Source: Clostridia bacterium (GTDB taxonomy: Bacteria > Bacillota > Clostridia > Christensenellales > Borkfalkiaceae). From it: a stretch of DNA of 64,000 nt. The position numbers and the translations under genes are program-made. The notes beneath the pieces were generated by a model. That model made no database searches. It was not told the origin of the DNA and saw only the letters and a program-made list of their open reading frames with translations. Each line of letters begins with the position of its first letter. Positions within the stretch are counted from its first letter, which is position 1. The stretch spans positions 3,334-67,333 of the forward strand of contig JAFURH010000037.1 of assembly GCA_017471945.1 (NCBI GenBank). Direction: 5' to 3'. Shown piece by piece: positions 1 through 64,000 of the stretch.

Positions 1-678
1 GCGTCGTGGACGCTCGGCGGATATCCTTCTCCTGCGTTGGATATGGTCGCGCATTTGTCCGCAGGGGATAGTTTAGAAGAATGGTATCGTACCTATTACG
101 GAAAGCACGCCGACGAAGTGCGCCGTGCGGTGGAGAGCTTTTGTAAAGGCTTTCAAGAATATCCGTTTGATATTTCCGCTTTGTATTATTCACCCAAAAA
201 TCTCGGTTGTGCGAATTTGTGGACGTTGGAAAAAACCGACCAACGCTCGACGATGATTTCCAATTCATCCGATAATTACGAAGCTTGGATCGGACCTTAC
301 GGTTATGAAATTTATATTTCGCAAATGCAAAAATTGTTGACGGAGTGGGAAAGAAGCGTTTCGCTTTTTGATAGTATAGACTCGCCGCCCGAGAAAGTGC
401 AAGAGCTCGCGTTATACGCAAAAACGGCTTACGCACATTTCGTAAGTGACGTCAATCACACCAAATACGCGTATTTAAAGCGCGAGAAGGAAAAGAATCG
501 AAAAGAACTGTTGTTAGTGATAGATAGAGAAAAAGAGAATACGCTACGCTTATTGGATTGCGCCAAGCGGGATTCCAAAATAGGCTACGAAGCCTCGAAT
601 CATTATTTCTACACACAAAACGGATTATTGGAAAAACTCGTCAATTTGGAAAAATTGACGAAAGAATTGGAAGGATAA
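1..678 (+). CDS. C-terminal part of a hypothetical protein (5' end outside the window)
   Basis: Frame 1 is open from nt 1 (ASWTLGGYPSPALDMV...) to TAA at 676-678. No family recognised by eye. Confidence 0.55.
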   Translation, partial: ASWTLGGYPSPALDMVAHLSAGDSLEEWYRTYYGKHADEVRRAVESFCKGFQEYPFDISALYYSPKNLGCANLWTLEKTDQRSTMISNSSDNYEAWIGPYGYEIYISQMQKLLTEWERSVSLFDSIDSPPEKVQELALYAKTAYAHFVSDVNHTKYAYLKREKEKNRKELLLVIDREKENTLRLLDCAKRDSKIGYEASNHYFYTQNGLLEKLVNLEKLTKELEG

Positions 679-722
679 GCGTAAGTATTCTTTCCGAAGA
701 ATAGATAAAAAGGAGATTGTAT

Positions 723-3700
723 ATGAAAAAAGCGATCAAAAAAGTTGCCCTTGCTTGTCTGCTGTGCTGCGTTTTTGCGGTCGGAGTGGGCACGGCGGTG
801 AGCAGCCCGACTTTTGCGGAAGTAAAAGCCGTTGAGATCGGGAGCGAAGAGATCAAGGATTCCTACGGTTTGGGAACGACGCTCGTAATGCCCAAAAGCG
901 TTTCGGGCGCTTATAACGGCGAACAAACGACGTTTTATAACGGAATTTTGATCTTTCCCGACGGCACGGCGCATTCGGGCTCGCAAATCCCTTTAACGGA
1001 CGTGGGACGGTATATCGCGCGCTATTCGGCAACGACGGAAAACGGTACGGTACGCGCGGAGAAAGAATTTGACGTAAAGCAAAAAAATTGGACGTTGTCT
1101 TCGACGGATTCTACCGCGGAATACAAAAAGGAATTGGAAACCAAAGTGTATCAGGATAAAAAACAGGTGGAAAAGGGGCTGGCGATCTCGCTCGCTTCGG
1201 GGGATACGTTCACTTGGAATACGCCGTTGGATCTGTCGGATACCACGTTGGACGAAGTGATCCGTATCAACCCGCTTTTGGGGGAAGATTACGGACAACT
1301 GAACGGCAGTACGTATATCAACGAACCCGTTGCAGCCTATTGCGACGTCATTTTGACCGATTGTTACGATCCTAACGTATACGTGAAATTACATATGATG
1401 TTCAACGTCGATAAGGGGATACCGTATTTCCGCGTTGGATCGAGCAATCAAGAAGAGGTCGGTTTGGACGGACCGAAAGACGAAGCCGTCGTGACGAATA
1501 AAAATAAGAGGGAAGCGTGGGTAGACGGAGAGCGTTATTGCGCTTGGTTGGAAACGACTACGAGCGGAACTTGGTTGGAATTAGGGTATCCGCGCCCTGA
1601 AAGCTCCGGCTACGGTTGGTCGCTGGATTACGAAACGCAAAGATGGGGAGCAAAGAATAATCAAGCCGCCCCTAAGCTCGTAAACGAACTGAACAACGAA
1701 GGCATTTACGCGGATAATTTATTCGAAGGTTTCACGACGGGAGAGGTTTATCTTTCGGTGAAATGCGGGGATTATTATTCCTCTAAGCCCGCGCGCGTCG
1801 AGATCGTCAGCATCGGACACGCCAGAGGCGAAGCGCTCAAAGAAGCGGATATGCAGGATACGAAAGCGCCCGTGATCGTATTGGACGAGGAAATAACTTC
1901 TCGCGAAACGATCTATTGCGCCGCAGGGGAGAGATTTCCCATTCCCGCCGCACAGGCGTTCGACGTCAGCTTGATCGATACGGTGAAAACCAAAGTATAC
2001 AAAAATTACGGCGAGCCCAATCAAATGGAAGTATTGGTATCGGACGGCGGATTTACGCCTAACGCCTTGGCTACGTACACGATCGAATATTCGGCGGAGG
2101 ACGCAAGCGGTAATATAGCGAAGAAGACGCTAAACGTAACGGCGTTCAACGCCGAAAACGGAAAATCCATTTCGTTTAAGACGGAGAAACTAAAAAGTAT
2201 TTCTGCCGGAGAAGCGGCGGTGTTGCCCGCGTACTCGTTGAGCGGGTATAACGGGGAAACGAAGTTGAAAATTTTCGCGACTTACGAAGGGGAAACGCAA
2301 GAGATCGATTTGGCCTCTATGTCGTTTACGCCTTTACATATCGGCGAATATACAATTACTTACGAATATTCCGACAAGTTTTATTCCTACGAGTACGAAT
2401 ACGCGGTAAATTCGGTTGCTTCGGAGGCGCTCGTGATGATCGATCAACCGATTATGCCCAAATGGTTTATTTACGGCGAAACCTATTCGCTCGAAGATTA
2501 TCCCATTTACAGCTTCACGGAAAAAGACCCGACGCCTTTGACTACGGACGTTTCCGTTTCGTTCGATAACGGGATAACGTTTACGAAGGTAGAAGATACG
2601 AAAGCGTTGAAGATCACGGGAACGGGTACGGCGATTTTCCGTTATAGCTATAACGGCATAGACGTTTATCAAACGGCGGGCGTTCCTATCGTGGACGTTA
2701 CGGGAACGTATACGGAAAAGGGTAAGGAATACGAAGGCATTTGGCTGTATAAATATTTCGCAGGAGATTTTGTGATCAGCGATACGGAACAAGCCGATAT
2801 GCGGTTTGATACGGTGAATAGCAGGGGAACGCAAACGTTATCCTTTATTTCGCCTCTTTCCGCTTCCAATTTCCGTTTAACCTTCTCCATTCCCGAAGGC
2901 AGGGATAATTTCTCGGCTATGAAGATCGTATTGACCGATTACTACGATCCCGAAAACCAAACGGTGATCGCGTATGAAAAGGAAGGCGAAAACGTTCATT
3001 TCAGCGTTGACGGCGGGGAAAAAACCGTGCTGAAAGATCCCTTTGCTTCAACGGTAAGCAAAACCATTTACTACGATTTTGCCAATAGCGTATTAAGACA
3101 TCCCGAAGGCTCGGGACTTTATATCTACGATTTTATTTCGGATAAATGCTATTTGGACGTGATCTTCGAGAATTGCACGGCCGTTTCTTCGATCGTCGTG
3201 AAACAGGTCGGCAACAACGTGGTGAAAAACACCGTGCACGAGGATAAATCCGCGCCGACAATTACCGTTCACAAAAACAACGGGAACAAACTTTTGAATT
3301 CGGAAATCACTATTTACGCGGCGGAAATTATCGACGTTCTTTCTTCCGTATTAGATAAAAATATCACGGTTTCCGTCATAGATCCCGACGGCAACGACGT
3401 GGAGAGCGTAGACGGCGTGAAGCTCAGTAAACGCAAGCCTGCCAACGCTACGCGTGATTACGTGATCAAATTAACGCAGGTGGGCACTTACAAGGTTTCT
3501 TACGCGGGAAAAGATAACAACAATAAAGCGTTGGAACTCAATTATAATATCAACGTTTACCGCAATCAAGCCCCCGTGATCACCTTTGATAAAGGCTACA
3601 CGGAAGATACGTTGTTAAAGATCAAGCTTGGCGAGTCTATTTCTTTGCCGAAATACACGATCGTTGACGATTCGCCTTTGGAGGAATTGACGGTTACCGT

Positions 3701-3857
3701 GGCGCTCTTGTGCGAAACGGACGGCGTTGTATATCCGTTTGAAAAAGGTGTGAAAAAAGTGACCGTGCGCGGAAAAGGCTATTACAGGTTGTACGTCAAC
3801 GCGTGTGACCCCGACGATAATTTCAGTAATGCGTATTATCGGATTTTGGTTTCGTAA
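723..3857 (+). CDS. Secreted ~1040-aa protein with repeated Ig-like (DUF5011-type) modules; paralog of 43784..46942
   Basis: GGAG at 712-715 sits 7 nt before ATG 723; the track start TTG 717 is too close to it. Signal peptide KKVALACLLCCVFAVGVGTAVSSPTFA. Repeated module starts DTKAPVIVLDEE, DKSAPTITVHKN, NQAPVITFDKG. Collinear similarity to 43784..46942 (FEGFTTGEVYLSV vs FKGFTTGEVYVSV; LTDCYDPNVYV vs ITDCYDSNNYI). Confidence 0.8.
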   Translation: MKKAIKKVALACLLCCVFAVGVGTAVSSPTFAEVKAVEIGSEEIKDSYGLGTTLVMPKSVSGAYNGEQTTFYNGILIFPDGTAHSGSQIPLTDVGRYIARYSATTENGTVRAEKEFDVKQKNWTLSSTDSTAEYKKELETKVYQDKKQVEKGLAISLASGDTFTWNTPLDLSDTTLDEVIRINPLLGEDYGQLNGSTYINEPVAAYCDVILTDCYDPNVYVKLHMMFNVDKGIPYFRVGSSNQEEVGLDGPKDEAVVTNKNKREAWVDGERYCAWLETTTSGTWLELGYPRPESSGYGWSLDYETQRWGAKNNQAAPKLVNELNNEGIYADNLFEGFTTGEVYLSVKCGDYYSSKPARVEIVSIGHARGEALKEADMQDTKAPVIVLDEEITSRETIYCAAGERFPIPAAQAFDVSLIDTVKTKVYKNYGEPNQMEVLVSDGGFTPNALATYTIEYSAEDASGNIAKKTLNVTAFNAENGKSISFKTEKLKSISAGEAAVLPAYSLSGYNGETKLKIFATYEGETQEIDLASMSFTPLHIGEYTITYEYSDKFYSYEYEYAVNSVASEALVMIDQPIMPKWFIYGETYSLEDYPIYSFTEKDPTPLTTDVSVSFDNGITFTKVEDTKALKITGTGTAIFRYSYNGIDVYQTAGVPIVDVTGTYTEKGKEYEGIWLYKYFAGDFVISDTEQADMRFDTVNSRGTQTLSFISPLSASNFRLTFSIPEGRDNFSAMKIVLTDYYDPENQTVIAYEKEGENVHFSVDGGEKTVLKDPFASTVSKTIYYDFANSVLRHPEGSGLYIYDFISDKCYLDVIFENCTAVSSIVVKQVGNNVVKNTVHEDKSAPTITVHKNNGNKLLNSEITIYAAEIIDVLSSVLDKNITVSVIDPDGNDVESVDGVKLSKRKPANATRDYVIKLTQVGTYKVSYAGKDNNNKALELNYNINVYRNQAPVITFDKGYTEDTLLKIKLGESISLPKYTIVDDSPLEELTVTVALLCETDGVVYPFEKGVKKVTVRGKGYYRLYVNACDPDDNFSNAYYRILVS

Positions 3858-3869
3858 GGAGGAAGAGAG

Positions 3870-5981
3870 ATGAAAAAGAAAGGATTATTAAGAAGCTTAC
3901 TTTGCATAATCTTGGCAGGTACGACGCTGTTTGCGTCTTGCTCTTCCGAGACGCAAAATACGAACGCACTCGTGGAAAAGCTCTCGTTTACGGGCACGCA
4001 CGAGTTGACCGCGACCGATACGGAAATCGATTTCGTGAAGGACGGAAGAACGGAGTACGTTTTGGTGAAGCCTGCGGAATACAGCGAAAAGCTGATGACG
4101 GCGGAAACGGAATTCAAATATTTCTTTGAAAAAGCGACGGGCATCGAGATCAAATCGACGACGGACGAGGGCTTGACTCATAGCCCCACGAATAAATATA
4201 TTTCGCTCGGGGAAACCACTTTGTTTGAAACTTCAGGGCTTTCCTACGATCAAACCGCGCTTACCGCCGACGGCGTTCGGATTATCACGCAAGATAACAC
4301 GGTGTTTTTGTTAGGCGGCAGAGCGGACGGGATCGTTCACGCGGTTTATACCTTTATGGAGATTTATTTTAATCTCGAAACGTATTATAAAGATTGCTTC
4401 GTGATCGACGAGGACGTGAAAGATTTAAAATTGAAGAATTTTAACGTGACGGATATTCCCGACGTGCCGGTAAGATGTTACAGCTCCAACGATTTCGGGA
4501 TTAACGATCCCACGAACGTCGATTACGACTCGCGAATGCTCGCATACCGTTGGCGATACAGAGATAATCTCAATTCCAACGTAATGCCGATTTTTAAAGA
4601 GTTTAACAATAAAAACGCGGCTTTGAGCAGACAGCATAATTGTACGATTTGGTATCCCAGAGAGCAATACCAAACAGAGTACCCCGAATGGTTTTCGACG
4701 GCGGGCGATCAGCTTTGCTATCTTGCAAGAGGCGATCAGGAGAAATTTGAAGAAATGGCGTTGGTTGGAGCGGCGAAGCTCATCAATTCTTTGATTTTCT
4801 ATCCGGCTGAAAAATATCCCGATTACGAATTCGTCACGCTTACGATGAACGATAATCAAGCGTATTGTAAATGCGAAGCTTGCAAGGAAGTAAAAGAGGC
4901 GAGCGGGGGAACGGATACGGCGGCGTCGATCATTTTATGTAACCGCATTATGGAGATCGTAGACGCGTGGATGGACGAAACCCCGTGCGACGATTATACC
5001 AACGTAAAAGCGTTTTTGGAAACGCAAGGAATCACGGTAGAAAGCAGCGCGCCGTATAAAAGAGATATCGTTTTGTGCTTCTTTGCCTACGGCAAATCTT
5101 GCATACCGCCTACCACTGTTTATAACGAAGAAACGAAAAAATACGAAGTGACGGATAAAAGATGGGAAATGCGCGATAACGTAGGCGTTTGGTATGCGGA
5201 ATCGGCTTGGGATTATCATCAGGATATCTATGCGGATATCAATAAAGAAATCTTGACGAGATTTCAGATTTGGTCGGATATCGCCACGGGCGGTATGATG
5301 TTGTGGCACTATGCTTTAAAGCATACGGCGTTTACCTACTTTTTCGACAGTTTCAGTTGGTATAACCGCGACGCGTATACGGTTATGGCGGCGTTCGATA
5401 CGCGCTATTGTTATACGCAAGGAACGGGCGGCTACGGTCTTTGCACGGGATTTTCGTCGTTGAAAACGTATATCGACGCGAAATTGCTTTGGAATTGCAA
5501 TCAGGATATAGGACCGTTGATAGATAATTATTTTAACGCAATGTATGCGGAAGCTGCGCCGATCGTGCAGGGGATTTTTACGGATATGCGTATGTATTCC
5601 TCGCAGATGAATACGGTGAGAGAATTCTATAAAAATTCCAGCGGTACGACGGATTATACGTCTTCTAAATTTTGGTCGTATAGAGTGTTGGAAAAATGGG
5701 CGAACCAATTTGACGAAGCTTCGGCGTTGATCAAAGAAAAATACGAAAAAATAGACCCTAATTTGTGCGAATCTTATTTAAAACATATTGAAATGGAATG
5801 GATATCCGTCGCCTTTGCGATGATCAGTTTGTATTTCGATAAAGAAGCGGCGTTGCCGATCACGTCGGCTGAGGCGTTGGCGTTTAAGCTTCGGTTTCGC
5901 GACGTCGTTGCGAAATATCCTTTGATGAGCGGTGGGGAAGGCGAGCCTACGTTGCTTGACTATATCGAAGCCAGACTGTAA
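3870..5981 (+). CDS. DUF4838-like lipoprotein (putative glycoside-hydrolase-like); paralog of 46961..49027
   Basis: AGGAGGAAGAGAG precedes the ATG. Lipobox LFASC. The block YISLGETTLFETSG...DGVRIITQDNTVFLLGG...VHAVYTFMEIYF is nearly the same as in 46961..49027. Both share a Cys cluster (CKCEACKE vs CACSKCTE). Confidence 0.7.
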   Translation: MKKKGLLRSLLCIILAGTTLFASCSSETQNTNALVEKLSFTGTHELTATDTEIDFVKDGRTEYVLVKPAEYSEKLMTAETEFKYFFEKATGIEIKSTTDEGLTHSPTNKYISLGETTLFETSGLSYDQTALTADGVRIITQDNTVFLLGGRADGIVHAVYTFMEIYFNLETYYKDCFVIDEDVKDLKLKNFNVTDIPDVPVRCYSSNDFGINDPTNVDYDSRMLAYRWRYRDNLNSNVMPIFKEFNNKNAALSRQHNCTIWYPREQYQTEYPEWFSTAGDQLCYLARGDQEKFEEMALVGAAKLINSLIFYPAEKYPDYEFVTLTMNDNQAYCKCEACKEVKEASGGTDTAASIILCNRIMEIVDAWMDETPCDDYTNVKAFLETQGITVESSAPYKRDIVLCFFAYGKSCIPPTTVYNEETKKYEVTDKRWEMRDNVGVWYAESAWDYHQDIYADINKEILTRFQIWSDIATGGMMLWHYALKHTAFTYFFDSFSWYNRDAYTVMAAFDTRYCYTQGTGGYGLCTGFSSLKTYIDAKLLWNCNQDIGPLIDNYFNAMYAEAAPIVQGIFTDMRMYSSQMNTVREFYKNSSGTTDYTSSKFWSYRVLEKWANQFDEASALIKEKYEKIDPNLCESYLKHIEMEWISVAFAMISLYFDKEAALPITSAEALAFKLRFRDVVAKYPLMSGGEGEPTLLDYIEARL

Positions 5982-5999
5982 GGGATAGGAGAAAAAACG

Positions 6000-8900
6000 A
6001 TGAAAAGAATTTTTAGAAAATTATTGTTGGCGATTTCGTCCGTCGTTATGCTGTTCGTTTTGTGCGGTTGCAGTTGCGAGGGCGCGGCGGAAAAACCGAG
6101 CGACGAAAATAAAAACGAGCTATCCTTAAATAAAACGTCTTTGTCGCTGATCGTTGGCGAAAGAACGGAAACGGCTTTGTTTCCCGTTTACGACGGAACG
6201 CTTGACGGGTATACTTTTTCTTCTGCCAATGAAGAAATTGCGGTGGTTGACGAGCTTGGGTTCGTGACGGGTATCGGCGAGGGAACGACTACCGTTTCTT
6301 TTGGCAAAGGAACGCATTCTGCCGATTGCACCGTCAGCGTTTCCGCAAACGGTATGATCCCCGTGCTCTATTTCGAGAACGAATTGGGCGGAGAAAAGAC
6401 GAATGCGCTTATCTCCTTAACGGACGAATGTAATTTGCGGGCGAAGGTGAAATTTAACGGGATTCTTTACGACGATTTGAACGTGGAGTATACGGTTGCG
6501 GACGAAACGGTCGGCAGCGTGGAGGACGGCGTTTTTAAGCCGAAAAAGAAGGGAACGACGCAAGTGACTTTAACGGCGAGTTGGAGAAACTTTAACGACG
6601 AAATATCCAAAGAGGCGTTGTCTTGCGTTGTAACGATCACCGTTAAAGACGAGATCCGTTTGTACGTAAATCAAACCAACGAAGATGCGTTTACTATCTA
6701 CACGTTAGATCGCTTTGCAGGAGAAAACTATCCGACGGAAACGGCGTTCGTTGCGACTTGTTGGAAAAACGGGGCAACGGCGACGGATATAAAAGTGAAC
6801 GTGGAGCTTCTGGACGGAGAGGATTACGTGGAATACGATTCGTCCGCGCAAACGTTCAGCGCAAAGAAATTCGGGAACGCGAAAATTAAACTTTCCTGTG
6901 TCGTGGATGGCGAGAAATACGAAAGAACCGTTGCAGTGAAGGTGGAACGCCCGATCGCGGAGTATTCGGAAAACCTCTCGTTATTTTCGGCTGTGGACGG
7001 ACTCGTGAACGTTCAACAAAGCGAAGGATACGTTAAAAAACTCGTGGGCGATCTGGTGTTATCGCAAGAGGACGGCGCGATCTACGACGCGTATCTTAAA
7101 ACGGGCGAGCCGTTGACGGTCAAAGACGGGAAAATTCTCGGCGTGCCGACCCGTCAAACGAGTATCACCGAAACGGAGCTTTTGATCGGAACGGAAACGG
7201 TTCGTTATAGCGTGAAAATAAAAGGCTATACGAAGGTGTTGACGGAAGCGAAGGATTTCGATTCGCTTGCCGCGGAAGCGGGCGTTGTGAAAACGGGATA
7301 TTATATTTTAATGAACGACGTGGATATGGCAGGGCATACGATCGCGCATCAACTGCCCGATTATCAAAGCGCCTCGATCGGGTATTCGGGAATGACGGCG
7401 TTGAGCCTTGAAAAAGTCGAGCCCTACGGTTTCGGCGGGGTATTCGACGGGCAAGGGCACGTGATCAGAAACCTGACTTTGGGAACGAGCACGCAAGCCG
7501 ATCTTTCCAAAAAGGCTACCGATTATAACCTTAACTTGAAACAACAGGAACTGTTAAACGGCGGTTTGTTCGGGTATCTTAGAGGAACGGCGGAAGATCC
7601 GTTCGAGATCAAGAATTTTGCGCTCGTAAACGTCACCGCGAACGGCGCGCCGATTTTCGCGTTGGCTTGTCAGGGCGAAACCAAAAACGACGGAAACAGG
7701 GTGCACGATATTTATATCGAGGTGAATCCCGAATCCGTCCGCTTGCACGGGCTGTATACGGTAATGGACGACGAATGTATGCGCACGTTGACGGAAAATG
7801 TCGTGCTGTCTTATCCCGTCGCGGAATCGGATTTGTACGTAAAAGACGGCGGTTTGAAATGGCAGGGCGGCACGCTCGCGTATTGCTCATATCGTTTTAT
7901 TGCGGGATACGTGACGGATATGCCCGCAAATTTTCAAAACGTAAATATGATTTCGGGAAGCCCCGTTTCCCTCAGGTGGGAAAACGCTTCCACACCGATG
8001 GGAAAAAATCAATACGTCGTTTATGCGGCGAATCAAACGCCCGCAGGGGAATTGACGACGGGAAAAAAGAACGTGACGGGCTACGCGCAGTTGAGTACGG
8101 TATATAGCTATCAAACGAGCGAGCAATTTGCGGACGACGTAGCAGCGCGTTGGAAGAAATTCGATTCGTCGGTATGGAAAATGGTCAACGGAGTTCCCAC
8201 TTTCCGCGCGTTGGCGGCAGACGTCAGCGTAGACGGCGAAAGAATAGACGGCGCAACGCCGATCGACGCGTATTTGAAGCACGGAAACGAAAAGCAGATC
8301 GAAAGCGTGATGCCGCAGGGCGGAACGTTTGTCGGCTATCGTTCTTCCGACGAGAACGTTTTGACGATAGATGAAAACGGTCGCGTAACGATCAAAGAAA
8401 CGACCGAAGTAAAAGAAGCGTACGTAACGTTGGAATATACCTTTGCGGGAGAAACTTTTGAGGAAAGGATCAATTTCCACATCGTGCCCGAAATTATTAC
8501 GATCGACACGGAGTTCGAATTTTCGGCACTCGACGGCGTGTTGCCGTACGAGGCGCTGGGCTTGACGGATATTGAGATTTTGTCCGCGAAGCAAGGAGAT
8601 CGGGAGCTTTCCGTAACGCAAGACGGTCGCGTTTTGGACGTTAAGGTTTCGATTTTGGCGGATAAGTCGGGCGTGGGCTTCGTAGAGCTTCTTTTGGAAA
8701 CGGAAAACTTCACGTATCGGTTGACGAAAGTAAAAGCATATTCCAAGATCATTGAAACGGCGGAAGATCTCGCCGTGCTGGATATCGTTACCGCCGATTA
8801 CCGTTTAGACGGGTATTATGTATTGAAAAACAATATTGATTTGGAAGGCGCGACCTTCTGGCATAAGGGCGTCTACGATACCACGGAAAGAAAGGAAATC

Positions 8901-9674
8901 GACAGCGACGGTGGGTTCTACGGTATCTTTGAAGGGAACGGCTATACGATCAGCAATTTAAAAGCGACGTATTGCGGCTTGTTCGGACGGATCGGCGAAG
9001 GCGCGATCGTCAGAAATCTCGGCGTAGCGAACGTAGACGTAACGGGTGTAAAAGGATTCTCGACGGGGATCGGCGGCGTTGGCTTAGCGTATAGGATCAA
9101 AGGCGAATCCGAAGCGAAAACGCTTTTGGATAACGTGTATATTCATATCGATCCCAACGACGTCAATGCTATGCGCAGTAGCCTTTACGGTGCTATTGCG
9201 TTCTATCAGTCGAATGAACACGTTTCGTATCGTAACGTAATCGTAGAATATGATCCGTTAGTGGACGCGTCGATAAAATCGCAAGACAAAGGCACGTTGT
9301 TTATGTACGATTCGGAAACGGACGAAACGCGAAACGGGACGAACGCCATAACTAAGAGAACGGATACTATGCAAGAAGTATACGTAATTTCGCCGATAGT
9401 GAATTTGATCGAATGGCGTACGGCAGAGCCTACGGCTGAAAATCCCGAAGGCGTATATGCGTATAGATACTACGCCGAAAACGAAGGCAAAACGGAAAGC
9501 GCGAACGACGGGATTTACGTTTATAAAAACGTGAGAAGATACGATACGTTTGCAGATTTCTCTGCTGATAGCGATAAATCCACGAGCGGGTTTAACGCCT
9601 CGTATTGGGATTTCAGCGGTAACGGACCGACGTGGAAGAGCGCGCCCGTTGCAAGTGAGCCCGCCGAAGAATAA
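6000..9674 (+). CDS. Large lipoprotein with Big_2-type Ig domains and two GLUG-like beta-helix modules; paralog of 49053..52547
   Basis: Lipobox VLCGC. Big_2-like LSLNKTSLSLIVGE...ANEEIAVVDELGFVTGIGEGTTTVSF. Two copies of the module GYYIL.ND.D....FDG.G..I.NL...GLFG...: GGVFDGQGHVIRNLTLG and GIFEGNGYTISNLKATYCGLFGRIGEGAIVRNLGV. Confidence 0.8.
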   Translation: MKRIFRKLLLAISSVVMLFVLCGCSCEGAAEKPSDENKNELSLNKTSLSLIVGERTETALFPVYDGTLDGYTFSSANEEIAVVDELGFVTGIGEGTTTVSFGKGTHSADCTVSVSANGMIPVLYFENELGGEKTNALISLTDECNLRAKVKFNGILYDDLNVEYTVADETVGSVEDGVFKPKKKGTTQVTLTASWRNFNDEISKEALSCVVTITVKDEIRLYVNQTNEDAFTIYTLDRFAGENYPTETAFVATCWKNGATATDIKVNVELLDGEDYVEYDSSAQTFSAKKFGNAKIKLSCVVDGEKYERTVAVKVERPIAEYSENLSLFSAVDGLVNVQQSEGYVKKLVGDLVLSQEDGAIYDAYLKTGEPLTVKDGKILGVPTRQTSITETELLIGTETVRYSVKIKGYTKVLTEAKDFDSLAAEAGVVKTGYYILMNDVDMAGHTIAHQLPDYQSASIGYSGMTALSLEKVEPYGFGGVFDGQGHVIRNLTLGTSTQADLSKKATDYNLNLKQQELLNGGLFGYLRGTAEDPFEIKNFALVNVTANGAPIFALACQGETKNDGNRVHDIYIEVNPESVRLHGLYTVMDDECMRTLTENVVLSYPVAESDLYVKDGGLKWQGGTLAYCSYRFIAGYVTDMPANFQNVNMISGSPVSLRWENASTPMGKNQYVVYAANQTPAGELTTGKKNVTGYAQLSTVYSYQTSEQFADDVAARWKKFDSSVWKMVNGVPTFRALAADVSVDGERIDGATPIDAYLKHGNEKQIESVMPQGGTFVGYRSSDENVLTIDENGRVTIKETTEVKEAYVTLEYTFAGETFEERINFHIVPEIITIDTEFEFSALDGVLPYEALGLTDIEILSAKQGDRELSVTQDGRVLDVKVSILADKSGVGFVELLLETENFTYRLTKVKAYSKIIETAEDLAVLDIVTADYRLDGYYVLKNNIDLEGATFWHKGVYDTTERKEIDSDGGFYGIFEGNGYTISNLKATYCGLFGRIGEGAIVRNLGVANVDVTGVKGFSTGIGGVGLAYRIKGESEAKTLLDNVYIHIDPNDVNAMRSSLYGAIAFYQSNEHVSYRNVIVEYDPLVDASIKSQDKGTLFMYDSETDETRNGTNAITKRTDTMQEVYVISPIVNLIEWRTAEPTAENPEGVYAYRYYAENEGKTESANDGIYVYKNVRRYDTFADFSADSDKSTSGFNASYWDFSGNGPTWKSAPVASEPAEE

Positions 9675-9686
9675 ACGATAAAAGCA

Positions 9687-9722
9687 GAGGCGGACGCGAT
9701 GTTCCGCGTTCGCCTCGTTTTT
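9687..9722 (+). terminator. Rho-independent terminator after the first cassette
   Basis: 12-bp stem gaggcggacgcg / cgcgttcgcctc (one G-T pair), 6-nt loop, then gTTTTT. Confidence 0.7.
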
Positions 9723-9744
9723 AGAAAAGAAGGAGTAAATAAAA

Positions 9745-11133
9745 ATGATTATTGAAAACGGTAAAGCAAAAGAAGTTAAAATTGCGTACGTGGGCGGCGG
9801 CTCGCGCGGTTGGGCGTGGATGTTGATGAGCGATCTCGTAAGCTGTGAAGATATGAGCGGAACGGTACGTTTATACGACATTGATAAGAAAGCGGCGGAA
9901 CACAATAAGATCGTCGGTGAAAAATTCAACGGCGCGGAAGGCGCGGTAAGTAAATGGAGCTACGAGGTTTTCGATACGCTTTCCGACGCGCTTAAAGGCG
10001 CGGATTTCGTCGTGATCTCCATTATGCCCGGTACGTTCGACGAAATGCAATCGGACGTACACGAACCCGAAAAATACGGAATCTATCAATCGGTGGGCGA
10101 TACGGTCGGCGCAGGTGGGATCGTGCGCGCGCTCAGAACCGCGCCTATGATGGAAGAAATCGCGTTTGCCGTACGGGATAATTGCCCCAACGCGTGGGTA
10201 ATTAACTATACCAACCCGATGACGATGTGCGTGAAAACGCTGTATCGGGCGTTTCCTCAAATCAAGGCGTTCGGGTGCTGTCACGAGGTGTTTGCAACGC
10301 AAAGGCTGTTGGCGACCGCTTTGGAGGATATTTTAGGTATCAAAGGGGTAACGAGAGAAGAAATTAAGGTAAATCCGATTGGTATCAATCATTTCACGTG
10401 GTTGACGGAAGCGAAGTATCACGACATCGATTTGTTCGAGGTGTATGCAAAATTCGTGAATAAATATTACGAAAGCGGTTATAACGAGGAATTGCAAGAC
10501 AATTGGGCGAACAAATTTTGGAAGAGAGCGGAACGAGTCAAAATGGACTTGTTTAAACGCTACGGCGTGATCGCGGCTGCGGGAGATCGGCATTTGGCGG
10601 AGTTCTGCCCCGGGAATTGGTATTTAAAGGATAGAGAAACGGTAGACGATTGGATGTTTGCGATCACGGACGTTTTGTGGCGTCGTGAAGATTTAAAAAC
10701 TCGTTTGCAAAAGAGCGAGGATTTAAGAACGGGAAAAAAGAACGCCGTATTAGAGCCTTCGGGAGAGGACGGGGTGAATCAAATGCGTGCGCTACTCGGC
10801 TTGCACGAAATGATCACGAACGTCAATATTCCGAACGTGGGGCAGATTCCGAATTTGCCTTTGGGCGCAGTCGTAGAAACCAACGCGATATTCAGAACGG
10901 ACGAAGTAAAGCCCGTGTTTGCAGGGCCGATTCCCAAGCAGTTATACGCAATGATCGCGCATATCGTCGGAGAACAGGAAGCGCTTGACGAAGCGATCGC
11001 GGAAAGGAGCTTGGAAAAGGCGTTCAACGTGTTTGCGGGTAGTCCGCAAGTGCGCTGTTCTTTGTCTGACGCAAGAATGCTGTTTGATACTATGATCGAA
11101 AACACGAAAGAATATTTGCCCGACTATAAATAA
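9745..11133 (+). CDS. Glycoside hydrolase family 4 (NAD+/Mn2+-dependent glycosidase, LplD/alpha-galacturonidase-like)
   Basis: N-terminal Rossmann motif KIAYVGGGSRGWAW. GH4-type FGCCHEV cysteine motif. INYTNPM block. 462 aa is typical of the family. AGGAG ribosome-binding site. Confidence 0.8.
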   Translation: MIIENGKAKEVKIAYVGGGSRGWAWMLMSDLVSCEDMSGTVRLYDIDKKAAEHNKIVGEKFNGAEGAVSKWSYEVFDTLSDALKGADFVVISIMPGTFDEMQSDVHEPEKYGIYQSVGDTVGAGGIVRALRTAPMMEEIAFAVRDNCPNAWVINYTNPMTMCVKTLYRAFPQIKAFGCCHEVFATQRLLATALEDILGIKGVTREEIKVNPIGINHFTWLTEAKYHDIDLFEVYAKFVNKYYESGYNEELQDNWANKFWKRAERVKMDLFKRYGVIAAAGDRHLAEFCPGNWYLKDRETVDDWMFAITDVLWRREDLKTRLQKSEDLRTGKKNAVLEPSGEDGVNQMRALLGLHEMITNVNIPNVGQIPNLPLGAVVETNAIFRTDEVKPVFAGPIPKQLYAMIAHIVGEQEALDEAIAERSLEKAFNVFAGSPQVRCSLSDARMLFDTMIENTKEYLPDYK

Positions 11134-11188
11134 TGAGGGCAATGCAAAAATAAAAAACGGTAAACGATTTATTAAAGGAGTAAAAACA

Positions 11189-12472
11189 ATGAAAACATTG
11201 AAAGCGGCGCTCGTAGGCGCGGGAAAAAGAGGTAAAATTTATTGCAATTACGCGTTGTATACGGAGGGTAAAGAACTTGAAATCGTCGCGGTGGTCGATC
11301 CGTTGAAATTTACGCTTGACGAAGCAGCGGAAAAATACGGCGTAAAAGAGGAAAACAGATTTTCCAGCATTGAAGAATTCGTTGCGAAAAAAATCGAGTG
11401 TGATTTCGTCGTAAACGCAACGATGGACGAAATTCATTACGAAACGGCAATGAAACTCATCAACGCGGGCTATAACTTGATTTTAGAAAAGCCGCTCACC
11501 GCAAAAAAAGCAGAGCTTTTGGAGATCGAACGCGCGGCAAAAGAAAAAGGGGTAAAAATTCTCGTTTGTCACGTGTTGCGGTATACTCCGTTTTATCGCG
11601 CGATAAAAAAAGTCATCAACGAAGGCAAGATCGGTAAAGTAATGAGTATGGAAATGCACGAGCACGTTGGGAAATATCATTTCTTGAATTCGTTCGTTCG
11701 TGGAAAATGGCATAGCGAGCAGGAGTGTGGTTCGGGATTGTTGCTCGCAAAGTGCTGTCACGATACCGACCTTATGTGTTGGTTGAACGGAGAAACTGTA
11801 CCCGAAAAAGTTTCGAGCTTCGGTTCGCGTTCGCATTTCATAAAAGAGAACGCGCCTGCGGATGCGACGGAATATTGCTATAACTGTCCGCACGTGAAAA
11901 CCTGTATATATTCGTCGCAGAAAACGAATTTGGAGTGCGATTGGATGTCGTATCAAACGTGGCAAAGAATAGGCAAGCCGCTTGACAGTATCACCTACGA
12001 AGAAAAAGTGGAATTTTTAAAACACGATACTTACGGTAAGTGCGCGTATAATTCGGGTGGAGATATCGTAGACCGTCAAAACGTCAGCGTGGAATTTGCA
12101 AACGGTTCGATTGCGAGCTTGACGATGATCGGCGGTTGCTCGAAAGAGGATAGATTTATCCATATCGTAGGCACGGAAGGGGAGATCAAAGGCTTTTGGG
12201 GTGAAAATAAATTTGAAGTTCTCCGCTTTCAATGGAGCGAAGGTTTATACGAACCGACGAAAGAAATTATCGACGTATCGCAAAACATCGTCAATAAAGG
12301 CGGGCACGGCGGCGGAGACTACGCTTTGATGCAAGACGCAGTGCGTTTCTTTGCGGGCGAAGGAGAGTCTGTGTCGGTCACGAAGATCGAGGATTCCATT
12401 AACGGGCATTTGATCGTATACGCAGCGGAGGAAAGCCGCAAGACGGGTAAGATCGTCAAAATAGAAAAATAA
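11189..12472 (+). CDS. Gfo/Idh/MocA-family oxidoreductase
   Basis: N-terminal dinucleotide fold KAALVGAGKRGKIY and the EKPL motif (LILEKPLTAKK). AAAGGAG ribosome-binding site. Confidence 0.8.
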   Translation: MKTLKAALVGAGKRGKIYCNYALYTEGKELEIVAVVDPLKFTLDEAAEKYGVKEENRFSSIEEFVAKKIECDFVVNATMDEIHYETAMKLINAGYNLILEKPLTAKKAELLEIERAAKEKGVKILVCHVLRYTPFYRAIKKVINEGKIGKVMSMEMHEHVGKYHFLNSFVRGKWHSEQECGSGLLLAKCCHDTDLMCWLNGETVPEKVSSFGSRSHFIKENAPADATEYCYNCPHVKTCIYSSQKTNLECDWMSYQTWQRIGKPLDSITYEEKVEFLKHDTYGKCAYNSGGDIVDRQNVSVEFANGSIASLTMIGGCSKEDRFIHIVGTEGEIKGFWGENKFEVLRFQWSEGLYEPTKEIIDVSQNIVNKGGHGGGDYALMQDAVRFFAGEGESVSVTKIEDSINGHLIVYAAEESRKTGKIVKIEK

Positions 12473-12491
12473 AGCTAACGAAGTGTTAAAG

Positions 12492-12532
12492 AATCGCTAT
12501 AATCCTTTAAATAAAGGCTTGTAGCGATTTTT
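12492..12532 (+). terminator. Rho-independent terminator of the oxidoreductase gene
   Basis: About 16 paired positions, aatcgctataatccttt / aaaggcttgtagcgatt (one mismatch, one G-T), 4-nt loop, followed by a T run. Confidence 0.7.
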
Positions 12533-12650
12533 AAAATTGAACGGAAGGGTTGTTGAGCCGTACGCCTCAATTGAACTAAATACCGAGAAAAAGAGGATTT
12601 ATTTCAAAATTTGATATGCAGTAACCAAAGGAAAATTCAAAAAACAAGCA

Positions 12651-12688
12651 AAAACCCCGTGAAAATCAAACGATTTTCACGGGGTTTT
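12651..12688 (-). terminator. Perfect 17-bp hairpin immediately downstream (minus strand) of the tRNA/tmRNA-like 3' fragment
   Basis: aaaaccccgtgaaaatc / gattttcacggggtttt with a 4-nt loop. On the minus strand it follows ...CCTCGACCA directly and is followed by TTTTTGCTTGTTTTTT. Confidence 0.65.
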
Positions 12689-12749
12689 GGTCGAGGCGAC
12701 GGGGATCGAACCTACTTCGGAAATCGCTGAACGCCTTTAAAATTAAGAG
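12685..12749 (-). repeat. Direct repeat copy 1: orphan 3' fragment (T-arm, acceptor 3' strand, CCA) of a tRNA/tmRNA-like gene; putative att site
   Basis: The minus strand reads ...GGCGTTCAGCGATTTCCGAAGTAGGTTCGATCCCCGTCGCCTCGACCA. 61/65 identical to 59735..59799 in the same orientation; mismatches at 12713, 12728, 12744, 12748. Confidence 0.75.
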
Positions 12750-12762
12750 ATTTTGAGTATAT

Positions 12763-12801
12763 TGCCCCAATTTTGCCCTAAATTATATTACAAAATAAAC
12801 C
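12763..12801. promoter_or_regulatory. Candidate integrase arm-type site block (TGCCCCAA n3 TGCCCTAAA ... AATAAACC)
   Basis: TGCCCCAA at 12763-12770, TGCCCTAAA at 12774-12782, AATAAACC at 12794-12801. A homologous block lies at 59622-59656, just after the integrase stop codon. Confidence 0.4.
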
Positions 12802-12836
12802 ACCGAATTTGCGTCTGTTCATCTTACTTTTTACAT

Positions 12837-12865
12837 AAGGATTTGGCTCGTCCAAGTCCTTTTTT
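12837..12865 (+). terminator. Terminator-like hairpin in a non-coding AT-rich spacer
   Basis: 10-bp stem aaggatttgg / ccaagtcctt (one G-T), 5-nt loop, T run. No ORF upstream on the + strand. Confidence 0.35.
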
Positions 12866-13091
12866 CTTGCTTTTCTATGAACTCGAAGCCCTTTAAAAAG
12901 ACTAAGATGCTTTTATTTCTTTAGGTTTCAGCCTTCCAACCCCCAAGATTTGCACCCAAACGAATAAAATAACAAAGCAAAAGTATAAATTTTTTCGGCA
13001 ATACTAAAATCTAAGCACCGCAGGCGCGCTCACAAAAGTCAAGACGTCGTTTAATGCTCTCAAGTTATTTAAAATTCTTATAATCGACGTT

Positions 13092-13943
13092 TTAAAACCC
13101 GAAATTTTTATGCGTTTTACGATACTGTAAAGGGGAAAGTCCTGTGCGTTCTCGAAAGACTTTGATAAAATAGGTATAAGAGGAAAAACCCGTTTTTTCT
13201 GCGATTGCCGTCACGTTTAACATAGTGGTAGTTAAATAGTTTTTTGCCATATGCAGGCGATATTGTGTGAGATATTCGTGTAAAGTTTGTTTTGTGTGTA
13301 TTTTCATTAAACGATTAAGATGATAGGAATGATAATTGAACTGCTCGGCAATCGTGCTGTTGTCCAATTCTGCGTTTTGGTAGTTATTTCGAATAAATTC
13401 CTGAACGCTTTGGATGAGTTTATAATCGGGTTTTTCGCTGGGATATTCACGCAGAAGTTCTAAAAGAGCAAGTTTTAAATAGGCAGATGCGGAATGTTTG
13501 TAATAGGAAACTTTGTGTAAAAAGAGTTGAATACAGGTTGACACGTATCCTTGACAATGTATACCGTTTTTTTCTATCAGTATTTGGGAAAATTCTTGCG
13601 GTAGCGGATAGTTTGGGAAAATTTCTTTTTTAAAGGTGCTTTCCGTTGCCGTGCCTAACGAGTGAGATTGTTTGTGAAATTCGTCCGTCAAATCAAAGTT
13701 CAAAACGTGAATTTTAACGGCTTTTTCGTCGGAAAAGCGAAAATGATAGTGTGTTTTGGGAGGCAAAAAGAGTAAAGCTCCTTTGGAAAAGGAAAAACTT
13801 TGACCGTTTGCAAAAAATAAGCCGTCGCCTTGTACGATATAAAATAAACGACAGTCATAACAAACACTGTTTTCTTTTTTTGGATAATAAGCTTCGTGCG
13901 TGCGCGCGTATCGAATAAAAGGATTTACTTGTACAATTTCCAT
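13092..13943 (-). CDS. AraC-family transcriptional regulator (cupin-like N-domain plus C-terminal HTH)
   Basis: C-terminal AraC signature IAEKTGFSSYTYFIKVFRERTGLSPLQYRK. GGAGAG ribosome-binding site before the ATG. Divergent from the operon starting at 14089. Confidence 0.85.
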   Translation of the reverse strand: MEIVQVNPFIRYARTHEAYYPKKENSVCYDCRLFYIVQGDGLFFANGQSFSFSKGALLFLPPKTHYHFRFSDEKAVKIHVLNFDLTDEFHKQSHSLGTATESTFKKEIFPNYPLPQEFSQILIEKNGIHCQGYVSTCIQLFLHKVSYYKHSASAYLKLALLELLREYPSEKPDYKLIQSVQEFIRNNYQNAELDNSTIAEQFNYHSYHLNRLMKIHTKQTLHEYLTQYRLHMAKNYLTTTMLNVTAIAEKTGFSSYTYFIKVFRERTGLSPLQYRKTHKNFGF

Positions 13944-14088
13944 AAAACTCTCCTTATGTGTTTATTATAACACAACAGGATAATTTGCGCAAGTAAATAT
14001 TTGTTTTATTATGTTTTTTTGTTTGTTGAATAATATATTTTTTCTTTTGATTTCTTTATAATAATACAAAAAGAGGAAAGGAGATCGT

Positions 14089-15102
14089 ATGCTTTTTTCG
14101 GTTGGCTATGGCGTAAAATCGGATAATCGTTTGGTGGAAGGAATTATTGCCTTAAAGCAAGGAATTCACGAGGTCTATTTTTCTTGGGGCAAAACGCCGA
14201 GCGGACGAAACGACCAAACCCGTAGCGAAGGGCTTACGCAGTGGGAAGCGCAGCAAAAACAAATCGAAGATTTGAAGATTTTGTATAAAGAGGGATTGAA
14301 ATTTAATCTTCTCTTCAACGCGAATTGCTACGGCGATAAGGCGCAAGCGCGTTCGTTTTTTTCGGAAATCGGTGAAACGGTGGAGTACGTGGGAGGAAAT
14401 TTTTCTCTTTCTTCCCTCACGACGACTTCGCCTTTGATAGCAAAATTTATCAAACAAAATTTCCCTGAAATAGACGTGCGCTCTTCCGTGAACATGGGAA
14501 TCGGCAGTATTCTTGGAATGGAATACGTAGCGGACGTATTTGATAGTTTCTATGTGAAACGGGAATTAAACCGCGATTTTAACGCCTTAAAAAGCCTGCG
14601 GAAATGGTGCGACGAAAACGGCAAACAGATGTATTTGCTTGCCAACAGCGGCTGCTTAAACGACTGTTCGGCGCATACTTTTCATGATAATTTGGTGGCG
14701 CACGAAGACGGCGCGTCAAAAATGGATAACGGGTATCAATTCACGGGCGTATGCAAAGCGTATTTGTCGCAAGAAAAGAATAGGCACGTGCTTTTGGACG
14801 GCACGAATTATATCCGTCCCGAAGATACGGAGCTGTACGAAGGGCTTGTGCCTGCTATGAAGTTGGCTACGCGTGTGCATGAAAATCCGTCGAGAGTATT
14901 AAGAGCCTATATTGAACGGAAAAAATTCGTTGGCAACACGGCGAGCTTATTAGAGCCAAACCACGCAGGTACGATTTATCCTTACGTACTTGAAAACGGC
15001 AAAATCGAAAGAAAAATAGAAAACGGAAAACTTATATACGCGAACGGAGAAAACGCGTTCGTGAAATTGGAGGAGAACTATGCTTACCAGCAAAATGATT
15101 AA
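14089..15102 (+). CDS. Divergent peptidase-U32-like (TIM-barrel) protein
   Basis: The layout resembles U32 proteins: EVYFSW early on, then VKRELNRDFNALKSL, then LLANSGCLNDCSAHTFH where U32 proteins carry their Cys-rich signature. The assignment is tentative. Confidence 0.45.
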   Translation: MLFSVGYGVKSDNRLVEGIIALKQGIHEVYFSWGKTPSGRNDQTRSEGLTQWEAQQKQIEDLKILYKEGLKFNLLFNANCYGDKAQARSFFSEIGETVEYVGGNFSLSSLTTTSPLIAKFIKQNFPEIDVRSSVNMGIGSILGMEYVADVFDSFYVKRELNRDFNALKSLRKWCDENGKQMYLLANSGCLNDCSAHTFHDNLVAHEDGASKMDNGYQFTGVCKAYLSQEKNRHVLLDGTNYIRPEDTELYEGLVPAMKLATRVHENPSRVLRAYIERKKFVGNTASLLEPNHAGTIYPYVLENGKIERKIENGKLIYANGENAFVKLEENYAYQQND

Positions 15103-16162
15103 ACAAGCAGCTTTTGAAGCAGGTGCAGACCTTTGCGGTATCGGACCTATGTCCCGATTTAACGGTGCGCCTGACGTGATGAATCCACAGTTCTTGTTCC
15201 CGCAGGCAAAGAGCTGTATCGCAATGGCGTTTCGTATTCCGCGCGGAGTACAAAGAGGCATTGAAGAAGGTACGCAATTTTATCAGTACCCGTCTATGGC
15301 GTACGGCGGTATCAACGAAATTCACGCGCCTGCGGTTTTGTATCACGTAGGAAAGGTGATAGAGGACGAAGGCTACGAAGCGTTCGTGTATCGTAATACG
15401 GGTGCGCGAGGCGCAGTATCGGATATGGACGGTTCGCCCGGAAATACTCTTTCCCCCGAAGAACAAATCGAAATCAGTAAACACGCGAAAGGCAAAACGG
15501 CGCATCATAGAAGCGTTCAATATACCCGTGCGGTGGAAGAGGGTAAGCAACCCCCCGATTTGCAATTTCAATTCCGTTTAGCGGCGGTCGCTTGCGGTCT
15601 TGGCGAAATCGGTTGGAGTAAAATGCTCTTAACCCCCGAATTTGGACCTTTGCAGCGTGTGGCGTTTATTTTCACGGACGCGGAGCTTGAATACGACGAA
15701 ATGTATTCGGGTAAACCCCTTTGCAGAAGATGCGGAGCTTGCGTAAGAGAATGTCCCGGCGGCTGTATTCCCGCAATTAAATCGGGCAAGACGATTACGG
15801 TTGATTTAGCGGGCAAGAAGTGCGAATGGGGGGATATCGATATGTGGCGTTGTTATGCGTTCTACACGCACGGCGGCAGATATTATAATCCTTTCGTACC
15901 CAAAGAAGTATTCGACAAAAACGAAAACGGTATGCTCGATTTGTTAGAGGGCGTGACGGACGTTGCCAACAAAAAGGAAGTTATGAAAGTTTACACCGCG
16001 CTTGAAAAATATTTCCCGAGCTGGGTGGGCTATAATATGGCGAAATGTGGCGGCTGTATCCGCGCTTGCGTGAGTATGCTCGAAAAGAAAGGCGGGTGTA
16101 TGGAAGGCAGGTTCGAAAACCCGTTGCGCCACGAAATGAAAGCGTGGAAGATGGATAGATGA
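15080..16162 (+). CDS. QueG/RdhA-superfamily-like [4Fe-4S] protein, paralog 1
   Basis: N-terminus MIKQAAFEAGADLCGIG is typical of epoxyqueuosine-reductase-like proteins. CRRCGACVRECP at 15722-15757. Distal WRC ... CGGCIRAC cysteines. Overlaps the upstream gene by 23 nt. Confidence 0.65.
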   Translation: MLTSKMIKQAAFEAGADLCGIGPMSRFNGAPDVMNPQFLFPQAKSCIAMAFRIPRGVQRGIEEGTQFYQYPSMAYGGINEIHAPAVLYHVGKVIEDEGYEAFVYRNTGARGAVSDMDGSPGNTLSPEEQIEISKHAKGKTAHHRSVQYTRAVEEGKQPPDLQFQFRLAAVACGLGEIGWSKMLLTPEFGPLQRVAFIFTDAELEYDEMYSGKPLCRRCGACVRECPGGCIPAIKSGKTITVDLAGKKCEWGDIDMWRCYAFYTHGGRYYNPFVPKEVFDKNENGMLDLLEGVTDVANKKEVMKVYTALEKYFPSWVGYNMAKCGGCIRACVSMLEKKGGCMEGRFENPLRHEMKAWKMDR

Positions 16163-16509
16163 TAGAAATCAAGGAAAACCCGAAAAACGGCAACGGCTTT
16201 GATACGGTACATAACTTTGAGGGCTGGAAGGTTGCGTTTATCACATGCGCCGAGCAGTACGGCGAATTAAAGGCTGTTAAACGGCACACACAAACGGACG
16301 AAGCGTTTCTGCTCGTCAAAGGCAAAGCGACGCTTTTTACTGCCGACGGCGCCGAGCCGTTAAGGGAAACGGCGTTGGAAAAAGAAAAATTATATATCGT
16401 AAAGAAAAACACATGGCATCACTTGCAGGTGAGCGAGGACGCGCTGTTGATTGTTGTGGAAAACAGCAATACGAGTAAGGACAATACGGAAAGCCGAATG
16501 GTAGGATAG
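16159..16509 (+). CDS. Small cupin-like protein
   Basis: 116 aa. ATGA overlap with the upstream gene. H-rich beta-barrel-like motifs (KRHTQTDEAFLLVKGKA ... TWHHLQV). Confidence 0.5.
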   Translation: MIEIKENPKNGNGFDTVHNFEGWKVAFITCAEQYGELKAVKRHTQTDEAFLLVKGKATLFTADGAEPLRETALEKEKLYIVKKNTWHHLQVSEDALLIVVENSNTSKDNTESRMVG

Positions 16510-16521
16510 TGAGGTAAGTAT

Positions 16522-17433
16522 ATGTTTCTGATCTACGGCGTGACGATTTTATGCGCTGGTGTAAGGTCGATTTTGACCAAGCAAAACGGAAAGATAAACG
16601 GAAGCGCGTCGTTGTTCAATTTTATGAGAGCGTTTAGCGCGTTCTTGTTGTTTGGAATTCTTGCGCTCGTCAGCGGATTTCAAATGCATTATCCAACTTG
16701 TCTTTACGGCGCGGCATATGGAATTTTGTTCTTTGGGTCTTGTTTTTGCGGGTTTCGCGCTATGCAGCGAGGACCTTTGGGAATTACCTCGTCGCTCGTT
16801 GCGTTTTCCCTTGTAATCCCGTGCGTATACGGCGCGGTGTTTTTAGAGGAAAAGATAGGACTTTTCGATATCGTCGGGTTCGTCTTGGTCGCCGTATCGA
16901 TTGTTATGATGAACAAGAAAAAGCACGCGACTTCTCATCACGGAACGTCTTCTTATCACGAGGACGTGAAAAAAGGTGATAACGAACCGAAATTCAAAAA
17001 AGGTTGGTGGATATACGTACTCGGTACGATCGTTTGCGACGGACTTCACGCCACCCTCAAAACTTTGCACCAAACGAGTTATCCCGGAATGTACCGTTAT
17101 GAATTTATGTGCGTAGGTATGCTTGTCGGCTCGGTAGCATTTATCTTTTTGATGTTTAAAAATCGGCATATCATTAAAGAGAGAGGAAAAGAACGAGGGA
17201 TAAAATGCACCGTTTACGGCGTGATTGCGGGTGTGGCGAACGGTGTGTATAATTACCTTGTTTTATATTTGGCGGGTAGCGAGAGCGCGATGGCGCTGTT
17301 CCCGATCGTTTCGGTGGCAACGATTGCCATAGGATTGCTTTCGGGGTGGATTATATTTAAGGAACGCTTAAATATAATGCAAATTGTCGGCGTATTGATT
17401 GCCGCAATTGCGATATTCTTTATAAAAATATAA
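16522..17433 (+). CDS. DMT/EamA-like 10-TM transporter
   Basis: Two hydrophobic halves separated by a charged loop (NKKKHATSHHGTSSYHEDVKKGD). GTGAGG ribosome-binding site. Similar to 21164..21976. Confidence 0.7.
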   Translation: MFLIYGVTILCAGVRSILTKQNGKINGSASLFNFMRAFSAFLLFGILALVSGFQMHYPTCLYGAAYGILFFGSCFCGFRAMQRGPLGITSSLVAFSLVIPCVYGAVFLEEKIGLFDIVGFVLVAVSIVMMNKKKHATSHHGTSSYHEDVKKGDNEPKFKKGWWIYVLGTIVCDGLHATLKTLHQTSYPGMYRYEFMCVGMLVGSVAFIFLMFKNRHIIKERGKERGIKCTVYGVIAGVANGVYNYLVLYLAGSESAMALFPIVSVATIAIGLLSGWIIFKERLNIMQIVGVLIAAIAIFFIKI

Positions 17434-17465
17434 AAAATAAAAATTACAATAGAGGAGAAACAAGA

Positions 17466-18371
17466 ATGATAACGGCTGCAATGATAAAAGAAAAAGCTAA
17501 AGAGCTTGGCGCGGGCGTATGCGGTATCGGCGATATTAAATATTTTATCGGCGACGATCCGCAACGTAATCCTTTGTCGATTTTGCCCAATGCGACTTGC
17601 GTAATTGGCTTCGGGCTTCCCGTTCCCAAAGGACTTTATATGGCAATGGAAGAACAAAGACAATATTTCAATTATACCAATCTCGCGGTGAAATACACCG
17701 ACGAAAGCTTTGCGGAAATCTTCCTTTTAAAGATGGGCGCAATGATCGAAGACGCAGGCTACGACGCTTGCTTGCAAAGATTTGTGCCTGGCTTTAAGGT
17801 GAAAGGGGATAAAAGCACCAACCCCGAAGTTTCCCGTATTTACGAATTAGAGTTCGCTTCGCCCGTAGCGGAAGGCAAACCCGTTCCGGACGTGATTATC
17901 GACTATAATAAAGCGGCGGTAGTTTGCGGCTTAGGTAGCGTAGGCTTGCACGGCAAAGTCATTTCTCCTAAATACGGCACGTTTATGCGTTGGGTGTTTA
18001 TCATCACGGATATGCCCCTTGAATGCGATAAACCGTTCGCGGAAGAGCTTTGCGATAAATGCGGTAAGTGTTTGCAAGCTTGTCCCGGAAAAGCGATTGA
18101 CGAAAACGGCGTGGACAGTTGGCAATGTAGCGTATATTATCGCGGGGCGCATAAATCTAACCCGTTTATGACGGAAGAAACGCTCAAAGACCATCCCGAG
18201 CGCGAGGCGATTATCAACGGCGAAAAGAAATTCAGCGCGGAAGAAGCGCAAGCGATTTATCCCGAGCTTAATTTCTTGCCGAAAACGCATTTTGGCTACG
18301 TGGCTTGCCTTTGCGGGAAATCGTGTGAAACGGTGTGCTATAAACATTTAAAGGAGCAAGGAAAAATATGA
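17466..18371 (+). CDS. QueG/RdhA-superfamily-like [4Fe-4S] protein, paralog 2
   Basis: MIKEKAKELGAGVCGIG N-terminus. CDKCGKCLQACP at 18051-18086. WQC ... CGKSCETVC distal cysteines. Confidence 0.65.
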   Translation: MITAAMIKEKAKELGAGVCGIGDIKYFIGDDPQRNPLSILPNATCVIGFGLPVPKGLYMAMEEQRQYFNYTNLAVKYTDESFAEIFLLKMGAMIEDAGYDACLQRFVPGFKVKGDKSTNPEVSRIYELEFASPVAEGKPVPDVIIDYNKAAVVCGLGSVGLHGKVISPKYGTFMRWVFIITDMPLECDKPFAEELCDKCGKCLQACPGKAIDENGVDSWQCSVYYRGAHKSNPFMTEETLKDHPEREAIINGEKKFSAEEAQAIYPELNFLPKTHFGYVACLCGKSCETVCYKHLKEQGKI

Positions 18372-19336
18372 GAAACCAAATTATAGAACTTGCAAAAAAA
18401 TGCGACGCAGATATCGTGGGTTTCGCACCTGCAAGTCGCTTTGATAAAAACGACCCTGTATTTAAAATTTATCCGAATACGAAAACGGTAATCGGGTTAG
18501 GCTTCCGTATTTTGCGCGGAATTTATCGCGGTGTGGAAGAAGGCACTACTTATTATCAATATACCACGATGGGCGTGGAAAACTTGGAAGAAACGGTAAT
18601 GCCGATGGCTCTTCTTCGTGTGGCGAATTTGATTGAGGAAGAGGGGTATATTGCTCTGCCTCAACGCAAAAGCCCGCTCATTTTGAACGAAGAGGGCACG
18701 ACCAACCCCGAAGTGGACTACACCGACGTATATCACGGCGTAAAAGCAGAAAATCAGTTGGATTTCTTGAACTGCGCGGTACAATGCGGACTTGGTGAAA
18801 AGAGCAAGATAGGAAGTTTATTAACGCCCGAATACGGTCCGTTTATTCGTTATTGTTTTATTTTGACGGATATGGAATTAGAGGCTACGCCCCTTGCGCA
18901 AACAAAGCTTTGCGACGGTTGCAACGAATGTATCAAAGCGTGTCCCGGTTGCGCGATTGATGAAAACGGAAAAACGGACAGCTGGCGTTGCGCGGTGTAT
19001 TATAACGGCGCAAACGGCAGTAAGAACCCGTTTATGCCCCCCGAAGCGTTTGCGGCATTTGAACACGCAAAGAAAATGGGCATTATCAACGGTACGTTAG
19101 AGTTCGACGAAGAAGGCGCGAAAGAAATTTTGGATAATATTTTCTTCTATCCCCCTGCAAAGCATTTCTACCGTACCTCGATTTGCGGTAGGGCTTGCGA
19201 CAGAGCTTGCTATATCCATTTGGAAGAAAAAGGCTTGTTGACGAAGTCATTTAATAGACCTTTTAGAGAAAAAGAAGATTGGAAATTAAGTACCGAGCAA
19301 TTTGAAAATTTCGGAAAGGAGAAGAAAGATGAATAA
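18368..19336 (+). CDS. QueG/RdhA-superfamily-like [4Fe-4S] protein, paralog 3
   Basis: IIELAKKCDADIVGFA N-terminus. CDGCNECIKACP at 18911-18946. WRC ... CGRACDRAC distal cysteines. ATGA overlap with paralog 2. Confidence 0.65.
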   Translation: MRNQIIELAKKCDADIVGFAPASRFDKNDPVFKIYPNTKTVIGLGFRILRGIYRGVEEGTTYYQYTTMGVENLEETVMPMALLRVANLIEEEGYIALPQRKSPLILNEEGTTNPEVDYTDVYHGVKAENQLDFLNCAVQCGLGEKSKIGSLLTPEYGPFIRYCFILTDMELEATPLAQTKLCDGCNECIKACPGCAIDENGKTDSWRCAVYYNGANGSKNPFMPPEAFAAFEHAKKMGIINGTLEFDEEGAKEILDNIFFYPPAKHFYRTSICGRACDRACYIHLEEKGLLTKSFNRPFREKEDWKLSTEQFENFGKEKKDE

Positions 19337-20591
19337 AGAAAAGTTAAAAATAGTTGTAGTGGGTTGCGGAAGATTTTCGCAGTTTTTCGTACCCCTTTTC
19401 AAGGCGCATCCCGTTACCGAAAAGGTTTACGTTTGCGATTTGAAAAAGGACAGAGAAGAAGAATTCGCAAACCGTTTCGGCGTAGAGCGTTGCGAGAGCT
19501 TTGAATACGCCTTGCAGTCTAAGGATATCAATGCGGTGGCGATCTTCACCCAACGCTTTAAGCACGGGCAAATGGTTATCGACGCTTTAAAGGCGGGCAA
19601 GCACGTATATTCGGCGGTGCCTTGTGCAGTTTCCGTAGACGAAATTATCGAAATTGAAAAACTCGTAAGAAAAACCCGATTGACCTATTCTATGGGGGAA
19701 ACGGGATTCTATCGCGCCCCTGCCATTTATTGTCGTGAAGAATTCAAAAAAGGTACTTTTGGAAAATTCGTATACGCGGAAGCACAGTATAATCACGATA
19801 TTCGCAATATGGAAAACAGCTTTAAAAGTTCGGGCGGAGAAGATTGGAAACGTTTTGCGGGCGTTCCTCCTTTCTTCTATCCCACGCACTCGACGTCTAT
19901 GGTGCTCAGCACTATGCCTGGTGTATATGCGAAAAAGGTGACGGCGCTCGGCTATGCAGGCAGCCCCAGAACGGATATTTACGGACAAGAGGGACAAAAC
20001 AATTATAACAATCCTTTCGCTTGCGAAAGTATGCTGATGGAGCTTTCCAACGGCGGCGTGGTACGTATCAGCGAAAACAGATGTATTGGCTGGATGTCGC
20101 CCGAAACGTATATCACGCAATACTACGGCTCGGAAGGGGGCTACGAGTTTTCCGTCGCGCATCATCACCAAGCGGTGTGGGATCCCGCACGGGCTGGTAA
20201 GGTTATTATGAAAGATGTGTCGGATAGATTGCAACCAACCTCTATTTATAATTTGATGAAAACGAATTACGACGAAGCAATCCAAAATATTGCGGATAGC
20301 GGTGGCTTCGACGAAACGTCGCCTATCCAACCTACGGAAAGATTGCCGAAAGAATTTGAGGGTATTCCCAACAAGCACAACGGTACGCACCATTTCTTGA
20401 TTGACGATTTCTGCCGTGCGTATGAAACGGGTAAGCTTTCGCCTACGAATATTTGGGCGGTAGCAAGATATAATTTGCCTGGTCTTGTGGCACATCAATC
20501 CGCGCTTCAAGGCGGGGTAGTGATGGATGTTCCTGATTTGGGTGATCCTCCCGCTGACTGGGAAGTTCTCGATTTCCGAAAAGGTTGCTAA
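19329..20591 (+). CDS. Gfo/Idh/MocA-family oxidoreductase
   Basis: KIVVVGCGRFSQFF Rossmann N-terminus. I prefer ATG 19329, preceded by GGAGAAG, over the track start 19302. Overlaps the upstream stop by 8 nt. Confidence 0.75.
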   Translation: MNKEKLKIVVVGCGRFSQFFVPLFKAHPVTEKVYVCDLKKDREEEFANRFGVERCESFEYALQSKDINAVAIFTQRFKHGQMVIDALKAGKHVYSAVPCAVSVDEIIEIEKLVRKTRLTYSMGETGFYRAPAIYCREEFKKGTFGKFVYAEAQYNHDIRNMENSFKSSGGEDWKRFAGVPPFFYPTHSTSMVLSTMPGVYAKKVTALGYAGSPRTDIYGQEGQNNYNNPFACESMLMELSNGGVVRISENRCIGWMSPETYITQYYGSEGGYEFSVAHHHQAVWDPARAGKVIMKDVSDRLQPTSIYNLMKTNYDEAIQNIADSGGFDETSPIQPTERLPKEFEGIPNKHNGTHHFLIDDFCRAYETGKLSPTNIWAVARYNLPGLVAHQSALQGGVVMDVPDLGDPPADWEVLDFRKGC

Positions 20592-20611
20592 ACGAAATAA
20601 AACGTAATATA

Positions 20612-20662
20612 AATAAGCCGTTTGTGAACGAAACCACGTTCACAAACGGCTTATTTTATTTT
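20612..20662 (+). terminator. Strong rho-independent terminator ending the 14089-20591 operon
   Basis: Perfect 19-bp stem aataagccgtttgtgaacg / cgttcacaaacggcttatt, 6-nt loop, then TTATTTT. Confidence 0.8.
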
Positions 20663-20836
20663 CTTGCATTATATCACAAATTTGATTATATTCAAAGAGA
20701 GAGAAGGTTTTTAAAAAATATTTTTTTAAAGATATTGTTTATTTTTTCTATAAAACCAAAAAACGGATAAATTCAGCTAAAACCTTGAAAAATAAATAAA
20801 AAACGATTATTTTACAAAAAAAAGGGCTGAGGTAGG

Positions 20837-20903
20837 ATATCAAGAAAGTGTTATAAACATATCAAATATAAATATTGACGAATTTGATTATTCGTAGTAT
20901 AAT
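20837..20903 (+). promoter_or_regulatory. Promoter A: 44-bp conserved block, -35 TTGACG, 17 nt, -10 TATAAT
   Basis: 20837-20880 is identical to 22010-22053. TTGACG at 20875-20880, 17-nt spacer, TATAAT at 20898-20903. Confidence 0.65.
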
Positions 20904-21163
20904 AAAAATGAAAATATGATTATGCGGCATAGCTCGTTTATCGGATTAACGCCGCGAAATCAAGGAAGTAAGAAGATGAGAGAGTTTATGATAAAAGGAA
21001 TTTCCGTTTGTAATCCGTGTGATTTTGACGAGGAATATTTGATGCATACGGCCTTTTGGCGTGATTGCAATGATGCGCGTCATACAAAAGCTTTGCGGAA
21101 AGACGGCGAACCGATACGTACAGCCGGGAAAGCTTTTTTTGCTACGGCGCTTATTATCAGCTC

Positions 21164-21976
21164 GTGGCGGCGTTATTCGCATTGATTTCGCTTAAGTTCG
21201 TCGGATTTTACGGATTGAATTGGGCGACGTTTGTTTGTTCGTTTTTATCCGCGATTTTATTTGCAATCGATCTGTTTACAGGTATTGAAGAGGTAAAGGG
21301 TGCGCCCTTAACGGTTTGTACAATGTTCGGGTTAGGCGGCTTGGTCATTTCCTGCGTGTGCGGAATCTTTATGTTTAACGAACCGATGAGTTGGTTTCAA
21401 GCCGCAGGGCTTTTGCTGTTCTTGATCGGTGCGTATTTGCTGACGGCAAAAGACAAAAATAAGACGTCAAAGATTGATTTACGAACCTATTTAATGCTAC
21501 TTATCAATTTGCTCGTAAACGGATTGGTTATGATCTTACAAAAATATTTCAGCGTAAAAGTGTCAAACGGAAACGTTTCGCTTTTCTCGTTTTTGACTTT
21601 TTTACTAAATTCTTTGATTATGTTTGTTTTCGTAGCGTTCTACGGAATAAAAAACCGATCGCGTGAAGAAAAGAACGAAAAAAAGAAAGAAAAAACGTTT
21701 TTCGGATTGCCGAAAAGGTTATTGCTGTGCGGGGCGTTGTTAGCGTTTGCGCTATTCGTGATTAACCTGTTGGTAACGCAGATGGGTAAAACCGTGGATT
21801 CGGTGATTCTTTTTCCCGTTTCCAGCGCTCTCAGTCTCGGTTTAGTCGCTTTGGTCGGTTGGGCGGCGTTTCAAGAAAAACTCGCTTTAAAAAATTGGAT
21901 TGGGCTGCTGATAGGACTTTTGGGCATCGTGATCATAGGAATTTTAACGCCCGAAACGGTATCAAAGTTGTTTTAA
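21164..21976 (+). CDS. DMT/EamA-like transporter, possibly 5'-truncated or frameshifted
   Basis: 270 aa from a GTG start. Similar to 16522..17433 but lacks the first TM segment(s). The upstream frame-0 ORF ends ...GKAFFATALIISS, which resembles the missing segment. Confidence 0.55.
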   Translation: MAALFALISLKFVGFYGLNWATFVCSFLSAILFAIDLFTGIEEVKGAPLTVCTMFGLGGLVISCVCGIFMFNEPMSWFQAAGLLLFLIGAYLLTAKDKNKTSKIDLRTYLMLLINLLVNGLVMILQKYFSVKVSNGNVSLFSFLTFLLNSLIMFVFVAFYGIKNRSREEKNEKKKEKTFFGLPKRLLLCGALLAFALFVINLLVTQMGKTVDSVILFPVSSALSLGLVALVGWAAFQEKLALKNWIGLLIGLLGIVIIGILTPETVSKLF

Positions 21977-22009
21977 GCGAAGAGCGTATGGAATTTTTTA
22001 CCGTTTTGA

Positions 22010-22076
22010 ATATCAAGAAAGTGTTATAAACATATCAAATATAAATATTGACGGTGAAGCTACCTTATGTTATAAT
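22010..22076 (+). promoter_or_regulatory. Promoter B: the same 44-bp block, -35 TTGACG, 17 nt, -10 TATAAT
   Basis: 22010-22053 is identical to 20837-20880. TTGACG at 22048-22053. TATAAT at 22071-22076. Lies 94 nt upstream of ATG 22170. Confidence 0.65.
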
Positions 22077-22169
22077 AAAAAAGGCTGAAACGTTTTTTTA
22101 CGGCAATATAGATTTTATGTAATATACCTTTTAAAGCATTTATTGCATATAACTTTGGAGGGATTAAGA

Positions 22170-25100
22170 ATGTATAAAGCGAAGGACTTTGCGACAAGCG
22201 CATCAAAAACAATGCAAATTGTCAAATTTGTAATAGTTTGTTTTATGATACTTTTCATATCGTTCGGTTTTATGAGCATAAGCGGCTTGTTTACGACGGA
22301 GGCGCAGAATATAGAACCTATTGTGGTCAGATTCGATACGCAGGAACAAGTTGGGGAAATTAAGGCGACTAACGTTACCAAAACGTTTGTCGATGAAAGC
22401 GCTTCGAACGGTAAAAAATACGTAAGTTTTACCGGATCTAGTGATCAGCTTGAAATAAATAATTTAACCGATTTTACGGGCGAGTTCTCTCTTGACGATT
22501 ATAAGTACATAAAGCTTTCTTATCGCAGAACGGGCGTTACGAGCGTCGATGAATATACGCAACTCTTTTTTTGGACGGACGCAACGGCGAATTATGACGG
22601 ATATAAAAGGTTTAAACTTCATAAATCGGAGGTAGGACAGGAAGAATGGGTGACGTCGATCCTTTCGATCGACGATTCTGCGCAATATGCGTCAAGACTG
22701 ACTGATTACGACGAAAACGGATTGTTTATTGATCAAAATTCCGCAAGGAATAACGGTTCGGCTTGGAGTGGCGTAGTTGAAAAATTCCGATTTATTTTTT
22801 CGAGATGGGACGCCAATCCCCTTGAAAGGACGATGGATTTGGAATACGTAGCGTTTTTCAATACGGCAGAAGAAGCGGAGGCCTATCCCTTAACGGTAGA
22901 AGAAAATGCGGTGGTCGGGGCGCTTGCCAAAATGAACATAGACGTGGACCGTTCCATCGCGTATTACGACGGGGACACGCAAGCGGAAGCGGAAAAAGCG
23001 GTGCGCGCGTACGTTAAAACCTATTCGACGGCGACAATCACTCTTTCCGAGTTCAACTACGTCGCGCCGACCCAAGAGGCGGGTAGTATTACTTGTAAAG
23101 TGAAATTAGGCGATGACGAAGAGACGGAAACCAATAGCGCAACGTTGACTTGGATAATCGACGAGATGCCGGGACCGATTATTGCAAAGTTTGATTCGCA
23201 AACACAGGTCGATAAAGCGATCGTATACGACGGTACGAAAACGTTTATTGACGAGAGCGCATCGGACGGTAAAAAATATATGAGCGTCTACGGCACGGCT
23301 GATAATATTATTTTCAACAACGTGCAGGATTTTACGGGTAAATTCTCGTTGGATTTTTATCCGTATATAAAAATATCTTATCGTCGCGAAGGCATTTCCC
23401 AAAGCCAAGACGGGAAAGAATATACTCTTCTTTATTTCAATAACGGTATTGCGCAAGGGTATAAGAAGCTGAAATTGAACCGTCAAGCAGACGGCGAAGC
23501 GGCAGGTTGGGAAACGGCGGTAATTTCCATTAACGAAGGAACTTTAAAACGGTACGATGAAAACGGCGTACTTATTTCCGACGGTACGTTTACTCACGCC
23601 GATACCAATCCTTGGTCGGGTACGGCGGAATTGTTCCGTTTGGATCTTTCCCGTTATATTAACGGACCGAGAACCGTTGATTTGGAATACGTGGGCGTGT
23701 TCCATACTCAAGAAGAGGCGATCGCTTATCCTTACACCGTAGAAGAATATAAGATTGAGGGCGCGCTGAATATTATGAAGGCGTCGGGCGAAGCCTCGAT
23801 GAAATACGACGACGGCGTAACGCAAGAGAAAGCGGAACAAGCCGTGCGTGCTTACGTGGCGCAATACACCGACGCTACGTGCACGTTGTCGGGCGTGACT
23901 TATATCGCGCCGACGGACACGACGGACGGTAGACTTGCCTGTACCGTTAAGCTTGGCGACGAGGCTTTGAGCGATGAAAACAGTATGCAGTTGGATTGGA
24001 CGATCGGAAAATTGCCCGATCCTATCGTTTGGGCGATGGATAACGAAAAATTCGTTTCCAAACTCTCCGCGTGGAACTCGACCGTAGCGCTTGAAAACGG
24101 GTACGCAAGATTAAAGCCGAGTAAAAGTGAGCAAGCGGACGGATATTGCTTAGAGGCGTCGTCCGACGTTTGGGGCGAGGTTGCGTTGGGCGAATATCCC
24201 ATCGTGAAGATGCGTTATCAAAGAAAGAACGCAGAAGACGCCGTTATGCAAATATATTGGTGGGTAGACGGAAAAACGGGCTCGGACGATCATCGTTATC
24301 GCGCGTTTTCGGGCGGTACGGCGGCGGATGACGGCGATTGGATGGAAGTTATTTTAGACTTTCGCCAAGCGCCGAACGGTGAAATAGCCGTTTATCTTAA
24401 AAATCTTACCGATAATACTTCGTCAACGGCGGTCTTTACCGGCGGTTCGGGAGAGTTCAGCGGTACGTTGACGAAATTCCGATTCAACTTCGGTCGAAAG
24501 GCAAATCTCGATAGGGATACTTTGATCGAATACATCGGCGTATTCAAAACGATAGAGCAAGCGGAACAATACGTCGGCGCCGCGGACGACCGTTTGGAGG
24601 AAACGGCGGAAAAGATCGAAAATAGTAATATCAGACTTTCCTACGCGCAGGGAGCTAAGCAGAAATCGGCCGAACAAAGCGTGCTTACGCAAATTACCTT
24701 TTTAAACGGTTGCGGCGCGGAGATTTTAAACGTTGATTATCAAGAACCCGACTATGAAAACGAAGGTAGTCTTTTAGTAGACTTGCGTTTAATCAGCGGA
24801 GGAAAATGGAAAGATCTGGAAGGCGTAGAATTCGTTATCGGCAGGGCGTTCGACGATCCGATTTTATGGACGTTCAACAATCAAGAATTTATTGATAAAT
24901 TATATATACCTACGACTAGCGCGACTCAACTCGAATTGGAAAACGGCGTAATGAAAGCCACTAATCTGACGCCGGAGGTCGGTACGGGATTTGAATTTTA
25001 CGTAGAAATGCCCAACGCTGCGGATAATTTCGTTTTGCAGGATTATCCGTATATGAAGATCAAATATAAGCGTTTTGAGCCGACGTACTGCTCATTCTAT

Positions 25101-28100
25101 TTTTACACCGACACCGTGAGCGGCGGATCAAGACAATTCAGTCTCGGGATCGAAGAAGATACGTGGTATACTACGGTCTTGAACCTTGCCGTAAACAATA
25201 AAAAGGAAACGGCGTTGTATCATACCAATTTGGAAACGGGTTTGCGGACGACAATGACGTACGCGGCTTCGAGTACGGATAATTTGGACGGAACAGCGTA
25301 TAAGCTTCGCTTTAATTTGGGGGCGTTACGTTTCCACGAAAGAGTAACCTATATCGAATACATCGCGTTCTTCCCCACTTTAGAGGCGGCAAATGCTTAC
25401 GAAGGGTGGGCGGATATAGCTGAGTCCAACGCTACGATTGCCTTAGAGGAAACGGGTAGAAGCGCTGAGGTGGATTATTATCAAGGCAACACCGAAAGTA
25501 AAGCGAAAGAACAAGCTCGTTTGCTTCTAGAGGACCTTCTTAAAGATTGTGAAAGTATTGCCCTTTCGGAAACGGGTAAGAACAACGGTATGCTCAAAGT
25601 GAGCGTGAACACTATTTCCTACGCCGCTCCTACCTTGAACGGCGCTGCGGGGAGTTATGAATGCGAAGTATTTTTAAGCAACCCCGAATATAATCTTTCC
25701 GTTTCTTTGGGATCGTTTGCTTTAACGATTAACGGTGCGGACGCGCAGGATAAATTGGTATGGAATTTCAACAATACCGAATTTATCAACGAATTTGACT
25801 TTTATAACGCTTCTGCCGAGTTAACTGCGGATAACCGTCTGCAATTGAAGGGAGCAGGGCAAGCTTTCGGTTTCTCTTATCAACCTTGGGGCAAGGGTGC
25901 GTTCTCGACGGACGGCCGTCCTTACGTGCGTATATTCCTTGAAGCCGAGAAAGAAATTTTAGAAGGAACGATTGTCTTCAACGGAAGCGACGGCGTTTGG
26001 TCCTTGCCTGCGCTTTCGGCGGGCGATATCCTTTTGGCTTTGGATCTGAAAAACGGAACACTGTACGTCAACGGCGTTTTACAGAACGGGGAATACCCTG
26101 CAATGCAAGACTGGTTGCGCTCGTTTGAACTTTCCGTAACGACCGACGGTGCTCTGTACTTAACTTCTATCGGATTTTTCCATACGGAAACGGAAGCGGA
26201 CGAGTTTTCAACGCAAACCGTACGAATTTCTCAAGCGTTGCAAAATGCGGTCGACGCCTTGAACGATCAAAGTTTCGACGTTGCTTACGCCGACGGACGG
26301 GACGTCTCTGCGTTAACGGTAAGAGCCGAAGAGATCTTATTGAATAAAATTTCTGACGAGATAAGCTTAGAGAGCTTGGAAATCTCGACCTTTATAGAAG
26401 CGACTGCGGAAACGAACGGCTGTGCTACGGTAGAGGCTATACTGGGCTACGGTCCTATTTATAGTCGCGAGTACAAGGTCGTTACGTATAGCCTGAGCGT
26501 TGCGGCGAAACCGACTTCGCCCGTAGTTTGGACGTTTGACGAAGAATTCGTGCAAACGCTTTCGGGGCAAGGCAGCGCAACGCTTACGAGTGAGAACGGC
26601 GTCTTGCGCGTGGATTCCGTCGCGGGAATAGAGGACAGCTTTGGTTTTAATATTAAAAATATCGAGGCTGCAAACAGTTTCTATCTTCAAGATTATCCGT
26701 TTGTCAAAATCAAAGTACAGCGTTACGGATATAAAGACGATAGCAGTACGGGCGTCGGTACGGCGCAGCTGTATTTCTGGAATGACGAAACGAGTGAAAC
26801 GCCTTCCCGCCAATTCCGTATGGGCAACTCTGCATCGGAAGGGGATTGGACGACGGTGATCATTGATATGAACAACGGCGGTTGGTTCTATAATCTCGAA
26901 GATAATACGCCTGCTACCAAAATGGCGTTTACGAGTAGCTCGGGGCACGAATTCAGCGGCTTGCTTACGAGTTTCCGCTTGACGTTGGGCCGTCATATCA
27001 CGGTCGATCGAACGGCGTACGTGGCGTATATTGCTTTCTGTACGAGTCAAGAACAGGCGTTAGCTTATAACGGCGACGGCTACGTGGACTCTTGGGAGGT
27101 GCAGGGCAAAGAGAGAGCGGTAACGCAAACGGTATTGCCCCGCGCGAAGACGGTAGAAGCGAAGATCCGTTTGGAGAAATCGCAAGCAGGAAAAACGATG
27201 GCGATCCTTTCCGATAAGTCGGCGGCTGAAGACGCATATAACGGCTTATACGTGAGCCCTACGGGTGAATTGGTCTACGTATATAACGGCGTAACCTATC
27301 AAACGGACGGCGTAAATTTGTACAGAGGAAGCTGGGCGCACGTGGCGGCGGTTCACGACGGAACGCAAGTGCGCTTGTACGTGGACGGCGAGGCAAAAGC
27401 GACGAAAGTCGCTTCGGGAGCGGTGGAAGGCAACTATCTCCGCGCCGTTTCCATCGGTTGCGAATATAGCGGAGAAAATCAGTTCCGCGGCAATATTCGC
27501 GAAGTGTGTCTGTGGTCGGTGGCACGTAGCGAAGCGGAGATCTCGGCGCACGTGTTAAACGCTTGCGAAGAAAAAGCAGAAGGCTTGCTTGCGTTGTGGT
27601 CGTTGAAGAAAAAGAGCGGCGACCAGTTCGCAAATTCCGTAGATGCGGACAATTTTGCCGCGTATCAAGACGGATTAAACAGAAACTATCACGAATTTAC
27701 GGGTCAGGATCATCTTGTCAGTCAAGAATCGTTAAACGGCGTACCCGCCACCTTTGAACTGTGGATAAAACCGAAAAACGAAACGCCCGACGAGGAAGAA
27801 ACTTTATTTGCCGGTGGGAACGTACGCCTTACGAGGAAGGAAAACGGACAGCTTGCGTTTACGTATGGAGGAGTCGCTTTGTTTACGACGGAAGGCTTAA
27901 CCATTCCGGCGCACGAATGGACGCATTTGGCGATCACCGTAGATGCGGAAACCGATCAAACGCGTTTGTATAAGAACGGAATACTGTTTGAAACGTATTT
28001 GGCGACGGTAAGCGAAACGGTTGTTTCGGGCGTATATACCATCGGCGCGGAAAACGAAGCGAAATACTTCGTCGGCGGCGTGAGCTGCGTAAATCTTTGG

Positions 28101-29210
28101 TCTACGGTACGCACGCAAGCGCAAATTGCGGAGCAGATGAATTTCTATCCGCAAGGCACGGAAGAAGGCTTGCTTGCTTCGTGGCGTTTGGACGCGCAGG
28201 ATAATTTGGAATTTGCCGATTCCGTACAGGGTAACGGTATGGTCTTGACCTCTGAGGGTTGGTATAAAAAAGACTTCGTCGTTCCCGAAGGAGCGTTTAC
28301 GATCGCGCATATTCCCGACATACAGAACCTGCACGTTACTAATCCCGAATACATCGACGGCATACTCCGTTGGATCGCCGAAAACGCGGAAGCGCTGAAT
28401 ATGATGCTCGCAATCGACATCGGCGACGCAACGCAAAACGCGTCGAGGTACGAATGGGCGACCGTTCGCGCAGCCTTCGAACATTTGGACGGCGTATTGC
28501 CGTACTGGTTCTCGCTCGGCAATCACGACTATCCCGTGTATCAGGACGGCAGAGGTTCGGATATCCGCGACGCTTATGCCTTCCGCGAATATTTCAGCGT
28601 CGAAGAACGTATGGCGCAAGCGGATTTCGGCGGTACTTTCGAACAGGATCGCTTGGATAATTCCTATTATTTCTATACGGAAAACGGCGTGGAATATATG
28701 GTACTCTATATGGAATACGGACCTCGCGACGAGGTGTTGGAATGGGCGGACGCAGTCATTTCCGCGCACCCGAACCATAAAGTTATCGTGGCAAACCACG
28801 CGTATTTCTCGCATCGTGCCGACAAGCCCGCCGAGGACGAGATCGGGCAAGCGAAATATCTGCCGAGCGACGCGCACAATCAATACGGAATGGAGGTGTA
28901 TAACACGGTCAACGACGGCGTGGAGATCAGAGAAAAGCTCGTGAAAAAACACTCGAATATTATGTTGGTCACGAGCGGTCACTCGCAAGGCGCTTGTATC
29001 TATTACAGAGCCGACGAGGCAGAACAAGGCAACGTGATCTTTGAAGTGTTGGCGGACAGCTCGGCAATGATCAACGGATTCCCGTCTAACTACGATTTGA
29101 TTTGTCTGTATACGTTCGAGCAAGACGGTACGCTTCATACCTGCTACTATTCTCCCGAATTGGATATGTATTACGATACGGATAACGAGATCACGGTAAA
29201 AGTCGGCTGA
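22170..29210 (+). CDS. Giant N-terminally anchored surface protein: six repeat modules, two LamG-like domains, C-terminal calcineurin-like metallophosphoesterase
   Basis: GGAGGG sits 8 nt before ATG 22170; the track start is 22143. TM anchor IVKFVIVCFMILFISFGFMSISGLF. Six module ends: LEYVAFFNTAEEAEAY, LEYVGVFHTQEEAIAY, IEYIGVFKTIEQAEQY, IEYIAFFPTLEAANAY, LTSIGFFHTETEADEF, VAYIAFCTSQEQALAY. LamG-like WAHVAAVHDGTQVRLYVDGE and WTHLAITVDAETDQTRLYKNG. Phosphoesterase motifs PDIQ, IGDAT, GNHDY, ANHAY, SGHSQG. Confidence 0.85.
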   Translation: MYKAKDFATSASKTMQIVKFVIVCFMILFISFGFMSISGLFTTEAQNIEPIVVRFDTQEQVGEIKATNVTKTFVDESASNGKKYVSFTGSSDQLEINNLTDFTGEFSLDDYKYIKLSYRRTGVTSVDEYTQLFFWTDATANYDGYKRFKLHKSEVGQEEWVTSILSIDDSAQYASRLTDYDENGLFIDQNSARNNGSAWSGVVEKFRFIFSRWDANPLERTMDLEYVAFFNTAEEAEAYPLTVEENAVVGALAKMNIDVDRSIAYYDGDTQAEAEKAVRAYVKTYSTATITLSEFNYVAPTQEAGSITCKVKLGDDEETETNSATLTWIIDEMPGPIIAKFDSQTQVDKAIVYDGTKTFIDESASDGKKYMSVYGTADNIIFNNVQDFTGKFSLDFYPYIKISYRREGISQSQDGKEYTLLYFNNGIAQGYKKLKLNRQADGEAAGWETAVISINEGTLKRYDENGVLISDGTFTHADTNPWSGTAELFRLDLSRYINGPRTVDLEYVGVFHTQEEAIAYPYTVEEYKIEGALNIMKASGEASMKYDDGVTQEKAEQAVRAYVAQYTDATCTLSGVTYIAPTDTTDGRLACTVKLGDEALSDENSMQLDWTIGKLPDPIVWAMDNEKFVSKLSAWNSTVALENGYARLKPSKSEQADGYCLEASSDVWGEVALGEYPIVKMRYQRKNAEDAVMQIYWWVDGKTGSDDHRYRAFSGGTAADDGDWMEVILDFRQAPNGEIAVYLKNLTDNTSSTAVFTGGSGEFSGTLTKFRFNFGRKANLDRDTLIEYIGVFKTIEQAEQYVGAADDRLEETAEKIENSNIRLSYAQGAKQKSAEQSVLTQITFLNGCGAEILNVDYQEPDYENEGSLLVDLRLISGGKWKDLEGVEFVIGRAFDDPILWTFNNQEFIDKLYIPTTSATQLELENGVMKATNLTPEVGTGFEFYVEMPNAADNFVLQDYPYMKIKYKRFEPTYCSFYFYTDTVSGGSRQFSLGIEEDTWYTTVLNLAVNNKKETALYHTNLETGLRTTMTYAASSTDNLDGTAYKLRFNLGALRFHERVTYIEYIAFFPTLEAANAYEGWADIAESNATIALEETGRSAEVDYYQGNTESKAKEQARLLLEDLLKDCESIALSETGKNNGMLKVSVNTISYAAPTLNGAAGSYECEVFLSNPEYNLSVSLGSFALTINGADAQDKLVWNFNNTEFINEFDFYNASAELTADNRLQLKGAGQAFGFSYQPWGKGAFSTDGRPYVRIFLEAEKEILEGTIVFNGSDGVWSLPALSAGDILLALDLKNGTLYVNGVLQNGEYPAMQDWLRSFELSVTTDGALYLTSIGFFHTETEADEFSTQTVRISQALQNAVDALNDQSFDVAYADGRDVSALTVRAEEILLNKISDEISLESLEISTFIEATAETNGCATVEAILGYGPIYSREYKVVTYSLSVAAKPTSPVVWTFDEEFVQTLSGQGSATLTSENGVLRVDSVAGIEDSFGFNIKNIEAANSFYLQDYPFVKIKVQRYGYKDDSSTGVGTAQLYFWNDETSETPSRQFRMGNSASEGDWTTVIIDMNNGGWFYNLEDNTPATKMAFTSSSGHEFSGLLTSFRLTLGRHITVDRTAYVAYIAFCTSQEQALAYNGDGYVDSWEVQGKERAVTQTVLPRAKTVEAKIRLEKSQAGKTMAILSDKSAAEDAYNGLYVSPTGELVYVYNGVTYQTDGVNLYRGSWAHVAAVHDGTQVRLYVDGEAKATKVASGAVEGNYLRAVSIGCEYSGENQFRGNIREVCLWSVARSEAEISAHVLNACEEKAEGLLALWSLKKKSGDQFANSVDADNFAAYQDGLNRNYHEFTGQDHLVSQESLNGVPATFELWIKPKNETPDEEETLFAGGNVRLTRKENGQLAFTYGGVALFTTEGLTIPAHEWTHLAITVDAETDQTRLYKNGILFETYLATVSETVVSGVYTIGAENEAKYFVGGVSCVNLWSTVRTQAQIAEQMNFYPQGTEEGLLASWRLDAQDNLEFADSVQGNGMVLTSEGWYKKDFVVPEGAFTIAHIPDIQNLHVTNPEYIDGILRWIAENAEALNMMLAIDIGDATQNASRYEWATVRAAFEHLDGVLPYWFSLGNHDYPVYQDGRGSDIRDAYAFREYFSVEERMAQADFGGTFEQDRLDNSYYFYTENGVEYMVLYMEYGPRDEVLEWADAVISAHPNHKVIVANHAYFSHRADKPAEDEIGQAKYLPSDAHNQYGMEVYNTVNDGVEIREKLVKKHSNIMLVTSGHSQGACIYYRADEAEQGNVIFEVLADSSAMINGFPSNYDLICLYTFEQDGTLHTCYYSPELDMYYDTDNEITVKVG
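22314..27077 (+). repeat. Six diverged protein-level repeat modules inside the giant gene
   Basis: Approximate module borders at nt 22314, 23172, 24018, 24855, 25752, 26550 and 27077. Each starts P(I/V)(I/V)(W/A/R)xF(D/N) and ends (E/A)Y(I/V)(A/G)(F/V)F.T.E(E/Q)A..Y. Modules 1-5 carry an extra ~85-aa subdomain. Confidence 0.7.
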
Positions 29211-29284
29211 CGCTTTTCTGTCAATCAAAAACGAAAACAATGTTCTATGTGTAAAAAAATAACAAAATACAAGGAGGACACACG

Positions 29285-29413
29285 ATGAACAAAAAGAACT
29301 ATTTGGCTCCCTTGGTGGAAATGATAGCTTTCCACGAGGATATTGTAAGAACGTCTGTTCCCAGCGAGGTGGACGGGATGGCAAACTTTAATAGAGATTG
29401 GTTGCCGGAGTAA
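29285..29413 (+). CDS. Unannotated 42-codon ORF (MNKKNYLAPLVEMIAFHEDIVRTSVPSEVDGMANFNRDWLPE)
   Basis: AAGGAGGA sits 6 nt before ATG 29285. The TAA stop (29411-29413) is embedded in the TAAGGAGGA ribosome-binding site of the next gene. It is below the 60-aa cut-off of the ORF track. Confidence 0.5.
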   Translation: MNKKNYLAPLVEMIAFHEDIVRTSVPSEVDGMANFNRDWLPE

Positions 29414-29426
29414 GGAGGAAGCAAAA

Positions 29427-32400
29427 ATGACGAAACAAAGAAAAGCAATTGTAGGATGCTTATGCGTAGGAGTTATCGCGTCGGCTTGCGGCGTTGGACT
29501 GCTTTCCTCGCACACGGCGACGGCTGAGAACGTCGCAAAGTTTGAAATGGCAAAAGGCGCGTCGGTGCGCCTCGCGCAAACGGCAGACGACGAAACGGGT
29601 ATTCGTTGGCAGGCAAGCTTCAACAAAACCTATTGGGATTCGCTCCAAATAGCAGAAGGTCAAACCGTACAATTCGGCGCGATCGTTACGGCGGCTTCTA
29701 ACCTTACCGGAGTCGAGGATTTTACGAAAGACTCAGACAGCGAGGTGGTATACGTGCCTTGTGAGGCGACCGCACCGGAATGGGATGAGAACGATGAATT
29801 TACTTATTATGCGTCCATCGTATATCCCGAAAGCTCGTTTACGGAAGAGGAGCTGCTCGCGGCTTCCGCCGTGGAGCTGACCGCACGCGCATACATCAAG
29901 ATCGGCGATGATTATAGGTATGTGGATGAATATGCACATACGACCCGTTCTATGCGCGCCGTCGCGTTGGCGGAGGTTCACGACGAAACGGTGGACATAG
30001 AGGACGTAAGCGCCTATTGCGGTACGATCACGCAGACGGCAGAGGAAAATACGGGCTATTATAGCGACGTTGACGAATCCGCGTCCCTTACGAATCCGCT
30101 CGGATTCACCTCTACGGAAACGTATCAGGCGTATATCGACGCACAGCCCGTCGAACTCACGGTCGGCGACGGCTTGACGGTTACGGGCGCTTCGGGCTTG
30201 AAAAAGGAAAAGACGTATATGCTCGACGTGTTCACGGCTGACGGCAAGGTGTATACCCAGCCCTTGATCGCGGCGACCAAGGTCATTGACGAGGCGAGCG
30301 ATCTGTCGTATTTTACGATGACGAATATCGAGCTGGGTACGGACGAGAATAATATGCCCTACGCGACGGAAGGCACGACGGAGTTCGACGGCTATTACGT
30401 GCTCACGAAGAATATCGACGCTACGGACTATACCCACAAAGTAACGGACAGAACGAAGGGTGATGCGACTATGTATGCGGACCAGACCAACGCAAACGGG
30501 GTTACGCGTTCCAAGTTGAATCGGCTTTCGATGTCTAGTATGAGTGCCTGGGCAGTGCAAAATTACGTGCCGTCCAAGTGTGGCGGTTTGACGGGTACGT
30601 TCGACGGCAACGGCTATACGATCAGCAATCTCACCGTAGCGGATCACGGCTTGTTCGGGATCATTATCGGCGGTACGGTGAAAAATCTCGGCTTGGTCAA
30701 CGCTCAGCTTGGAGCTGCATTGGCTACGTACGAGCATCGCGTTATTTTTGCCGAGCAAATGGTAGACGCGACGGTTGAAAACGTATACTTACAGATGGCA
30801 GACGATACGATCAGTGGATCGAAGGCGGCGTTGGCAATGACGACGGCTGGCAGCCTCACGATGAACAACTGCGTGTTTGATTTTAATATTTACGGAACAG
30901 ATGGCGCAGACGTAACGACGGTCGCGTCCAACTATTGGGCGTACGGCTTATTCGGTTCGACAACCTCTCAAACGATGTCGTATGCTGATACGACTTTTAC
31001 TTGTAGCGACGTATACGTACGCTCGAACGTGGCGATTTCCGTCACGCGTGCGGGAAATAACTATGGGATCAATACCAGCGTATCTATCGCAGAAAACGAC
31101 GCAACAGCCGACAGCAACGCTATCGAAAAAGCGGCGTTCGAGTTGATCGGCGGTACGGTCGGCGAAGACGGCTCGTTGACGAGAAACGGAGCTACTTGGA
31201 CTCCGACGGCTAATAAATATATCTTCAATACGTGGTCGGGTGGCTCGCATATCAGAAGAATAGAAGGTATGTACCGCTACGATACGGCGACGGAAATGGA
31301 AAACGCGGGCAACACGTACGACGCGTTCGATTCCGAGCTTTGGGAGACAGGCGAGGGTAAGATCGCGTTTAGATCGACGGGCAAATCGCTTGCGCACACG
31401 GTAGAGGGTACGTATTATATGGACGGTACGACGGGTACGTTTACTTCCGAAGATAAGACGAAGATGTTCGGAAACGAAAACGCGGTCATCACTTCGGCTA
31501 CCTATAACGGACAAGAGCTTACCGTAGAAAACGGTGCGATCAAAGGCTTCGAGGATATTTCCACGCACGGAACGAAGGTCGAATTAACGGTGGGAATAGA
31601 CGGTAAGGAGCTTCCCTACGGCGTGTCCGTCATTCCCGCGACCAAGCTGATCTCAACGAAAGAGGATTTAGCGGTCTTTACAATGACGAATATCGAGTTG
31701 GTAAAGAATTCGGCGCAAACTGATACTGCTGCTGCAAACAGTTCGTATGCGACGGAGGGCACGACGGAATTTGCGGGCTACTACGTACTGACGCAGGATA
31801 TTGACGCTACGGGCTATACGCACAAGGTCACGAACGGTGGTGTCTTGACGGACGCCGTGAAATCGGGCGATTATTCCAAGCTGGAAATCGTCACTGCGAA
31901 CGGCAGCTACGGCGCTAACTATGCGAGAGGCGCTGTTTCCACGCACGGCGGTTTGACGGGTACGTTTGACGGAAACGGGCATACGATCAGCAATCTTACC
32001 GTACAAAATCACGGTTTATTCGGGTTGGTTATCGGCGGTACGATCAAAAACGTGGGCTTTGTAGACGTTACGATTGCGGCGGGCGACGTAGCCAACGAGG
32101 ACAGCGCGTTGTTTGCGGCGCAAATGGTGAACGGAACGATGGAAAACGTTTACGTAAAGGCAAAAGAGATAACGGGCGACGCGACGGCGAATTTGGCGTT
32201 GTTGGCGATTAGCGGTTTAGGGACGAATACGCTTAAAAACTGCGTGTTCGAGTACGATTTTGCAAATCGAGCGGCGAGAACGATGACGTACGGCTTATTT
32301 GCATCGACTGACACCGGTGTAAACAATCATCGAGGTTCTGTTGCAGGAACGAACGTATACGTAATTTCCAACTCGGCTTTGTGCGTTAGAGCGTTGGGAA

Positions 32401-32738
32401 GCGTTTCGAATGGTACGCAGGTTGCGATCGGCACAAACGAAACGACGGAAACGGATAAATTGCGCTTCGAGTTGCTCGGCGGCGTTATTACCGTTGACGG
32501 TGAAACGACTACTTATACCTTAAACGGCAATGCGTTTACGACTAGTAGCGATACTTCGATAATGGGCACGAACCATTGGTGGGTAGGCGTTTTCAGCGGC
32601 GTCGATCGTTATAATAAGGTGGAAGATATGCTGGCGGATACGGCTAACGATTATACCGCTTTGTCTGCGGAGTATTGGACGGTGACGACGGGAGCGGACG
32701 GCTCGGTTGAATCGGTTAGCTGGAAGGGCGCGAATTGA
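29427..32738 (+). CDS. Exported GLUG-like beta-helix protein with an internal two-fold duplication
   Basis: Signal/lipobox VIASAC. Duplicated modules: DLSYFTMTNIEL...EFDGYYVLTKNIDATDYTHKVT...GGLTGTFDGNGYTISNLTVADHGLFG and DLAVFTMTNIEL...EFAGYYVLTQDIDATGYTHKVT...GGLTGTFDGNGHTISNLTVQNHGLFG. Confidence 0.8.
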   Translation: MTKQRKAIVGCLCVGVIASACGVGLLSSHTATAENVAKFEMAKGASVRLAQTADDETGIRWQASFNKTYWDSLQIAEGQTVQFGAIVTAASNLTGVEDFTKDSDSEVVYVPCEATAPEWDENDEFTYYASIVYPESSFTEEELLAASAVELTARAYIKIGDDYRYVDEYAHTTRSMRAVALAEVHDETVDIEDVSAYCGTITQTAEENTGYYSDVDESASLTNPLGFTSTETYQAYIDAQPVELTVGDGLTVTGASGLKKEKTYMLDVFTADGKVYTQPLIAATKVIDEASDLSYFTMTNIELGTDENNMPYATEGTTEFDGYYVLTKNIDATDYTHKVTDRTKGDATMYADQTNANGVTRSKLNRLSMSSMSAWAVQNYVPSKCGGLTGTFDGNGYTISNLTVADHGLFGIIIGGTVKNLGLVNAQLGAALATYEHRVIFAEQMVDATVENVYLQMADDTISGSKAALAMTTAGSLTMNNCVFDFNIYGTDGADVTTVASNYWAYGLFGSTTSQTMSYADTTFTCSDVYVRSNVAISVTRAGNNYGINTSVSIAENDATADSNAIEKAAFELIGGTVGEDGSLTRNGATWTPTANKYIFNTWSGGSHIRRIEGMYRYDTATEMENAGNTYDAFDSELWETGEGKIAFRSTGKSLAHTVEGTYYMDGTTGTFTSEDKTKMFGNENAVITSATYNGQELTVENGAIKGFEDISTHGTKVELTVGIDGKELPYGVSVIPATKLISTKEDLAVFTMTNIELVKNSAQTDTAAANSSYATEGTTEFAGYYVLTQDIDATGYTHKVTNGGVLTDAVKSGDYSKLEIVTANGSYGANYARGAVSTHGGLTGTFDGNGHTISNLTVQNHGLFGLVIGGTIKNVGFVDVTIAAGDVANEDSALFAAQMVNGTMENVYVKAKEITGDATANLALLAISGLGTNTLKNCVFEYDFANRAARTMTYGLFASTDTGVNNHRGSVAGTNVYVISNSALCVRALGSVSNGTQVAIGTNETTETDKLRFELLGGVITVDGETTTYTLNGNAFTTSSDTSIMGTNHWWVGVFSGVDRYNKVEDMLADTANDYTALSAEYWTVTTGADGSVESVSWKGAN

Positions 32739-32754
32739 TCTACGGTGTAAAAGC

Positions 32755-32783
32755 GCGGGGGCGCGATAAAAAGCGTCCCCCGC
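32755..32783 (+). terminator. GC-rich hairpin after the GLUG-like gene
   Basis: gcgggggcgc / gcgtcccccgc (one bulge), 8-nt loop. The T tract is weak (ATTT). Confidence 0.45.
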
Positions 32784-32814
32784 ATTTAAAAACGCATAGG
32801 ATGCGGAGGCTTTT

Positions 32815-35364
32815 ATGAAAAGAGCAAAAAAAATTTTATTGGCGACGTTGGCGAGTTTATCCGTTTTTTTGATCGGCGCGCTTAGTGGCTGCGACTGCGC
32901 GGGCTGTAAGGACTGTCAAGGCAGCTCCTCGCAAAAACCGCAGCACGAGCATACGTGGGGAGAGTGGGCGCAAACGACCGCTCCGACCTGTATGGAAGCG
33001 GGCGAGGAAACTCGCGCGTGTAGCGGCTGTGAGGAAACGGAACGGCGTGCCGTGACGGGCGGACATTCCGCGACCTATCACCAAGCGGTAGAGGCGGGTT
33101 GCGATACGTTTGGAAACGTGGAGTATTGGTCTTGCTCGACGTGCCTTAAAAACTTTTCCGACGAGGGTTGTACGACGGAGATCGCCGACGTGCAAACGCC
33201 TGTGAACGGGCATACGCTCGTCTATCATCAAGCGGTAGAGGCGGGGTGTGATACGTTTGGAAACGTGGAGTATTGGTCTTGCTCGACGTGCCTTAAAAAC
33301 TTTTCCGACGAGGGTTGTACGACGGAAATTACCGACGTGCAAACGCCCGCGACGGGGCATACGTGGAAAGGAAACGTATGCGGAGTATGCGGGGATAAAA
33401 AATCGAGCGAAGGCTTAGCGTTTGTAAAAATCGACGGTAAGGACGAATACGCCGTAGCGGGTATCGGGGTATGTAAGGACGCTGCTTTGAGTATTCCGTC
33501 CGTTTACGAGGGATATCCCGTGACGGAGATCGCGGAAGGCGCATTTACCGATAATAAAGGAATCGTAAGAGTAAGTATTCCCTTCTCCGTCCGTTCTATC
33601 GGGCATTTGGCGTTTCACGGTTGCGTTCGGTTGATTGAAGTATACGACGAAACCGCGCTTAGCATTACGGCGGGTAGCATTGAAAACGGTTGGGTCGGCT
33701 ATTATGCGAAAAACGTATACACGGGCGATTCGGGCGCAAGCAAGCTTACAACCGACGGCGACGGGTTTACCGTCTATACCGACGGCGCAACGCGCGCGTT
33801 GGTGGATTACGTTGGGGAAAGCGCGAACGTGACGGTACCCGACGGCATTACCGAGATAGGCGCGTACGGGTTATACGCAAAGGAGATCCTTTCTTTACGT
33901 ATTCCCGCAACGGTGAAAAACGTCGGCTTTTACGGCGTAGCGGGCTGTTCAAAGCTTATAACCGTCGGCTTTGCAGACGGAGCGGAATTGACGGAACTTG
34001 GCAGATACGCTTTTTATCAATGCGAAAGACTGCAAGAGGTCAGTCTGCCCGATTCGGTTAAAAGGATCGGCGACGACGCGTTTTACGGTTGTTATCGCTT
34101 GACCGCGGTTTCCCTGCCGCAAGGCTTGGAGTCGATCGGAGGATCGGCATTCTATAATTGCTATCATTTGACGGAGATAGCCGTTCCGTCCACCGTGCAG
34201 ACTATCGATACTTACGCGTTCTTTAACTGTTATACGTTGGCAGAGGTACGTAACGATTCCGAAGCGATCGCTTTGACGAAGGGCGGGACGGATAACGGAT
34301 ATTTGGCGTATTATGCGAGAAACGTGTATACGGGTGCAGAGGAGAGCAAGCTGCAAACGGAGGACGGGTTCGTCCTGTACGTTGACGGTTCGGAAAAGCG
34401 GTTGCTTGGATACGTTGGCGAGAAAACCGTTTTGACCGTTCCCAACGGCGTTACTGCGGTAAACGAACGCGCTTTTTACGGATTAGAGGAAATAAGGGAA
34501 ATTATTTTACCGACTTCGGTGCAAACGATCGGCGAAGCGGCTTTTGAGGCTTGCGTGGGGTTGGAAAAGCTGACTCTTCCTTTCGTGGGCGCTTCGTCCA
34601 CCGAAACGGTCAACACGCATTTCGGATACGTATTCGGCGCTTATTCGGGATGGTATAACCAAGATAAAGTGCCTCAGTCGCTTAAAGAGGTAACCGTTTT
34701 GGGCGGCGAATTTATAGGCGAGAGCTCGTTTAGAAATTGCAAATATCTGGAGAAGATAACGCTTGGCGCAAGCGTAAAGACGATCTTCAACGGCGCGTTT
34801 TACGGTTGCGAGAGATTGAAAGAATGTCTTTTTGCAGACGGGAGCGTCTTGGAAACGGTCGAGTACGACGCATTTAGAAATTGTACTTCTCTGGCGAGTA
34901 TACGTATTCCCGCGAGCGTGAAAAAGCTCGGAGATCACGCGTTTCACGGTTGTTCGAAGTTGCAAAGCGTCGATTTCGATGCGGACGGCATACTGAAAGA
35001 AATTGGAAATAACGCTTTCTATCAATGCGTCGAGCTTCGCTCGATCGTTATTCCCGATGGCGTAAAGGAGATCGAAAACTTTACCTTTTACGGGTGCGGG
35101 AAGTTGGCAAGCGTGGAGCTTGGGTCAGGCGTAGCGACGATCGGCGACGGCGCGTTCGGCGAATGTAGTTCGTTGACCTCTATCGTATTGCCTGACACGG
35201 TCACGAGGATAGGTCACGGAGCGTTTAGCGGCTGTACGGTTTTATCCGAGTTGCATTTTTCAGGTACGGCGACGGAATGGGGAAGCGTAGAGCGCGTTGA
35301 CGGTTGGAAAGACGGCGTTCCCGCAACTCAGATCGTTTGTAAGGACGATAACGTGAATATTTAA
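32815..35364 (+). CDS. Lipoprotein with Cys-rich repeats and BspA-type leucine-rich repeats (LRR_5-like)
   Basis: Lipobox ALSGC. Cys4 repeats (H..YH..VEAGCDTFGNVEYWSCSTCLKNF). Many LRR units of the form IP.SV..IG..AF..C..L. Confidence 0.8.
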   Translation: MKRAKKILLATLASLSVFLIGALSGCDCAGCKDCQGSSSQKPQHEHTWGEWAQTTAPTCMEAGEETRACSGCEETERRAVTGGHSATYHQAVEAGCDTFGNVEYWSCSTCLKNFSDEGCTTEIADVQTPVNGHTLVYHQAVEAGCDTFGNVEYWSCSTCLKNFSDEGCTTEITDVQTPATGHTWKGNVCGVCGDKKSSEGLAFVKIDGKDEYAVAGIGVCKDAALSIPSVYEGYPVTEIAEGAFTDNKGIVRVSIPFSVRSIGHLAFHGCVRLIEVYDETALSITAGSIENGWVGYYAKNVYTGDSGASKLTTDGDGFTVYTDGATRALVDYVGESANVTVPDGITEIGAYGLYAKEILSLRIPATVKNVGFYGVAGCSKLITVGFADGAELTELGRYAFYQCERLQEVSLPDSVKRIGDDAFYGCYRLTAVSLPQGLESIGGSAFYNCYHLTEIAVPSTVQTIDTYAFFNCYTLAEVRNDSEAIALTKGGTDNGYLAYYARNVYTGAEESKLQTEDGFVLYVDGSEKRLLGYVGEKTVLTVPNGVTAVNERAFYGLEEIREIILPTSVQTIGEAAFEACVGLEKLTLPFVGASSTETVNTHFGYVFGAYSGWYNQDKVPQSLKEVTVLGGEFIGESSFRNCKYLEKITLGASVKTIFNGAFYGCERLKECLFADGSVLETVEYDAFRNCTSLASIRIPASVKKLGDHAFHGCSKLQSVDFDADGILKEIGNNAFYQCVELRSIVIPDGVKEIENFTFYGCGKLASVELGSGVATIGDGAFGECSSLTSIVLPDTVTRIGHGAFSGCTVLSELHFSGTATEWGSVERVDGWKDGVPATQIVCKDDNVNI
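33075..33368 (+). repeat. Near-identical 147-bp tandem duplication (2 copies) encoding a 49-aa Cys4 unit
   Basis: Copy 1 is 33075-33221 and copy 2 is 33222-33368. They are in frame and differ only near the ends of the unit. Confidence 0.85.
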
Positions 35365-35385
35365 AAGTATTTTTACCGTAAAAAT

Positions 35386-35421
35386 ATGCACCTGCAAAAG
35401 CTTTTTGCTTTTGAGGTGCAT
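35386..35421. terminator. Bidirectional hairpin between convergent genes
   Basis: atgcacctgcaaaagc / gcttttgaggtgcat (one bulge), flanked by A- and T-rich runs. Lies between the LRR gene (+) and the AraC gene (-). Confidence 0.55.
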
Positions 35422-35443
35422 AGCGGTAAAAGTCAAGAGGGTA

Positions 35444-36238
35444 TTATTTTTTACGGTTTCGCATAGCGGAAGGGGTTTTTCCGTGATATTTTTTAAAGGT
35501 CTGATAGAAATACGGTAAGCTAAAAATACCGACCGCATAGGAAATATCCATAATAGACATTTCCGTTTCCTGCAATAAGATCGCCGCGTGCTTCATTTTC
35601 AAGGAAATAAAAACCTGATGAGGAGTGCCGATACTGGCTTTTTGAAACAGCCGAGTCAAATGTTCGGGCGTGTATCCGATTTGACGAGCGATCTCCTTGA
35701 TCGTCAGGTTCATATTTTTCGGATGGGACATAATCTCAAGCGTCTGCGAAACGGCAGAAAGGGATTGAGAGTCCTTTAAGGAAATAAATTCGGGCAAAAG
35801 GAAAGAAAATGCGATCTTATGCCATTTATCCGCTTGTGCTTTGGAAAACGAATTGTTGGCGGTTTTCAAAAGCTTTAAAAGCTTATTGTGCAGGTTCGGC
35901 GATAGGGTCGCGTATAAATCGTTGCTTGCGTGCAATTCCTCGTAAAGACCGTCATAAATACAGCGGCAGGCTTGTTGCAGGTACTCGTCTTTGACGGTAA
36001 TGTTATAATATTCGCATTCGTCGAGCAGAACGGGTTTTAAACGGTGAACGTTTTCGGGTTTGATGAGCGCGATATCATAAGTGTGAATTTCCTTTTCTTT
36101 TCCGTCGAGGCTGTTTATCAAAGAGCCTTTGCAAAGAAAAAGGATCTCCCAAAAGGTATGCAAATGCACCGTTTGGAATACGTTCGGCCAAAAGCGCGAG
36201 GAAATTTCGACTTGATCGGACATTTTATAAGTAATCAT
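35444..36238 (-). CDS. AraC-family transcriptional regulator
   Basis: C-terminal HTH IKEIARQIGYTPEHLTRLFQK ... YAVGIFSLPYFYQTFKKYHGKTPS. AAGGAG sits 6 nt before ATG 36238; the track start 36259 has no ribosome-binding site. Confidence 0.85.
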   Translation of the reverse strand: MITYKMSDQVEISSRFWPNVFQTVHLHTFWEILFLCKGSLINSLDGKEKEIHTYDIALIKPENVHRLKPVLLDECEYYNITVKDEYLQQACRCIYDGLYEELHASNDLYATLSPNLHNKLLKLLKTANNSFSKAQADKWHKIAFSFLLPEFISLKDSQSLSAVSQTLEIMSHPKNMNLTIKEIARQIGYTPEHLTRLFQKASIGTPHQVFISLKMKHAAILLQETEMSIMDISYAVGIFSLPYFYQTFKKYHGKTPSAMRNRKK

Positions 36239-36319
36239 ACAATACTCCTTTCTTATCAATAGTATAACATTTTATTTTTGGATTGTCAAATAAAAAGATT
36301 TCTAATGTACGGTGTAGAT

Positions 36320-38197
36320 ATGAAGAAAACAGATTTTTTAATTGGTTGTAATTATTGGGCTTCTAACGCGGGCGCGCTGATGTGGCGGCACTTTGACCCG
36401 CAGATTGTAGAAAAGGATATAGAGGCTTTATCGGGTTATGGCGTTAATTGTATTCGGATATTTCCCAACTGGGAGGATTTTCAACCGATTAAAAAGGCGC
36501 ATAAACCGAATACGGAATATAATAAGCTCAGTCCGTTTTTGATTCGGACGGAAGAACGCCCCTTATTATACGAAAAGTTCCCCGAAAGCGGGCTTTCCGA
36601 ACGGCAGGTGGAAAATTTTAAATTCCTGTTGGAGACGGCGAAAAAGTATAACGTGAAGGTGATCGTGGCGTTTATAACGGGTTGGATGAGCGGTCGATTG
36701 TTTTTACCAGAGGCGTTGAACGGAATGAATCTTATTGCCGATCCCGAAGCGATTCTTTGGGAACGCGCGTTTATCAAGGATATGATAAGCGAGATCAAAC
36801 ACTACGATAATATTATCGCTTGGGAATTGGGGAACGAATGTAATTGTTTAGATTATCAGGTCAGCGAAAAGGAAACGGAACTTTGGATATCTTCGATCGA
36901 AAGCGCCATTCGTCTTGCCGACAATACCCGTCCCGTATATTCGGGAATGCACGGCGCACGCGTGCAGGGGGCTTGGAATTTGCTTATACAAAGCAAATAC
37001 TTAGACGTGATGACGACCCACCCTTATCCCGCTTTTACGAGCTATTGCGGGATCGAGCATTTGCGCGAAATGCGCGCTTCGCTACATTCGGCTGCGGAAA
37101 CCGCGTATTATGCGGCGATTGCCCGTAAGCCCTGTTTGGTCGAGGAGATTGGAACGCTCGGTCCCGTATACTTGAACGACGAATATGCCGACGAATATTT
37201 CGAACGCGCGTTGTTCACGTCTTTGGCGGTGGGAACGCCGGGCTTTTTGTGGTGGTGCGCTTTTGAGCAGAACGGATTGAATTTTGCACCCTACGATACG
37301 GTGACGATGGAGCAAAATTTAGGTCTTATGTACAGAAATCATCAGCCTAAGCCCGTTATCAAAAAACTGAAAGAGGTTTCTTCGGATCTGAAGGAGATCG
37401 GCGCGTTACCTACGCCGCAGGCGGACGCGGTCGTTGTTTTGGCGCACGCCAGCGATCAGTGGAAAGCCGCGTACGGCGCGTTTATGCTCGGGGTACAAAG
37501 CGGCAGATTTGTGGATTATTGTTACGAAGAACAGCTTTTAAAAAGTAGCGATTATTATATTCTTCCCTGTATCAGAGGGTCAAGCGCGTTGGCTGCTTTC
37601 ATTATCGATGCGCTCAAAGAGCGAGTTTTAAACGGTGCGAAGCTTTTGATCACGAACGCGGGAGGATTTATCGGCGGTTTCGAGGAATTGACGGGCTTAA
37701 AGGTGTACGGGAGAGAGGGCGTTTCCTGCAAAAAATCTTTTAAGATCGGCAAGCGCGGTTATGAAATAGCCTGTGGCGGTAAATTGCTGATAACGGCAAG
37801 CAAGGCAAAGGTTTTGATCAAGGACGACAACGGGGAGATATTGCTTTCCGAGAATAAATTAGGGAAGGGAAAAGTATTGTTTTTCAACGCGCCCTTGGAA
37901 GATTTTTATACGGAAAGCTACAAGCCCGAAGATTCGGGACTTCACGAAATTTACAAGCTTTTCTTTGCCGAGAAAGAAAAGGAGTTCGCAGTGGAGAGCG
38001 ATCGGTGTATGGTCACCACGCACGAGCTCGAAGACGGTAAGCTCGCCGTTATGTTGAATAATTACGACAAAAACGCCTGTTTGAAATTCCGTTTAAAAGC
38101 GGGTTATGAAATCGTGAAGGCGTTGCACGTTGAAACGGAAGGCGACGAGCTGACGTTCAAAAAGAAATACGCCTATTTGGAAATAGAAAAACGATAA
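36320..38197 (+). CDS. Clan GH-A (beta/alpha)8 glycoside hydrolase (cellulase/beta-galactosidase-like) with a C-terminal extension
   Basis: NYWASNAGALMWRHFD...GVNCIRIFPNWEDFQP. Acid/base-type WELGNECN. Nucleophile-type CLVEEIGTLG. The start is uncertain (36305 or 36320). Confidence 0.6.
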   Translation: MKKTDFLIGCNYWASNAGALMWRHFDPQIVEKDIEALSGYGVNCIRIFPNWEDFQPIKKAHKPNTEYNKLSPFLIRTEERPLLYEKFPESGLSERQVENFKFLLETAKKYNVKVIVAFITGWMSGRLFLPEALNGMNLIADPEAILWERAFIKDMISEIKHYDNIIAWELGNECNCLDYQVSEKETELWISSIESAIRLADNTRPVYSGMHGARVQGAWNLLIQSKYLDVMTTHPYPAFTSYCGIEHLREMRASLHSAAETAYYAAIARKPCLVEEIGTLGPVYLNDEYADEYFERALFTSLAVGTPGFLWWCAFEQNGLNFAPYDTVTMEQNLGLMYRNHQPKPVIKKLKEVSSDLKEIGALPTPQADAVVVLAHASDQWKAAYGAFMLGVQSGRFVDYCYEEQLLKSSDYYILPCIRGSSALAAFIIDALKERVLNGAKLLITNAGGFIGGFEELTGLKVYGREGVSCKKSFKIGKRGYEIACGGKLLITASKAKVLIKDDNGEILLSENKLGKGKVLFFNAPLEDFYTESYKPEDSGLHEIYKLFFAEKEKEFAVESDRCMVTTHELEDGKLAVMLNNYDKNACLKFRLKAGYEIVKALHVETEGDELTFKKKYAYLEIEKR

Positions 38198-38219
38198 AGC
38201 TGAAAAAAGGAGGAGAAAA

Positions 38220-40064
38220 ATGCAAAGGATAGCCGAAAAGCAGTTTCCTTTAAACGACGAACGGATAAAGTACGTCGGCAGAGCGGATTTTATCAATTCG
38301 TTTATGCTGAAAGAACAGCTTTACGATAAAACGCTTTGGAAAATTTTCGTCGATCAATTTCGGGAGCGCAAGGACGGAGAAAAAGGTACTTGGCTCGGCG
38401 AGTTTTTCGGAAAAATGATGCGCGGGGCTTGTCTTACTTATCAATATACGCGCGATGAAAAGCTGTTGACGATCTTAGAAAACGCGGTGGAGGATTTTTT
38501 GACGACGCAGGACGAACTCGGTCGATTCTCTACGTATACGACGGAAAAGGAATTTACCGGTTGGGATATGTGGGGCAGAAAATACGCAATGCTCGGTTTG
38601 GAGTATTTTTATGAGATCAGCGATAACGAGGGGTTGAAGAAACGTATCGTAACCGCGCTTGAAAAGCACGCGGATTATATCGTCGAGAACGTAGGAGAGG
38701 GGAAAAAGCACCCGATCGCCTACGCCGTCAGCTTCTGGCAACACGCGGGCTTGCCGTCCTGCTCGATCTTAGAACCTTTCGTCAAGCTGTATAAGCTTAC
38801 GGGAAAACAAGCGTATTTAAAATACGCGGAAGCGATCGTCAAGACGGGCTTTACCAACAATGAAGACGATTTGGTGGAGATCTTCTATAAAAAGCAAAAA
38901 CGTATTCCCGAACTTATTTCGAAAAAGGGCTACGAGATGATGAGCTGTTTTCAGGGCTTGCTTGAATATTACGAGGTTGTCGGCGAGGAAAAGTATTTGA
39001 CGGCGCTTTGCAATTTCGTTGATGCGGTCGTGGAAACGGAACTTACGGAAATCGGGGGCTTGGGTACGGATTACGAATTTTTTGACGATTCGGTTAAAAA
39101 TCAGATTTATTATAAAGATAAGCCGATGCTGGAAACCTGCGTAACGGTAACGTTTATGAATCTTTGCTACCGAATGTTGCAATTCACGGGGGATAGCCGT
39201 TTTGCTGACTACATAGAGAGATCTGCGTATAACGCGATGTTCGGCGCAGTCAATACGGAGAAAAATCAAACGTCGTTCAAATGGAACGAAGGCGGTCCTC
39301 AATTGATCGAAACGCACTATTTTCTGCCTATCGACAGTTATAGCCCTTTGGCGCGACAGCGTCGCGCCGTAGACGTGGGCGGTTGTTTGACCCTTCGCGA
39401 GGACGGAATGAAATACGGGTGTTGCACTTGTATTTCTTCTGCGGGTACGGCGATCTCAGCGCTATACGGCATAATGAAAACAGAAAACGGTTACGTGATC
39501 AACGGATACGAGGAAGGACACGCAAAGCTGTTTTCTCCGTCAGGAATGGCGTTTGATTTGAAGATCGCAGGTAAACCCTTTGAAAACGACGAAGCGATAA
39601 AGATAAGCCTTTCTATGCAAGAAAAAGAAGACTTGCGTTTCTTGCTCCGTATTCCCAAATGGTCGAAAAAGACGACGGTTCGGTGCAAGGGAAAACAGTA
39701 TACCCCCAAGGCGGGCGGATATTTGGAAATTTGCGAATCGTTTGAGGACGGCGACGAGATTGAGGTGATAACGGATACGAAGATCTACGCGATCTGTCAA
39801 GGAAACAAGGTTCTCTTAAAAAAATGCGCGTACGTGTTGGCGCGGGACGAACGTTATGAGGACGGCTTTGACGAAGCGGTGCAAATCCCGATTCTCGAAG
39901 GCGGTAGAGTCAACGGCCGTAAAGCGTGCGTTGGAAAATTCAATGCCTTAGCGGAATTTTCCGTGCCTTTGGAAAACGGAAAAAGTATCTTGCTATGCGA
40001 TTACTCTTCGGCAGGGAAAAAATGGGACAAAGGCGTAAATTTACGGGTATCCGTTTGGCTTTGA
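38220..40064 (+). CDS. GH127/DUF1680-like (beta-L-arabinofuranosidase family) protein
   Basis: LETCVTVTFMNLCYRMLQFTGDSRFADYIERSAYNAMFG resembles the E-x-C metal-site block of the family. A downstream CC pair is present (KYGCCTC). AGGAGGAG ribosome-binding site. Confidence 0.6.
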   Translation: MQRIAEKQFPLNDERIKYVGRADFINSFMLKEQLYDKTLWKIFVDQFRERKDGEKGTWLGEFFGKMMRGACLTYQYTRDEKLLTILENAVEDFLTTQDELGRFSTYTTEKEFTGWDMWGRKYAMLGLEYFYEISDNEGLKKRIVTALEKHADYIVENVGEGKKHPIAYAVSFWQHAGLPSCSILEPFVKLYKLTGKQAYLKYAEAIVKTGFTNNEDDLVEIFYKKQKRIPELISKKGYEMMSCFQGLLEYYEVVGEEKYLTALCNFVDAVVETELTEIGGLGTDYEFFDDSVKNQIYYKDKPMLETCVTVTFMNLCYRMLQFTGDSRFADYIERSAYNAMFGAVNTEKNQTSFKWNEGGPQLIETHYFLPIDSYSPLARQRRAVDVGGCLTLREDGMKYGCCTCISSAGTAISALYGIMKTENGYVINGYEEGHAKLFSPSGMAFDLKIAGKPFENDEAIKISLSMQEKEDLRFLLRIPKWSKKTTVRCKGKQYTPKAGGYLEICESFEDGDEIEVITDTKIYAICQGNKVLLKKCAYVLARDERYEDGFDEAVQIPILEGGRVNGRKACVGKFNALAEFSVPLENGKSILLCDYSSAGKKWDKGVNLRVSVWL

Positions 40065-40132
40065 GAGTTCCGTTGAAAGTATTTAGGATTTATAAAAATA
40101 AAGAAAAAATATATTTATAAGGAGAAATTGTT

Positions 40133-41884
40133 ATGAAAAAAACAAATAAGATCTTGGCGGCGTTGCTGTCTTTAACGATGGGATTGGGATTCGTAGGTTG
40201 CGGATCCGGTAACGATGCCAGCGGAAAAACGACGATTAAAGTCGTTGCTTACGAGGGCGGTTACGGTTATAATTGGGTAAAAGAGTCTGCAAAACGTTTC
40301 GAGGCTCTGAATGCGACCACTTCTTTTGAAAAAGGGAAAACAGGCGTATACGTCGATATTAAGATTACGAAGGATACGGACGTAGAAACGATGAGCTCGT
40401 CCGCCGAGGATATATATTTTACCAACGGCAACGCAACTCCTCGAGATTATTCGCAGAAAGGCTGGTTGGTGGATATCAATGATATCGTCACGGAAAAGAT
40501 CGATACTCGCGACGGCGTAGAATATTCCATTGCGGATAAAATCGACGAGGACTACCGCGTGATTTTGCAAAATCGCGGGGACGGACATTATTACGGATTG
40601 CCTTATGCGGATTATTATAGCGGCTTAACTTATGACGAGGAAGCGTTTACGGCGAAAAAGCTGTATTTCGCCGCCCCCGACGCAACGAGCAAAGCTGCTT
40701 ATAACAGTCCTTACGGTACGGCGGATTTTTTAACGGCGGAAAACGAAACTTCGAGAAAAAGCTGTGGTATTGACGGGAAATACGGTACGGCGGACGACGG
40801 TTTGCCTACTTCTTTGCAGGAACTTATGATCCTTTGCGCAAAGATCAAGCAAAGCGGTTACGTTCCGTTCGCATTCCCTGGCGGACACGCAAACTATACC
40901 AGTCTATTCTTTGAGGGCTTATGGGCGTCGCTTGCGGGATATGAAAAAATCAGATCGGGCTATGACTTTACGGGTACCGTAGACGTTGTCGAAGGCTATG
41001 AAGACGAGCCTTTGTTCTCCGGTATCAACTATATCAGAAAACCGAAAATCAAAACGGAGACCGTCAGTGAGGCGGAAGGATATTATTCGACGCAAACGGT
41101 AGAGAGATATTACGCTTTGTCTTTTATACAGATCTGTCAGAAGGAGGGCTGGTTTGCACAGCTTACGAACGATACGAACGTTAGCCACACTGCAACGATG
41201 GGACGCTTCCTTACAAACGGTCTTACAAGTCAGGAAAAAGTCGCTATGCTGATCGAAGGTAGCTATTGGTATAATGAAGCAAGCGACTACGGCGAAGTTA
41301 AAAAATATCAGGTTCTGAAAGAAAAGCAAACGGGAGAAAAGAAAGCTGAAAGAAAGGTTGCTTGGATGCCTTTGCCCGTATCCGTCAACGAAACGGTTGA
41401 AGAAAGAACGGATGGCGGAAGAAACAGATACACTTTCACGCAATCGGGCAGTTCCTTTGCATTCATTAACGCAAGAACAAAAAATAAAGGAGGCGTTCTC
41501 GACGCGTGTAAAGCATTCTTGCAGTTTACTTATACCGACGAGGAATTGAGCAAGCGCGTGGGTATGCACGGCGTCTACTGCACGGCGCTCAGCCACTCCG
41601 TAGCGGAAGAGGACAGCAACAAGTTGAACTATTTCCAAAGAAGCGTATTCGAAGCGGCTGAAAATGCAGATCTCGTGTTGCCTTCGGCGAGCAACGAAAC
41701 CTTTTTGACTGCGCGTACGACGTTATCTATCGGCGGAAAGCGGTACTTGCAACCGATCGATACGGACGGTAGAGAATATACCACGATCATTTCTGCTATT
41801 AGATCGGGTGGCTTAACGGCGGAAGAAATTATGAACGTAACGATGGTAAAAGCAGCCGATTGGGGCGCTTACTATCAAGGTTGA
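40133..41884 (+). CDS. Large ABC-transporter solute-binding lipoprotein (LplA-like)
   Basis: Lipobox GFVGC. 583 aa. Placed immediately upstream of two sugar-type permeases. Confidence 0.75.
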   Translation: MKKTNKILAALLSLTMGLGFVGCGSGNDASGKTTIKVVAYEGGYGYNWVKESAKRFEALNATTSFEKGKTGVYVDIKITKDTDVETMSSSAEDIYFTNGNATPRDYSQKGWLVDINDIVTEKIDTRDGVEYSIADKIDEDYRVILQNRGDGHYYGLPYADYYSGLTYDEEAFTAKKLYFAAPDATSKAAYNSPYGTADFLTAENETSRKSCGIDGKYGTADDGLPTSLQELMILCAKIKQSGYVPFAFPGGHANYTSLFFEGLWASLAGYEKIRSGYDFTGTVDVVEGYEDEPLFSGINYIRKPKIKTETVSEAEGYYSTQTVERYYALSFIQICQKEGWFAQLTNDTNVSHTATMGRFLTNGLTSQEKVAMLIEGSYWYNEASDYGEVKKYQVLKEKQTGEKKAERKVAWMPLPVSVNETVEERTDGGRNRYTFTQSGSSFAFINARTKNKGGVLDACKAFLQFTYTDEELSKRVGMHGVYCTALSHSVAEEDSNKLNYFQRSVFEAAENADLVLPSASNETFLTARTTLSIGGKRYLQPIDTDGREYTTIISAIRSGGLTAEEIMNVTMVKAADWGAYYQG

Positions 41885-41895
41885 GGATAAAGATT

Positions 41896-42822
41896 ATGGC
41901 TGAAAAAAGAAATCGTTTGCATCATCGCAGAGATAGGTCGAAAAAGATTTTCTTTGCGATTATGGTGGCATTGCCGCTTTTGCAATTTGCTGTGATGTAC
42001 GTAGGGGTAAACGCCAATTCGTTCATTATGGCGTTTCAACACTACGAGAACGCGGCTTCCGGTAAAGGTTTTGATATTACCTTTGCGGGTATTGACAATT
42101 TCCAAGAGGCGTGGACGCTACTTAGTGAAAAAAGCTATATGCTGGAAATTTCGCTCACCGGTTTTTTGGTGACGATGTTTATATCTTATCCTTTAGCGTT
42201 GATTTTTTCTTTCTATATTTATAAGAAATATCCGTTCAGTGGCTTTTTTAAAACGGTTTTGTTTTTACCGCAAATCATTTCCAGCTTGATTTTCAGTACT
42301 CTGTTTAAATATATGGTGGGTACCGTATACACAGAGCTTACGGGAGCTGCGATGGGTTTTTTGAGTGATCCGGACACGACGTTCGGCACCGTATTGTTTT
42401 TCAACGTATGGGTATCCTTCGGTATCAACGTACTGATGTTCAGCAACGCGATGGGAAACATTGACGAGTCCGTTGTGGAATCGGCGCAGTTGGACGGTGT
42501 GAATATCATACAGGAATTTTTTCATATCACGATTCCCAGCGCTTGGCCGACGGTTGTATCTTGTACGATCATTACCGTTGCGGGAATTTTCACCAACCAA
42601 ATGTATCTTTACGATTTGTTTGGCGACGGTGGTAAATTCGAAATTGCTTCTATCGGATATTTCTTGTATCAGAAAGCGAGTATTGCGGATATGGTAAAAA
42701 CGCCGACAGAGCCTTCTATGGGTATTTTATCGGCGCTCGGGTTAATTTTTACCTTTATACTCGTGCCTACTTCAATGCTTCTTAAAAAATTGTTGACGAA
42801 GCTCGGACCGAGCGTAGACTGA
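41896..42822 (+). CDS. ABC sugar transporter permease (LplB/MalF-like)
   Basis: GAGGA sits 7 nt before ATG 41896; the track start is 41860. Multi-TM protein with an EAA-like loop (ESAQLDGVNIIQEFFHITIP). Confidence 0.8.
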   Translation: MAEKRNRLHHRRDRSKKIFFAIMVALPLLQFAVMYVGVNANSFIMAFQHYENAASGKGFDITFAGIDNFQEAWTLLSEKSYMLEISLTGFLVTMFISYPLALIFSFYIYKKYPFSGFFKTVLFLPQIISSLIFSTLFKYMVGTVYTELTGAAMGFLSDPDTTFGTVLFFNVWVSFGINVLMFSNAMGNIDESVVESAQLDGVNIIQEFFHITIPSAWPTVVSCTIITVAGIFTNQMYLYDLFGDGGKFEIASIGYFLYQKASIADMVKTPTEPSMGILSALGLIFTFILVPTSMLLKKLLTKLGPSVD

Positions 42823-42834
42823 TGAGGTGAAACG

Positions 42835-43776
42835 ATGAAAAAGAGTAAAAACAAATTAAATAAAGTAGTGGTCATCGCTTTATTCGTCATTTTGGTTGTT
42901 TATGCGATCTCGATGTTGTTTCCTTTACTGTGGGGATTCTTGACTTCTTTGAAATCTTCCTTGGATTTCGATACGTTACGCAACGTGCTCGGTTTTCCCG
43001 ATATGGAATACAGTAACGACACGTTTTTCAAGCTGTCTAACTATACCTCTATGTTCAAAGACATCAATTTATCCAGATCGGTGAGCTTTTTCGCGGGAAA
43101 CGAAGAGATTATACATAATAGTGAAAACACGGTTTGGACAATGCTGTTCAACTCTCTGTTCTATGCTCTGGGGGGCTCGTTGGTTAGCGCTTTCGTTACG
43201 ATGTGTATGGCGTATCTTTGCGCAAAGTACAAAGTAAAAGCGGCAAAATGGATCTACGGTATGGTAATCGTTACGATGACGATTCCGACCGTCGGATCGT
43301 ATCCTTCAACGATTACCTTGCTTCGTTCGTTAAACTTATACGATTCTTGGCTTGGATATTTCTTTCAAAAATTCCATTTCGGCGGTATGTATTTCTTGTT
43401 GTTTTATGCGTTTTACGAAACGTTATCGGACGCTTATTGCGAAGCGGCGGAAATCGACGGGGCGTCACAGCTTCGGATTATGTTCTCAGTGATCATTCCT
43501 TTGTCGATGACGATATTTTCTACGGTTACGTTGATCGTTTTCGTTCAGCTTTGGAATGATTATCAAACGCCGTTGCTGTATATGCCTACCAAACCGACGT
43601 TGGCGTTCGGGATCCATTACTTTACGAACAAAACCGTTTCAGGCGGCTTTGCCGAAAGAGGCGAGCCGGGAAAAATTGCGCTTTGTATGTTGTTGGCTAT
43701 TCCCGTTTTAATTTTGTTTATTGCTTTGAAAGACAAGATTATGGGAAATATAACTATTGGCGGTATAAAGGGGTAA
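42835..43776 (+). CDS. ABC sugar transporter permease (LplC/MalG-like)
   Basis: Multi-TM protein with EAA loop EAAEIDGASQLRIMFSVIIP. GAGGTGA ribosome-binding site. Confidence 0.8.
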   Translation: MKKSKNKLNKVVVIALFVILVVYAISMLFPLLWGFLTSLKSSLDFDTLRNVLGFPDMEYSNDTFFKLSNYTSMFKDINLSRSVSFFAGNEEIIHNSENTVWTMLFNSLFYALGGSLVSAFVTMCMAYLCAKYKVKAAKWIYGMVIVTMTIPTVGSYPSTITLLRSLNLYDSWLGYFFQKFHFGGMYFLLFYAFYETLSDAYCEAAEIDGASQLRIMFSVIIPLSMTIFSTVTLIVFVQLWNDYQTPLLYMPTKPTLAFGIHYFTNKTVSGGFAERGEPGKIALCMLLAIPVLILFIALKDKIMGNITIGGIKG

Positions 43777-43783
43777 AGCATAA

Positions 43784-46700
43784 ATGAAATTCGAAAAACG
43801 TAAATTAAAAATCTTAGGCGCGCTCTTTTGCTGTGCCGTATGCTCTGCGCTGTTCGGCTTGGCATCGGTAAACAGTCAACCGTTGCCTCAGGCTTCTGCA
43901 CAACTCGTATATTCCGATCAGAACGGATTGAAAGAGGTTTATTTTAAAAACGAGGTGATCAATATTCCGCAGGCGCAGATCGCCGTGGACGGGAATAATT
44001 ATTCCGCAACGGAATATACTTTGATCTATCCCGACGGACGAGCATATATAGGAGAAACTCATACGCTAGATATCATCGGTAAGTATAATTTGGTGTATTA
44101 CGCGACTGTTGAGGGAAAAAATCTTTCGGCAAACACAGAATTTACCGTAGTGCAAGAAGCGTTGGAGGTCGGCAACGGCTCGTCTTATGAAATGATAGAC
44201 GATTTGACGAAAAAATCGGGCGAAGACGAGGGCGGTTTGTCCGTATCGTTGTCCGAGGGGACGTCTTTTACTTATAATCAATCTATCGATATCACGAACA
44301 GCGATTTGCAAACGCCTATCATCGAGTTATATCCCTATCATAAAAATTCCGTTCTCGAATGGGTGAAAGACGAAAATGGGAAGGACGTAAGAGTGATTGC
44401 GGAAGAAGCGATTGCGCAAACGCGAGCGATCACCGTGAGAATTACCGATTGCTACGATTCGAATAATTATATCGATATCCAGATCGATTGGAGCTTGAAC
44501 AGTCCCGGAGATCCGATTTTGGGAACAAGACGGGAGGCTACCTGTATGGCAGGCGCAAGCGGACAGGATAAAACGGCGTTGATCGCAAATCCGAACCTGA
44601 GCCAAAACAAATGGTACGCCAATAAAGAAGTAGACGGCGAGCCGTATCTTCTCGTTATGTCGGGGAATTATGGCAAAAGCTGTAATTACAGTGAAAGTAC
44701 GGGCATTTCTTTTTACTATGAAAATGCAACGAAAAGGATCTACGTGCAAGATGAGAAAAAATATCTTCTCGCAGATTTAGACGACCCGAATTTATATTTC
44801 ACAGCGCCCCTTCTTCATAACAATCTGGAATATGTCACGGGCGAGCCGTTTAAAGGCTTTACCACGGGTGAGGTGTACGTGTCGGTGTTTGGCACGGAAT
44901 ATTACGGAAATACATTACAATTCGAGATTGGATCAATCTACGGCGTGAAAGGGCAAGCTCTTGGTGAAAAAGAGGTCAAGGATAACGTTGCGCCTATCAT
45001 AGAGGTAGACGTAGACGCAGACAAAACGGAACGAATTTACGTTGCAAAGGGAGAACCTTTTGAAACCTTTCCCGCAATGGCAAACGACCTGCACGGTATC
45101 GGCGAATTGAAAACTACCGTTTGGATCAATTACGGAACGGACAGACAGGCTCTTATAGGCTTACGGGACGGACGATTTACTCCGTTGTTATCGGGAACGT
45201 ATACCATAGAATACAAAGCGGTCGATCGTTTTGGAAACCAAACGGTGAAAACGATCGACGTGACGGCGATCAATGCGGAAAGTGGCAAGGCGATCGATTT
45301 TGCGTTGGAATCGGACGCGGAATTGGCGGCAGGCGAAAACCATTCTCTTTCGTATACGGTAAGCGGTTTAAACGGTGAGATCGACGTACAGGCGTGGGCG
45401 ACTCTGCCCGACGGCAGTACCCGTAAGCTTTCGATCGAAAACGGCGCGGCGGAGTTTTTCCCCGAAAGCGTAGGCAAGTATGCGTTGACGTTCGTATGCA
45501 GCGACGGTATTATGGAAAAAACGTTTTCTTATGAAATAACCACTTGCGAATCCGAAAACGTATCTTTGACAGAACCCGTTTTGCCGGAATATTTGATTAA
45601 AGGAATGACGTATACCTTTGATTATAACGAAATTTTGTATTACGACGGGGTGACGGCTTCCAAAAAGCCTATCGTATACGCGTCGGAAGATGGAAAAGAA
45701 GGGGTACGAATCGACTACGAGGAATATACGGTCGGCGCGACGGAAAAGGTTCAATTTATTTACAAGGACGGCGACACGGAAATAGGTAGAAGTCGGGAAA
45801 TCGAAGTCGTAGACGTAGACTTTGGCGGATCGTTATCTTTGGATAAGTATTTCGTCGGCGATTTTACGGCGACGAAAACGGCGAGCGATATCGCTTTCAC
45901 TTCGAACGTCCAAACGGGAAATAACCGACTTGCGTTCATCAATACGATATCGTTGAATAATTTCTATTTTTCTTTTACCATTCCGCTCGGAGGCTACTTA
46001 TACGAAGGGTTGGAGATTACGCTAATAGATTATTATAACAGAGATGCGTTCTATACTTATTCGTTCTCCAAATCAGAGAATAATACGCGGGTTTCGGTGT
46101 ACGATCAAGACGGAGCAGTAGGGTCGGCGACGGTAGCGAAGGGAATAGAAACCGGTGTTTTTGATTTGCAATACAGCTCTACGGTGGGAATGTCGATCGG
46201 CGGAACAGGCGAAAAACTCGGGAAAATCTCTTTCTCGTCGGATAGAGTTCTTATGCATATTGCGATGAAAGGGCTTACGGGGAACGGCGTCGTGACGGTT
46301 AGACAGATCAACAATCAACCTTTTTCCGACGTTAGCTGGGACGCATACAATGCTTCGATCACGACGTATAGCGCGATAGGCGTTTTGGAAAAAGGGGAAT
46401 CGATTACGATTCTTCCCGCGACGGTTTCGGACGTGTTAAGTCCCTTCGTAAAATCCAATTTCGGATTTACGGTATCGAATGAAAAAGACGAGATTATGCA
46501 GTCCAAAGACGGCGTAATTTTAAACGCGCAATGCGACCCGACTCGTTCGTATGAAATCGAGTTAAAAGAATACGGCACGTATACCTTGCGTTATAGCTAT
46601 ACGGATCAAGCAGGGGAAGCAACCTACGAAACAATTCTTCTCAACGTCGTGGATAACGTAGCGCCTACGCTTACGTTGCAGGAAGGATACGGGGAGAATA

Positions 46701-46942
46701 TGCTGGTACGGGCGAAAGCGGGTAGACAACTCAAACTGGCGACTTATAAAGTTTCCGACAACGAAACGGCAACCGAAGAGATCAGCGTGAAGATCGTTAT
46801 CGTTACGCCGAGAAACGAAGTTGTCTTAGCGGATTCTACGAATCTTGCGTTGAAGTTGAAAGGAGAATATAAAGTCTACTATTATTGTATGGACGAACAG
46901 GGTAACTATACTGCGCGTTACTATACCGTGATCGCGGAATAA
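43784..46942 (+). CDS. Secreted Ig-like-repeat protein; paralog of 723..3857
   Basis: Has a signal peptide. Collinear similarity to 723..3857, including DNVAPIIEVDVD and DNVAPTLTLQEG module starts. Confidence 0.8.
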   Translation: MKFEKRKLKILGALFCCAVCSALFGLASVNSQPLPQASAQLVYSDQNGLKEVYFKNEVINIPQAQIAVDGNNYSATEYTLIYPDGRAYIGETHTLDIIGKYNLVYYATVEGKNLSANTEFTVVQEALEVGNGSSYEMIDDLTKKSGEDEGGLSVSLSEGTSFTYNQSIDITNSDLQTPIIELYPYHKNSVLEWVKDENGKDVRVIAEEAIAQTRAITVRITDCYDSNNYIDIQIDWSLNSPGDPILGTRREATCMAGASGQDKTALIANPNLSQNKWYANKEVDGEPYLLVMSGNYGKSCNYSESTGISFYYENATKRIYVQDEKKYLLADLDDPNLYFTAPLLHNNLEYVTGEPFKGFTTGEVYVSVFGTEYYGNTLQFEIGSIYGVKGQALGEKEVKDNVAPIIEVDVDADKTERIYVAKGEPFETFPAMANDLHGIGELKTTVWINYGTDRQALIGLRDGRFTPLLSGTYTIEYKAVDRFGNQTVKTIDVTAINAESGKAIDFALESDAELAAGENHSLSYTVSGLNGEIDVQAWATLPDGSTRKLSIENGAAEFFPESVGKYALTFVCSDGIMEKTFSYEITTCESENVSLTEPVLPEYLIKGMTYTFDYNEILYYDGVTASKKPIVYASEDGKEGVRIDYEEYTVGATEKVQFIYKDGDTEIGRSREIEVVDVDFGGSLSLDKYFVGDFTATKTASDIAFTSNVQTGNNRLAFINTISLNNFYFSFTIPLGGYLYEGLEITLIDYYNRDAFYTYSFSKSENNTRVSVYDQDGAVGSATVAKGIETGVFDLQYSSTVGMSIGGTGEKLGKISFSSDRVLMHIAMKGLTGNGVVTVRQINNQPFSDVSWDAYNASITTYSAIGVLEKGESITILPATVSDVLSPFVKSNFGFTVSNEKDEIMQSKDGVILNAQCDPTRSYEIELKEYGTYTLRYSYTDQAGEATYETILLNVVDNVAPTLTLQEGYGENMLVRAKAGRQLKLATYKVSDNETATEEISVKIVIVTPRNEVVLADSTNLALKLKGEYKVYYYCMDEQGNYTARYYTVIAE

Positions 46943-46960
46943 AGTGGAGGAGAAACGGAA

Positions 46961-49027
46961 ATGAAAAATTTCAATAAGAAAAAAATGATAAAAGTCGCCG
47001 CTGTTTTGCTTGCGATACTTAACGCTTCCGCTTTTGCAATAGGTTGTGACGGTTGTACTGCCAACACTGACCGGAACGGCGTTTCAGTCGAAGAACGGGT
47101 TGCGTGGAAGGGCGTACACGATTACACGGCGATACCAACGCAAAAAGATTTTATCAAAAACGGCTCAACCGATTATATTTTGGTCGTTCCCGAGCAAACT
47201 TCCGATCTGATCGTTACCGCTAAGGACGAATTTATCGATTTATTTAAGTTAGCGACGGGAATCACGATTCGAGTTATGAAGGACAGCGGGTTGACGCACG
47301 ACGCGAACGCAAAGTATATATCGCTTGGCGAAACCACGCTTTTGCAAAGCTCGGGCGTTTCGGTAGATCGGAAAGCGTTGACAAAAGACGGAGTCCGTAT
47401 CAGAACCAAAGACAATACCGTTTATCTTGTCGGGGGTACGGATTACGGTACGGTAAACGCCGTATATACCTTTATGCAGGTTACTTTTCATTATGAATAT
47501 TATTATTCCACCTGTATTCAGATCGATAAAAACGTACAGAATTTAAAGCTTCTTGATTATGACGTTACCGACGTTCCCGATATGCAGGACCGTAACGGAG
47601 AATGGTTGGGGCAGCTGCGTGTTACTACTTCGGAATACCACTCGCAAATGGCGTATCGGTTTAAACTCGCAGGCGGCGGGGCAAAGGTTTTTGCTTTGCC
47701 GATATACGAGGACTTTACGCCGACCTCGGCGATCGGAACGACTGTACATACGACAAATTCTTTGCTTCCGAAGAAAACCTATCAAAAAGATCATTCCGAT
47801 TGGTATACCACGGTAACGACGGAGGGCGGCAATCAGCTTTGCTATACCGCTCGGGGAAACGAAACCGAATTCGAAGCTATGGCTCAGGAGATGGCGAAAA
47901 AGATCACCTATTCTTTGTCGTTAAACACTCCGGAGGCGTATCCGTATATCAATTATTGTATGATCGGTATGGAGGATACTTACGACACTTGCGCGTGTAG
48001 CAAGTGCACGGAATTGAAAGAATATTACGGCACGGAAAGCGGCGCGGTTTGTATCTTCGTCAATCGGGTAGGCGAGATTGTCGAAGAGTGGATGAACGAT
48101 CCTGCCAACGCTGCGTATTATCGGGAGGATTTTCACGTTAATTTCTTGGCGTATAACAACTTTATCGACGCCCCTGTAAAATACAACGAAAAGAAGGACG
48201 AATACGTCCCCATCGACGAAAAAGTGGATCTGCGCAGTAACGTAGGGGTGTACTATGCGGACATCAAGCAAGATTATCAATCTTCTCTGTTTGGCGAAGT
48301 AAACGAAAAGACGAGAAAAAATTTGCAGGGCTGGGCGGCGCTTACCGATCGATTGGATCATTACGTATACGCTATCAATTATAAGAACTATATGGTGCCT
48401 TACGACTGCTTCAATTATTATAATTCGGATATGTACCGCTATTATATGGATATCGGTTCGCGTATGTACTATATATGCGCTTACGGAGGATACGTCGAGC
48501 CGTTTGAAACGAACTGGGCGCGGCTGAGATTGTATTTGAACGCAAATCTGCTTTGGAATTGTAATGTTGACGAAGAAGACTTAATGGATAACTGGTTTAA
48601 CGCGATGTTCGGCGAAGCGTCGGACGTTATGCGGCTTATGTTTGACGAACAGCGCGCGCATATGGCGAAGATCTGTACCGAATACGATCTTTACGTTACG
48701 GACAGTATTTATCTGATACTGACGAAAACGCAATATTTCCCGAAGAATACGTTGCTTTCCTGGATGGATAAGTGCGATCAGGCGTTAAAGCTGGTGGAAA
48801 AATATAAGACTGTCGATCCTGAATATTACGCTGCGCTCCGCAATCATATCGAAGCGGAATATATTGCTCCCGCTTGGCTCTTGCTTTATTTGTATCAAGA
48901 GGAAATGCTCGCGCAGGAAAAATATGAGATCAGAGACAGGGTATTTGAAATTCTCGAACTGCTCGGGCTGGAAGATATGCAGGTCGGCAACAACGTAACG
49001 GTTAAAAATTCTTTGACGAATATTTGA
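46961..49027 (+). CDS. DUF4838-like lipoprotein; paralog of 3870..5981
   Basis: Lipobox FAIGC. YISLGETTLLQSSG...DGVRIRTKDNTVYLVGG...VNAVYTFMQVTF. Confidence 0.7.
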   Translation: MKNFNKKKMIKVAAVLLAILNASAFAIGCDGCTANTDRNGVSVEERVAWKGVHDYTAIPTQKDFIKNGSTDYILVVPEQTSDLIVTAKDEFIDLFKLATGITIRVMKDSGLTHDANAKYISLGETTLLQSSGVSVDRKALTKDGVRIRTKDNTVYLVGGTDYGTVNAVYTFMQVTFHYEYYYSTCIQIDKNVQNLKLLDYDVTDVPDMQDRNGEWLGQLRVTTSEYHSQMAYRFKLAGGGAKVFALPIYEDFTPTSAIGTTVHTTNSLLPKKTYQKDHSDWYTTVTTEGGNQLCYTARGNETEFEAMAQEMAKKITYSLSLNTPEAYPYINYCMIGMEDTYDTCACSKCTELKEYYGTESGAVCIFVNRVGEIVEEWMNDPANAAYYREDFHVNFLAYNNFIDAPVKYNEKKDEYVPIDEKVDLRSNVGVYYADIKQDYQSSLFGEVNEKTRKNLQGWAALTDRLDHYVYAINYKNYMVPYDCFNYYNSDMYRYYMDIGSRMYYICAYGGYVEPFETNWARLRLYLNANLLWNCNVDEEDLMDNWFNAMFGEASDVMRLMFDEQRAHMAKICTEYDLYVTDSIYLILTKTQYFPKNTLLSWMDKCDQALKLVEKYKTVDPEYYAALRNHIEAEYIAPAWLLLYLYQEEMLAQEKYEIRDRVFEILELLGLEDMQVGNNVTVKNSLTNI

Positions 49028-49052
49028 TTCGGTCAACGTAAAGGAGACGTTT

Positions 49053-52000
49053 ATGCGAAGAATAAAAGTATTTTTATTATTGTTAATGGTGTTCGTGCTT
49101 AGCTCGGTCGTTTTTACCGCGTGTGCTCAAAAAAAGGATTCGGGTAATGGGGGAACAATAGAACAGATTCCTTCTAACGATATCGAGTTAAGCGTAGCGA
49201 CTCCGTTTTTAGATCTTTTGGTAGGCGACGAATCCAACGTCGTGGCAAATTATACGACGAAGGAAGGGCTTTCTTTGTCTTACGATTCCGTGAATCCCTC
49301 TGTCGCAACGGTAGATACGAACGGTAAGATCGTAGCGGTCGGCGTAGGCGAAACGACGGTTAAGGTGATATACGGCGAAGAAACGGCGACCGTTTCCGTA
49401 AAAGTGGGGTTGGGAAATCTTCAACCGACGTTGCAATTTACGCAGCTTGCAGGCGAAGAATTTTCCGTTATGGTGAAAGACGAAATAAGCTTGAAGCCTA
49501 CGGTTTTGTTTAACGGGAAGGAATTTTCTGCGGACGAGGTTACGTATACGCAGACGACCCCCTCCGTTGCAGATATACAAGACGGGATCTTTACGCCGAA
49601 GGCTCGCGGCACGACGGAAGTGACCGTGTCCTGCAAGTGGCAAGGAAAATCGTTTGCAACGCTTGAAAAAACGTTCACCATTACCGCAATGAACTCGGTA
49701 GAGCTTTTGTTGAACGGCAAACCCGAGCTTTCCGATACGATCGTCTATACGATGGAAACGTTTGGCGATAATACGTTTCCCGTCAGTGCGCCGTTTGACG
49801 TAGAAGCGACTATAAACGGTGAAACGATGGCGGTGGAAATTTCCGTCGTCGAAGGAACGGAACTGATCGAGTATAACGAAAATGCTAAGACGGTTTCCGT
49901 TTCCGAAGCAAAAAAGAGCGGCGTTGCAACTGTTCGCCTTGCGTTTACGGGTTTTGGTGAAACGATAACTCACGATATAAAGGTAACGATAAAACCCTCG
50001 TATACTGTGTACGACGGTGAGGCGATCTTATTTTCGGCGATGGACGGCGATTTGCCCGTGGCGAATATTTTCGGGGAAACTACGCAGATCGTTTCGGCGG
50101 AAACGCAAACGGGCGATCCGATCGAAGTTAAGGACGGAAAGATAACGGGCATTCCCGTAGACGTTGACAACGCAGGCAAGGAACGTTCTATCAGGATCTT
50201 TAACGAAAGCTATGGCTACGAGGTGCAGATCAAGCCTTATACGAAGATCATCAAAAAGGCAGAAGATCTTTCTGTTTTCCAAATCGAAGAAGTTACGCAA
50301 AATGCCGATATCTTGCAAGCGCATACTTCGTTTGACGGGTATTATATACTCGGGAACGATATTGACGCAACCGATTATCAGCATCAAGCAGTTTCGGACG
50401 CGACGCAGAACGCAAATCTGAACAAGGGCGGCGAAGGCGCTATGATCAGAGAGTGCCGTAATATCAAGGGCGGCTTAACGGGGATATTCGACGGTTGCGG
50501 TTATACGGTAAGCGGGCTTACCGTGATCGATCAAGGTCTTTTCGGCTTGATCGACGGCGGCACGGTAAAGAACGTCGGGTTTGAAAACGTAACGCTTAAC
50601 GGAAGCGCGTATCGAAAAAATATCGCGTTGTTTGCTCAACAGGCGAAAAACGCGACGTTTGAAAACGTTTACGTGCAAGCCAACACGCTCTATGGCGGAG
50701 AGGGACAAACGGCGCAGACTTCCGATGCGAGAGGCAACCGCGCGTTGCTTGCGTTGGGTTTGGACGGCAAAACGACGGTTTCCAACAGTATTTTTAAGTA
50801 TAATATCGAAAACACGAAGATACAATACTGCTATACTTACGGCTTATTCGGTTCGGATATAGGATTTTTCGGACACGGCGACGAAACGAGAACGGGACTG
50901 CAATTCAATAACGTTTACGTAATTTCCAATGCGCCGTTGTCCGTGCAAAACGATTCCTTGGTATCCAAAGAAGCGAATACGCACGTTATCCTTGCGGAAA
51001 ATGAAATGGAAGACGGCAAGTCGAAACTGGAAATTGCTATCAGTTTGATGGAGGGGCGTTTCTTCAATTCGGATAACGCGCAAAACACTTTGAACGACAA
51101 ATTCGTGCGCCTCGCAAAGGGTATTAAGCTTTATGCATCCATTGCCGATATGCAAGCGGCGGCAAACGACTATTCTGCTTTTATAAATCGCTATTGGAAC
51201 GTAACAGAGGGATTTATTCCGTACTTCAAAACGGGGCTTGAACAGCTTTCGATTGCCGTAGACGGCACTTATGAGTTGGATATGGAAAACGGGTTCACGG
51301 ACGCGCAGCTTGCGGAAATTTTCCAATCGGAAACGGTTGAGCTCGAATCGGCTGCGTTGGTTGCAAGCAAGCTTAACGTTACCGATAACGTGATCGGAGA
51401 TATTCCGATGGAATTGCACGGGGAGACGATAACGCTTACTTTGAAAATCAAAGGAACAGAAGCTACGTATGCGGTCAACGTGATTCCCGTTACGAAATAC
51501 ATCAAAATAGCACAGGATCTTTCCGTTTTCCAAATGTCGGACGCTACTTGTACAACGGAATTTGCAGGATATTATGTGCTGGCAAACAATATTAACGCGC
51601 TCGACTATACGCACACGGTAGATCCTGCCGCAACGCTGGCAACAACGCCCGTTTTGTCCGTGTTGGACGGGGTCGCGATGAGCAGTACGCCTACTTTGAA
51701 GGGCTTAACGGGTACGTTTGACGGCAGAGGTTATACCATTTCTAATTTGACCGTAAACGAACACGGTTTGTTCGGTATGGTCGTGGGCGGTACGATCAAA
51801 AACGTGGGCTTTACCAATCTGACTTTAAACGCAGTCGTGAGCAGAGCGGACACCGCGCTTTTTGCACAAAAGCTGCATTTAGCAACGGTGGAAAACGTAT
51901 ACGCGCAGGTGAACGAGATACAGGGCGCACCCTCGAACAATTATGCAACGGACGCGGGCGGCGATCGCGGCTTCCTTGCCGACTCCATTCAGGGCGGTAC

Positions 52001-52547
52001 TCTAAAAAACTGTATTCTCGTCGTAGAGATCGCCAATACCTATTCGTTGAACGATCCCGATTTCACGCCGACGGCAGGTACGGCGTATTATCACGCGGCT
52101 TACGGTGCGCTTTGCGCCCGTGACGTGACGGAAATTACGGGTCAATGGAATGCGGCAGGCATTTCCTCTAATATCCGTTCGGACGTATACGTGCTTTCTT
52201 CGGCGTATCTCTCTTTCTTTAACAATACTTCGGGCGCGGGTATGCAAAAAACGGTCTACGAGGACAAAGGGGACGGAACGTTTGCTTATGCAACTTGGGA
52301 TCACAGGATCGTAGACGGGGAAAACAAATTCGTTTCCGATACGCATTACGGAACGGATAAAGACTCGCTTGATAACAACGCGGACGGCAAAGGCGACAAC
52401 TTCTACGGTCAATGGAGCGCGGGCGGCGTGAAACGTTACGAAACGCAGACGGCTATGTTGGCGGCAGGCAACGATTATACGGCGTTCGACGCGGCGTATT
52501 GGTCGTTGGAAGGCGGCGTTCCCGTTTGGAAGAGCAGTATTGCATAA
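49053..52547 (+). CDS. Lipoprotein with Big_2 domains and two GLUG-like modules; paralog of 6000..9674
   Basis: Lipobox VFTAC. Big_2-like SVNPSVATVDTNGKIVAVGVGETTVKV. GGLTGIFDGCGYTVSGLTVIDQGLFG and GLTGTFDGRGYTISNLTVNEHGLFG. Confidence 0.8.
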   Translation: MRRIKVFLLLLMVFVLSSVVFTACAQKKDSGNGGTIEQIPSNDIELSVATPFLDLLVGDESNVVANYTTKEGLSLSYDSVNPSVATVDTNGKIVAVGVGETTVKVIYGEETATVSVKVGLGNLQPTLQFTQLAGEEFSVMVKDEISLKPTVLFNGKEFSADEVTYTQTTPSVADIQDGIFTPKARGTTEVTVSCKWQGKSFATLEKTFTITAMNSVELLLNGKPELSDTIVYTMETFGDNTFPVSAPFDVEATINGETMAVEISVVEGTELIEYNENAKTVSVSEAKKSGVATVRLAFTGFGETITHDIKVTIKPSYTVYDGEAILFSAMDGDLPVANIFGETTQIVSAETQTGDPIEVKDGKITGIPVDVDNAGKERSIRIFNESYGYEVQIKPYTKIIKKAEDLSVFQIEEVTQNADILQAHTSFDGYYILGNDIDATDYQHQAVSDATQNANLNKGGEGAMIRECRNIKGGLTGIFDGCGYTVSGLTVIDQGLFGLIDGGTVKNVGFENVTLNGSAYRKNIALFAQQAKNATFENVYVQANTLYGGEGQTAQTSDARGNRALLALGLDGKTTVSNSIFKYNIENTKIQYCYTYGLFGSDIGFFGHGDETRTGLQFNNVYVISNAPLSVQNDSLVSKEANTHVILAENEMEDGKSKLEIAISLMEGRFFNSDNAQNTLNDKFVRLAKGIKLYASIADMQAAANDYSAFINRYWNVTEGFIPYFKTGLEQLSIAVDGTYELDMENGFTDAQLAEIFQSETVELESAALVASKLNVTDNVIGDIPMELHGETITLTLKIKGTEATYAVNVIPVTKYIKIAQDLSVFQMSDATCTTEFAGYYVLANNINALDYTHTVDPAATLATTPVLSVLDGVAMSSTPTLKGLTGTFDGRGYTISNLTVNEHGLFGMVVGGTIKNVGFTNLTLNAVVSRADTALFAQKLHLATVENVYAQVNEIQGAPSNNYATDAGGDRGFLADSIQGGTLKNCILVVEIANTYSLNDPDFTPTAGTAYYHAAYGALCARDVTEITGQWNAAGISSNIRSDVYVLSSAYLSFFNNTSGAGMQKTVYEDKGDGTFAYATWDHRIVDGENKFVSDTHYGTDKDSLDNNADGKGDNFYGQWSAGGVKRYETQTAMLAAGNDYTAFDAAYWSLEGGVPVWKSSIA

Positions 52548-52590
52548 ACAGGGAGAACGACAACTATAAAACTTTAAGGAGCAAAAAACA

Positions 52591-53724
52591 ATGAAAGTAT
52601 TTGACGGACATTTACATACGTTTCGGTTTAAAGTGCCGATGCGGGAATCAATCGATTTATTCAAAAGACAATTTGAGAGATTTAACGTAGAGAAAATGAC
52701 TTTTTTGGCGTTACCTTGCGACGCTTGTCCTGGTAGAGTAGAGTGGGCGCACACGGACGAGATAGACAATATTCGCGTAATGTATTTCAAATCGGTGTTT
52801 TCGCCAAACGCTTACGCCTATGCGGGGTTGGAATATAAAAGGCTTAATACCAAAGATAAAAAAGCGGTTGCCGCGGATTTGTTGCGGCAGGTTAAAGAAT
52901 ATAAAAGAGTAGGCTACGACGGAATGAAAATGTACGAGGGACACCCCAACCACAGGAAGCTTTTGGGCTATCCTCTGTACGACGAAATTTTCGATCCGTA
53001 TTACGATTATTGTGAAAAAGAAGGATTTCCGATCCTTATGCACCTTGCGAATCCCGACTATATGTGGGAGGCGGACAAAGTGAGCGATTATTGGAAGGCG
53101 AGAGGTTGCTATTTTGACGAAACGTATCTTACCTTTCATCAATTCCACGAAGAGATTTTAAAGAGATTGGAAAAAAATCCCAAACTCAATTTTACGCTTG
53201 CGCATTGGGGCTTTTTGACCTACGACAAGGTCGCGGCAGAAAAGTTTATGTCGTATGAGAATACCAAGCTGGACGTATGTCCCGGCGGGGAGAATTTCTT
53301 TAATATCTTGGCAGACAAAGGATATTGGATTCCGTTTATCGAGAAGTACGCGGACAGAATTACGTATGGTACGGACAGCTATAATTTCGAATACGATAAC
53401 GAGGAGAATTGGTTGCGGGCGACGGGGAATAGACCTCTTTTGGCGCAGAATTTTTTAACGGGTAAGCTTTCGGATGAATTCGATTATATAGGCAGAAAAT
53501 ATACGGGCGCGGGCTTAACGAAAAGAACGCAGGAAAAAATCCTGTACGAAAATTTAGCCAAACTGCTTGGCGAGTCGAACGCAATCGATTACGATCATTT
53601 TATAGCAAGATGCGAAAAAATGTTGGAAACGGTAGACGAAAATTCGCTGGACAGATACAATTTGTGGTGTATGAAAAACGACTTCGAGTCGATGAAAAAA
53701 GGAACGTTCTATTGGAAAAATTAA
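52591..53724 (+). CDS. Amidohydrolase-superfamily (metal-dependent TIM-barrel hydrolase) protein
   Basis: N-terminal VFDGHLHTF metal motif. Paralog of 55799..56869. Confidence 0.6.
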   Translation: MKVFDGHLHTFRFKVPMRESIDLFKRQFERFNVEKMTFLALPCDACPGRVEWAHTDEIDNIRVMYFKSVFSPNAYAYAGLEYKRLNTKDKKAVAADLLRQVKEYKRVGYDGMKMYEGHPNHRKLLGYPLYDEIFDPYYDYCEKEGFPILMHLANPDYMWEADKVSDYWKARGCYFDETYLTFHQFHEEILKRLEKNPKLNFTLAHWGFLTYDKVAAEKFMSYENTKLDVCPGGENFFNILADKGYWIPFIEKYADRITYGTDSYNFEYDNEENWLRATGNRPLLAQNFLTGKLSDEFDYIGRKYTGAGLTKRTQEKILYENLAKLLGESNAIDYDHFIARCEKMLETVDENSLDRYNLWCMKNDFESMKKGTFYWKN

Positions 53725-53739
53725 AAAACAGAGGTTGCA

Positions 53740-54471
53740 ATGAAGATTTTATCGATAGGAAACAGCTTTTCACAAGATGCACATAGGTATTTACACGGAG
53801 TTGCAAAAGCCGACGAATTTAATTTAAAAGTTGTAAATTTGTACATCGGTGGTTGTACTTTACGAACACATTATTTGAATATGCTTGACGATGTTGCGTC
53901 CTACAGTTTTGAGTTTAACGGTGAGACTACGGGAATAAAAGTATCCATTCGTCAAGCACTCGTTAGTGACGATTGGGACTATATAACATTACAACAAGCA
54001 AGCCCTTTGAGCGCGAAAGAAGAAACGTATTTTCCGTATATTGAAGAAATTGCGAAATATGTTAGAAAATATTGCCCGAAAACGAAAATTGTATTGCATC
54101 AAACTTGGGCATATGAAAACAGAAGTGAACGTCTTGCGCAATTAGGGTTTGAAACGCACGAACAAATGCTTGAAAATTTGAGTAAAGCGTATGAAAATGC
54201 GGCTTTAAGTATCGGTGCAGACGGAATTATTCCTTGCGGAAAAGTTATGTATTGGGCACAAAAAAACGGAATAAAATGTGTGCATAGAGATTCTTTTCAC
54301 GCTGCGTTTGGTATAGGAAGATATTTGTTGGCTCTTACTTGGTATGCGTTTTTGACGGGGAATTCAATTGATGAAAATACTTTTAACGATTTTGACGAAT
54401 CCGTGTCTCGGGACGAACAAGAAATTGCAATTCAAACGATAAATGAAATAGTAAAAGGAAAAGTATTATGA
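53740..54471 (+). CDS. DUF4886/SGNH-hydrolase-like protein
   Basis: KILSIGNSFSQDAHRYL...NLYIGGCTLRTH is the characteristic N-terminal pattern of this family. Confidence 0.55.
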   Translation: MKILSIGNSFSQDAHRYLHGVAKADEFNLKVVNLYIGGCTLRTHYLNMLDDVASYSFEFNGETTGIKVSIRQALVSDDWDYITLQQASPLSAKEETYFPYIEEIAKYVRKYCPKTKIVLHQTWAYENRSERLAQLGFETHEQMLENLSKAYENAALSIGADGIIPCGKVMYWAQKNGIKCVHRDSFHAAFGIGRYLLALTWYAFLTGNSIDENTFNDFDESVSRDEQEIAIQTINEIVKGKVL

Positions 54472-55796
54472 TAAAAAGATTTAAAGAGAAAAAAGGAGTA
54501 ATCTATAACCCATATATTGGCTTTACAAGCTTTCAACATTTCAGAGGAGAAGAGTTGTATTCGGATTGCGTCACGGGCAGGAGCAGCGGCGTGGCAAGCT
54601 GCGAAACGGAAAACTACGAGTGCTATCCCGTACCCGCAGGCGTAGAAGAAAAGGGCAGAGAGCAAGGCTACTATCCCGATAACACGGTCGCGTATATTCG
54701 TATTTTATGGAAAGAATTCGAGCCCAAGCCAGGCGAATATAATTACGCATTCATTGAAAGTATTTTGGCGAAAGCAAAGGCAAAGGGGCAAACGGTGATG
54801 TTCCGTCTTATGCCACATAGCACGTGCGCGCGCGACGACGTACCCGATTGGCTGAAAGAGCTTATGCTCTGCCCCGCTCGTCCTGCGGGAATGCGGGTAA
54901 AGGATTCGCCTACGGATCCTCGCTATTTGAAGTTGTTTGGGCAAGCAATAGAAAAGCTCGGCGAAAGATTTGATCAAGACCCGACGCTCGATTGCGTAGA
55001 CGTAGCGCTTGGCGGGGCGTGGGGCGAAGGCAGTCAGAGCTTTCCCGAAGAGGATATGAAAGCGTTGATGGATATTTACGTGCGCGTATTCCCGAACACC
55101 AAGCTAATCGGGCAGTTTGCCAACGTGAATATGCTGAATTATATCAGCGAAAAACGTACGATTGGTTGGCGGGCGGACGGAACGGGAAGCCCGAAGCATA
55201 TGAACGAGATATTTCCCGCACGTTTTCCGTTGATCAAAAAAGAAATTTGGAAAACCGCGCCCGTATCCTTTGAAAGCTACTGGTGGATATCCGAATGGTA
55301 TCGTCAGGGCTGGGATATCGACAATATCATTGAAAAGACCTTGGAATGGCATATCAGTACGTTCAATACGAAATCTTTTCCCATTCAATACGCATTAAAG
55401 GATAAGATCGAGCGTTGGCTTGAAAAAATGGGTTATCGGTTCGTAATTCGAGAGATAGAATATCCCGAAACGGTAAACGCGGGAGCAATTGCGCAAATTT
55501 CTTTAAAAATCGAAAACAAGGGCGTTGCTCCGATCTACAATAAATTGCCGCTCAAACTGCGTTTTAAAGGTGAAAAACAAGCGTTTGAATTTGTAACCGA
55601 TGCGGATATTACGAAATGGTTGCCCGGCGAACATACAGAAATGATTGAAGCGGCTTTGCCCGAGAATATGCCTGCGGGAAATTACGAGATCGCTTGTGCG
55701 ATCGGCGGAGGAGAATATCCCATCGTGCAGATAGCAATCGAAGCGGAAAACGACGAGGGATTTTACTCGTTGGCAAAAATTGAGATCAAGGAATAA
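54468..55796 (+). CDS. DUF4832-like (glycoside-hydrolase-like) protein
   Basis: ATGA overlap with the upstream gene. N-terminal NPYIGF motif, plus WKEFEPKPGEYN, a beta-galactosidase-like block. The assignment is tentative. Confidence 0.4.
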   Translation: MIKRFKEKKGVIYNPYIGFTSFQHFRGEELYSDCVTGRSSGVASCETENYECYPVPAGVEEKGREQGYYPDNTVAYIRILWKEFEPKPGEYNYAFIESILAKAKAKGQTVMFRLMPHSTCARDDVPDWLKELMLCPARPAGMRVKDSPTDPRYLKLFGQAIEKLGERFDQDPTLDCVDVALGGAWGEGSQSFPEEDMKALMDIYVRVFPNTKLIGQFANVNMLNYISEKRTIGWRADGTGSPKHMNEIFPARFPLIKKEIWKTAPVSFESYWWISEWYRQGWDIDNIIEKTLEWHISTFNTKSFPIQYALKDKIERWLEKMGYRFVIREIEYPETVNAGAIAQISLKIENKGVAPIYNKLPLKLRFKGEKQAFEFVTDADITKWLPGEHTEMIEAALPENMPAGNYEIACAIGGGEYPIVQIAIEAENDEGFYSLAKIEIKE

Positions 55797-55798
55797 AA

Positions 55799-56869
55799 AT
55801 GAAGAAAGTATTCGATACCCATATACACAGCACGCAAAAGGTAAGCGTGGAAAATTCGATAGCGGTTTATCAGAAAATTTTTACTTGGACGGGCGTAGAA
55901 AAGGCGTTGTTTTTAGGTCTGCCGCAGGATTCCAAAGGCCATACCGATCATTCGCAAAACTTGAAAACGTTGTTTTACAAACAGTATTTCGGCGGATATG
56001 GTTTTTATGGGCTTTCGCACGATACCTCTTTGACCGACGCGGAAACGGAAAAGGATTTTTTACGGCAAGCGCAGAAGGCGTTTTCCGCGGGCTTCGACGG
56101 CGTGAAAATATTGGACGGAAAGCCTTCGATGCGGCGTATTTATAAGCGGCTGTTATCCGATCCCGTTTACGATAAATTTTATTCGTTTATGGAAGAATGC
56201 GGGTTACCGATCACGTTGCATAATGCCGACCCCGCGCAATTTTGGGATATTTCCAAAATGACTCCTTATGCGATGGAACACGGGTGGTATTGCGGCGACG
56301 GGCTTTCAAAAGACGAGCTTTTCGAGGACGTGATGCAGGTAATGAAAAAACATCCGAAATTGCATTTAACGCTTGCACATTTCGGATTTACGGGCGATAA
56401 TATAGAGCAAGCGCAACGCTTTTTGGGTGGATATGAATATACGATGTTCGACACTACGCCGAATACCGAAAGCTATTTCGATATGCTCGGGGATTGGGAA
56501 ACGTGGCACGCGTTTTTTAAAAAATATTCGGACAGGTTTAAGTATGGCGCGGATACCTATAATTTCGAGGCGAAAGACGAGGAAGAATTGAAAGTATTAT
56601 CCACGCGCAGACCGTATTTCCAAAGACGGTTTTTTGAAACGGCAGACAAGTACGAATTCGGGAAACAAGAATTTCTCGGCATAAACTTAGAAGCGGATAT
56701 TCTCGACAAAATTTATATGCAGAATGCCGAGCGTGAATACGGCGAGCCGAAAAAAATCGACGACGAATACGTTATAAGAACGTTGGAGAACTTGCAAAAG
56801 ACGTATCGGGAATGCGATTTTATATTTGAAGATTTAAGATTTATCCAAAAAAATTATAATTTTGATTGA
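55799..56869 (+). CDS. Amidohydrolase-superfamily protein; paralog of 52591..53724
   Basis: VFDTHIHST N-terminal motif. Shared blocks with the paralog: FDGVKILDGKP vs YDGMKMYEGHP, and HLTLAHFGF vs NFTLAHWGF. Confidence 0.6.
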   Translation: MKKVFDTHIHSTQKVSVENSIAVYQKIFTWTGVEKALFLGLPQDSKGHTDHSQNLKTLFYKQYFGGYGFYGLSHDTSLTDAETEKDFLRQAQKAFSAGFDGVKILDGKPSMRRIYKRLLSDPVYDKFYSFMEECGLPITLHNADPAQFWDISKMTPYAMEHGWYCGDGLSKDELFEDVMQVMKKHPKLHLTLAHFGFTGDNIEQAQRFLGGYEYTMFDTTPNTESYFDMLGDWETWHAFFKKYSDRFKYGADTYNFEAKDEEELKVLSTRRPYFQRRFFETADKYEFGKQEFLGINLEADILDKIYMQNAEREYGEPKKIDDEYVIRTLENLQKTYRECDFIFEDLRFIQKNYNFD

Positions 56870-56979
56870 GAACAGATTTTTCGTTTTTTTTGAAATATTT
56901 GACGATTCTGCAAAAACAATGTACAATGAATTAAATTTCAATGGAAAAAATTCAGTAAGACAATTTAATTCAAAATAAT

Positions 56980-57016
56980 GAATATAGAGCAGACAAAATT
57001 TGTCTGCTCTATATTC
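56980..57016. terminator. Perfect 16-bp bidirectional hairpin at the border of the AT-rich module
   Basis: gaatatagagcagaca / tgtctgctctatattc, 5-nt loop. Lies 10 nt beyond the stop of the minus-strand gene 57026..57853. Confidence 0.65.
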
Positions 57017-57025
57017 ACAAAATAA

Positions 57026-57853
57026 TTACATATCAATTTTATTAAGCCATTTTATAATCAACTTTTTTACTTGCTCTTTATCAAGCAAATCTATTCTTAA
57101 ATTTCTATCCTTCTTTATCTTTTTATTTGATATAGCAGGAGCTAAATTCGCAATACTTTTTTTATTGTCTATCCCTTTTTGTATCTTCTCGTAATTAAAA
57201 TTTGGATTTTCCGAAAGCATTTGCGTTATAGATACGTCGAAAAAGTCCGCAAGTTTAATCACCGCAGACAACATAGGCTCGTTGCCCTTTTCTAATCTCG
57301 TCAAGTTTCCTATCGACATATCTATCGCCTTGCCTAGCTTTCGATAATTAATTTTTACAAACGTATGCAAATTATGAAAATTCTTTGTGAAGTTTTCTAT
57401 GATTTGTTCGTCCTTTTCAATCCTGATATATTTTCCTCTACGGTGTAAGTCGGATATAAGCTCACGAAAAATCTTAGACAATAGTTCATATACTTCATAT
57501 TTCCATAAAGTTAAATGCTTGTCTATCTCGACAAGTATTTTTTCTTTATACGGTTTTATCTCAATACCGCCCAACCGCTTTATAAAACTCACCTGCAACT
57601 CCAGCACTTCTTCTATATCAAAGTATATCTCATCTCCACATAATCTTTCGATATCCGTACAATACATATCCGCTATTTTCTTCGCTACCGTAATATAAGG
57701 CGAAACGGCTCTCGTATCATACGAAATCATTGTCGATTCTGCAAGCCCCGTATATGCCGTAATATCCAAATACCGTAAATCAAAAATCACTTCACGGCAA
57801 CATTCTATATTTTTTGAAAACATAATTTGTTTTTGTAAAACATAACTATCCAT
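57026..57853 (-). CDS. Helix-turn-helix (XRE-like) protein of the integrase module
   Basis: AGGAGA ribosome-binding site. HTH-like GKAIDMSIGNLTRLEKGNEPMLSAVIKLADFFDVSITQML. AT-rich codon usage unlike the cargo genes. Confidence 0.65.
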   Translation of the reverse strand: MDSYVLQKQIMFSKNIECCREVIFDLRYLDITAYTGLAESTMISYDTRAVSPYITVAKKIADMYCTDIERLCGDEIYFDIEEVLELQVSFIKRLGGIEIKPYKEKILVEIDKHLTLWKYEVYELLSKIFRELISDLHRRGKYIRIEKDEQIIENFTKNFHNLHTFVKINYRKLGKAIDMSIGNLTRLEKGNEPMLSAVIKLADFFDVSITQMLSENPNFNYEKIQKGIDNKKSIANLAPAISNKKIKKDRNLRIDLLDKEQVKKLIIKWLNKIDM

Positions 57854-58317
57854 AAAAATTTTCTCCTAAAAATTGAAAAAAACGCTTGACGTCCTGTTCA
57901 CTATTATGATATTATAATATTCCAACGTTCCAAATCCATAAAGCCGTTCTCGGCGTTTTTTATTCAAATTTTTTGTTCATTATAAAGATAATTATAGCCA
58001 ATATTAACGAATATGTCAAGTGATTTGAAATACCATTTTTTTGTGGAGGTGATTACCAAAAACTTAGCCATCTTATATCACGAATGAAAAGGGAAAATGA
58101 CTGTAAAAAGTGTTGCTATTTTCCTATATTTTACCAGCAGGATAAGGAAATTGCCACAAACGGCAATTTCGAGTAAAAACTGAGCAGGAAACCTGCCTCG
58201 TTTAACAACCACGTAAAAAGAATAATAGGAGGTGATTTTAGAAAAATAAAACGCAATTAGCTAATCCGAACGGAATAAAAAACAGAATACCAATCCCAAA
58301 AATCTATCACGAAACAA

Positions 58318-58346
58318 TTGACAATAGCGTGTTAATACGATATAAT
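58318..58346 (+). promoter_or_regulatory. Consensus sigma-70-type promoter upstream of the integrase
   Basis: TTGACA at 58318-58323, 17-nt spacer, TATAAT at 58341-58346. Confidence 0.6.
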
Positions 58347-58424
58347 ATAAAAACTTATAAAATATTAAATTAAGGAGATTCGAAATATAAGGAATTAAGA
58401 AAGATTAATAAAATTATTGAAGTT

Positions 58425-59606
58425 TTGAAGGCGAGCCCTAACGCAGAAGAGAATATTCAATTCGTTTTGGATTTAGCAGATAAATCTATTAAAGCCGAAA
58501 CGTTGGAAGACCTTATGCGGAACGGGAATACGACGGGACAACCGTCTGAACAAAAACAAGATGAACAGGCAAAAGTCGGTCTAAAATTCACTAACGAGGA
58601 GATTAGACAAATGCCTAAAACATTCAAAAAAGAATTTCGCGCGGAAGGATGCACCGCACACATCCGCAAAAGACCTTGCGGCAAAGAAACTTTTACTTAT
58701 GAGATTCGCTATCGCAGAAACGGTTATAATATCACGATAACGGATAAGAATCTCGAAAACGGGAAACGCAGATTTATCGAAGCACTAAAAATGGCGGAAG
58801 AAACAAAACAGTACGGAAATATTCCCTATACGTTCAACGCCTTTTCCAATTACTATTTCCAAAAATTTCGAATACATAAGGTTACGCCACAAACGTTCAA
58901 AAAAGATATGTCACGGTATAACTTGTATTTGAAGCCTTATTTCAAAGAAAAGCCCTTAAAAAGAATAACTCCTGATGATTGTCAAAGGTTATTGGATGAC
59001 ATTAAAGCGACGGGAAAAAGCAAAACGACGGAAGAAATACGTGCGTTGCTGATGGTAATTTTCAAAATGGCGATTGCCCATCATTTAATAAACCATAATC
59101 CGCTTGATGTTGTGTTCTATACCAAGCACGAGAATGAACACGGCGAGGCACTTACAAAGGAAGAAGAACGTATATTGTTTACTGCGTTGGCGGATAATCT
59201 TTACCGTTCTGCTTTCGCATTGGCGCTTTATACGGGGCTTCGACCGAATGAATTGAAAACGGCGAAAATAGAGGGAAAATTTATCGTTGCGATCAATTCC
59301 AAGCGTAAAAACGGGAAGATCGAATACAAGAAAATTCCCATCACGAAAATGCTTGCGCCGTATCTCGAAGGACGGAAACTGAATATTCCCTGCTATCGGT
59401 ATATGCGTGAAAAAGTAAAAGAAATTTTGCCCAATCACAAACTATACGACTTGCGGACGACCTTTTATTCAAGGTGTAAAGAATGTGGGATTTCCGAACA
59501 CGCTATGAAGGAGTTTGTCGGACATTCGCTTGGGAAACTCGGTAATGCATACACCGATTTATCGGATGTGTTCTTGTTAAGAGAGGGAGAGAAATTTGCG
59601 TATTAA
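58425..59606 (+). CDS. Tyrosine recombinase / phage-type integrase
   Basis: Catalytic blocks LALYTGLRPNEL, LYDLRTTFYSRC, FVGHSLG, GNAYTDL. The start codon is uncertain: TTG 58425 has no clear ribosome-binding site, and the frame is open from 58374. Confidence 0.8.
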   Translation: MKASPNAEENIQFVLDLADKSIKAETLEDLMRNGNTTGQPSEQKQDEQAKVGLKFTNEEIRQMPKTFKKEFRAEGCTAHIRKRPCGKETFTYEIRYRRNGYNITITDKNLENGKRRFIEALKMAEETKQYGNIPYTFNAFSNYYFQKFRIHKVTPQTFKKDMSRYNLYLKPYFKEKPLKRITPDDCQRLLDDIKATGKSKTTEEIRALLMVIFKMAIAHHLINHNPLDVVFYTKHENEHGEALTKEEERILFTALADNLYRSAFALALYTGLRPNELKTAKIEGKFIVAINSKRKNGKIEYKKIPITKMLAPYLEGRKLNIPCYRYMREKVKEILPNHKLYDLRTTFYSRCKECGISEHAMKEFVGHSLGKLGNAYTDLSDVFLLREGEKFAY

Positions 59607-59621
59607 AAAAATATGCGAAAT

Positions 59622-59656
59622 TGCCCCAAATACTGCCCCAAAATCGAGAATAAACC
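59622..59656. promoter_or_regulatory. Candidate integrase arm-type site block (TGCCCCAAA x2 ... AATAAACC)
   Basis: TGCCCCAAA at 59622-59630 and 59634-59642. AATAAACC at 59649-59656. Homologous to 12763-12801. Confidence 0.4.
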
Positions 59657-59691
59657 CTAAAACAACTTAATATTTTCATGCAAATATGCAA

Positions 59692-59738
59692 AAAACACGG
59701 CGTTTATGCGTTAATTTTTTGCATAAATGCCGTGTTTT
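59692..59738 (-). terminator. 18-bp hairpin abutting repeat copy 2
   Basis: aaaacacggcgtttatgc / gcataaatgccgtgtttt (one G-T), 11-nt loop. It holds the same position relative to the CCA end as the hairpin at 12651-12688, but the sequence is unrelated. Confidence 0.5.
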
Positions 59739-59799
59739 GGTCGAGGCGACGGGGATCGAACCCACTTCGGAAATCGCCGAACGCCTTTAAAATAAAGGG
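59735..59799 (-). repeat. Direct repeat copy 2: orphan tRNA/tmRNA-like 3' fragment; putative att site
   Basis: The minus strand reads ...GGCGTTCGGCGATTTCCGAAGTGGGTTCGATCCCCGTCGCCTCGACCA. The T-stem is better paired than in copy 1. No matching 5' acceptor strand within the next 400 nt. Confidence 0.75.
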
Positions 59800-59925
59800 G
59801 TTCAAAATATACTTCGTCGGTTCTTCGTCAATTTTCAAAATAAAAAAAATTCTATTAAACACACACTATCAAATGCTTTGTTTCTTATCTTAAAAAATCA
59901 AACTCAAAAACCTTAATACAAAAAA

Positions 59926-59975
59926 ATGATACACACCCAAAAGTTTTGCCTAACTTTTGGGTGTGTATCATTTTT
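59926..59975. terminator. Perfect 20-bp bidirectional hairpin
   Basis: atgatacacacccaaaagtt / aacttttgggtgtgtatcat, 6-nt loop, A run before and T run after. Lies about 200 nt downstream of the minus-strand integrase stop. Confidence 0.6.
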
Positions 59976-60178
59976 GGTGGATATTTTAATTAAAGCTTGA
60001 GGAAGGATTTTGTGATTGCCTATTTATACATATTAAAACAAATAAAAATAATTTTTTATAGAAAAAATCTAAAATTTACGAAAAAATCTTCAATTTTTTA
60101 GGTATATAAAAAACAATAAAGTTTTTACCTTTACGAAAAAAAGAAAAAACGCCTTGAAAACCAAAGCGTTTCTCTTTA

Positions 60179-61333
60179 CTATGACAACGGAATTGACTGC
60201 GGATAAAAGACGGATAGCTTTTCCATATTCAGCCTTTTCAGTTCGATAGACGAATGAACGTAGCGGTTCAACGTGACGTTTACGTCCGCGTGACCTAATA
60301 CTTCCGATAAGGTTTTTACGTCGAAACCGCTTTCAACGCACCTCGTAGCAAAAGTGTGTCGTAAGGAGTGAAAAGAACGCTCCGATAAATGTATATCCCG
60401 TAGCCATTTTTGATATTTTACATAATAATTACTCGGCTCGATATACTTTGACGTTCCCGTTAAAAAATAGTCCTGCTTGTTTTTATAATCTCCATACAAG
60501 TCGTAGAGTTTGGGCAATAAAAACGACGGAATAGGTATGGCTCTCCTGCCAGCGACGGTTTTCGGCGAATCAATGATAATTTTCGTTTTACGTATACTTT
60601 TTTTGTCGGTATCCGAGATTCTCATCAAAGTATTTTTTACGAAAATTAACGAATTTTCCAGATCTATACTTCCCCATTGTAGCGCGCACAGTTCGCCTAT
60701 CCGCAATCCCGTATAAAGGGCAAGACATACGCCGAATTTCTGAAAATCATTACCGCTTAGCGCAAAATTTATCAAGGTAAGCTCCTCCTCTGCCGTAAAA
60801 ATCTCTATTTCCTGTTTTTCGATTTTTGGCAGAGAATAGTGTATTTGCCCCACGTTCATAAGACCCGTTTTATTTGCATATTTTAGTACGAGCGATAAGA
60901 CAGTTAACATATCTTTAACGGTCTTTCTGGATAATCCCCCCCTACGGTCTATCCTACCGTAATTGAGCTTTTCGTCAATAAACCGTTCTATCACGGTGCT
61001 GTCGATCTTTTTTATCTTTAATATACCGATTGAAGGTCTGATGTGCTTTTCGATAATATTGGAATAGCAAGCGTACGTAGACTCTTTTACTTGATATTTC
61101 TTATACTGTAAAAACAGCGACAATACGGTATCGAAAATACCGTTTTCGTTATTTTTGAGTTCGGAAAAGTTAAAAACAGACAAATATTCCGTTTTTTTGG
61201 CTTTCACTTGTGAGTAAGAAGAAGCATATAACGATTTATAGATAGCCCGCCCATCTTGGCGATAACCTTTTAAAACCCGCGCTTCCCATCTTCCGTCTTT
61301 TCTTTTCGTGATGTTTTCTCCTTTTTTTGACAT
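60179..61333 (-). CDS. Tyrosine recombinase / integrase (Tn916/phage-type, AP2-like N-terminal arm-binding domain)
   Basis: AAGGAGA sits 6 nt before ATG 61333; the track start is 61399. N-terminus ITKRKDGRWEARV. Catalytic blocks LALYTGLRIGEL, FHSLRHTFATR, LGHADVNVTLNRYVH. Confidence 0.85.
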   Translation of the reverse strand: MSKKGENITKRKDGRWEARVLKGYRQDGRAIYKSLYASSYSQVKAKKTEYLSVFNFSELKNNENGIFDTVLSLFLQYKKYQVKESTYACYSNIIEKHIRPSIGILKIKKIDSTVIERFIDEKLNYGRIDRRGGLSRKTVKDMLTVLSLVLKYANKTGLMNVGQIHYSLPKIEKQEIEIFTAEEELTLINFALSGNDFQKFGVCLALYTGLRIGELCALQWGSIDLENSLIFVKNTLMRISDTDKKSIRKTKIIIDSPKTVAGRRAIPIPSFLLPKLYDLYGDYKNKQDYFLTGTSKYIEPSNYYVKYQKWLRDIHLSERSFHSLRHTFATRCVESGFDVKTLSEVLGHADVNVTLNRYVHSSIELKRLNMEKLSVFYPQSIPLS

Positions 61334-61436
61334 TGTATTCTCCTTTGTTATTATTTTATCGACTGTAAATTTGACTGCGTAAAAACTTGTCGCAAACAAA
61401 ATTACCGACTATTTAGGCGAAAAATATAAAAAATAC

Positions 61437-61465
61437 TTGCGTTTTCCGACAAGATGTGATACAAT
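61437..61465 (+). promoter_or_regulatory. Candidate promoter for the helicase gene
   Basis: TTGCGT at 61437-61442, 17-nt spacer ending in TGa (extended -10), TACAAT at 61460-61465. Confidence 0.4.
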
Positions 61466-61587
61466 ACTGTAAACTAAGTTGTACGTTGACAAAGAAAAAC
61501 AGCTTGTTTTCACTTTTTGACGATAAAAGCCGTAAACAATAAAGGTAAAAACTTTATTGTTAAAAAGAGAACCCGAAAGGAGTCGCT

Positions 61588-63876
61588 ATGGGAATTCAAT
61601 TGTTTTCGCATAATCAAATAGCTTACCGTTCGGCGCTGGAAATGCTTTCTTCGTGCGGAAAAGCTGCCGTAGTGCACCCGACGGGTACGGGAAAATCTTT
61701 TATCGGTTTCAAATTGTGCGAAGATCACCCGAACGCCGTCGTTTGTTGGCTTGCACCCTCCGAATATATCTTTAAAACGCAAACGGAAAACTGGGAAAAA
61801 GCGGGTGGAAGCAAGTTAGAAAATATTCGTTTTTATACGTACGCAAAGCTTATGCTTTTGTCGCGGGAAGAATTAAAGGAGATTAACTCGGCGTATATCG
61901 TTCTTGACGAATTTCACCGTTGCGGCGCGGAAATGTGGGGCGCAGGCGTTCAGAGATTGCTTGATTTATCTCCTACGGCAAAAATACTCGGACTTTCCGC
62001 AACGGCTATCCGCTATTTGGACAACCAACGCAATATGGCGGACGAACTTTTCGATAATAACGTCGCCTCCGAAATGACGCTCGGCGAAGCGATCGTGCGC
62101 GGAATTTTAAACCCTCCTAAATATGTTCTCTCTGTTTATTCTTTCCAAAAAGATCTGGAAAAATACAAAACGAGGATAAAAAAGTCTAAATCCAAAGCGG
62201 TATTCGACGAGTCGGAAAAATATTACGAGCTTCTTCGTCGCGCCTTGCAACAAGCGGACGGATTGGACGTCGTGTTCGATAAGCATATGCAGGATCGTCG
62301 CGGGAAATATATCGCGTTTTGCGCGAACGTCGAGCATATGCGTGAAATGATAGAAAAATCGTCGGAGTGGTTTGCCTTAGTCGATAAGAATGCTCATATT
62401 TATTGCGCGTATTCAGATAATCCCGAAACGAGCAAAGAATTTGACTCTTTTAAAAAGGACGAAAGCGAACACTTAAAATTGCTCTTTTGTATAGATATGC
62501 TCAACGAAGGCGTGCACGTGGACGACGTAAGCGGGGTGATTTTATTTCGACCTACCGTTTCTCCGATCATCTATAAACAGCAAATCGGGAGAGCGTTGTC
62601 CGCAAGTAAAAGTAAAATGCCCGTCATTTTCGACATCGTGAATAATATCGAAAATCTATACAGTATCGGCACGATTGAAGAAGAAGTCGCGCTCGCTGTG
62701 AGCTATTATCGGGAACGGGGCTTAGAAAAGCAGATCGTCAATGAAAAATTTGAAATAAAGGACGAATTACGCGATTGCAGAGCGTTATTTGAAAGGTTGA
62801 ACGAATCTTTGACTGCGTCGTGGGAATTGATGTATTTGCAGGCGAAAAAATATTATCAACAAAACGGAAATTTAGAGGTTTCAAAAAGATACAAAACGCC
62901 CGACGGTTATTCGCTCGGGGGGTGGATATTTACCCAACGCAAAGTGCGTAGCGGCGAGCAATACGGAAATTTGGACGAAGTCAGGATAAGAAAACTCGAC
63001 GAGATCGGTATGATTTGGGATAGCGTACGGGATTTGGCTTGGGAGAAATATTTTTTCGAGGCAAAAAGCTATTACGAAAAATACGGAGATCTGAAAGTGC
63101 CTGCACGCTACACAACGCCAACGGGCGTAAAGTTAGGCGCTTGGATTAATAATTTGCGTACCTACCGAAAAAGCGGTATTCAAAAAAATTATCTCACGCA
63201 AAAGCGTATAGAGGACTTGGAGCAAATAGGGATGCTCTGGACCGTGCCCGATTATCTTTGGGAAAAGAATTACGTAGCTGCGCTGGAATTTTACCGTGAA
63301 CACGGGCATTTGGACGTGCCGCTCGGCTACGTTTCCGCAGGCGGGATCAAGCTCGGGAATTGGATTCGTAAATTGCGAGGCTTGCGAAAAGGCTCGGCAA
63401 TAGGCGCGGAACTTACTTGCTCGCAGATTGCGCGTTTAGACGAAATCGGTATGATTTGGGCGAATAAATTCGAACGACAATGGGAAACGGGCTTTTCGGA
63501 AGCAAAAACTTATTTTGAGCGGTACGGCGATTTGAACGTGCCTACGGGGTATATCACGGATGCGGGCTATAAACTTGGCGGGTGGATCGTAGATCAAAGG
63601 GCGAATAAAAAACTCGCCCCGTCCAGACGGAAACGTTTGGACGAAATCGGTATGATTTGGGGAAAACCCGATTCTTGGGAAACTCGATTTGATTTGGCAA
63701 GGGAATTTTACCTCTCTCACGGGAATTTGAACGTGCCGACAAATTATATCGTGCAAGGCGTTTGGCTGAATAAATGGGTGAACGAACAAAAACAGATTTA
63801 TAAGGGCAACCGCGCGGGAAAATATCTTACGGGTGAACAGATCGCAAAGCTGGAAACCGTAGGAATGAAGTGGTAG
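61588..63876 (+). CDS. DEAD/DEAH-type (ResIII-like) helicase with five C-terminal helicase-associated (HA) repeats
   Basis: Walker A HPTGTGKSF. Motif II LDEFHRCGA. Five repeats of W-E...(Y/F)...G(N/D/H)L.VP..Y....G..LG.W......L(D/E).(I/V)GM.W. Confidence 0.8.
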   Translation: MGIQLFSHNQIAYRSALEMLSSCGKAAVVHPTGTGKSFIGFKLCEDHPNAVVCWLAPSEYIFKTQTENWEKAGGSKLENIRFYTYAKLMLLSREELKEINSAYIVLDEFHRCGAEMWGAGVQRLLDLSPTAKILGLSATAIRYLDNQRNMADELFDNNVASEMTLGEAIVRGILNPPKYVLSVYSFQKDLEKYKTRIKKSKSKAVFDESEKYYELLRRALQQADGLDVVFDKHMQDRRGKYIAFCANVEHMREMIEKSSEWFALVDKNAHIYCAYSDNPETSKEFDSFKKDESEHLKLLFCIDMLNEGVHVDDVSGVILFRPTVSPIIYKQQIGRALSASKSKMPVIFDIVNNIENLYSIGTIEEEVALAVSYYRERGLEKQIVNEKFEIKDELRDCRALFERLNESLTASWELMYLQAKKYYQQNGNLEVSKRYKTPDGYSLGGWIFTQRKVRSGEQYGNLDEVRIRKLDEIGMIWDSVRDLAWEKYFFEAKSYYEKYGDLKVPARYTTPTGVKLGAWINNLRTYRKSGIQKNYLTQKRIEDLEQIGMLWTVPDYLWEKNYVAALEFYREHGHLDVPLGYVSAGGIKLGNWIRKLRGLRKGSAIGAELTCSQIARLDEIGMIWANKFERQWETGFSEAKTYFERYGDLNVPTGYITDAGYKLGGWIVDQRANKKLAPSRRKRLDEIGMIWGKPDSWETRFDLAREFYLSHGNLNVPTNYIVQGVWLNKWVNEQKQIYKGNRAGKYLTGEQIAKLETVGMKW

Positions 63877-63895
63877 GCAGTTGGAGGAAATACGT

Positions 63896-64000
63896 GTGGA
63901 AAAACAAACGGAAAAATCATTCGAAGAAAGCTTTGGATCTACTGAAAAGTATTCGGACGAGTTTTATCAAGAATACGTCGAAAATTTTCAACCTTCGAAA
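63896..64000 (+). CDS. 5' end of an unidentified ORF running off the window
   Basis: GGAGGA sits 7 nt before GTG 63896. The frame is open to the window end (MEKQTEKSFEESFGSTEKYSDEFYQEYVENF...). An alternative frame from GTG 63894 is also open. Confidence 0.3.
   Translation, partial: MEKQTEKSFEESFGSTEKYSDEFYQEYVENFQPSK

Follow-up and report, generated by a model that had tools for sequence, protein, structure and literature searches.

Does a 47-kb block of glycan-utilisation genes in an uncultured ruminant-gut Clostridia bacterium (MAG), bounded by direct repeats and ending in an integrase gene, represent a discrete integrative element, and if so, what did it integrate into? To answer this, we analysed a 64,000-nucleotide stretch of the scaffold (the window) together with its continuation to the right (83.5 kb, extended coordinates). 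We consider it probable that positions 12716-59737 constitute one discrete integrative genomic island, designated E1 (47 kb), the outer of two islands that lie in tandem at tRNA-Pro(CGG).

The core of the direct repeats derives from tRNA-Pro(CGG)

An initial annotation reported a 65-bp sequence in the same orientation at both ends of the block. This was confirmed: 12685-12749 and 59735-59799 are 61/65 identical, blastn gave 61/64 for 12684-12749 and 59734-59799, and the copies lie 47,050 bp apart and are the only two within the window. The first 28 nt of the repeat (TGGTCGAGGCGACGGGGATCGAACCCAC) form an exact run, and we estimate a chance expectation of about 1e-7 for an exact 27-mer pair in 64 kb. 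The repeat had been read as the 3' end of a tRNA or tmRNA. This reading holds for these 28 nt (12688-12715 and 59738-59765), the only RNA-gene-derived part of the repeat, in which the 3' portions of the acceptor and T-arm of tRNA-Pro(CGG) can be recognised; it fails for tmRNA and for the other ~32 nt (TTCGGAAATCGCYGAACGCCTTTAAAAT...), which are non-tRNA element arm sequence.

Searches of the window with ARAGORN and Rfam identified neither a complete tRNA nor a complete tmRNA, so the right copy too is a mere fragment. Both programs located an intact tRNA-Pro(CGG) on the same scaffold at extended coordinates 75529-75604, 11.5 kb past the window and 15.8 kb to the right of the right repeat copy. 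The 28-nt core is present as three direct copies on one strand, at 12688, 59738 and extended 75529, of which the last alone belongs to a complete tRNA gene; the core at 12688-12715 matches the 3' end of the intact tRNA (extended 75529-75556) at 27/28 positions and the core at 59738-59765 at 28/28. The left fragment, O(L) (12688..12715, minus strand), comprises the CCA, acceptor 3' strand and T-arm of a displaced tRNA-Pro(CGG) 3' end, matches the tRNA-Pro of the homologous locus L017 and is the attR core of E1. The right fragment, O(R) (59738..59765, minus strand), serves E1 as its attL core and a second island, E2, as its attR core, and the homology of E1 to other loci encoding relatives of its integrase, int1, stops exactly at 59765. 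The right repeat copy is the junction of two stacked islands and not an intact gene.

Two sibling islands share a backbone

E2 is a 15.8-kb island that fills the space between the right repeat copy and the intact tRNA-Pro, which adjoins E2 and not E1, and it encodes its own integrase, int3. The array opens on the left with the chromosome, which bears the original terminator; one tRNA-Pro 3' fragment then precedes E1, another separates E1 from E2, and E2 is followed by the intact tRNA-Pro and the chromosome on the right. The two islands have in common a backbone of ~2.7 kb that comprises an HTH regulator, an integrase and a terminator hairpin. In E1, the regulator (57026..57853, minus strand, 275 aa) is 79% identical to its E2 counterpart, HTH2, and the conserved intergenic block that separates the HTH gene from the divergent int gene (57854..58212) is 78% identical to that of E2; over E1 57030-58212 and E2 72689-73874, the DNA is likewise 78% identical. 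Backbone GC content is 35% (0.347), compared with 46-52% in the surrounding DNA. At the tRNA-side end of each island, the HTH regulator and the divergent tyrosine integrase are followed by a tandem motif pair and then by a terminator hairpin that borders on the CCA end, while the far end carries a second copy of the island's own motif pair, 47-48 nt inside.

The cargo of E2 begins with a gene for a helicase with five HA domains (61588..63876, plus strand) and continues past the window with a 9-gene polysaccharide-synthesis cluster, followed by HTH2, int3 and the intact tRNA-Pro, such that 13 kb of non-mobility cargo lies between the two E2 arms. E2 also contains an unrelated tyrosine integrase gene, int2 (60179..61399, minus strand; 21% identical to int1), which lies just outside the right repeat copy and was absent from the initial annotation.

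The integrases of E1 and E2

The tyrosine integrase previously noted at the right inner edge of the block was verified, as ORF 58425-59606 ends 129-131 nt from the right repeat copy. The int1 gene spans 58380..59606 (plus strand), with its longest ORF starting at 58425, but the conserved TTG start codon of this family, at 58380, is mutated to TCG, which makes it doubtful that E1 is still mobile. In an alignment of 25 family members, R273, R344, H367 and Y376 of int1 are invariant, K293 and K295 are candidate catalytic lysines and Y341 replaces the first histidine of the HxxR box (YDLR); int1 therefore has the catalytic residues of a lambda Int-type tyrosine recombinase. The Pfam catalytic-domain model PF00589 did not match int1. 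The int1 family matches PHROG integrase families and is distantly related to the lambda Int and Tn1549 Int structures (profile match, E about 1e-5), while IMG/VR contained only distant (35%) integrase relatives. The E2 integrase, int3, is 48% identical to int1, and between the two the putative arm-binding segment (41%) has diverged just a little further than the catalytic domain (52%). No excisionase (Xis/RDF) was recognised.

Island ends carry matched motif pairs and terminator hairpins

Both repeat copies were described as abutted on the CCA side by strong hairpins of unrelated sequence, and folding energies agree with this. The left hairpin (12651..12687, minus strand; -26.1 kcal/mol, z -6.3), with a U-run next on the minus strand, is the chromosomal terminator (B' side) that originally followed tRNA-Pro and now follows the displaced 3' fragment. 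The right hairpin (59696..59734, minus strand; -21.8 kcal/mol, z -4.7) belongs to the P' arm; an identical 39/39-nt copy follows int3 at extended 75487-75525 and it is kept in four other homologous loci. This recurrence after int3 supports the earlier proposal that one hairpin is chromosomal and the other element-borne, and the latter would take the place of the tRNA's own terminator after integration.

On the other side of the core, the P arm of E1 starts with the non-tRNA block of ~32 nt (12716..12748, plus strand), which is common to E2 at 29/32 positions, occurs only at the two repeat copies and stands where the variable and anticodon region of a tRNA would be. It is followed by the tandem pair TGCCCCAAT / TGCCCTAAA (12763..12782, plus strand, spacing 11), putative arm-type integrase sites whose motif is found only here and after int1. 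The corresponding P'-arm pair, two copies of TGCCCCAAA with a spacing of 12 (59622..59642, plus strand), is directly 3' of the int1 stop codon and is kept in the homologous loci L007, L008, L016 and L017. A search of both strands of the 83.5 kb for TG[CT]CC[CT]AA[AT] returned four sites, forming the pairs 12763/12774 and 59622/59634, which bears out the initial observation of similar motif blocks just inside both repeat copies. The P arm of E2 (59766..59832, plus strand) features the shared ~32-nt block and then the pair CTTCGTCGGT / CTTCGTCAAT (59812, 59823), which recurs as two copies of CTTCGTCGAT after the int3 stop codon at extended 75412/75423; as a tandem pair, this motif is present in the 83.5 kb only at the two ends of E2.

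Each island thus has its own motif pair at both ends, TGCCCCAA for E1 and CTTCGTCG for E2. Relative to the core, the P pair begins 48 nt after it in E1 and 47 nt after it in E2, and the P' pair begins 116 nt before it in E1 and 117 nt before it in E2. Among 72 distinct family loci, 71% have a tandem 9-mer pair (at least 8/9 matching, with a spacing of 11-12) after the stop codon of the integrase gene, compared with 2% of random 62-mers, and the sequence of the pair varies between relatives. The motif pairs on both arms of E1 and E2 are therefore putative arm-type binding sites.

These integrases may be lambda-type heterobivalent enzymes. Strand exchange would take place in or next to the T-loop, as all differences between repeat copies lie 5' of the T-loop and tRNA identity ends exactly at the 5' T-stem strand, and the 3' end and hairpin supplied by the element would keep the tRNA functional. 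Since the core is shared and the arm motifs differ (TGCCCCAA with int1, CTTCGTCG with int3), assembly of each integrase should be limited to the ends of its own island, and the stacked islands could then excise independently. The pair is a natural test case for how islands stacked on a single tRNA core might avoid cross-excision by means of different arm motifs.

Homologous loci

Close homologues of int1 (76-91% identical) feature the same arrangement, in which the integrase gene is followed by a TGCCCCAA pair and the same hairpin and adjoins a complete tRNA-Pro, and about nine more distant relatives also abut tRNA-Pro. This supports the proposal of an integrase-delimited island bounded by duplicated 3' tDNA, as do the intact tRNA-Pro(CGG) on the same scaffold, preceded by a sibling integrase and the identical 39-nt hairpin, and the sibling island E2, with the same att geometry and a different arm motif at both of its ends. 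At the DNA level, E1 is homologous to other int1 loci only within a 1.4-kb int/att module. Comparison with related DNA had been suggested as a means of finding a site that lacks E1; an exact-protein look-up of contigs with an identical flanking GFO, helicase or int1 protein yielded only the occupied arrangement, with no empty site, attP or attB junction. For the flank gene, even the nearest relatives reach no more than 76% identity and are non-syntenic, which makes them too distant to compare for absence of the island.

Cargo of E1

The E1 cargo comprises about 25 genes (13092..56869, plus strand). Pfam analysis identified two AraC regulators, an Fe-S/cupin/GFO/EamA operon and giant secreted proteins with Laminin_G_3, LRR_5, Big-like and DUF4838 domains, as well as GH2-like, GH127, ABC transporter, Amidohydro_2, DUF4832 and DUF4886 proteins. 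The same analysis bore out the claim that this cargo is free of phage and conjugation genes. No gene of E1 or E2 belongs to a relaxase, coupling protein or type IV secretion family, so an integrative conjugative element (ICE) was rejected; a prophage was likewise rejected, as terminase, portal, capsid and tail families are absent from both islands. The Pfam search also found no relaxase domain in E1 or E2 that would point to an IME. Cell-to-cell transfer of E1 would therefore need a helper or transformation. The initial annotation called the island unusually large, but 47 kb is an ordinary size for tDNA islands.

In composition, the cargo cannot be told apart from the left chromosomal flank (GC 0.460 versus 0.470, tetranucleotide r = 0.97), and this flank, which includes a GFO gene at 11189-12472, carries an old paralogue (28-35% amino acid identity) of a three-gene cassette of E1. 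On these grounds, the cargo has no foreign appearance. Should E1 be mobile, or have been so in the past, a single integration would supply a fibre-degrading gut bacterium with a complete 25-gene glycan-utilisation programme, in which regulators and an ABC transporter are combined with glycoside hydrolases and giant surface proteins, and this would bear on carbohydrate niche partitioning in the ruminant gut.

Alternative explanations

This native-like composition raises the alternative that the glycan genes at 13-57 kb are native chromosomal DNA trapped between att sites, and that E1 never moved as a 47-kb unit. One possible route is the integration of a small element made up of the backbone only, with later rearrangements or deletions of a second element leaving a P-arm and core remnant at 12.7 kb. 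The low GC content of the backbone relative to the cargo, the paralogous cassettes inside and outside the interval, the restriction of homology with other int1 loci to the 1.4-kb module and the failure to find an empty site are all compatible with such a history. We nevertheless consider it unlikely, because several precise events would be needed to place an intact core, the 32-nt block and a correctly spaced and oriented E1 motif pair at 12.7 kb, whereas one integration accounts for all of these features. In addition, E2 has the same design, with non-mobility cargo between its arms, and both L016, which encodes a 91% identical int1 homologue, and the HTH-homologue loci L107-L114 also abut large secreted-protein cargo.

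Even less probable is that E1 and E2 are a single composite island of ~63 kb that moved, if at all, between the outermost cores, with the internal core a relic of accretion. Any pair of the three nearly identical cores could in principle recombine, and the start-codon change may have crippled int1, leaving int3 as the sole intact integrase of the family, yet the outer arms are mismatched (E1-type P at 12763 and E2-type P' at 75412) and each island keeps complete matched arms and its own integrase. There is hardly any likelihood that the 65-bp match is a dispersed repeat, a chance match or a tmRNA (ssrA) target. Rfam did return a tmRNA match to 59738-59785, but this was weak and sub-threshold (13.3 bits, E = 0.003, gathering score 47), and the tmRNA target was rejected because the full gene that carries the core is tRNA-Pro(CGG). 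A count of the repeat had been recommended as a check on dispersal: with the two copies in the window included, the core occurs only three times in 83.5 kb, in one orientation and always at island boundaries, and scans of genome, metagenome and viral collections did not return the pattern.

Relationship to known elements

A discrete island at a tRNA gene has ample precedent. Islander catalogues tDNA-integrated islands, including tandem arrays, and its commonest att class is the T-stem region (Hudson, Lau and Williams 2015, PMC4383910). E1 and E2 share with these islands a tyrosine integrase that targets a tRNA gene, an att site in the T-stem region, a 3' end supplied by the island and a displaced 3' fragment at the far end. 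As in the Islander arrays, an intact tRNA gene lies at one end and a displaced, directly oriented 3' tDNA fragment at the other, and each island carries an integrase and a tDNA fragment of its own (int1 and O(L) for E1; int3, and int2, with O(R) for E2). E1 is thus probably a tandem tRNA-integrated genomic island, a clean example of a well-known kind of element and no surprise, and conceptually the pair adds nothing foreign to what is established for tDNA islands and their accretion in tandem. They differ from the catalogued islands in their host, an uncultured ruminant-gut Clostridia MAG, in being stacked siblings with the same backbone and core but different arm motifs, and in their cargo, which is for glycan degradation in E1 and polysaccharide synthesis in E2. 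Like lambda Int and the Tn916/Tn1549 integrases, the E1 and E2 integrases have SAM-like core-binding and catalytic domains and are associated with pairs of direct-repeat motifs that lie on both att arms, each at a fixed distance from the core; by comparison, the similarity of int1 to these enzymes is very remote (E about 1e-5), it has YDLR for HxxR, and its arm binding is putative.

Tycheposons of Prochlorococcus are described as cargo elements that integrate and excise at tRNA genes and remodel larger genomic islands, and as mostly carrying nutrient-acquisition genes in hosts without conjugation or prophages (Hackl et al., bioRxiv 10.1101/2020.12.28.424599). Set beside this published description only, E1 resembles tycheposons in function, in a host of another phylum. 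E1 is also much larger than these elements. We tentatively speculate that E1 and E2 could belong to a family of cargo shuttles that is widespread in gut Clostridia and has a minimal backbone, with an HTH regulator and an integrase only. Such shuttles would stack at one tRNA and be independently excisable as arm motifs and integrase arm-binding domains co-diverge with a fixed core; free of phage and conjugation genes, they would carry entire loci for glycan degradation and surface polysaccharides from strain to strain and would be the Firmicutes equivalent of tycheposons. In Bacteroides, polysaccharide-utilisation loci ride on integrative conjugative elements, and E1 is comparable in that a glycan-degradation cluster is carried by a site-specifically integrated element in a gut bacterium, but unlike these loci it lacks genes for a relaxase, a coupling protein and type IV secretion, as well as a SusC/SusD pair. 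The combination of an ABC transporter and AraC regulators found in E1 is typical of Gram-positive glycan loci.

A tRNA-Pro fragment at both ends of a 47-kb region

The direct repeats reported in the initial annotation to bound 47 kb of DNA were recovered by blastn at 12685-12749 and 59735-59799 (61/64 identical, 47,050 bp apart), with no third copy elsewhere in the 64-kb window. The first 28 nt of both copies match exactly; by our own arithmetic, a pair of identical 27-mers should arise by chance ~1e-7 times in 64 kb. Neither ARAGORN nor Rfam detected a complete tRNA or tmRNA gene in the window, and the identity of the repeat was instead established via relatives of int1, the tyrosine integrase encoded beside the right copy. 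Four loci on other contigs (L007, L008, L016 and L017) encode integrases that share 76-91% identity with int1. Behind each of these integrase genes lie the TGCCCCAA pair and the hairpin of the window, and at three of the loci the hairpin is followed by a complete tRNA-Pro gene on the opposite strand. Comparison with these genes showed that the tRNA-Pro-derived part of the repeat is 28 nt only (TGGTCGAGGCGACGGGGATCGAACCCAC), comprising the CCA, the acceptor 3' strand and the T-arm, while the remaining ~32 nt (TTCGGAAATCGCYGAACGCCTTTAAAAT...) are non-tRNA, yet common to both copies. The proposed origin of the repeat in the 3' end of a structured RNA thus holds for a tRNA and for these 28 nt, but neither for the whole 65 bp nor for a tmRNA. 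For a tmRNA, no more than a weak 3' match appeared in a permissive Rfam search, and this reading was dropped once the full tRNA-Pro came to light; the region is not tmRNA-targeted. A 36-mer across the 28-nt core and the 32-nt block had 0 matches in a genome-collection scan, and the junction of the core with the adjacent far-end (P) arm had 0 matches in viral and metagenome scans, so the 32-nt block appears to be private to this lineage.

Two related, probable islands stacked on one tRNA gene

At the DNA level, the four related integrase loci match the window only from ~58356 to 59765, precisely where the tRNA-derived part stops. The right copy is therefore itself a fragment, which predicted a tandem array with the real tRNA gene further right. 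The window belongs to a 121 kb scaffold from a ruminant-gut metagenome (scaffold_328, ENA assembly ERZ28654056), which was extended rightward by an exact-protein look-up (coordinates above 64000 continue the window numbering), and this extension bore out the prediction. A complete tRNA-Pro(CGG) gene lies on the minus strand at 75529-75604 (ARAGORN, Rfam), preceded by a 39-nt hairpin identical to the right-hand hairpin of the window (75487-75525), a tandem pair of CTTCGTCGAT (75412/75423) and a third integrase gene, int3 (74125-75402; product 48% identical to int1). Transcribed divergently from int3 is the regulator gene HTH2 (72682-73512), whose product is 79% identical to that of HTH1 at 57026-57853 beside int1. 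At the other end, directly right of the right repeat copy, is the pair CTTCGTCGGT/CTTCGTCAAT (59812/59823). The locus can thus be divided into E1 (12716-59737), with TGCCCCAA pairs at both inner ends, and E2 (59766-75528), with CTTCGTCG pairs at both inner ends. Both share one geometry, in which the far-end pair begins 48 nt (E1) or 47 nt (E2) after the core and the integrase-side pair 116 nt (E1) or 117 nt (E2) before it. The two backbones are homologous in DNA (for example, 57030-58212 and 72689-73874 at 78%), including the HTH1-int1 intergenic block at 57854-58212, which is kept in E2 (73513-73874, 78% identical), whereas the cargos are unrelated.

As the initial annotation stated, the hairpins on the CCA side of the two repeat copies are both strong and mutually unrelated in sequence; both are minus-strand terminators. 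Neither E1 nor E2 contains a counterpart of the left hairpin (12651-12687), which is best read as the original chromosomal terminator of the tRNA. The core of the earlier reading, an integrative island, is retained on the strength of the shared backbone, the matched arms and the intact tRNA-Pro, but its right boundary proved to be a fragment and the structure a tandem array. We regard it as likely that E1 is an integrase-delimited island.

The empty site whose search had been proposed, or an excision junction, was not found: in exact look-ups, contigs with identical proteins for the helicase, int1 or GFO, the oxidoreductase encoded left of E1, were all occupied. GFO shares 38-59% identity with its GTDB relatives, none of which is syntenic, while the best homologues in a large protein database (73-76% identical) lie in other contexts and are likewise not syntenic. 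One 76%-identical homologue from the same samples (10001-11293 on L013/L014) sits among housekeeping genes (pyr genes, prolyl-tRNA synthetase and Clp) and is either a paralogue or from a related organism in the same gut.

Assembly breaks were seen at two points. All eight contigs with a 77%-identical HTH homologue (L107-L114) stop 210-380 nt upstream of the HTH gene, which suggests multi-copy sequence breaking assemblies there. In ERZ28018778, the MEGAHIT contigs k141_758279 and k141_882860 are split precisely where the tRNA-derived core ends, at 59765, and overlap by 141 nt (window 59625-59765). A second identical integrase/att module was rejected as the cause because the integrase-side (P') arm of E2 differs at several positions within this 141-mer; candidate causes are a strain variant, an alternative junction or a graph artefact.

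Integrases and their putative arm sites

The tyrosine integrase annotated near the right copy was confirmed: the int1 ORF (58425-59606, 393 codons) stops ~130 nt from that copy, and its product matches Pfam Phage_int_SAM_3 and Phage_int_M as well as PHROG integrase families. The motif blocks noted just inside the repeats were also borne out, as TG[CT]CC[CT]AA[AT] occurs at only four sites on both strands of 83.5 kb, forming two TGCCCCAA-type pairs (12763/12774 and 59622/59634) that each lie just inside one repeat copy. A tandem pair of 9-mers (at least 8/9 matching, spacing 11-12 nt) follows immediately after the integrase stop at 71% of 72 distinct family loci, compared with 2% of random 62-mers, and the motif varies among relatives (TGCCCCAAA, TGTGCCAAA, TATGCGACA, TTCTTCCCC, CTTCGTCGA and others). 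The family profile gave a distant match to the lambda Int and Tn1549 Int structures, and the catalytic residues R273, R344, H367 and Y376 are invariant. Taken together, the post-stop pairs, profile match and catalytic residues suggest that these are lambda-type heterobivalent integrases, for which the tandem pairs would be arm-type sites.

The differences between the left and right copies (12712, 12727, 12743 and 12746) are all 5' of the T-loop, the stretch from T-loop to CCA is identical across all three cores, and tRNA identity ends exactly at the T-stem 5' strand. This pattern would place strand exchange in or beside the T-loop, the most frequent class of att site in Islander (PMC4383910). 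Once integrated, the element would complete and terminate the tRNA with its own copy of the 3' end and its hairpin. Since the stacked siblings share the core and not the arm motifs, we tentatively infer that each integrase assembles only on both ends of its own island. Weakly in line with this, int1 and int3 have diverged most in the putative arm-binding segment (41% identity versus 52% in the catalytic domain). Such tidy pairing of arm motif and integrase in stacked siblings is worth following.

The TTG start that is conserved in the family after AAGGAG (L007, L008, L016 and int3) is TCG in int1 (58380-58382), and the first usable start is the TTG at 58425, 15 codons downstream, where the longest ORF begins. 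Given this substitution, E1 may be grounded or becoming immobile. No excisionase was recognised. 'orf69', between HTH2 and int3, was considered and rejected, as its first 36 codons alone are kept in E1 and it would encode a hydrophobic sequence; conserved regulatory DNA is the likelier reading. E2 also contains an unrelated integrase gene, int2 (60179-61399, minus strand; PF00589), which adjoins the E2 P arm, encodes a product 21% identical to int1 and int3, and is followed by a very strong hairpin (59925-59978, -34 kcal/mol).

Approximately nine more distant int1 relatives also adjoin tRNA-Pro, and other members adjoin tRNA-Glu, tRNA-Ser, tRNA-Asn or 5S rRNA genes (the last at L053, 11489-11604 and 16173-16335, two 5S copies 4.7 kb apart; L065, 4501-4617; L078, 1499-1615), so that the targets of the family are the 3' ends of various stable-RNA genes. 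No distal tDNA fragment was found within 10 kb upstream of 84 integrase-family loci, and the HTH-275 gene is absent beside all 84 loci fetched, so it is not a universal partner of the family. The NCBI entry for int1 itself is labelled 'MAG: Clostridia bacterium'. At L016, what follows the 91%-identical homologue is not a whole gene but a piece of tRNA-Pro that breaks off in the anticodon loop (11362-11410), probably another stacked-island junction.

Cargo of the islands

Pfam analysis of the ~25 cargo genes of E1 upheld the earlier description of polysaccharide-associated and transporter genes without phage or conjugation genes. They encode two AraC regulators, an operon of Fe-S, cupin, GFO/IDH/MocA and EamA proteins, giant secreted proteins (2355 aa with Laminin_G_3, 1103 aa, 849 aa with BspA-type LRR, 1052 aa and 1164 aa Big-like), DUF4838, GH2-like and GH127 proteins, a binding-protein type ABC transporter, two Amidohydro_2 proteins, DUF4886 and DUF4832. 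Glycan utilisation is a fair description of this set, and such a whole-locus cargo in an uncultured ruminant-gut Clostridia bacterium is worth following. Pfam detected no phage, relaxase or type IV secretion genes in E1, which is therefore neither an ICE nor a prophage. The claim of unusual size was not sustained, as 47 kb is ordinary for this class of island. The tycheposons of Prochlorococcus are cargo-only, tRNA-targeting elements, to which E1 bears a functional resemblance. E2 carries int2 together with an HA-repeat helicase and a cluster of nine genes for polysaccharide synthesis.

The GC content of the E1 cargo (0.460) is close to that of the left chromosomal flank (0.470; backbone, 0.347), and tetranucleotide usage makes the two compositionally indistinguishable (r = 0.97). 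In addition, the left flank (717-9674) and E1 (43784-52547) each contain a three-gene cassette for a ~1050-aa protein, a DUF4838 protein and a ~1200-aa Big-like protein; the two versions share 28-35% amino acid identity and are old paralogues of one functional type. The shared composition and paralogous cassette point to a cargo that was acquired from a close relative, has long been resident or was captured.

Two smaller duplications lie within the cargo. An exact 44-nt direct repeat (20837-20880 and 22010-22053), which flanks the EamA transporter gene (21164-21976) and precedes the 2355-aa gene, ends in TTGACG with TATAAT ~17 nt later at both copies and looks like a duplicated promoter/operator. 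Within the BspA-type LRR gene (32815-35364) is a 147-nt tandem duplication (33075-33363, 93% identical).

Follow-up and report, generated by a model that had tools for sequence, protein, structure and literature searches.

Layout of the operon

The stretch of DNA analysed here, a window of 64 kb that is dense in glycan operons, derives from an uncultured gut Clostridia bacterium. Seven closely packed plus-strand genes, designated g1 to g7, span positions 14089-20591 and are opposed by a minus-strand gene for an AraC-type regulator. Such an AraC-divergent seven-gene operon had been proposed in a first-pass annotation, and all of its coordinates were confirmed:

13092-13943, minus strand: AraC regulator, 283 aa, divergent from the operon, cupin-type ligand domain and two HTH units
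13944-14088: divergent intergenic region, 145 bp, AT-rich by direct reading of the letters, presumed promoter and operator
14089-15102, plus strand: g1, 337 aa, predicted divergent U32-type TIM barrel
15080-16162, plus strand: g2, 360 aa, QueG/RdhA-fold Fe-S protein A
16159-16509, plus strand: g3, 116 aa, small putative cupin, accessory
16522-17433, plus strand: g4, 303 aa, EamA/DMT transporter
17466-18371, plus strand: g5, 301 aa, QueG/RdhA-fold Fe-S protein B
18368-19336, plus strand: g6, 322 aa, QueG/RdhA-fold Fe-S protein C
19329-20591, plus strand: g7, 420 aa if counted from ATG 19329 (the ORF opens at TTG 19302), Gfo/Idh/MocA oxidoreductase, accessory
20611-20656, plus strand: intrinsic terminator, 20-pair stem with 8 GC pairs, 6-nt loop, T-rich tail

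The genes overlap by 23 nt (g1/g2), 4 nt and again 4 nt (g5/g6), as annotated before, while the fourth overlap of 8 nt listed along with these holds only if g7 starts at ATG 19329. The intergenic gaps measure 12 and 32 nt. A strong RBS (aaagaggaaaggaga) precedes g1; a promoter consensus scan of the AraC-g1 intergenic region performed no better than chance. The terminator, previously placed at 20612 and described as strong, was the top-scoring site of the terminator scan and forms the 3' end of the operon. Co-transcription of all seven genes would fit their close packing, the one start led by an RBS and the lone terminator. In the regulator, Pfam detected HTH_18 (7.8e-21), HTH_AraC (1.4e-14) and AraC_binding (2e-4).

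Three paralogs of the QueG/RdhA fold

The products of g2, g5 and g6, whose genes start at 15080, 17466 and 18368, had been claimed to be paralogs. Indeed, BLASTP aligned g2 with g5 at E 5e-44 and g5 with g6 at E 1e-64 (38% identity), and pairwise identities in MAFFT alignments amount to 32-39%. Judged by sequence, the three are true, ancient paralogs with similarity far above chance. The CxxCxxCxxxCP motif and the split second cysteine set, W.C and CxxxCxxxC, which had both been noticed earlier, are invariant across all three ortholog groups, and the eight cysteines kept in each protein are the predicted ligands of two [4Fe-4S] clusters. Also invariant in the three groups is Y70, and the complete N-terminal cofactor domain is kept in each. 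Neither an RR/Tat motif nor a hydrophobic segment was found in g2, g5 or g6, in agreement with the earlier statement that a twin-arginine leader is missing.

Assignment of the paralogs to the QueG/RdhA superfamily, for which profile searches had been named as the decisive test, was supported concordantly by NCBIfam, by profile searches against the PDB and by Foldseek. The NCBIfam models for RDH and QueG matched g2 (3e-10 and 1.4e-6, both under cut-off), g5 (3.2e-16 and 2.8e-13) and g6 (1.1e-12 and 3.3e-10). These matches correspond to 40-60 bits for RDH, the cut-off being 160 bits, and to 28-50 bits for QueG, the cut-off being 200 bits, and the QueG model aligned only at its positions ~136-211. 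Among PDB entries, g5 matched PceA (8e-9) and QueG (1.4e-7), whereas the family profile found RdhA 8q4h best (5e-15) and QueG at 2e-13, together with weak colinear N-terminal matches. When the AF2 model of g2 (pLDDT 79) was submitted to Foldseek, all 46 matches with E<1e-3 were QueG or RdhA, led by QueG 5t8y (1.7e-7), and the B12 chaperones CblD/CblC came after them; TM-scores to QueG and RdhA reached only ~0.4. The paralogs are therefore relatives within this superfamily, not members of QueG or RdhA proper.

Comparison with the two characterised families illustrates this. With QueG, a class III B12 enzyme (5D08, 5D6S), the paralogs share the N-terminal IK..A...GAD.vGia start, the AGLGE...TPEYGP..R...TD..LE.D core, the first CxxCxxCxxxCP cluster, a distant cysteine completing the second cluster and a cytoplasmic location. 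Unlike QueG, they have neither a HEAT-like tRNA-binding domain at the C-terminus nor the catalytic DYH motif, carry a helical insert of ~65 aa between W.C and the last CxxxCxxxC, and occur as a trio alongside a U32-like protein in a regulated catabolic operon. RdhA (PceA 4UQU, RDH complex 8Q4H, NpRdhA 4RAS) has the cofactor-binding core and the ferredoxin module in common with them, but comprises 450-700 aa rather than ~300-360 aa; moreover, the Tat signal, the RdhB membrane anchor and the fused NAD(P)H reductase module are missing from the paralogs and their operon, which lies in a context of carbohydrate metabolism.

A conserved core and its accessories

No match for g1 was obtained in Pfam, in NCBIfam or by sequence in the PDB. 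However, its AF2 model (pLDDT 86.8) has the U32 peptidase Mk0906 (5d88) as top Foldseek match (E 7e-8, TMt 0.68), to our knowledge the only solved U32 structure. The label "U32-like" thus finds support in the predicted fold, a divergent U32-type TIM barrel, albeit not in the family models, Peptidase_U32 of Pfam included. Cysteines C80, C189, C193 and C222 (plus C174) are invariant; the resulting C-x14-C-x3-C pattern with further, distant cysteines recalls CXnCX12CX3C of UbiV and the U32 family motif CX6CX15CX3/4C, and g1 probably binds a [4Fe-4S] cluster. As in the U32 oxidases UbiU-UbiV, TrhP and RlhA, other Fe-S proteins appear as partners, but these are QueG-like instead of a second U32 protein, and a link of g1 to prephenate, quinone or RNA is not visible.

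The four genes g1, g2, g5 and g6 recur as a module in hundreds of anaerobic glycan degraders. Among 50 complete loci from MAGs of gut and rumen Clostridia, 48 carry this module together with the AraC gene as a conserved unit. Genes g5 and g6 are present in 71/71 loci in fixed order, and no locus has just one or two of the paralogs; g1 is found in 64/68 related loci, and an AraC gene adjoins the cluster in 62/68, albeit with a median identity of 38% only. Median identity of g2 across 80 species-level genomes is 86%, as compared to 56% for g1 and 56-70% for the partners of g2 overall; of all subunits g2 is thus conserved best, and it is the candidate for the catalytic one.

The seven-gene set as such was not borne out as a conserved unit: a GFO gene is present in 23/50 loci, a cupin gene in 32/50 at varying positions and the DMT gene of the window in 1/50, which identifies GFO, cupin and transporters as swappable accessories. 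Their family assignments held for g4 (EamA, 3.6e-17) and g7 (GFO_IDH_MocA, 3.6e-20), whereas the Cupin_2 match of g3 in Pfam stays sub-threshold (1.6e-4; 21.7 vs 27.2 bits), accompanied by WbuC/FdtA-like hints and a match to PDB 3d0j (CA_C3497; 8.6e-8). Transporters of the g4 type occur only in the window and at loci L001 and L161, and other loci have a YgjV-type membrane protein at this position; g4 is a recent insertion into the operon. By sequence, g7 resembles a sugar or glycoside 3-dehydrogenase, its closest PDB relative being the C-glycoside 3-oxidoreductase DgpA (1.2e-15, residues 4-274), followed by the sugar 3-ketoreductase KijD10 and GH109. DgpA-type glycoside 3-oxidoreductase pathways (DgpABC C-deglycosylation; 3-keto-glycoside routes) likewise reside in gut Clostridia. 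In contrast to these, the operon lacks a DgpB/C-type xylose-isomerase-like lyase, g7 is dispensable, and the core Fe-S enzymes are not known from such pathways.

Regulators at related loci are of the AraC, IclR or LacI type, and neighbours include DUF5696/GH101-like, GH20 and GH3 genes as well as CUT1 ABC transporters. Directly beside the cluster, the three closest relatives have DUF4430/CbrT-like genes with a cobalamin riboswitch, in two orientations. Environmental relatives contain three tandem QueG-like modules within single proteins of ~750-810 aa. The two modules of these fusions that bear Fe-S clusters are both g2-like, and the cysteines of the middle one have been lost; the fusion does not, therefore, mirror g2/g5/g6 one to one. 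A g1 gene is missing from most fused loci. Homologues of g1 (42-48% identity) also stand next to QueG-like genes at loci from sediments and hot springs. In the first-pass annotation no described pathway could be named for this gene set, and our full-text literature searches likewise found no description of the cluster. Public annotations of the orthologs read just "hypothetical", "ferredoxin" or "epoxyqueuosine reductase", and no described function was found for the four-gene core.

A putative multi-subunit reductase and competing explanations

At a probability of about 0.42, we favour the idea that the core constitutes a cytoplasmic, inducible, multi-subunit and probably corrinoid-dependent Fe-S reductase for a carbohydrate-derived molecule. 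AraC would control a catabolic operon whose core is a soluble, low-potential oxidoreductase of four proteins. Each of g2, g5 and g6 would have the class-III B12 architecture of QueG/RdhA, i.e. a nitroreductase-like cofactor domain at the N-terminus and two [4Fe-4S] clusters after it, and the three may form a single hetero-oligomer in which g2 is the catalytic, probably corrinoid-bearing subunit. Protein g1 with its own probable cluster could serve as substrate-handling or second catalytic partner. The accessories, namely the DgpA-like sugar 3-dehydrogenase, the cupin, DMT/YgjV/OPT transporters and glycosidase-like proteins, would deliver and pre-activate the small molecule, on which the complex may perform a two-electron reductive C-O (or C-X) cleavage, e.g. 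deoxygenation or dealkylation, through Co(I)-type chemistry as in QueG/RdhA.

This reading draws on the superfamily matches, the invariant cysteines, the high conservation of g2 and the U32 fold and cysteine pattern of g1. We infer a single machine because g5 and g6 never part, the four core genes stay together in 48/50 loci, the g1/g2 and g5/g6 genes overlap, and triple-module proteins exist; the g1 homologues beside QueG-like genes at distant loci also speak for it. A sugar context is suggested by the types of regulators, the DgpA-like g7, the glycosidase and CUT1 neighbours and the glycan operons in the window; import is suggested because differing transporters occupy one operon position. 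The riboswitch and DUF4430/CbrT-like genes beside the cluster in three relatives hint at B12. Counting against this reading are the absent DYH motif, the low TM-scores of g2, the lack of B12 genes and of a cobalamin riboswitch in the 64-kb window, accessories too variable to name the substrate, fusions that do not match g2/g5/g6 module by module and mostly occur at loci without g1, and the fact that characterised U32 enzymes are hydroxylases, i.e. oxidative rather than reductive.

The most probable of the competitors, though still unlikely, would place catalysis in g1, as an O2-independent hydroxylase/oxidase like UbiU/V, TrhP or RlhA, whereas the QueG-like trio would have lost cobalamin and serve solely as a six-cluster poly-ferredoxin wire carrying electrons to or from g1. 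Characterised U32 proteins are Fe-S hydroxylases working as hetero-oligomers (PMC6747719; PMC11574389), and in QueG and RdhA both clusters lie near the surface, suited to electron transfer between proteins (PMC4646009). The cysteine-less middle fusion module demonstrates that modules can degenerate, and the missing B12 genes of the window would fit as well. However, the identities of g2 and g1 are the reverse of what a catalytic g1 would predict, the N-terminal cofactor domain with Y70 is whole in all paralogs, g1 is absent beside most fused relatives, and a riboswitch-controlled unit for B12 uptake adjoins the cluster in three relatives.

Somewhat less probable still is that g2, g5 and g6 are independent, monomeric reductases acting on distinct yet related substrates or in successive steps rather than subunits of a single enzyme, comparable to the multiple rdhA copies of organohalide respirers, in which such multiplicity is common. 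All three paralogs have complete Fe-S motifs, and QueG is a monomer (PMC5175355). Yet strict co-occurrence in fixed order, overlaps of 4 and 23 nt suggesting translational coupling, the triple-module polypeptides and very unequal evolutionary rates, typical of catalytic and auxiliary subunits, argue against independent enzymes.

A catabolic, non-respiratory reductive dehalogenase for natural organohalides is improbable: RdhA provides the top family-model and profile matches and cytoplasmic catabolic RdhAs such as NpRdhA are known, but RDH scores stay far below cut-off, Tat leader, RdhB and reductase module are missing, and the hosts degrade fibre in gut and rumen and have carbohydrate genes next to the cluster. 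Slightly less credible again is RNA modification by QueG-type epoxyqueuosine reduction coupled to U32-type base hydroxylation, for which the action of QueG, TrhP and RlhA on RNA (PMC5175355; PMC11574389) and the "epoxyqueuosine reductase" label given by several sources would speak, but against which stand the short, sub-threshold QueG alignments, the paralogs' lack of both tRNA-binding domain and DYH, and an operon with AraC regulator, its own transporter and glycosidase and sugar-dehydrogenase neighbours.

Operon layout and the conserved core

The ORF map reproduced exactly the coordinates and tight packing that the first-pass annotation had given for the divergent AraC gene and the seven genes g1 to g7.

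Genes of the operon and their occurrence in related loci. Presence was counted in loci with enough flanking sequence; identity is the median to the window proteins.
13092-13943, minus strand: AraC regulator, 283 aa; present in 62/68 loci, 38%
14089-15102, plus strand: g1, divergent U32-type TIM barrel, 337 aa; 64/68, 56%
15080-16162, plus strand: g2, QueG/RdhA-fold Fe-S protein, 360 aa; reference gene by which the loci were located, 86%
16159-16509, plus strand: g3, small cupin, 116 aa; 32/50, 43%
16522-17433, plus strand: g4, EamA/DMT transporter, 303 aa; 1/50, no median identity given
17466-18371, plus strand: g5, QueG/RdhA-fold Fe-S protein, 301 aa; 71/71, 70%
18368-19336, plus strand: g6, QueG/RdhA-fold Fe-S protein, 322 aa; 71/71, 65%
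19302 or 19329 to 20591, plus strand: g7, Gfo/Idh/MocA oxidoreductase (GFO), 429 or 420 aa; 23/50, 73%
20611-20656: terminator, 20-pair stem followed by a T tail

Neighboring genes overlap by 23, 4 and 4 nt, and by 8 nt in a fourth case if g7 starts at the ATG at 19329. A strong Shine-Dalgarno sequence precedes g1 within the 145-bp AT-rich divergent spacer. The single strong terminator proposed for the end of the operon is indeed the top-ranking terminator of the region. Promoter-like and weak terminator-like matches within the operon occur at the frequency expected by chance, and co-transcription of g1 to g7 is therefore inferred from the packing of the genes.

A scan of species-representative genomes detected 422 relatives, the best 80 of which were analyzed as loci. 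These 80 derive from metagenome-assembled genomes (MAGs) of uncultured Clostridia that inhabit the guts of ruminants, deer and humans (Hadza, Nepal). Surveying their neighborhoods confirmed only part of the seven-gene set: g1, g2, g5 and g6 are all present in 48 of the 50 complete loci, but the cupin, the GFO gene and in particular the transporter of the window recur far less regularly. Compared with its partners, g2 changes at a far lower rate, going by these median identities, and at 83-98% identity it is also the most convenient marker. The outer flanks of the related loci are unrelated, consisting for instance of ribosomal protein genes in locus L040, which indicates that the AraC gene and the four core genes form the functional unit.

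The QueG/RdhA-like paralogs and the U32-type barrel

The suspected paralogy of g2, g5 and g6 was corroborated by BLASTP alignments running end to end (g2 versus g5, 5e-44; g5 versus g6, 1e-64). In an alignment of 20 sequences, both cysteine sets previously noticed, i.e. CxxCxxCxxxC(P) and the W.C cysteine with the C-terminal CxxxCxxxC, are invariant in all three ortholog groups, and these eight cysteines would suffice for two [4Fe-4S] clusters per protein. Pfam contributed only sub-threshold Fer4 matches. The NCBIfam models for RDH (E from 3e-10 to 3e-16) and QueG (E from 1e-6 to 3e-13) matched all three paralogs over a span of ~80 residues, and no Pfam or NCBIfam model captures them above threshold: QueG model TIGR00276 scores 27.6, 49.6 and 39.5 bits for g2, g5 and g6, respectively (curated cut-off 200 bits), covering model positions ~136-211 of 337 only, and RdhA model TIGR02486 scores 40.4, 60.1 and 48.5 bits (cut-off 160.35). 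When the family profile was compared with the PDB, it matched RdhA 8q4h (5e-15), QueG 5d08 (2e-13), PceA (2e-12) and NpRdhA (1e-7), with additional weak colinear matches at the N-terminal strands 'IKe.Ak.lGADvvGia' and 'AKsvI'. For g2, 49 aligned sequences, among them environmental orthologs 41-47% identical, gave an AlphaFold2 model with pLDDT 79 and pTM 0.83. All 46 Foldseek matches of this model in the PDB at E<1e-3 are QueG or RdhA, and the next-ranked matches are the B12 chaperones CblD and CblC. In all three paralogs, a nitroreductase-like cofactor domain precedes a ferredoxin module for two [4Fe-4S] clusters. Taken together, the profile matches, the predicted structure and the invariant cysteines uphold the initial assignment of g2, g5 and g6 to the class III B12/Fe-S oxidoreductase superfamily, which comprises QueG and RdhA.

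The claim that g1 is U32-like stood as far as the fold is concerned, but Pfam and NCBIfam do not see it: no family of either collection, Peptidase_U32 included, matched at E<=0.1, and the fold was resolved through structure prediction alone. Neither the single sequence nor a profile of 30 orthologs found anything significant in the PDB, the profile reaching 5d88 at E 2.3 only. The AF2 model of g1 (pLDDT 86.8, pTM 0.87) has the U32 TIM-barrel fold; its best Foldseek match is 5d88 (E 7.3e-8, TMt 0.68), which we take to be the sole solved U32 structure, followed by generic TIM barrels. One g1 ortholog bears the JGI name 'collagenase-like PrtC family protease'. Four cysteines, C80, C189, C193 and C222, never vary across the gut and environmental homologs, and C174 seldom does. 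The resulting C-x14-C-x3-C with its distant extra cysteines resembles the [4Fe-4S] motifs CXnCX12CX3C of UbiV and CX6CX15CX3/4C of most U32 families (PMC6747719), but is not identical to them. The loop past C193 is the single internal low-confidence part of the model, which is compatible with a cofactor site left empty in the prediction. Homologs beyond the clade of the window carry an extra C-terminal CxxxCxxCxxC, probably a second Fe-S site, which is lost from g1 of the window (compared were L040 6961-7983, L096 11115-12140, L100 11103-12146 and L130 3602-4624).

A candidate multi-subunit reductase and its rivals

The reading we favor, at a probability of roughly 0.4, is that g2, g5, g6 and g1 together make up an inducible reductase, hetero-oligomeric and located in the cytoplasm. 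Up to six [4Fe-4S] clusters would relay low-potential electrons to a corrinoid in the slowly evolving g2, where two electrons would drive reductive cleavage of a C-O or C-X bond, by analogy with QueG and RdhA; the Fe-S barrel g1 would either present the substrate or act as a second catalyst. Cobalamin binding by the paralogs is plausible. The whole cofactor domain is retained, and Y70 in the motif EEGTQYYQY is invariant across the three paralog groups. In this superfamily base-off cobalamin lies beside cluster II, with a conserved tyrosine above the corrin; Y70, which is also near-invariant (at least 90%) among environmental orthologs, is a candidate for that tyrosine. The roles could also be reversed, with g1 as the catalyst and the paralogs as cobalamin-free electron wires; the retained cofactor domain of the paralogs speaks against this arrangement, which we consider unlikely.

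The wider family bears on whether the paralogs work together. A profile search covering 1.8 billion representative proteins yielded 210 clusters (50% identity) at E<=1e-30 and 1,419 at E<=1e-10, with thousands of orthologs in rumen, cecal and human high-fiber-diet metagenomes. Many matches are proteins of ~750-810 aa with three tandem QueG-like modules, of which the first and third retain the Fe-S motifs and the middle one has lost them. These triple-module fusions, the strict co-occurrence of the genes and their overlapping coding regions lead us to infer that g2, g5 and g6 act as one enzyme. Three independent reductases, a reading that the complete Fe-S motifs of all three paralogs would suit, are somewhat less probable than a catalytic g1. 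A g1 homolog (42-48% identity) adjoins the fused gene in loci L089, L094, L096, L100 and L130, and in L096 and L100 it is accompanied by additional QueG-like genes with a single module each (hhalign 5.6e-55 and 1.8e-43). A one-to-one mapping of fusion modules onto g2, g5 and g6 was rejected because g2 is the nearest paralog of either Fe-S module and the module between them has degenerated. Likewise, the 346-aa neighbor of the fusion in L082 was discarded as a distant g1 (hhalign probability 0.7%).

Fusions, e.g. proteins P0277, P0287, P0297 and P0304 and those of loci L081-L160, are common in sediment, hot-spring and bioreactor metagenomes. Their neighbors in metagenome loci encode IclR, AraC and LacI regulators, CUT1 sugar ABC transporters, PF12831 FAD oxidoreductases, sulfatases and SDRs. 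In L099 (6652-12710) and L105 (6634-13929) the fusion is flanked by two or three URO-D-family proteins, accompanied by an IF-2B/MtnA-like isomerase. The URO-D family includes the corrinoid-dependent methyltransferases MtaA and MtbA, and these neighbors could tie the fusion family to methyl transfer by corrinoids. MAGs with g2-type orthologs also include those of Omnitrophica, WOR-3, Lentisphaerae, Armatimonadota, Kiritimatiellae and Anaerolineae, in which these orthologs are annotated only as 'hypothetical', 'ferredoxin' or 'epoxyqueuosine reductase'.

Despite their superfamily, g2, g5 and g6 are members of neither the QueG nor the RdhA family, as they lack the HEAT-like domain, the DYH motif, a Tat leader, a membrane anchor and a reductase fusion. 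The HEAT-like tRNA-binding domain of QueG, Leu257-Leu385 in B. subtilis (PMC5175355), has no counterpart in the paralogs by comparison with either the TIGR00276 model or PDB chains, their C-termini extending 10-40 residues beyond the last cysteine motif. The catalytic Asp-Tyr-His (DYH) motif of QueG (PMC4646009) is absent from all three sequences. In agreement with the first-pass annotation, which had seen no twin-arginine leader, there is no RR within their first 40 residues, nor a hydrophobic segment, and the operon contains neither an RdhB-type gene for a small membrane protein nor a reductase domain. A dehalogenase system, to which the RdhA matches might point, is thus very improbable, and an RNA-modification system, suggested by the QueG matches, is if anything more so.

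The group formed by g2, g5 and g6 is a large, unannotated sister group of the known class III B12 enzymes. To our knowledge, these enzymes perform two chemistries only, organohalide reduction and tRNA epoxide reduction. The folds are known; new is the assembly of three class-III-B12-type modules with a U32 partner in sugar-regulated operons. Full-text literature searches found no description of the g1/g2/g5/g6 cluster, in line with the earlier statement that no described pathway could be named for this gene set. More speculatively, and with considerable doubt, the hetero-oligomeric reductase may be a new type of class III cobalamin/Fe-S enzyme, composed of three QueG-like modules and a U32-type barrel, for an O2-independent C-O transformation in which a modified sugar would, for example, be deoxygenated or O-dealkylated. 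If so, this would be a missing step of anaerobic glycan catabolism, widespread among sediment phyla (Omnitrophica, Kiritimatiellae, Lentisphaerae, Armatimonadota, Anaerolineae) and the Clostridia of gut and rumen, and this B12 subfamily would gain a third reaction class beyond dehalogenation and epoxide reduction. The very strong conservation of g2 and the Rosetta-stone fusions provide a well-defined target for heterologous expression. This large orphan family, whose hosts are uncultured fiber and glycan degraders, offers a clear experimental route to function. Once identified, the substrate would reveal a new anaerobic reaction in gut carbohydrate or xenobiotic metabolism and give two orphan protein families their function; it would also put to the test whether U32 proteins act outside hydroxylation.

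Substrate, accessory genes and genomic setting

AraC-controlled operons for glycan degradation line up along the window, with genes for GH4, a second GFO, DUF4838, hyaluronate-lyase-like, GH2-like, GH127 and DUF4832/GH42-like proteins, ABC permeases and amidohydrolases. The nearest solved relatives of g7 are the gut-bacterial C-glycoside 3-oxidoreductase DgpA (1.2e-15), the sugar 3-ketoreductase KijD10 and GH109. Different transporters were inserted into the operon in independent events. Together, these genomic data point to an imported, carbohydrate-derived small molecule as substrate, which in about half of the lineages may first be oxidized to a keto-sugar. A gene census of 80 gut and 53 environmental loci returned generic carbohydrate themes only and no specific substrate. 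Demethylation of 4-O-methyl-glucuronate or other O-methyl sugars, amino-sugar or mucin-derived substrates and muropeptides were considered, and found no specific support among the neighbors.

Other genes occupy the same operon slots: a YgjV-type membrane protein gene between g2 and g5 in 6 loci, a gene for a DUF5696/GH101-like protein after g6 in 11-13 loci (including L042 11905-13587), and genes for a β-lactamase-fold protein, DUF4832, GH20, GH3 and OPT. In GFO-less loci, no gene directly 3' of g6 is more frequent than that for the DUF5696 protein, whose GH101-like similarity is weak; none of the full-text papers searched mentions DUF5696. A radical-SAM/SPASM gene, missing from the window, lies between g1 and g2 in 9 of the 80 loci (L040 7902-8978; also L035, L038, L051, L066, L071, L073, L074 and L076). 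Its product is closest to TIGR04317, the tungsten cofactor oxidoreductase radical SAM maturase (7e-75, below cut-off), and might help to mature a cofactor or protein of the complex. None of the 50 complete loci has both this gene and GFO. Replacement of the GFO dehydrogenase by the radical-SAM/SPASM protein was nevertheless unsupported, the latter being nearest to tungsten-cofactor/metalloenzyme maturases and not to BtrN-type dehydrogenases.

Rfam gave no match of any kind, riboswitches included, in the whole 64-kb window. Only in the three closest relatives, L001 (89 bits), L004 (81 bits) and L020 (58 bits), is there a cobalamin riboswitch (RF00174); the unit that it drives adjoins the 3' end of the GFO gene and encodes a lipoprotein of DUF4430-like type and a membrane protein resembling CbrT.

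Riboswitch units in three related loci.
L001 14599-16140, minus strand: riboswitch unit, also holding a gene for a BFD-like 2Fe-2S protein
L004 13594-14879, plus strand: riboswitch unit
L020 13603-14881, plus strand: riboswitch unit

The unit of L001 is oriented opposite to the other two, and an EamA gene (21164-21976) takes its place in the window. These units give a weak hint at a B12 link; the three loci are closely related and hence not independent observations.

Upstream of the AraC gene, a plus-strand operon (717-12472), closed by a bidirectional terminator near 12651-12688, encodes a 1046-aa protein without Pfam match, DUF4838, GH4, a 1224-aa Big_2/hyaluronate-lyase-N protein and a second Gfo/Idh/MocA protein, whose insert CYNCPHVKTC is rich in cysteine. 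Downstream, a 2355-aa ORF (22143-29210, plus strand) with about five repeats of a ~250-aa module and a phosphoesterase-like end is followed by genes for a 1103-aa protein without Pfam match and an 849-aa BspA-type LRR protein (32815-35364); all three look like cell-surface proteins. In the region 35444-56869, a ~20-kb glycan operon on the plus strand lies divergent to the gene of a second AraC regulator (35444-36259, minus strand); the operon encodes GH2-like, GH127, DUF4838 and DUF4832/GH42-like proteins, two ABC permeases, two Amidohydro_2 proteins and several proteins of 580-1160 aa with no Pfam match among those scanned. Finally, positions 56000-62000 differ in GC content (0.36-0.38 versus ~0.45 elsewhere) and flip the otherwise positive GC skew, and may be of foreign or mobile origin or mark a strand switch.
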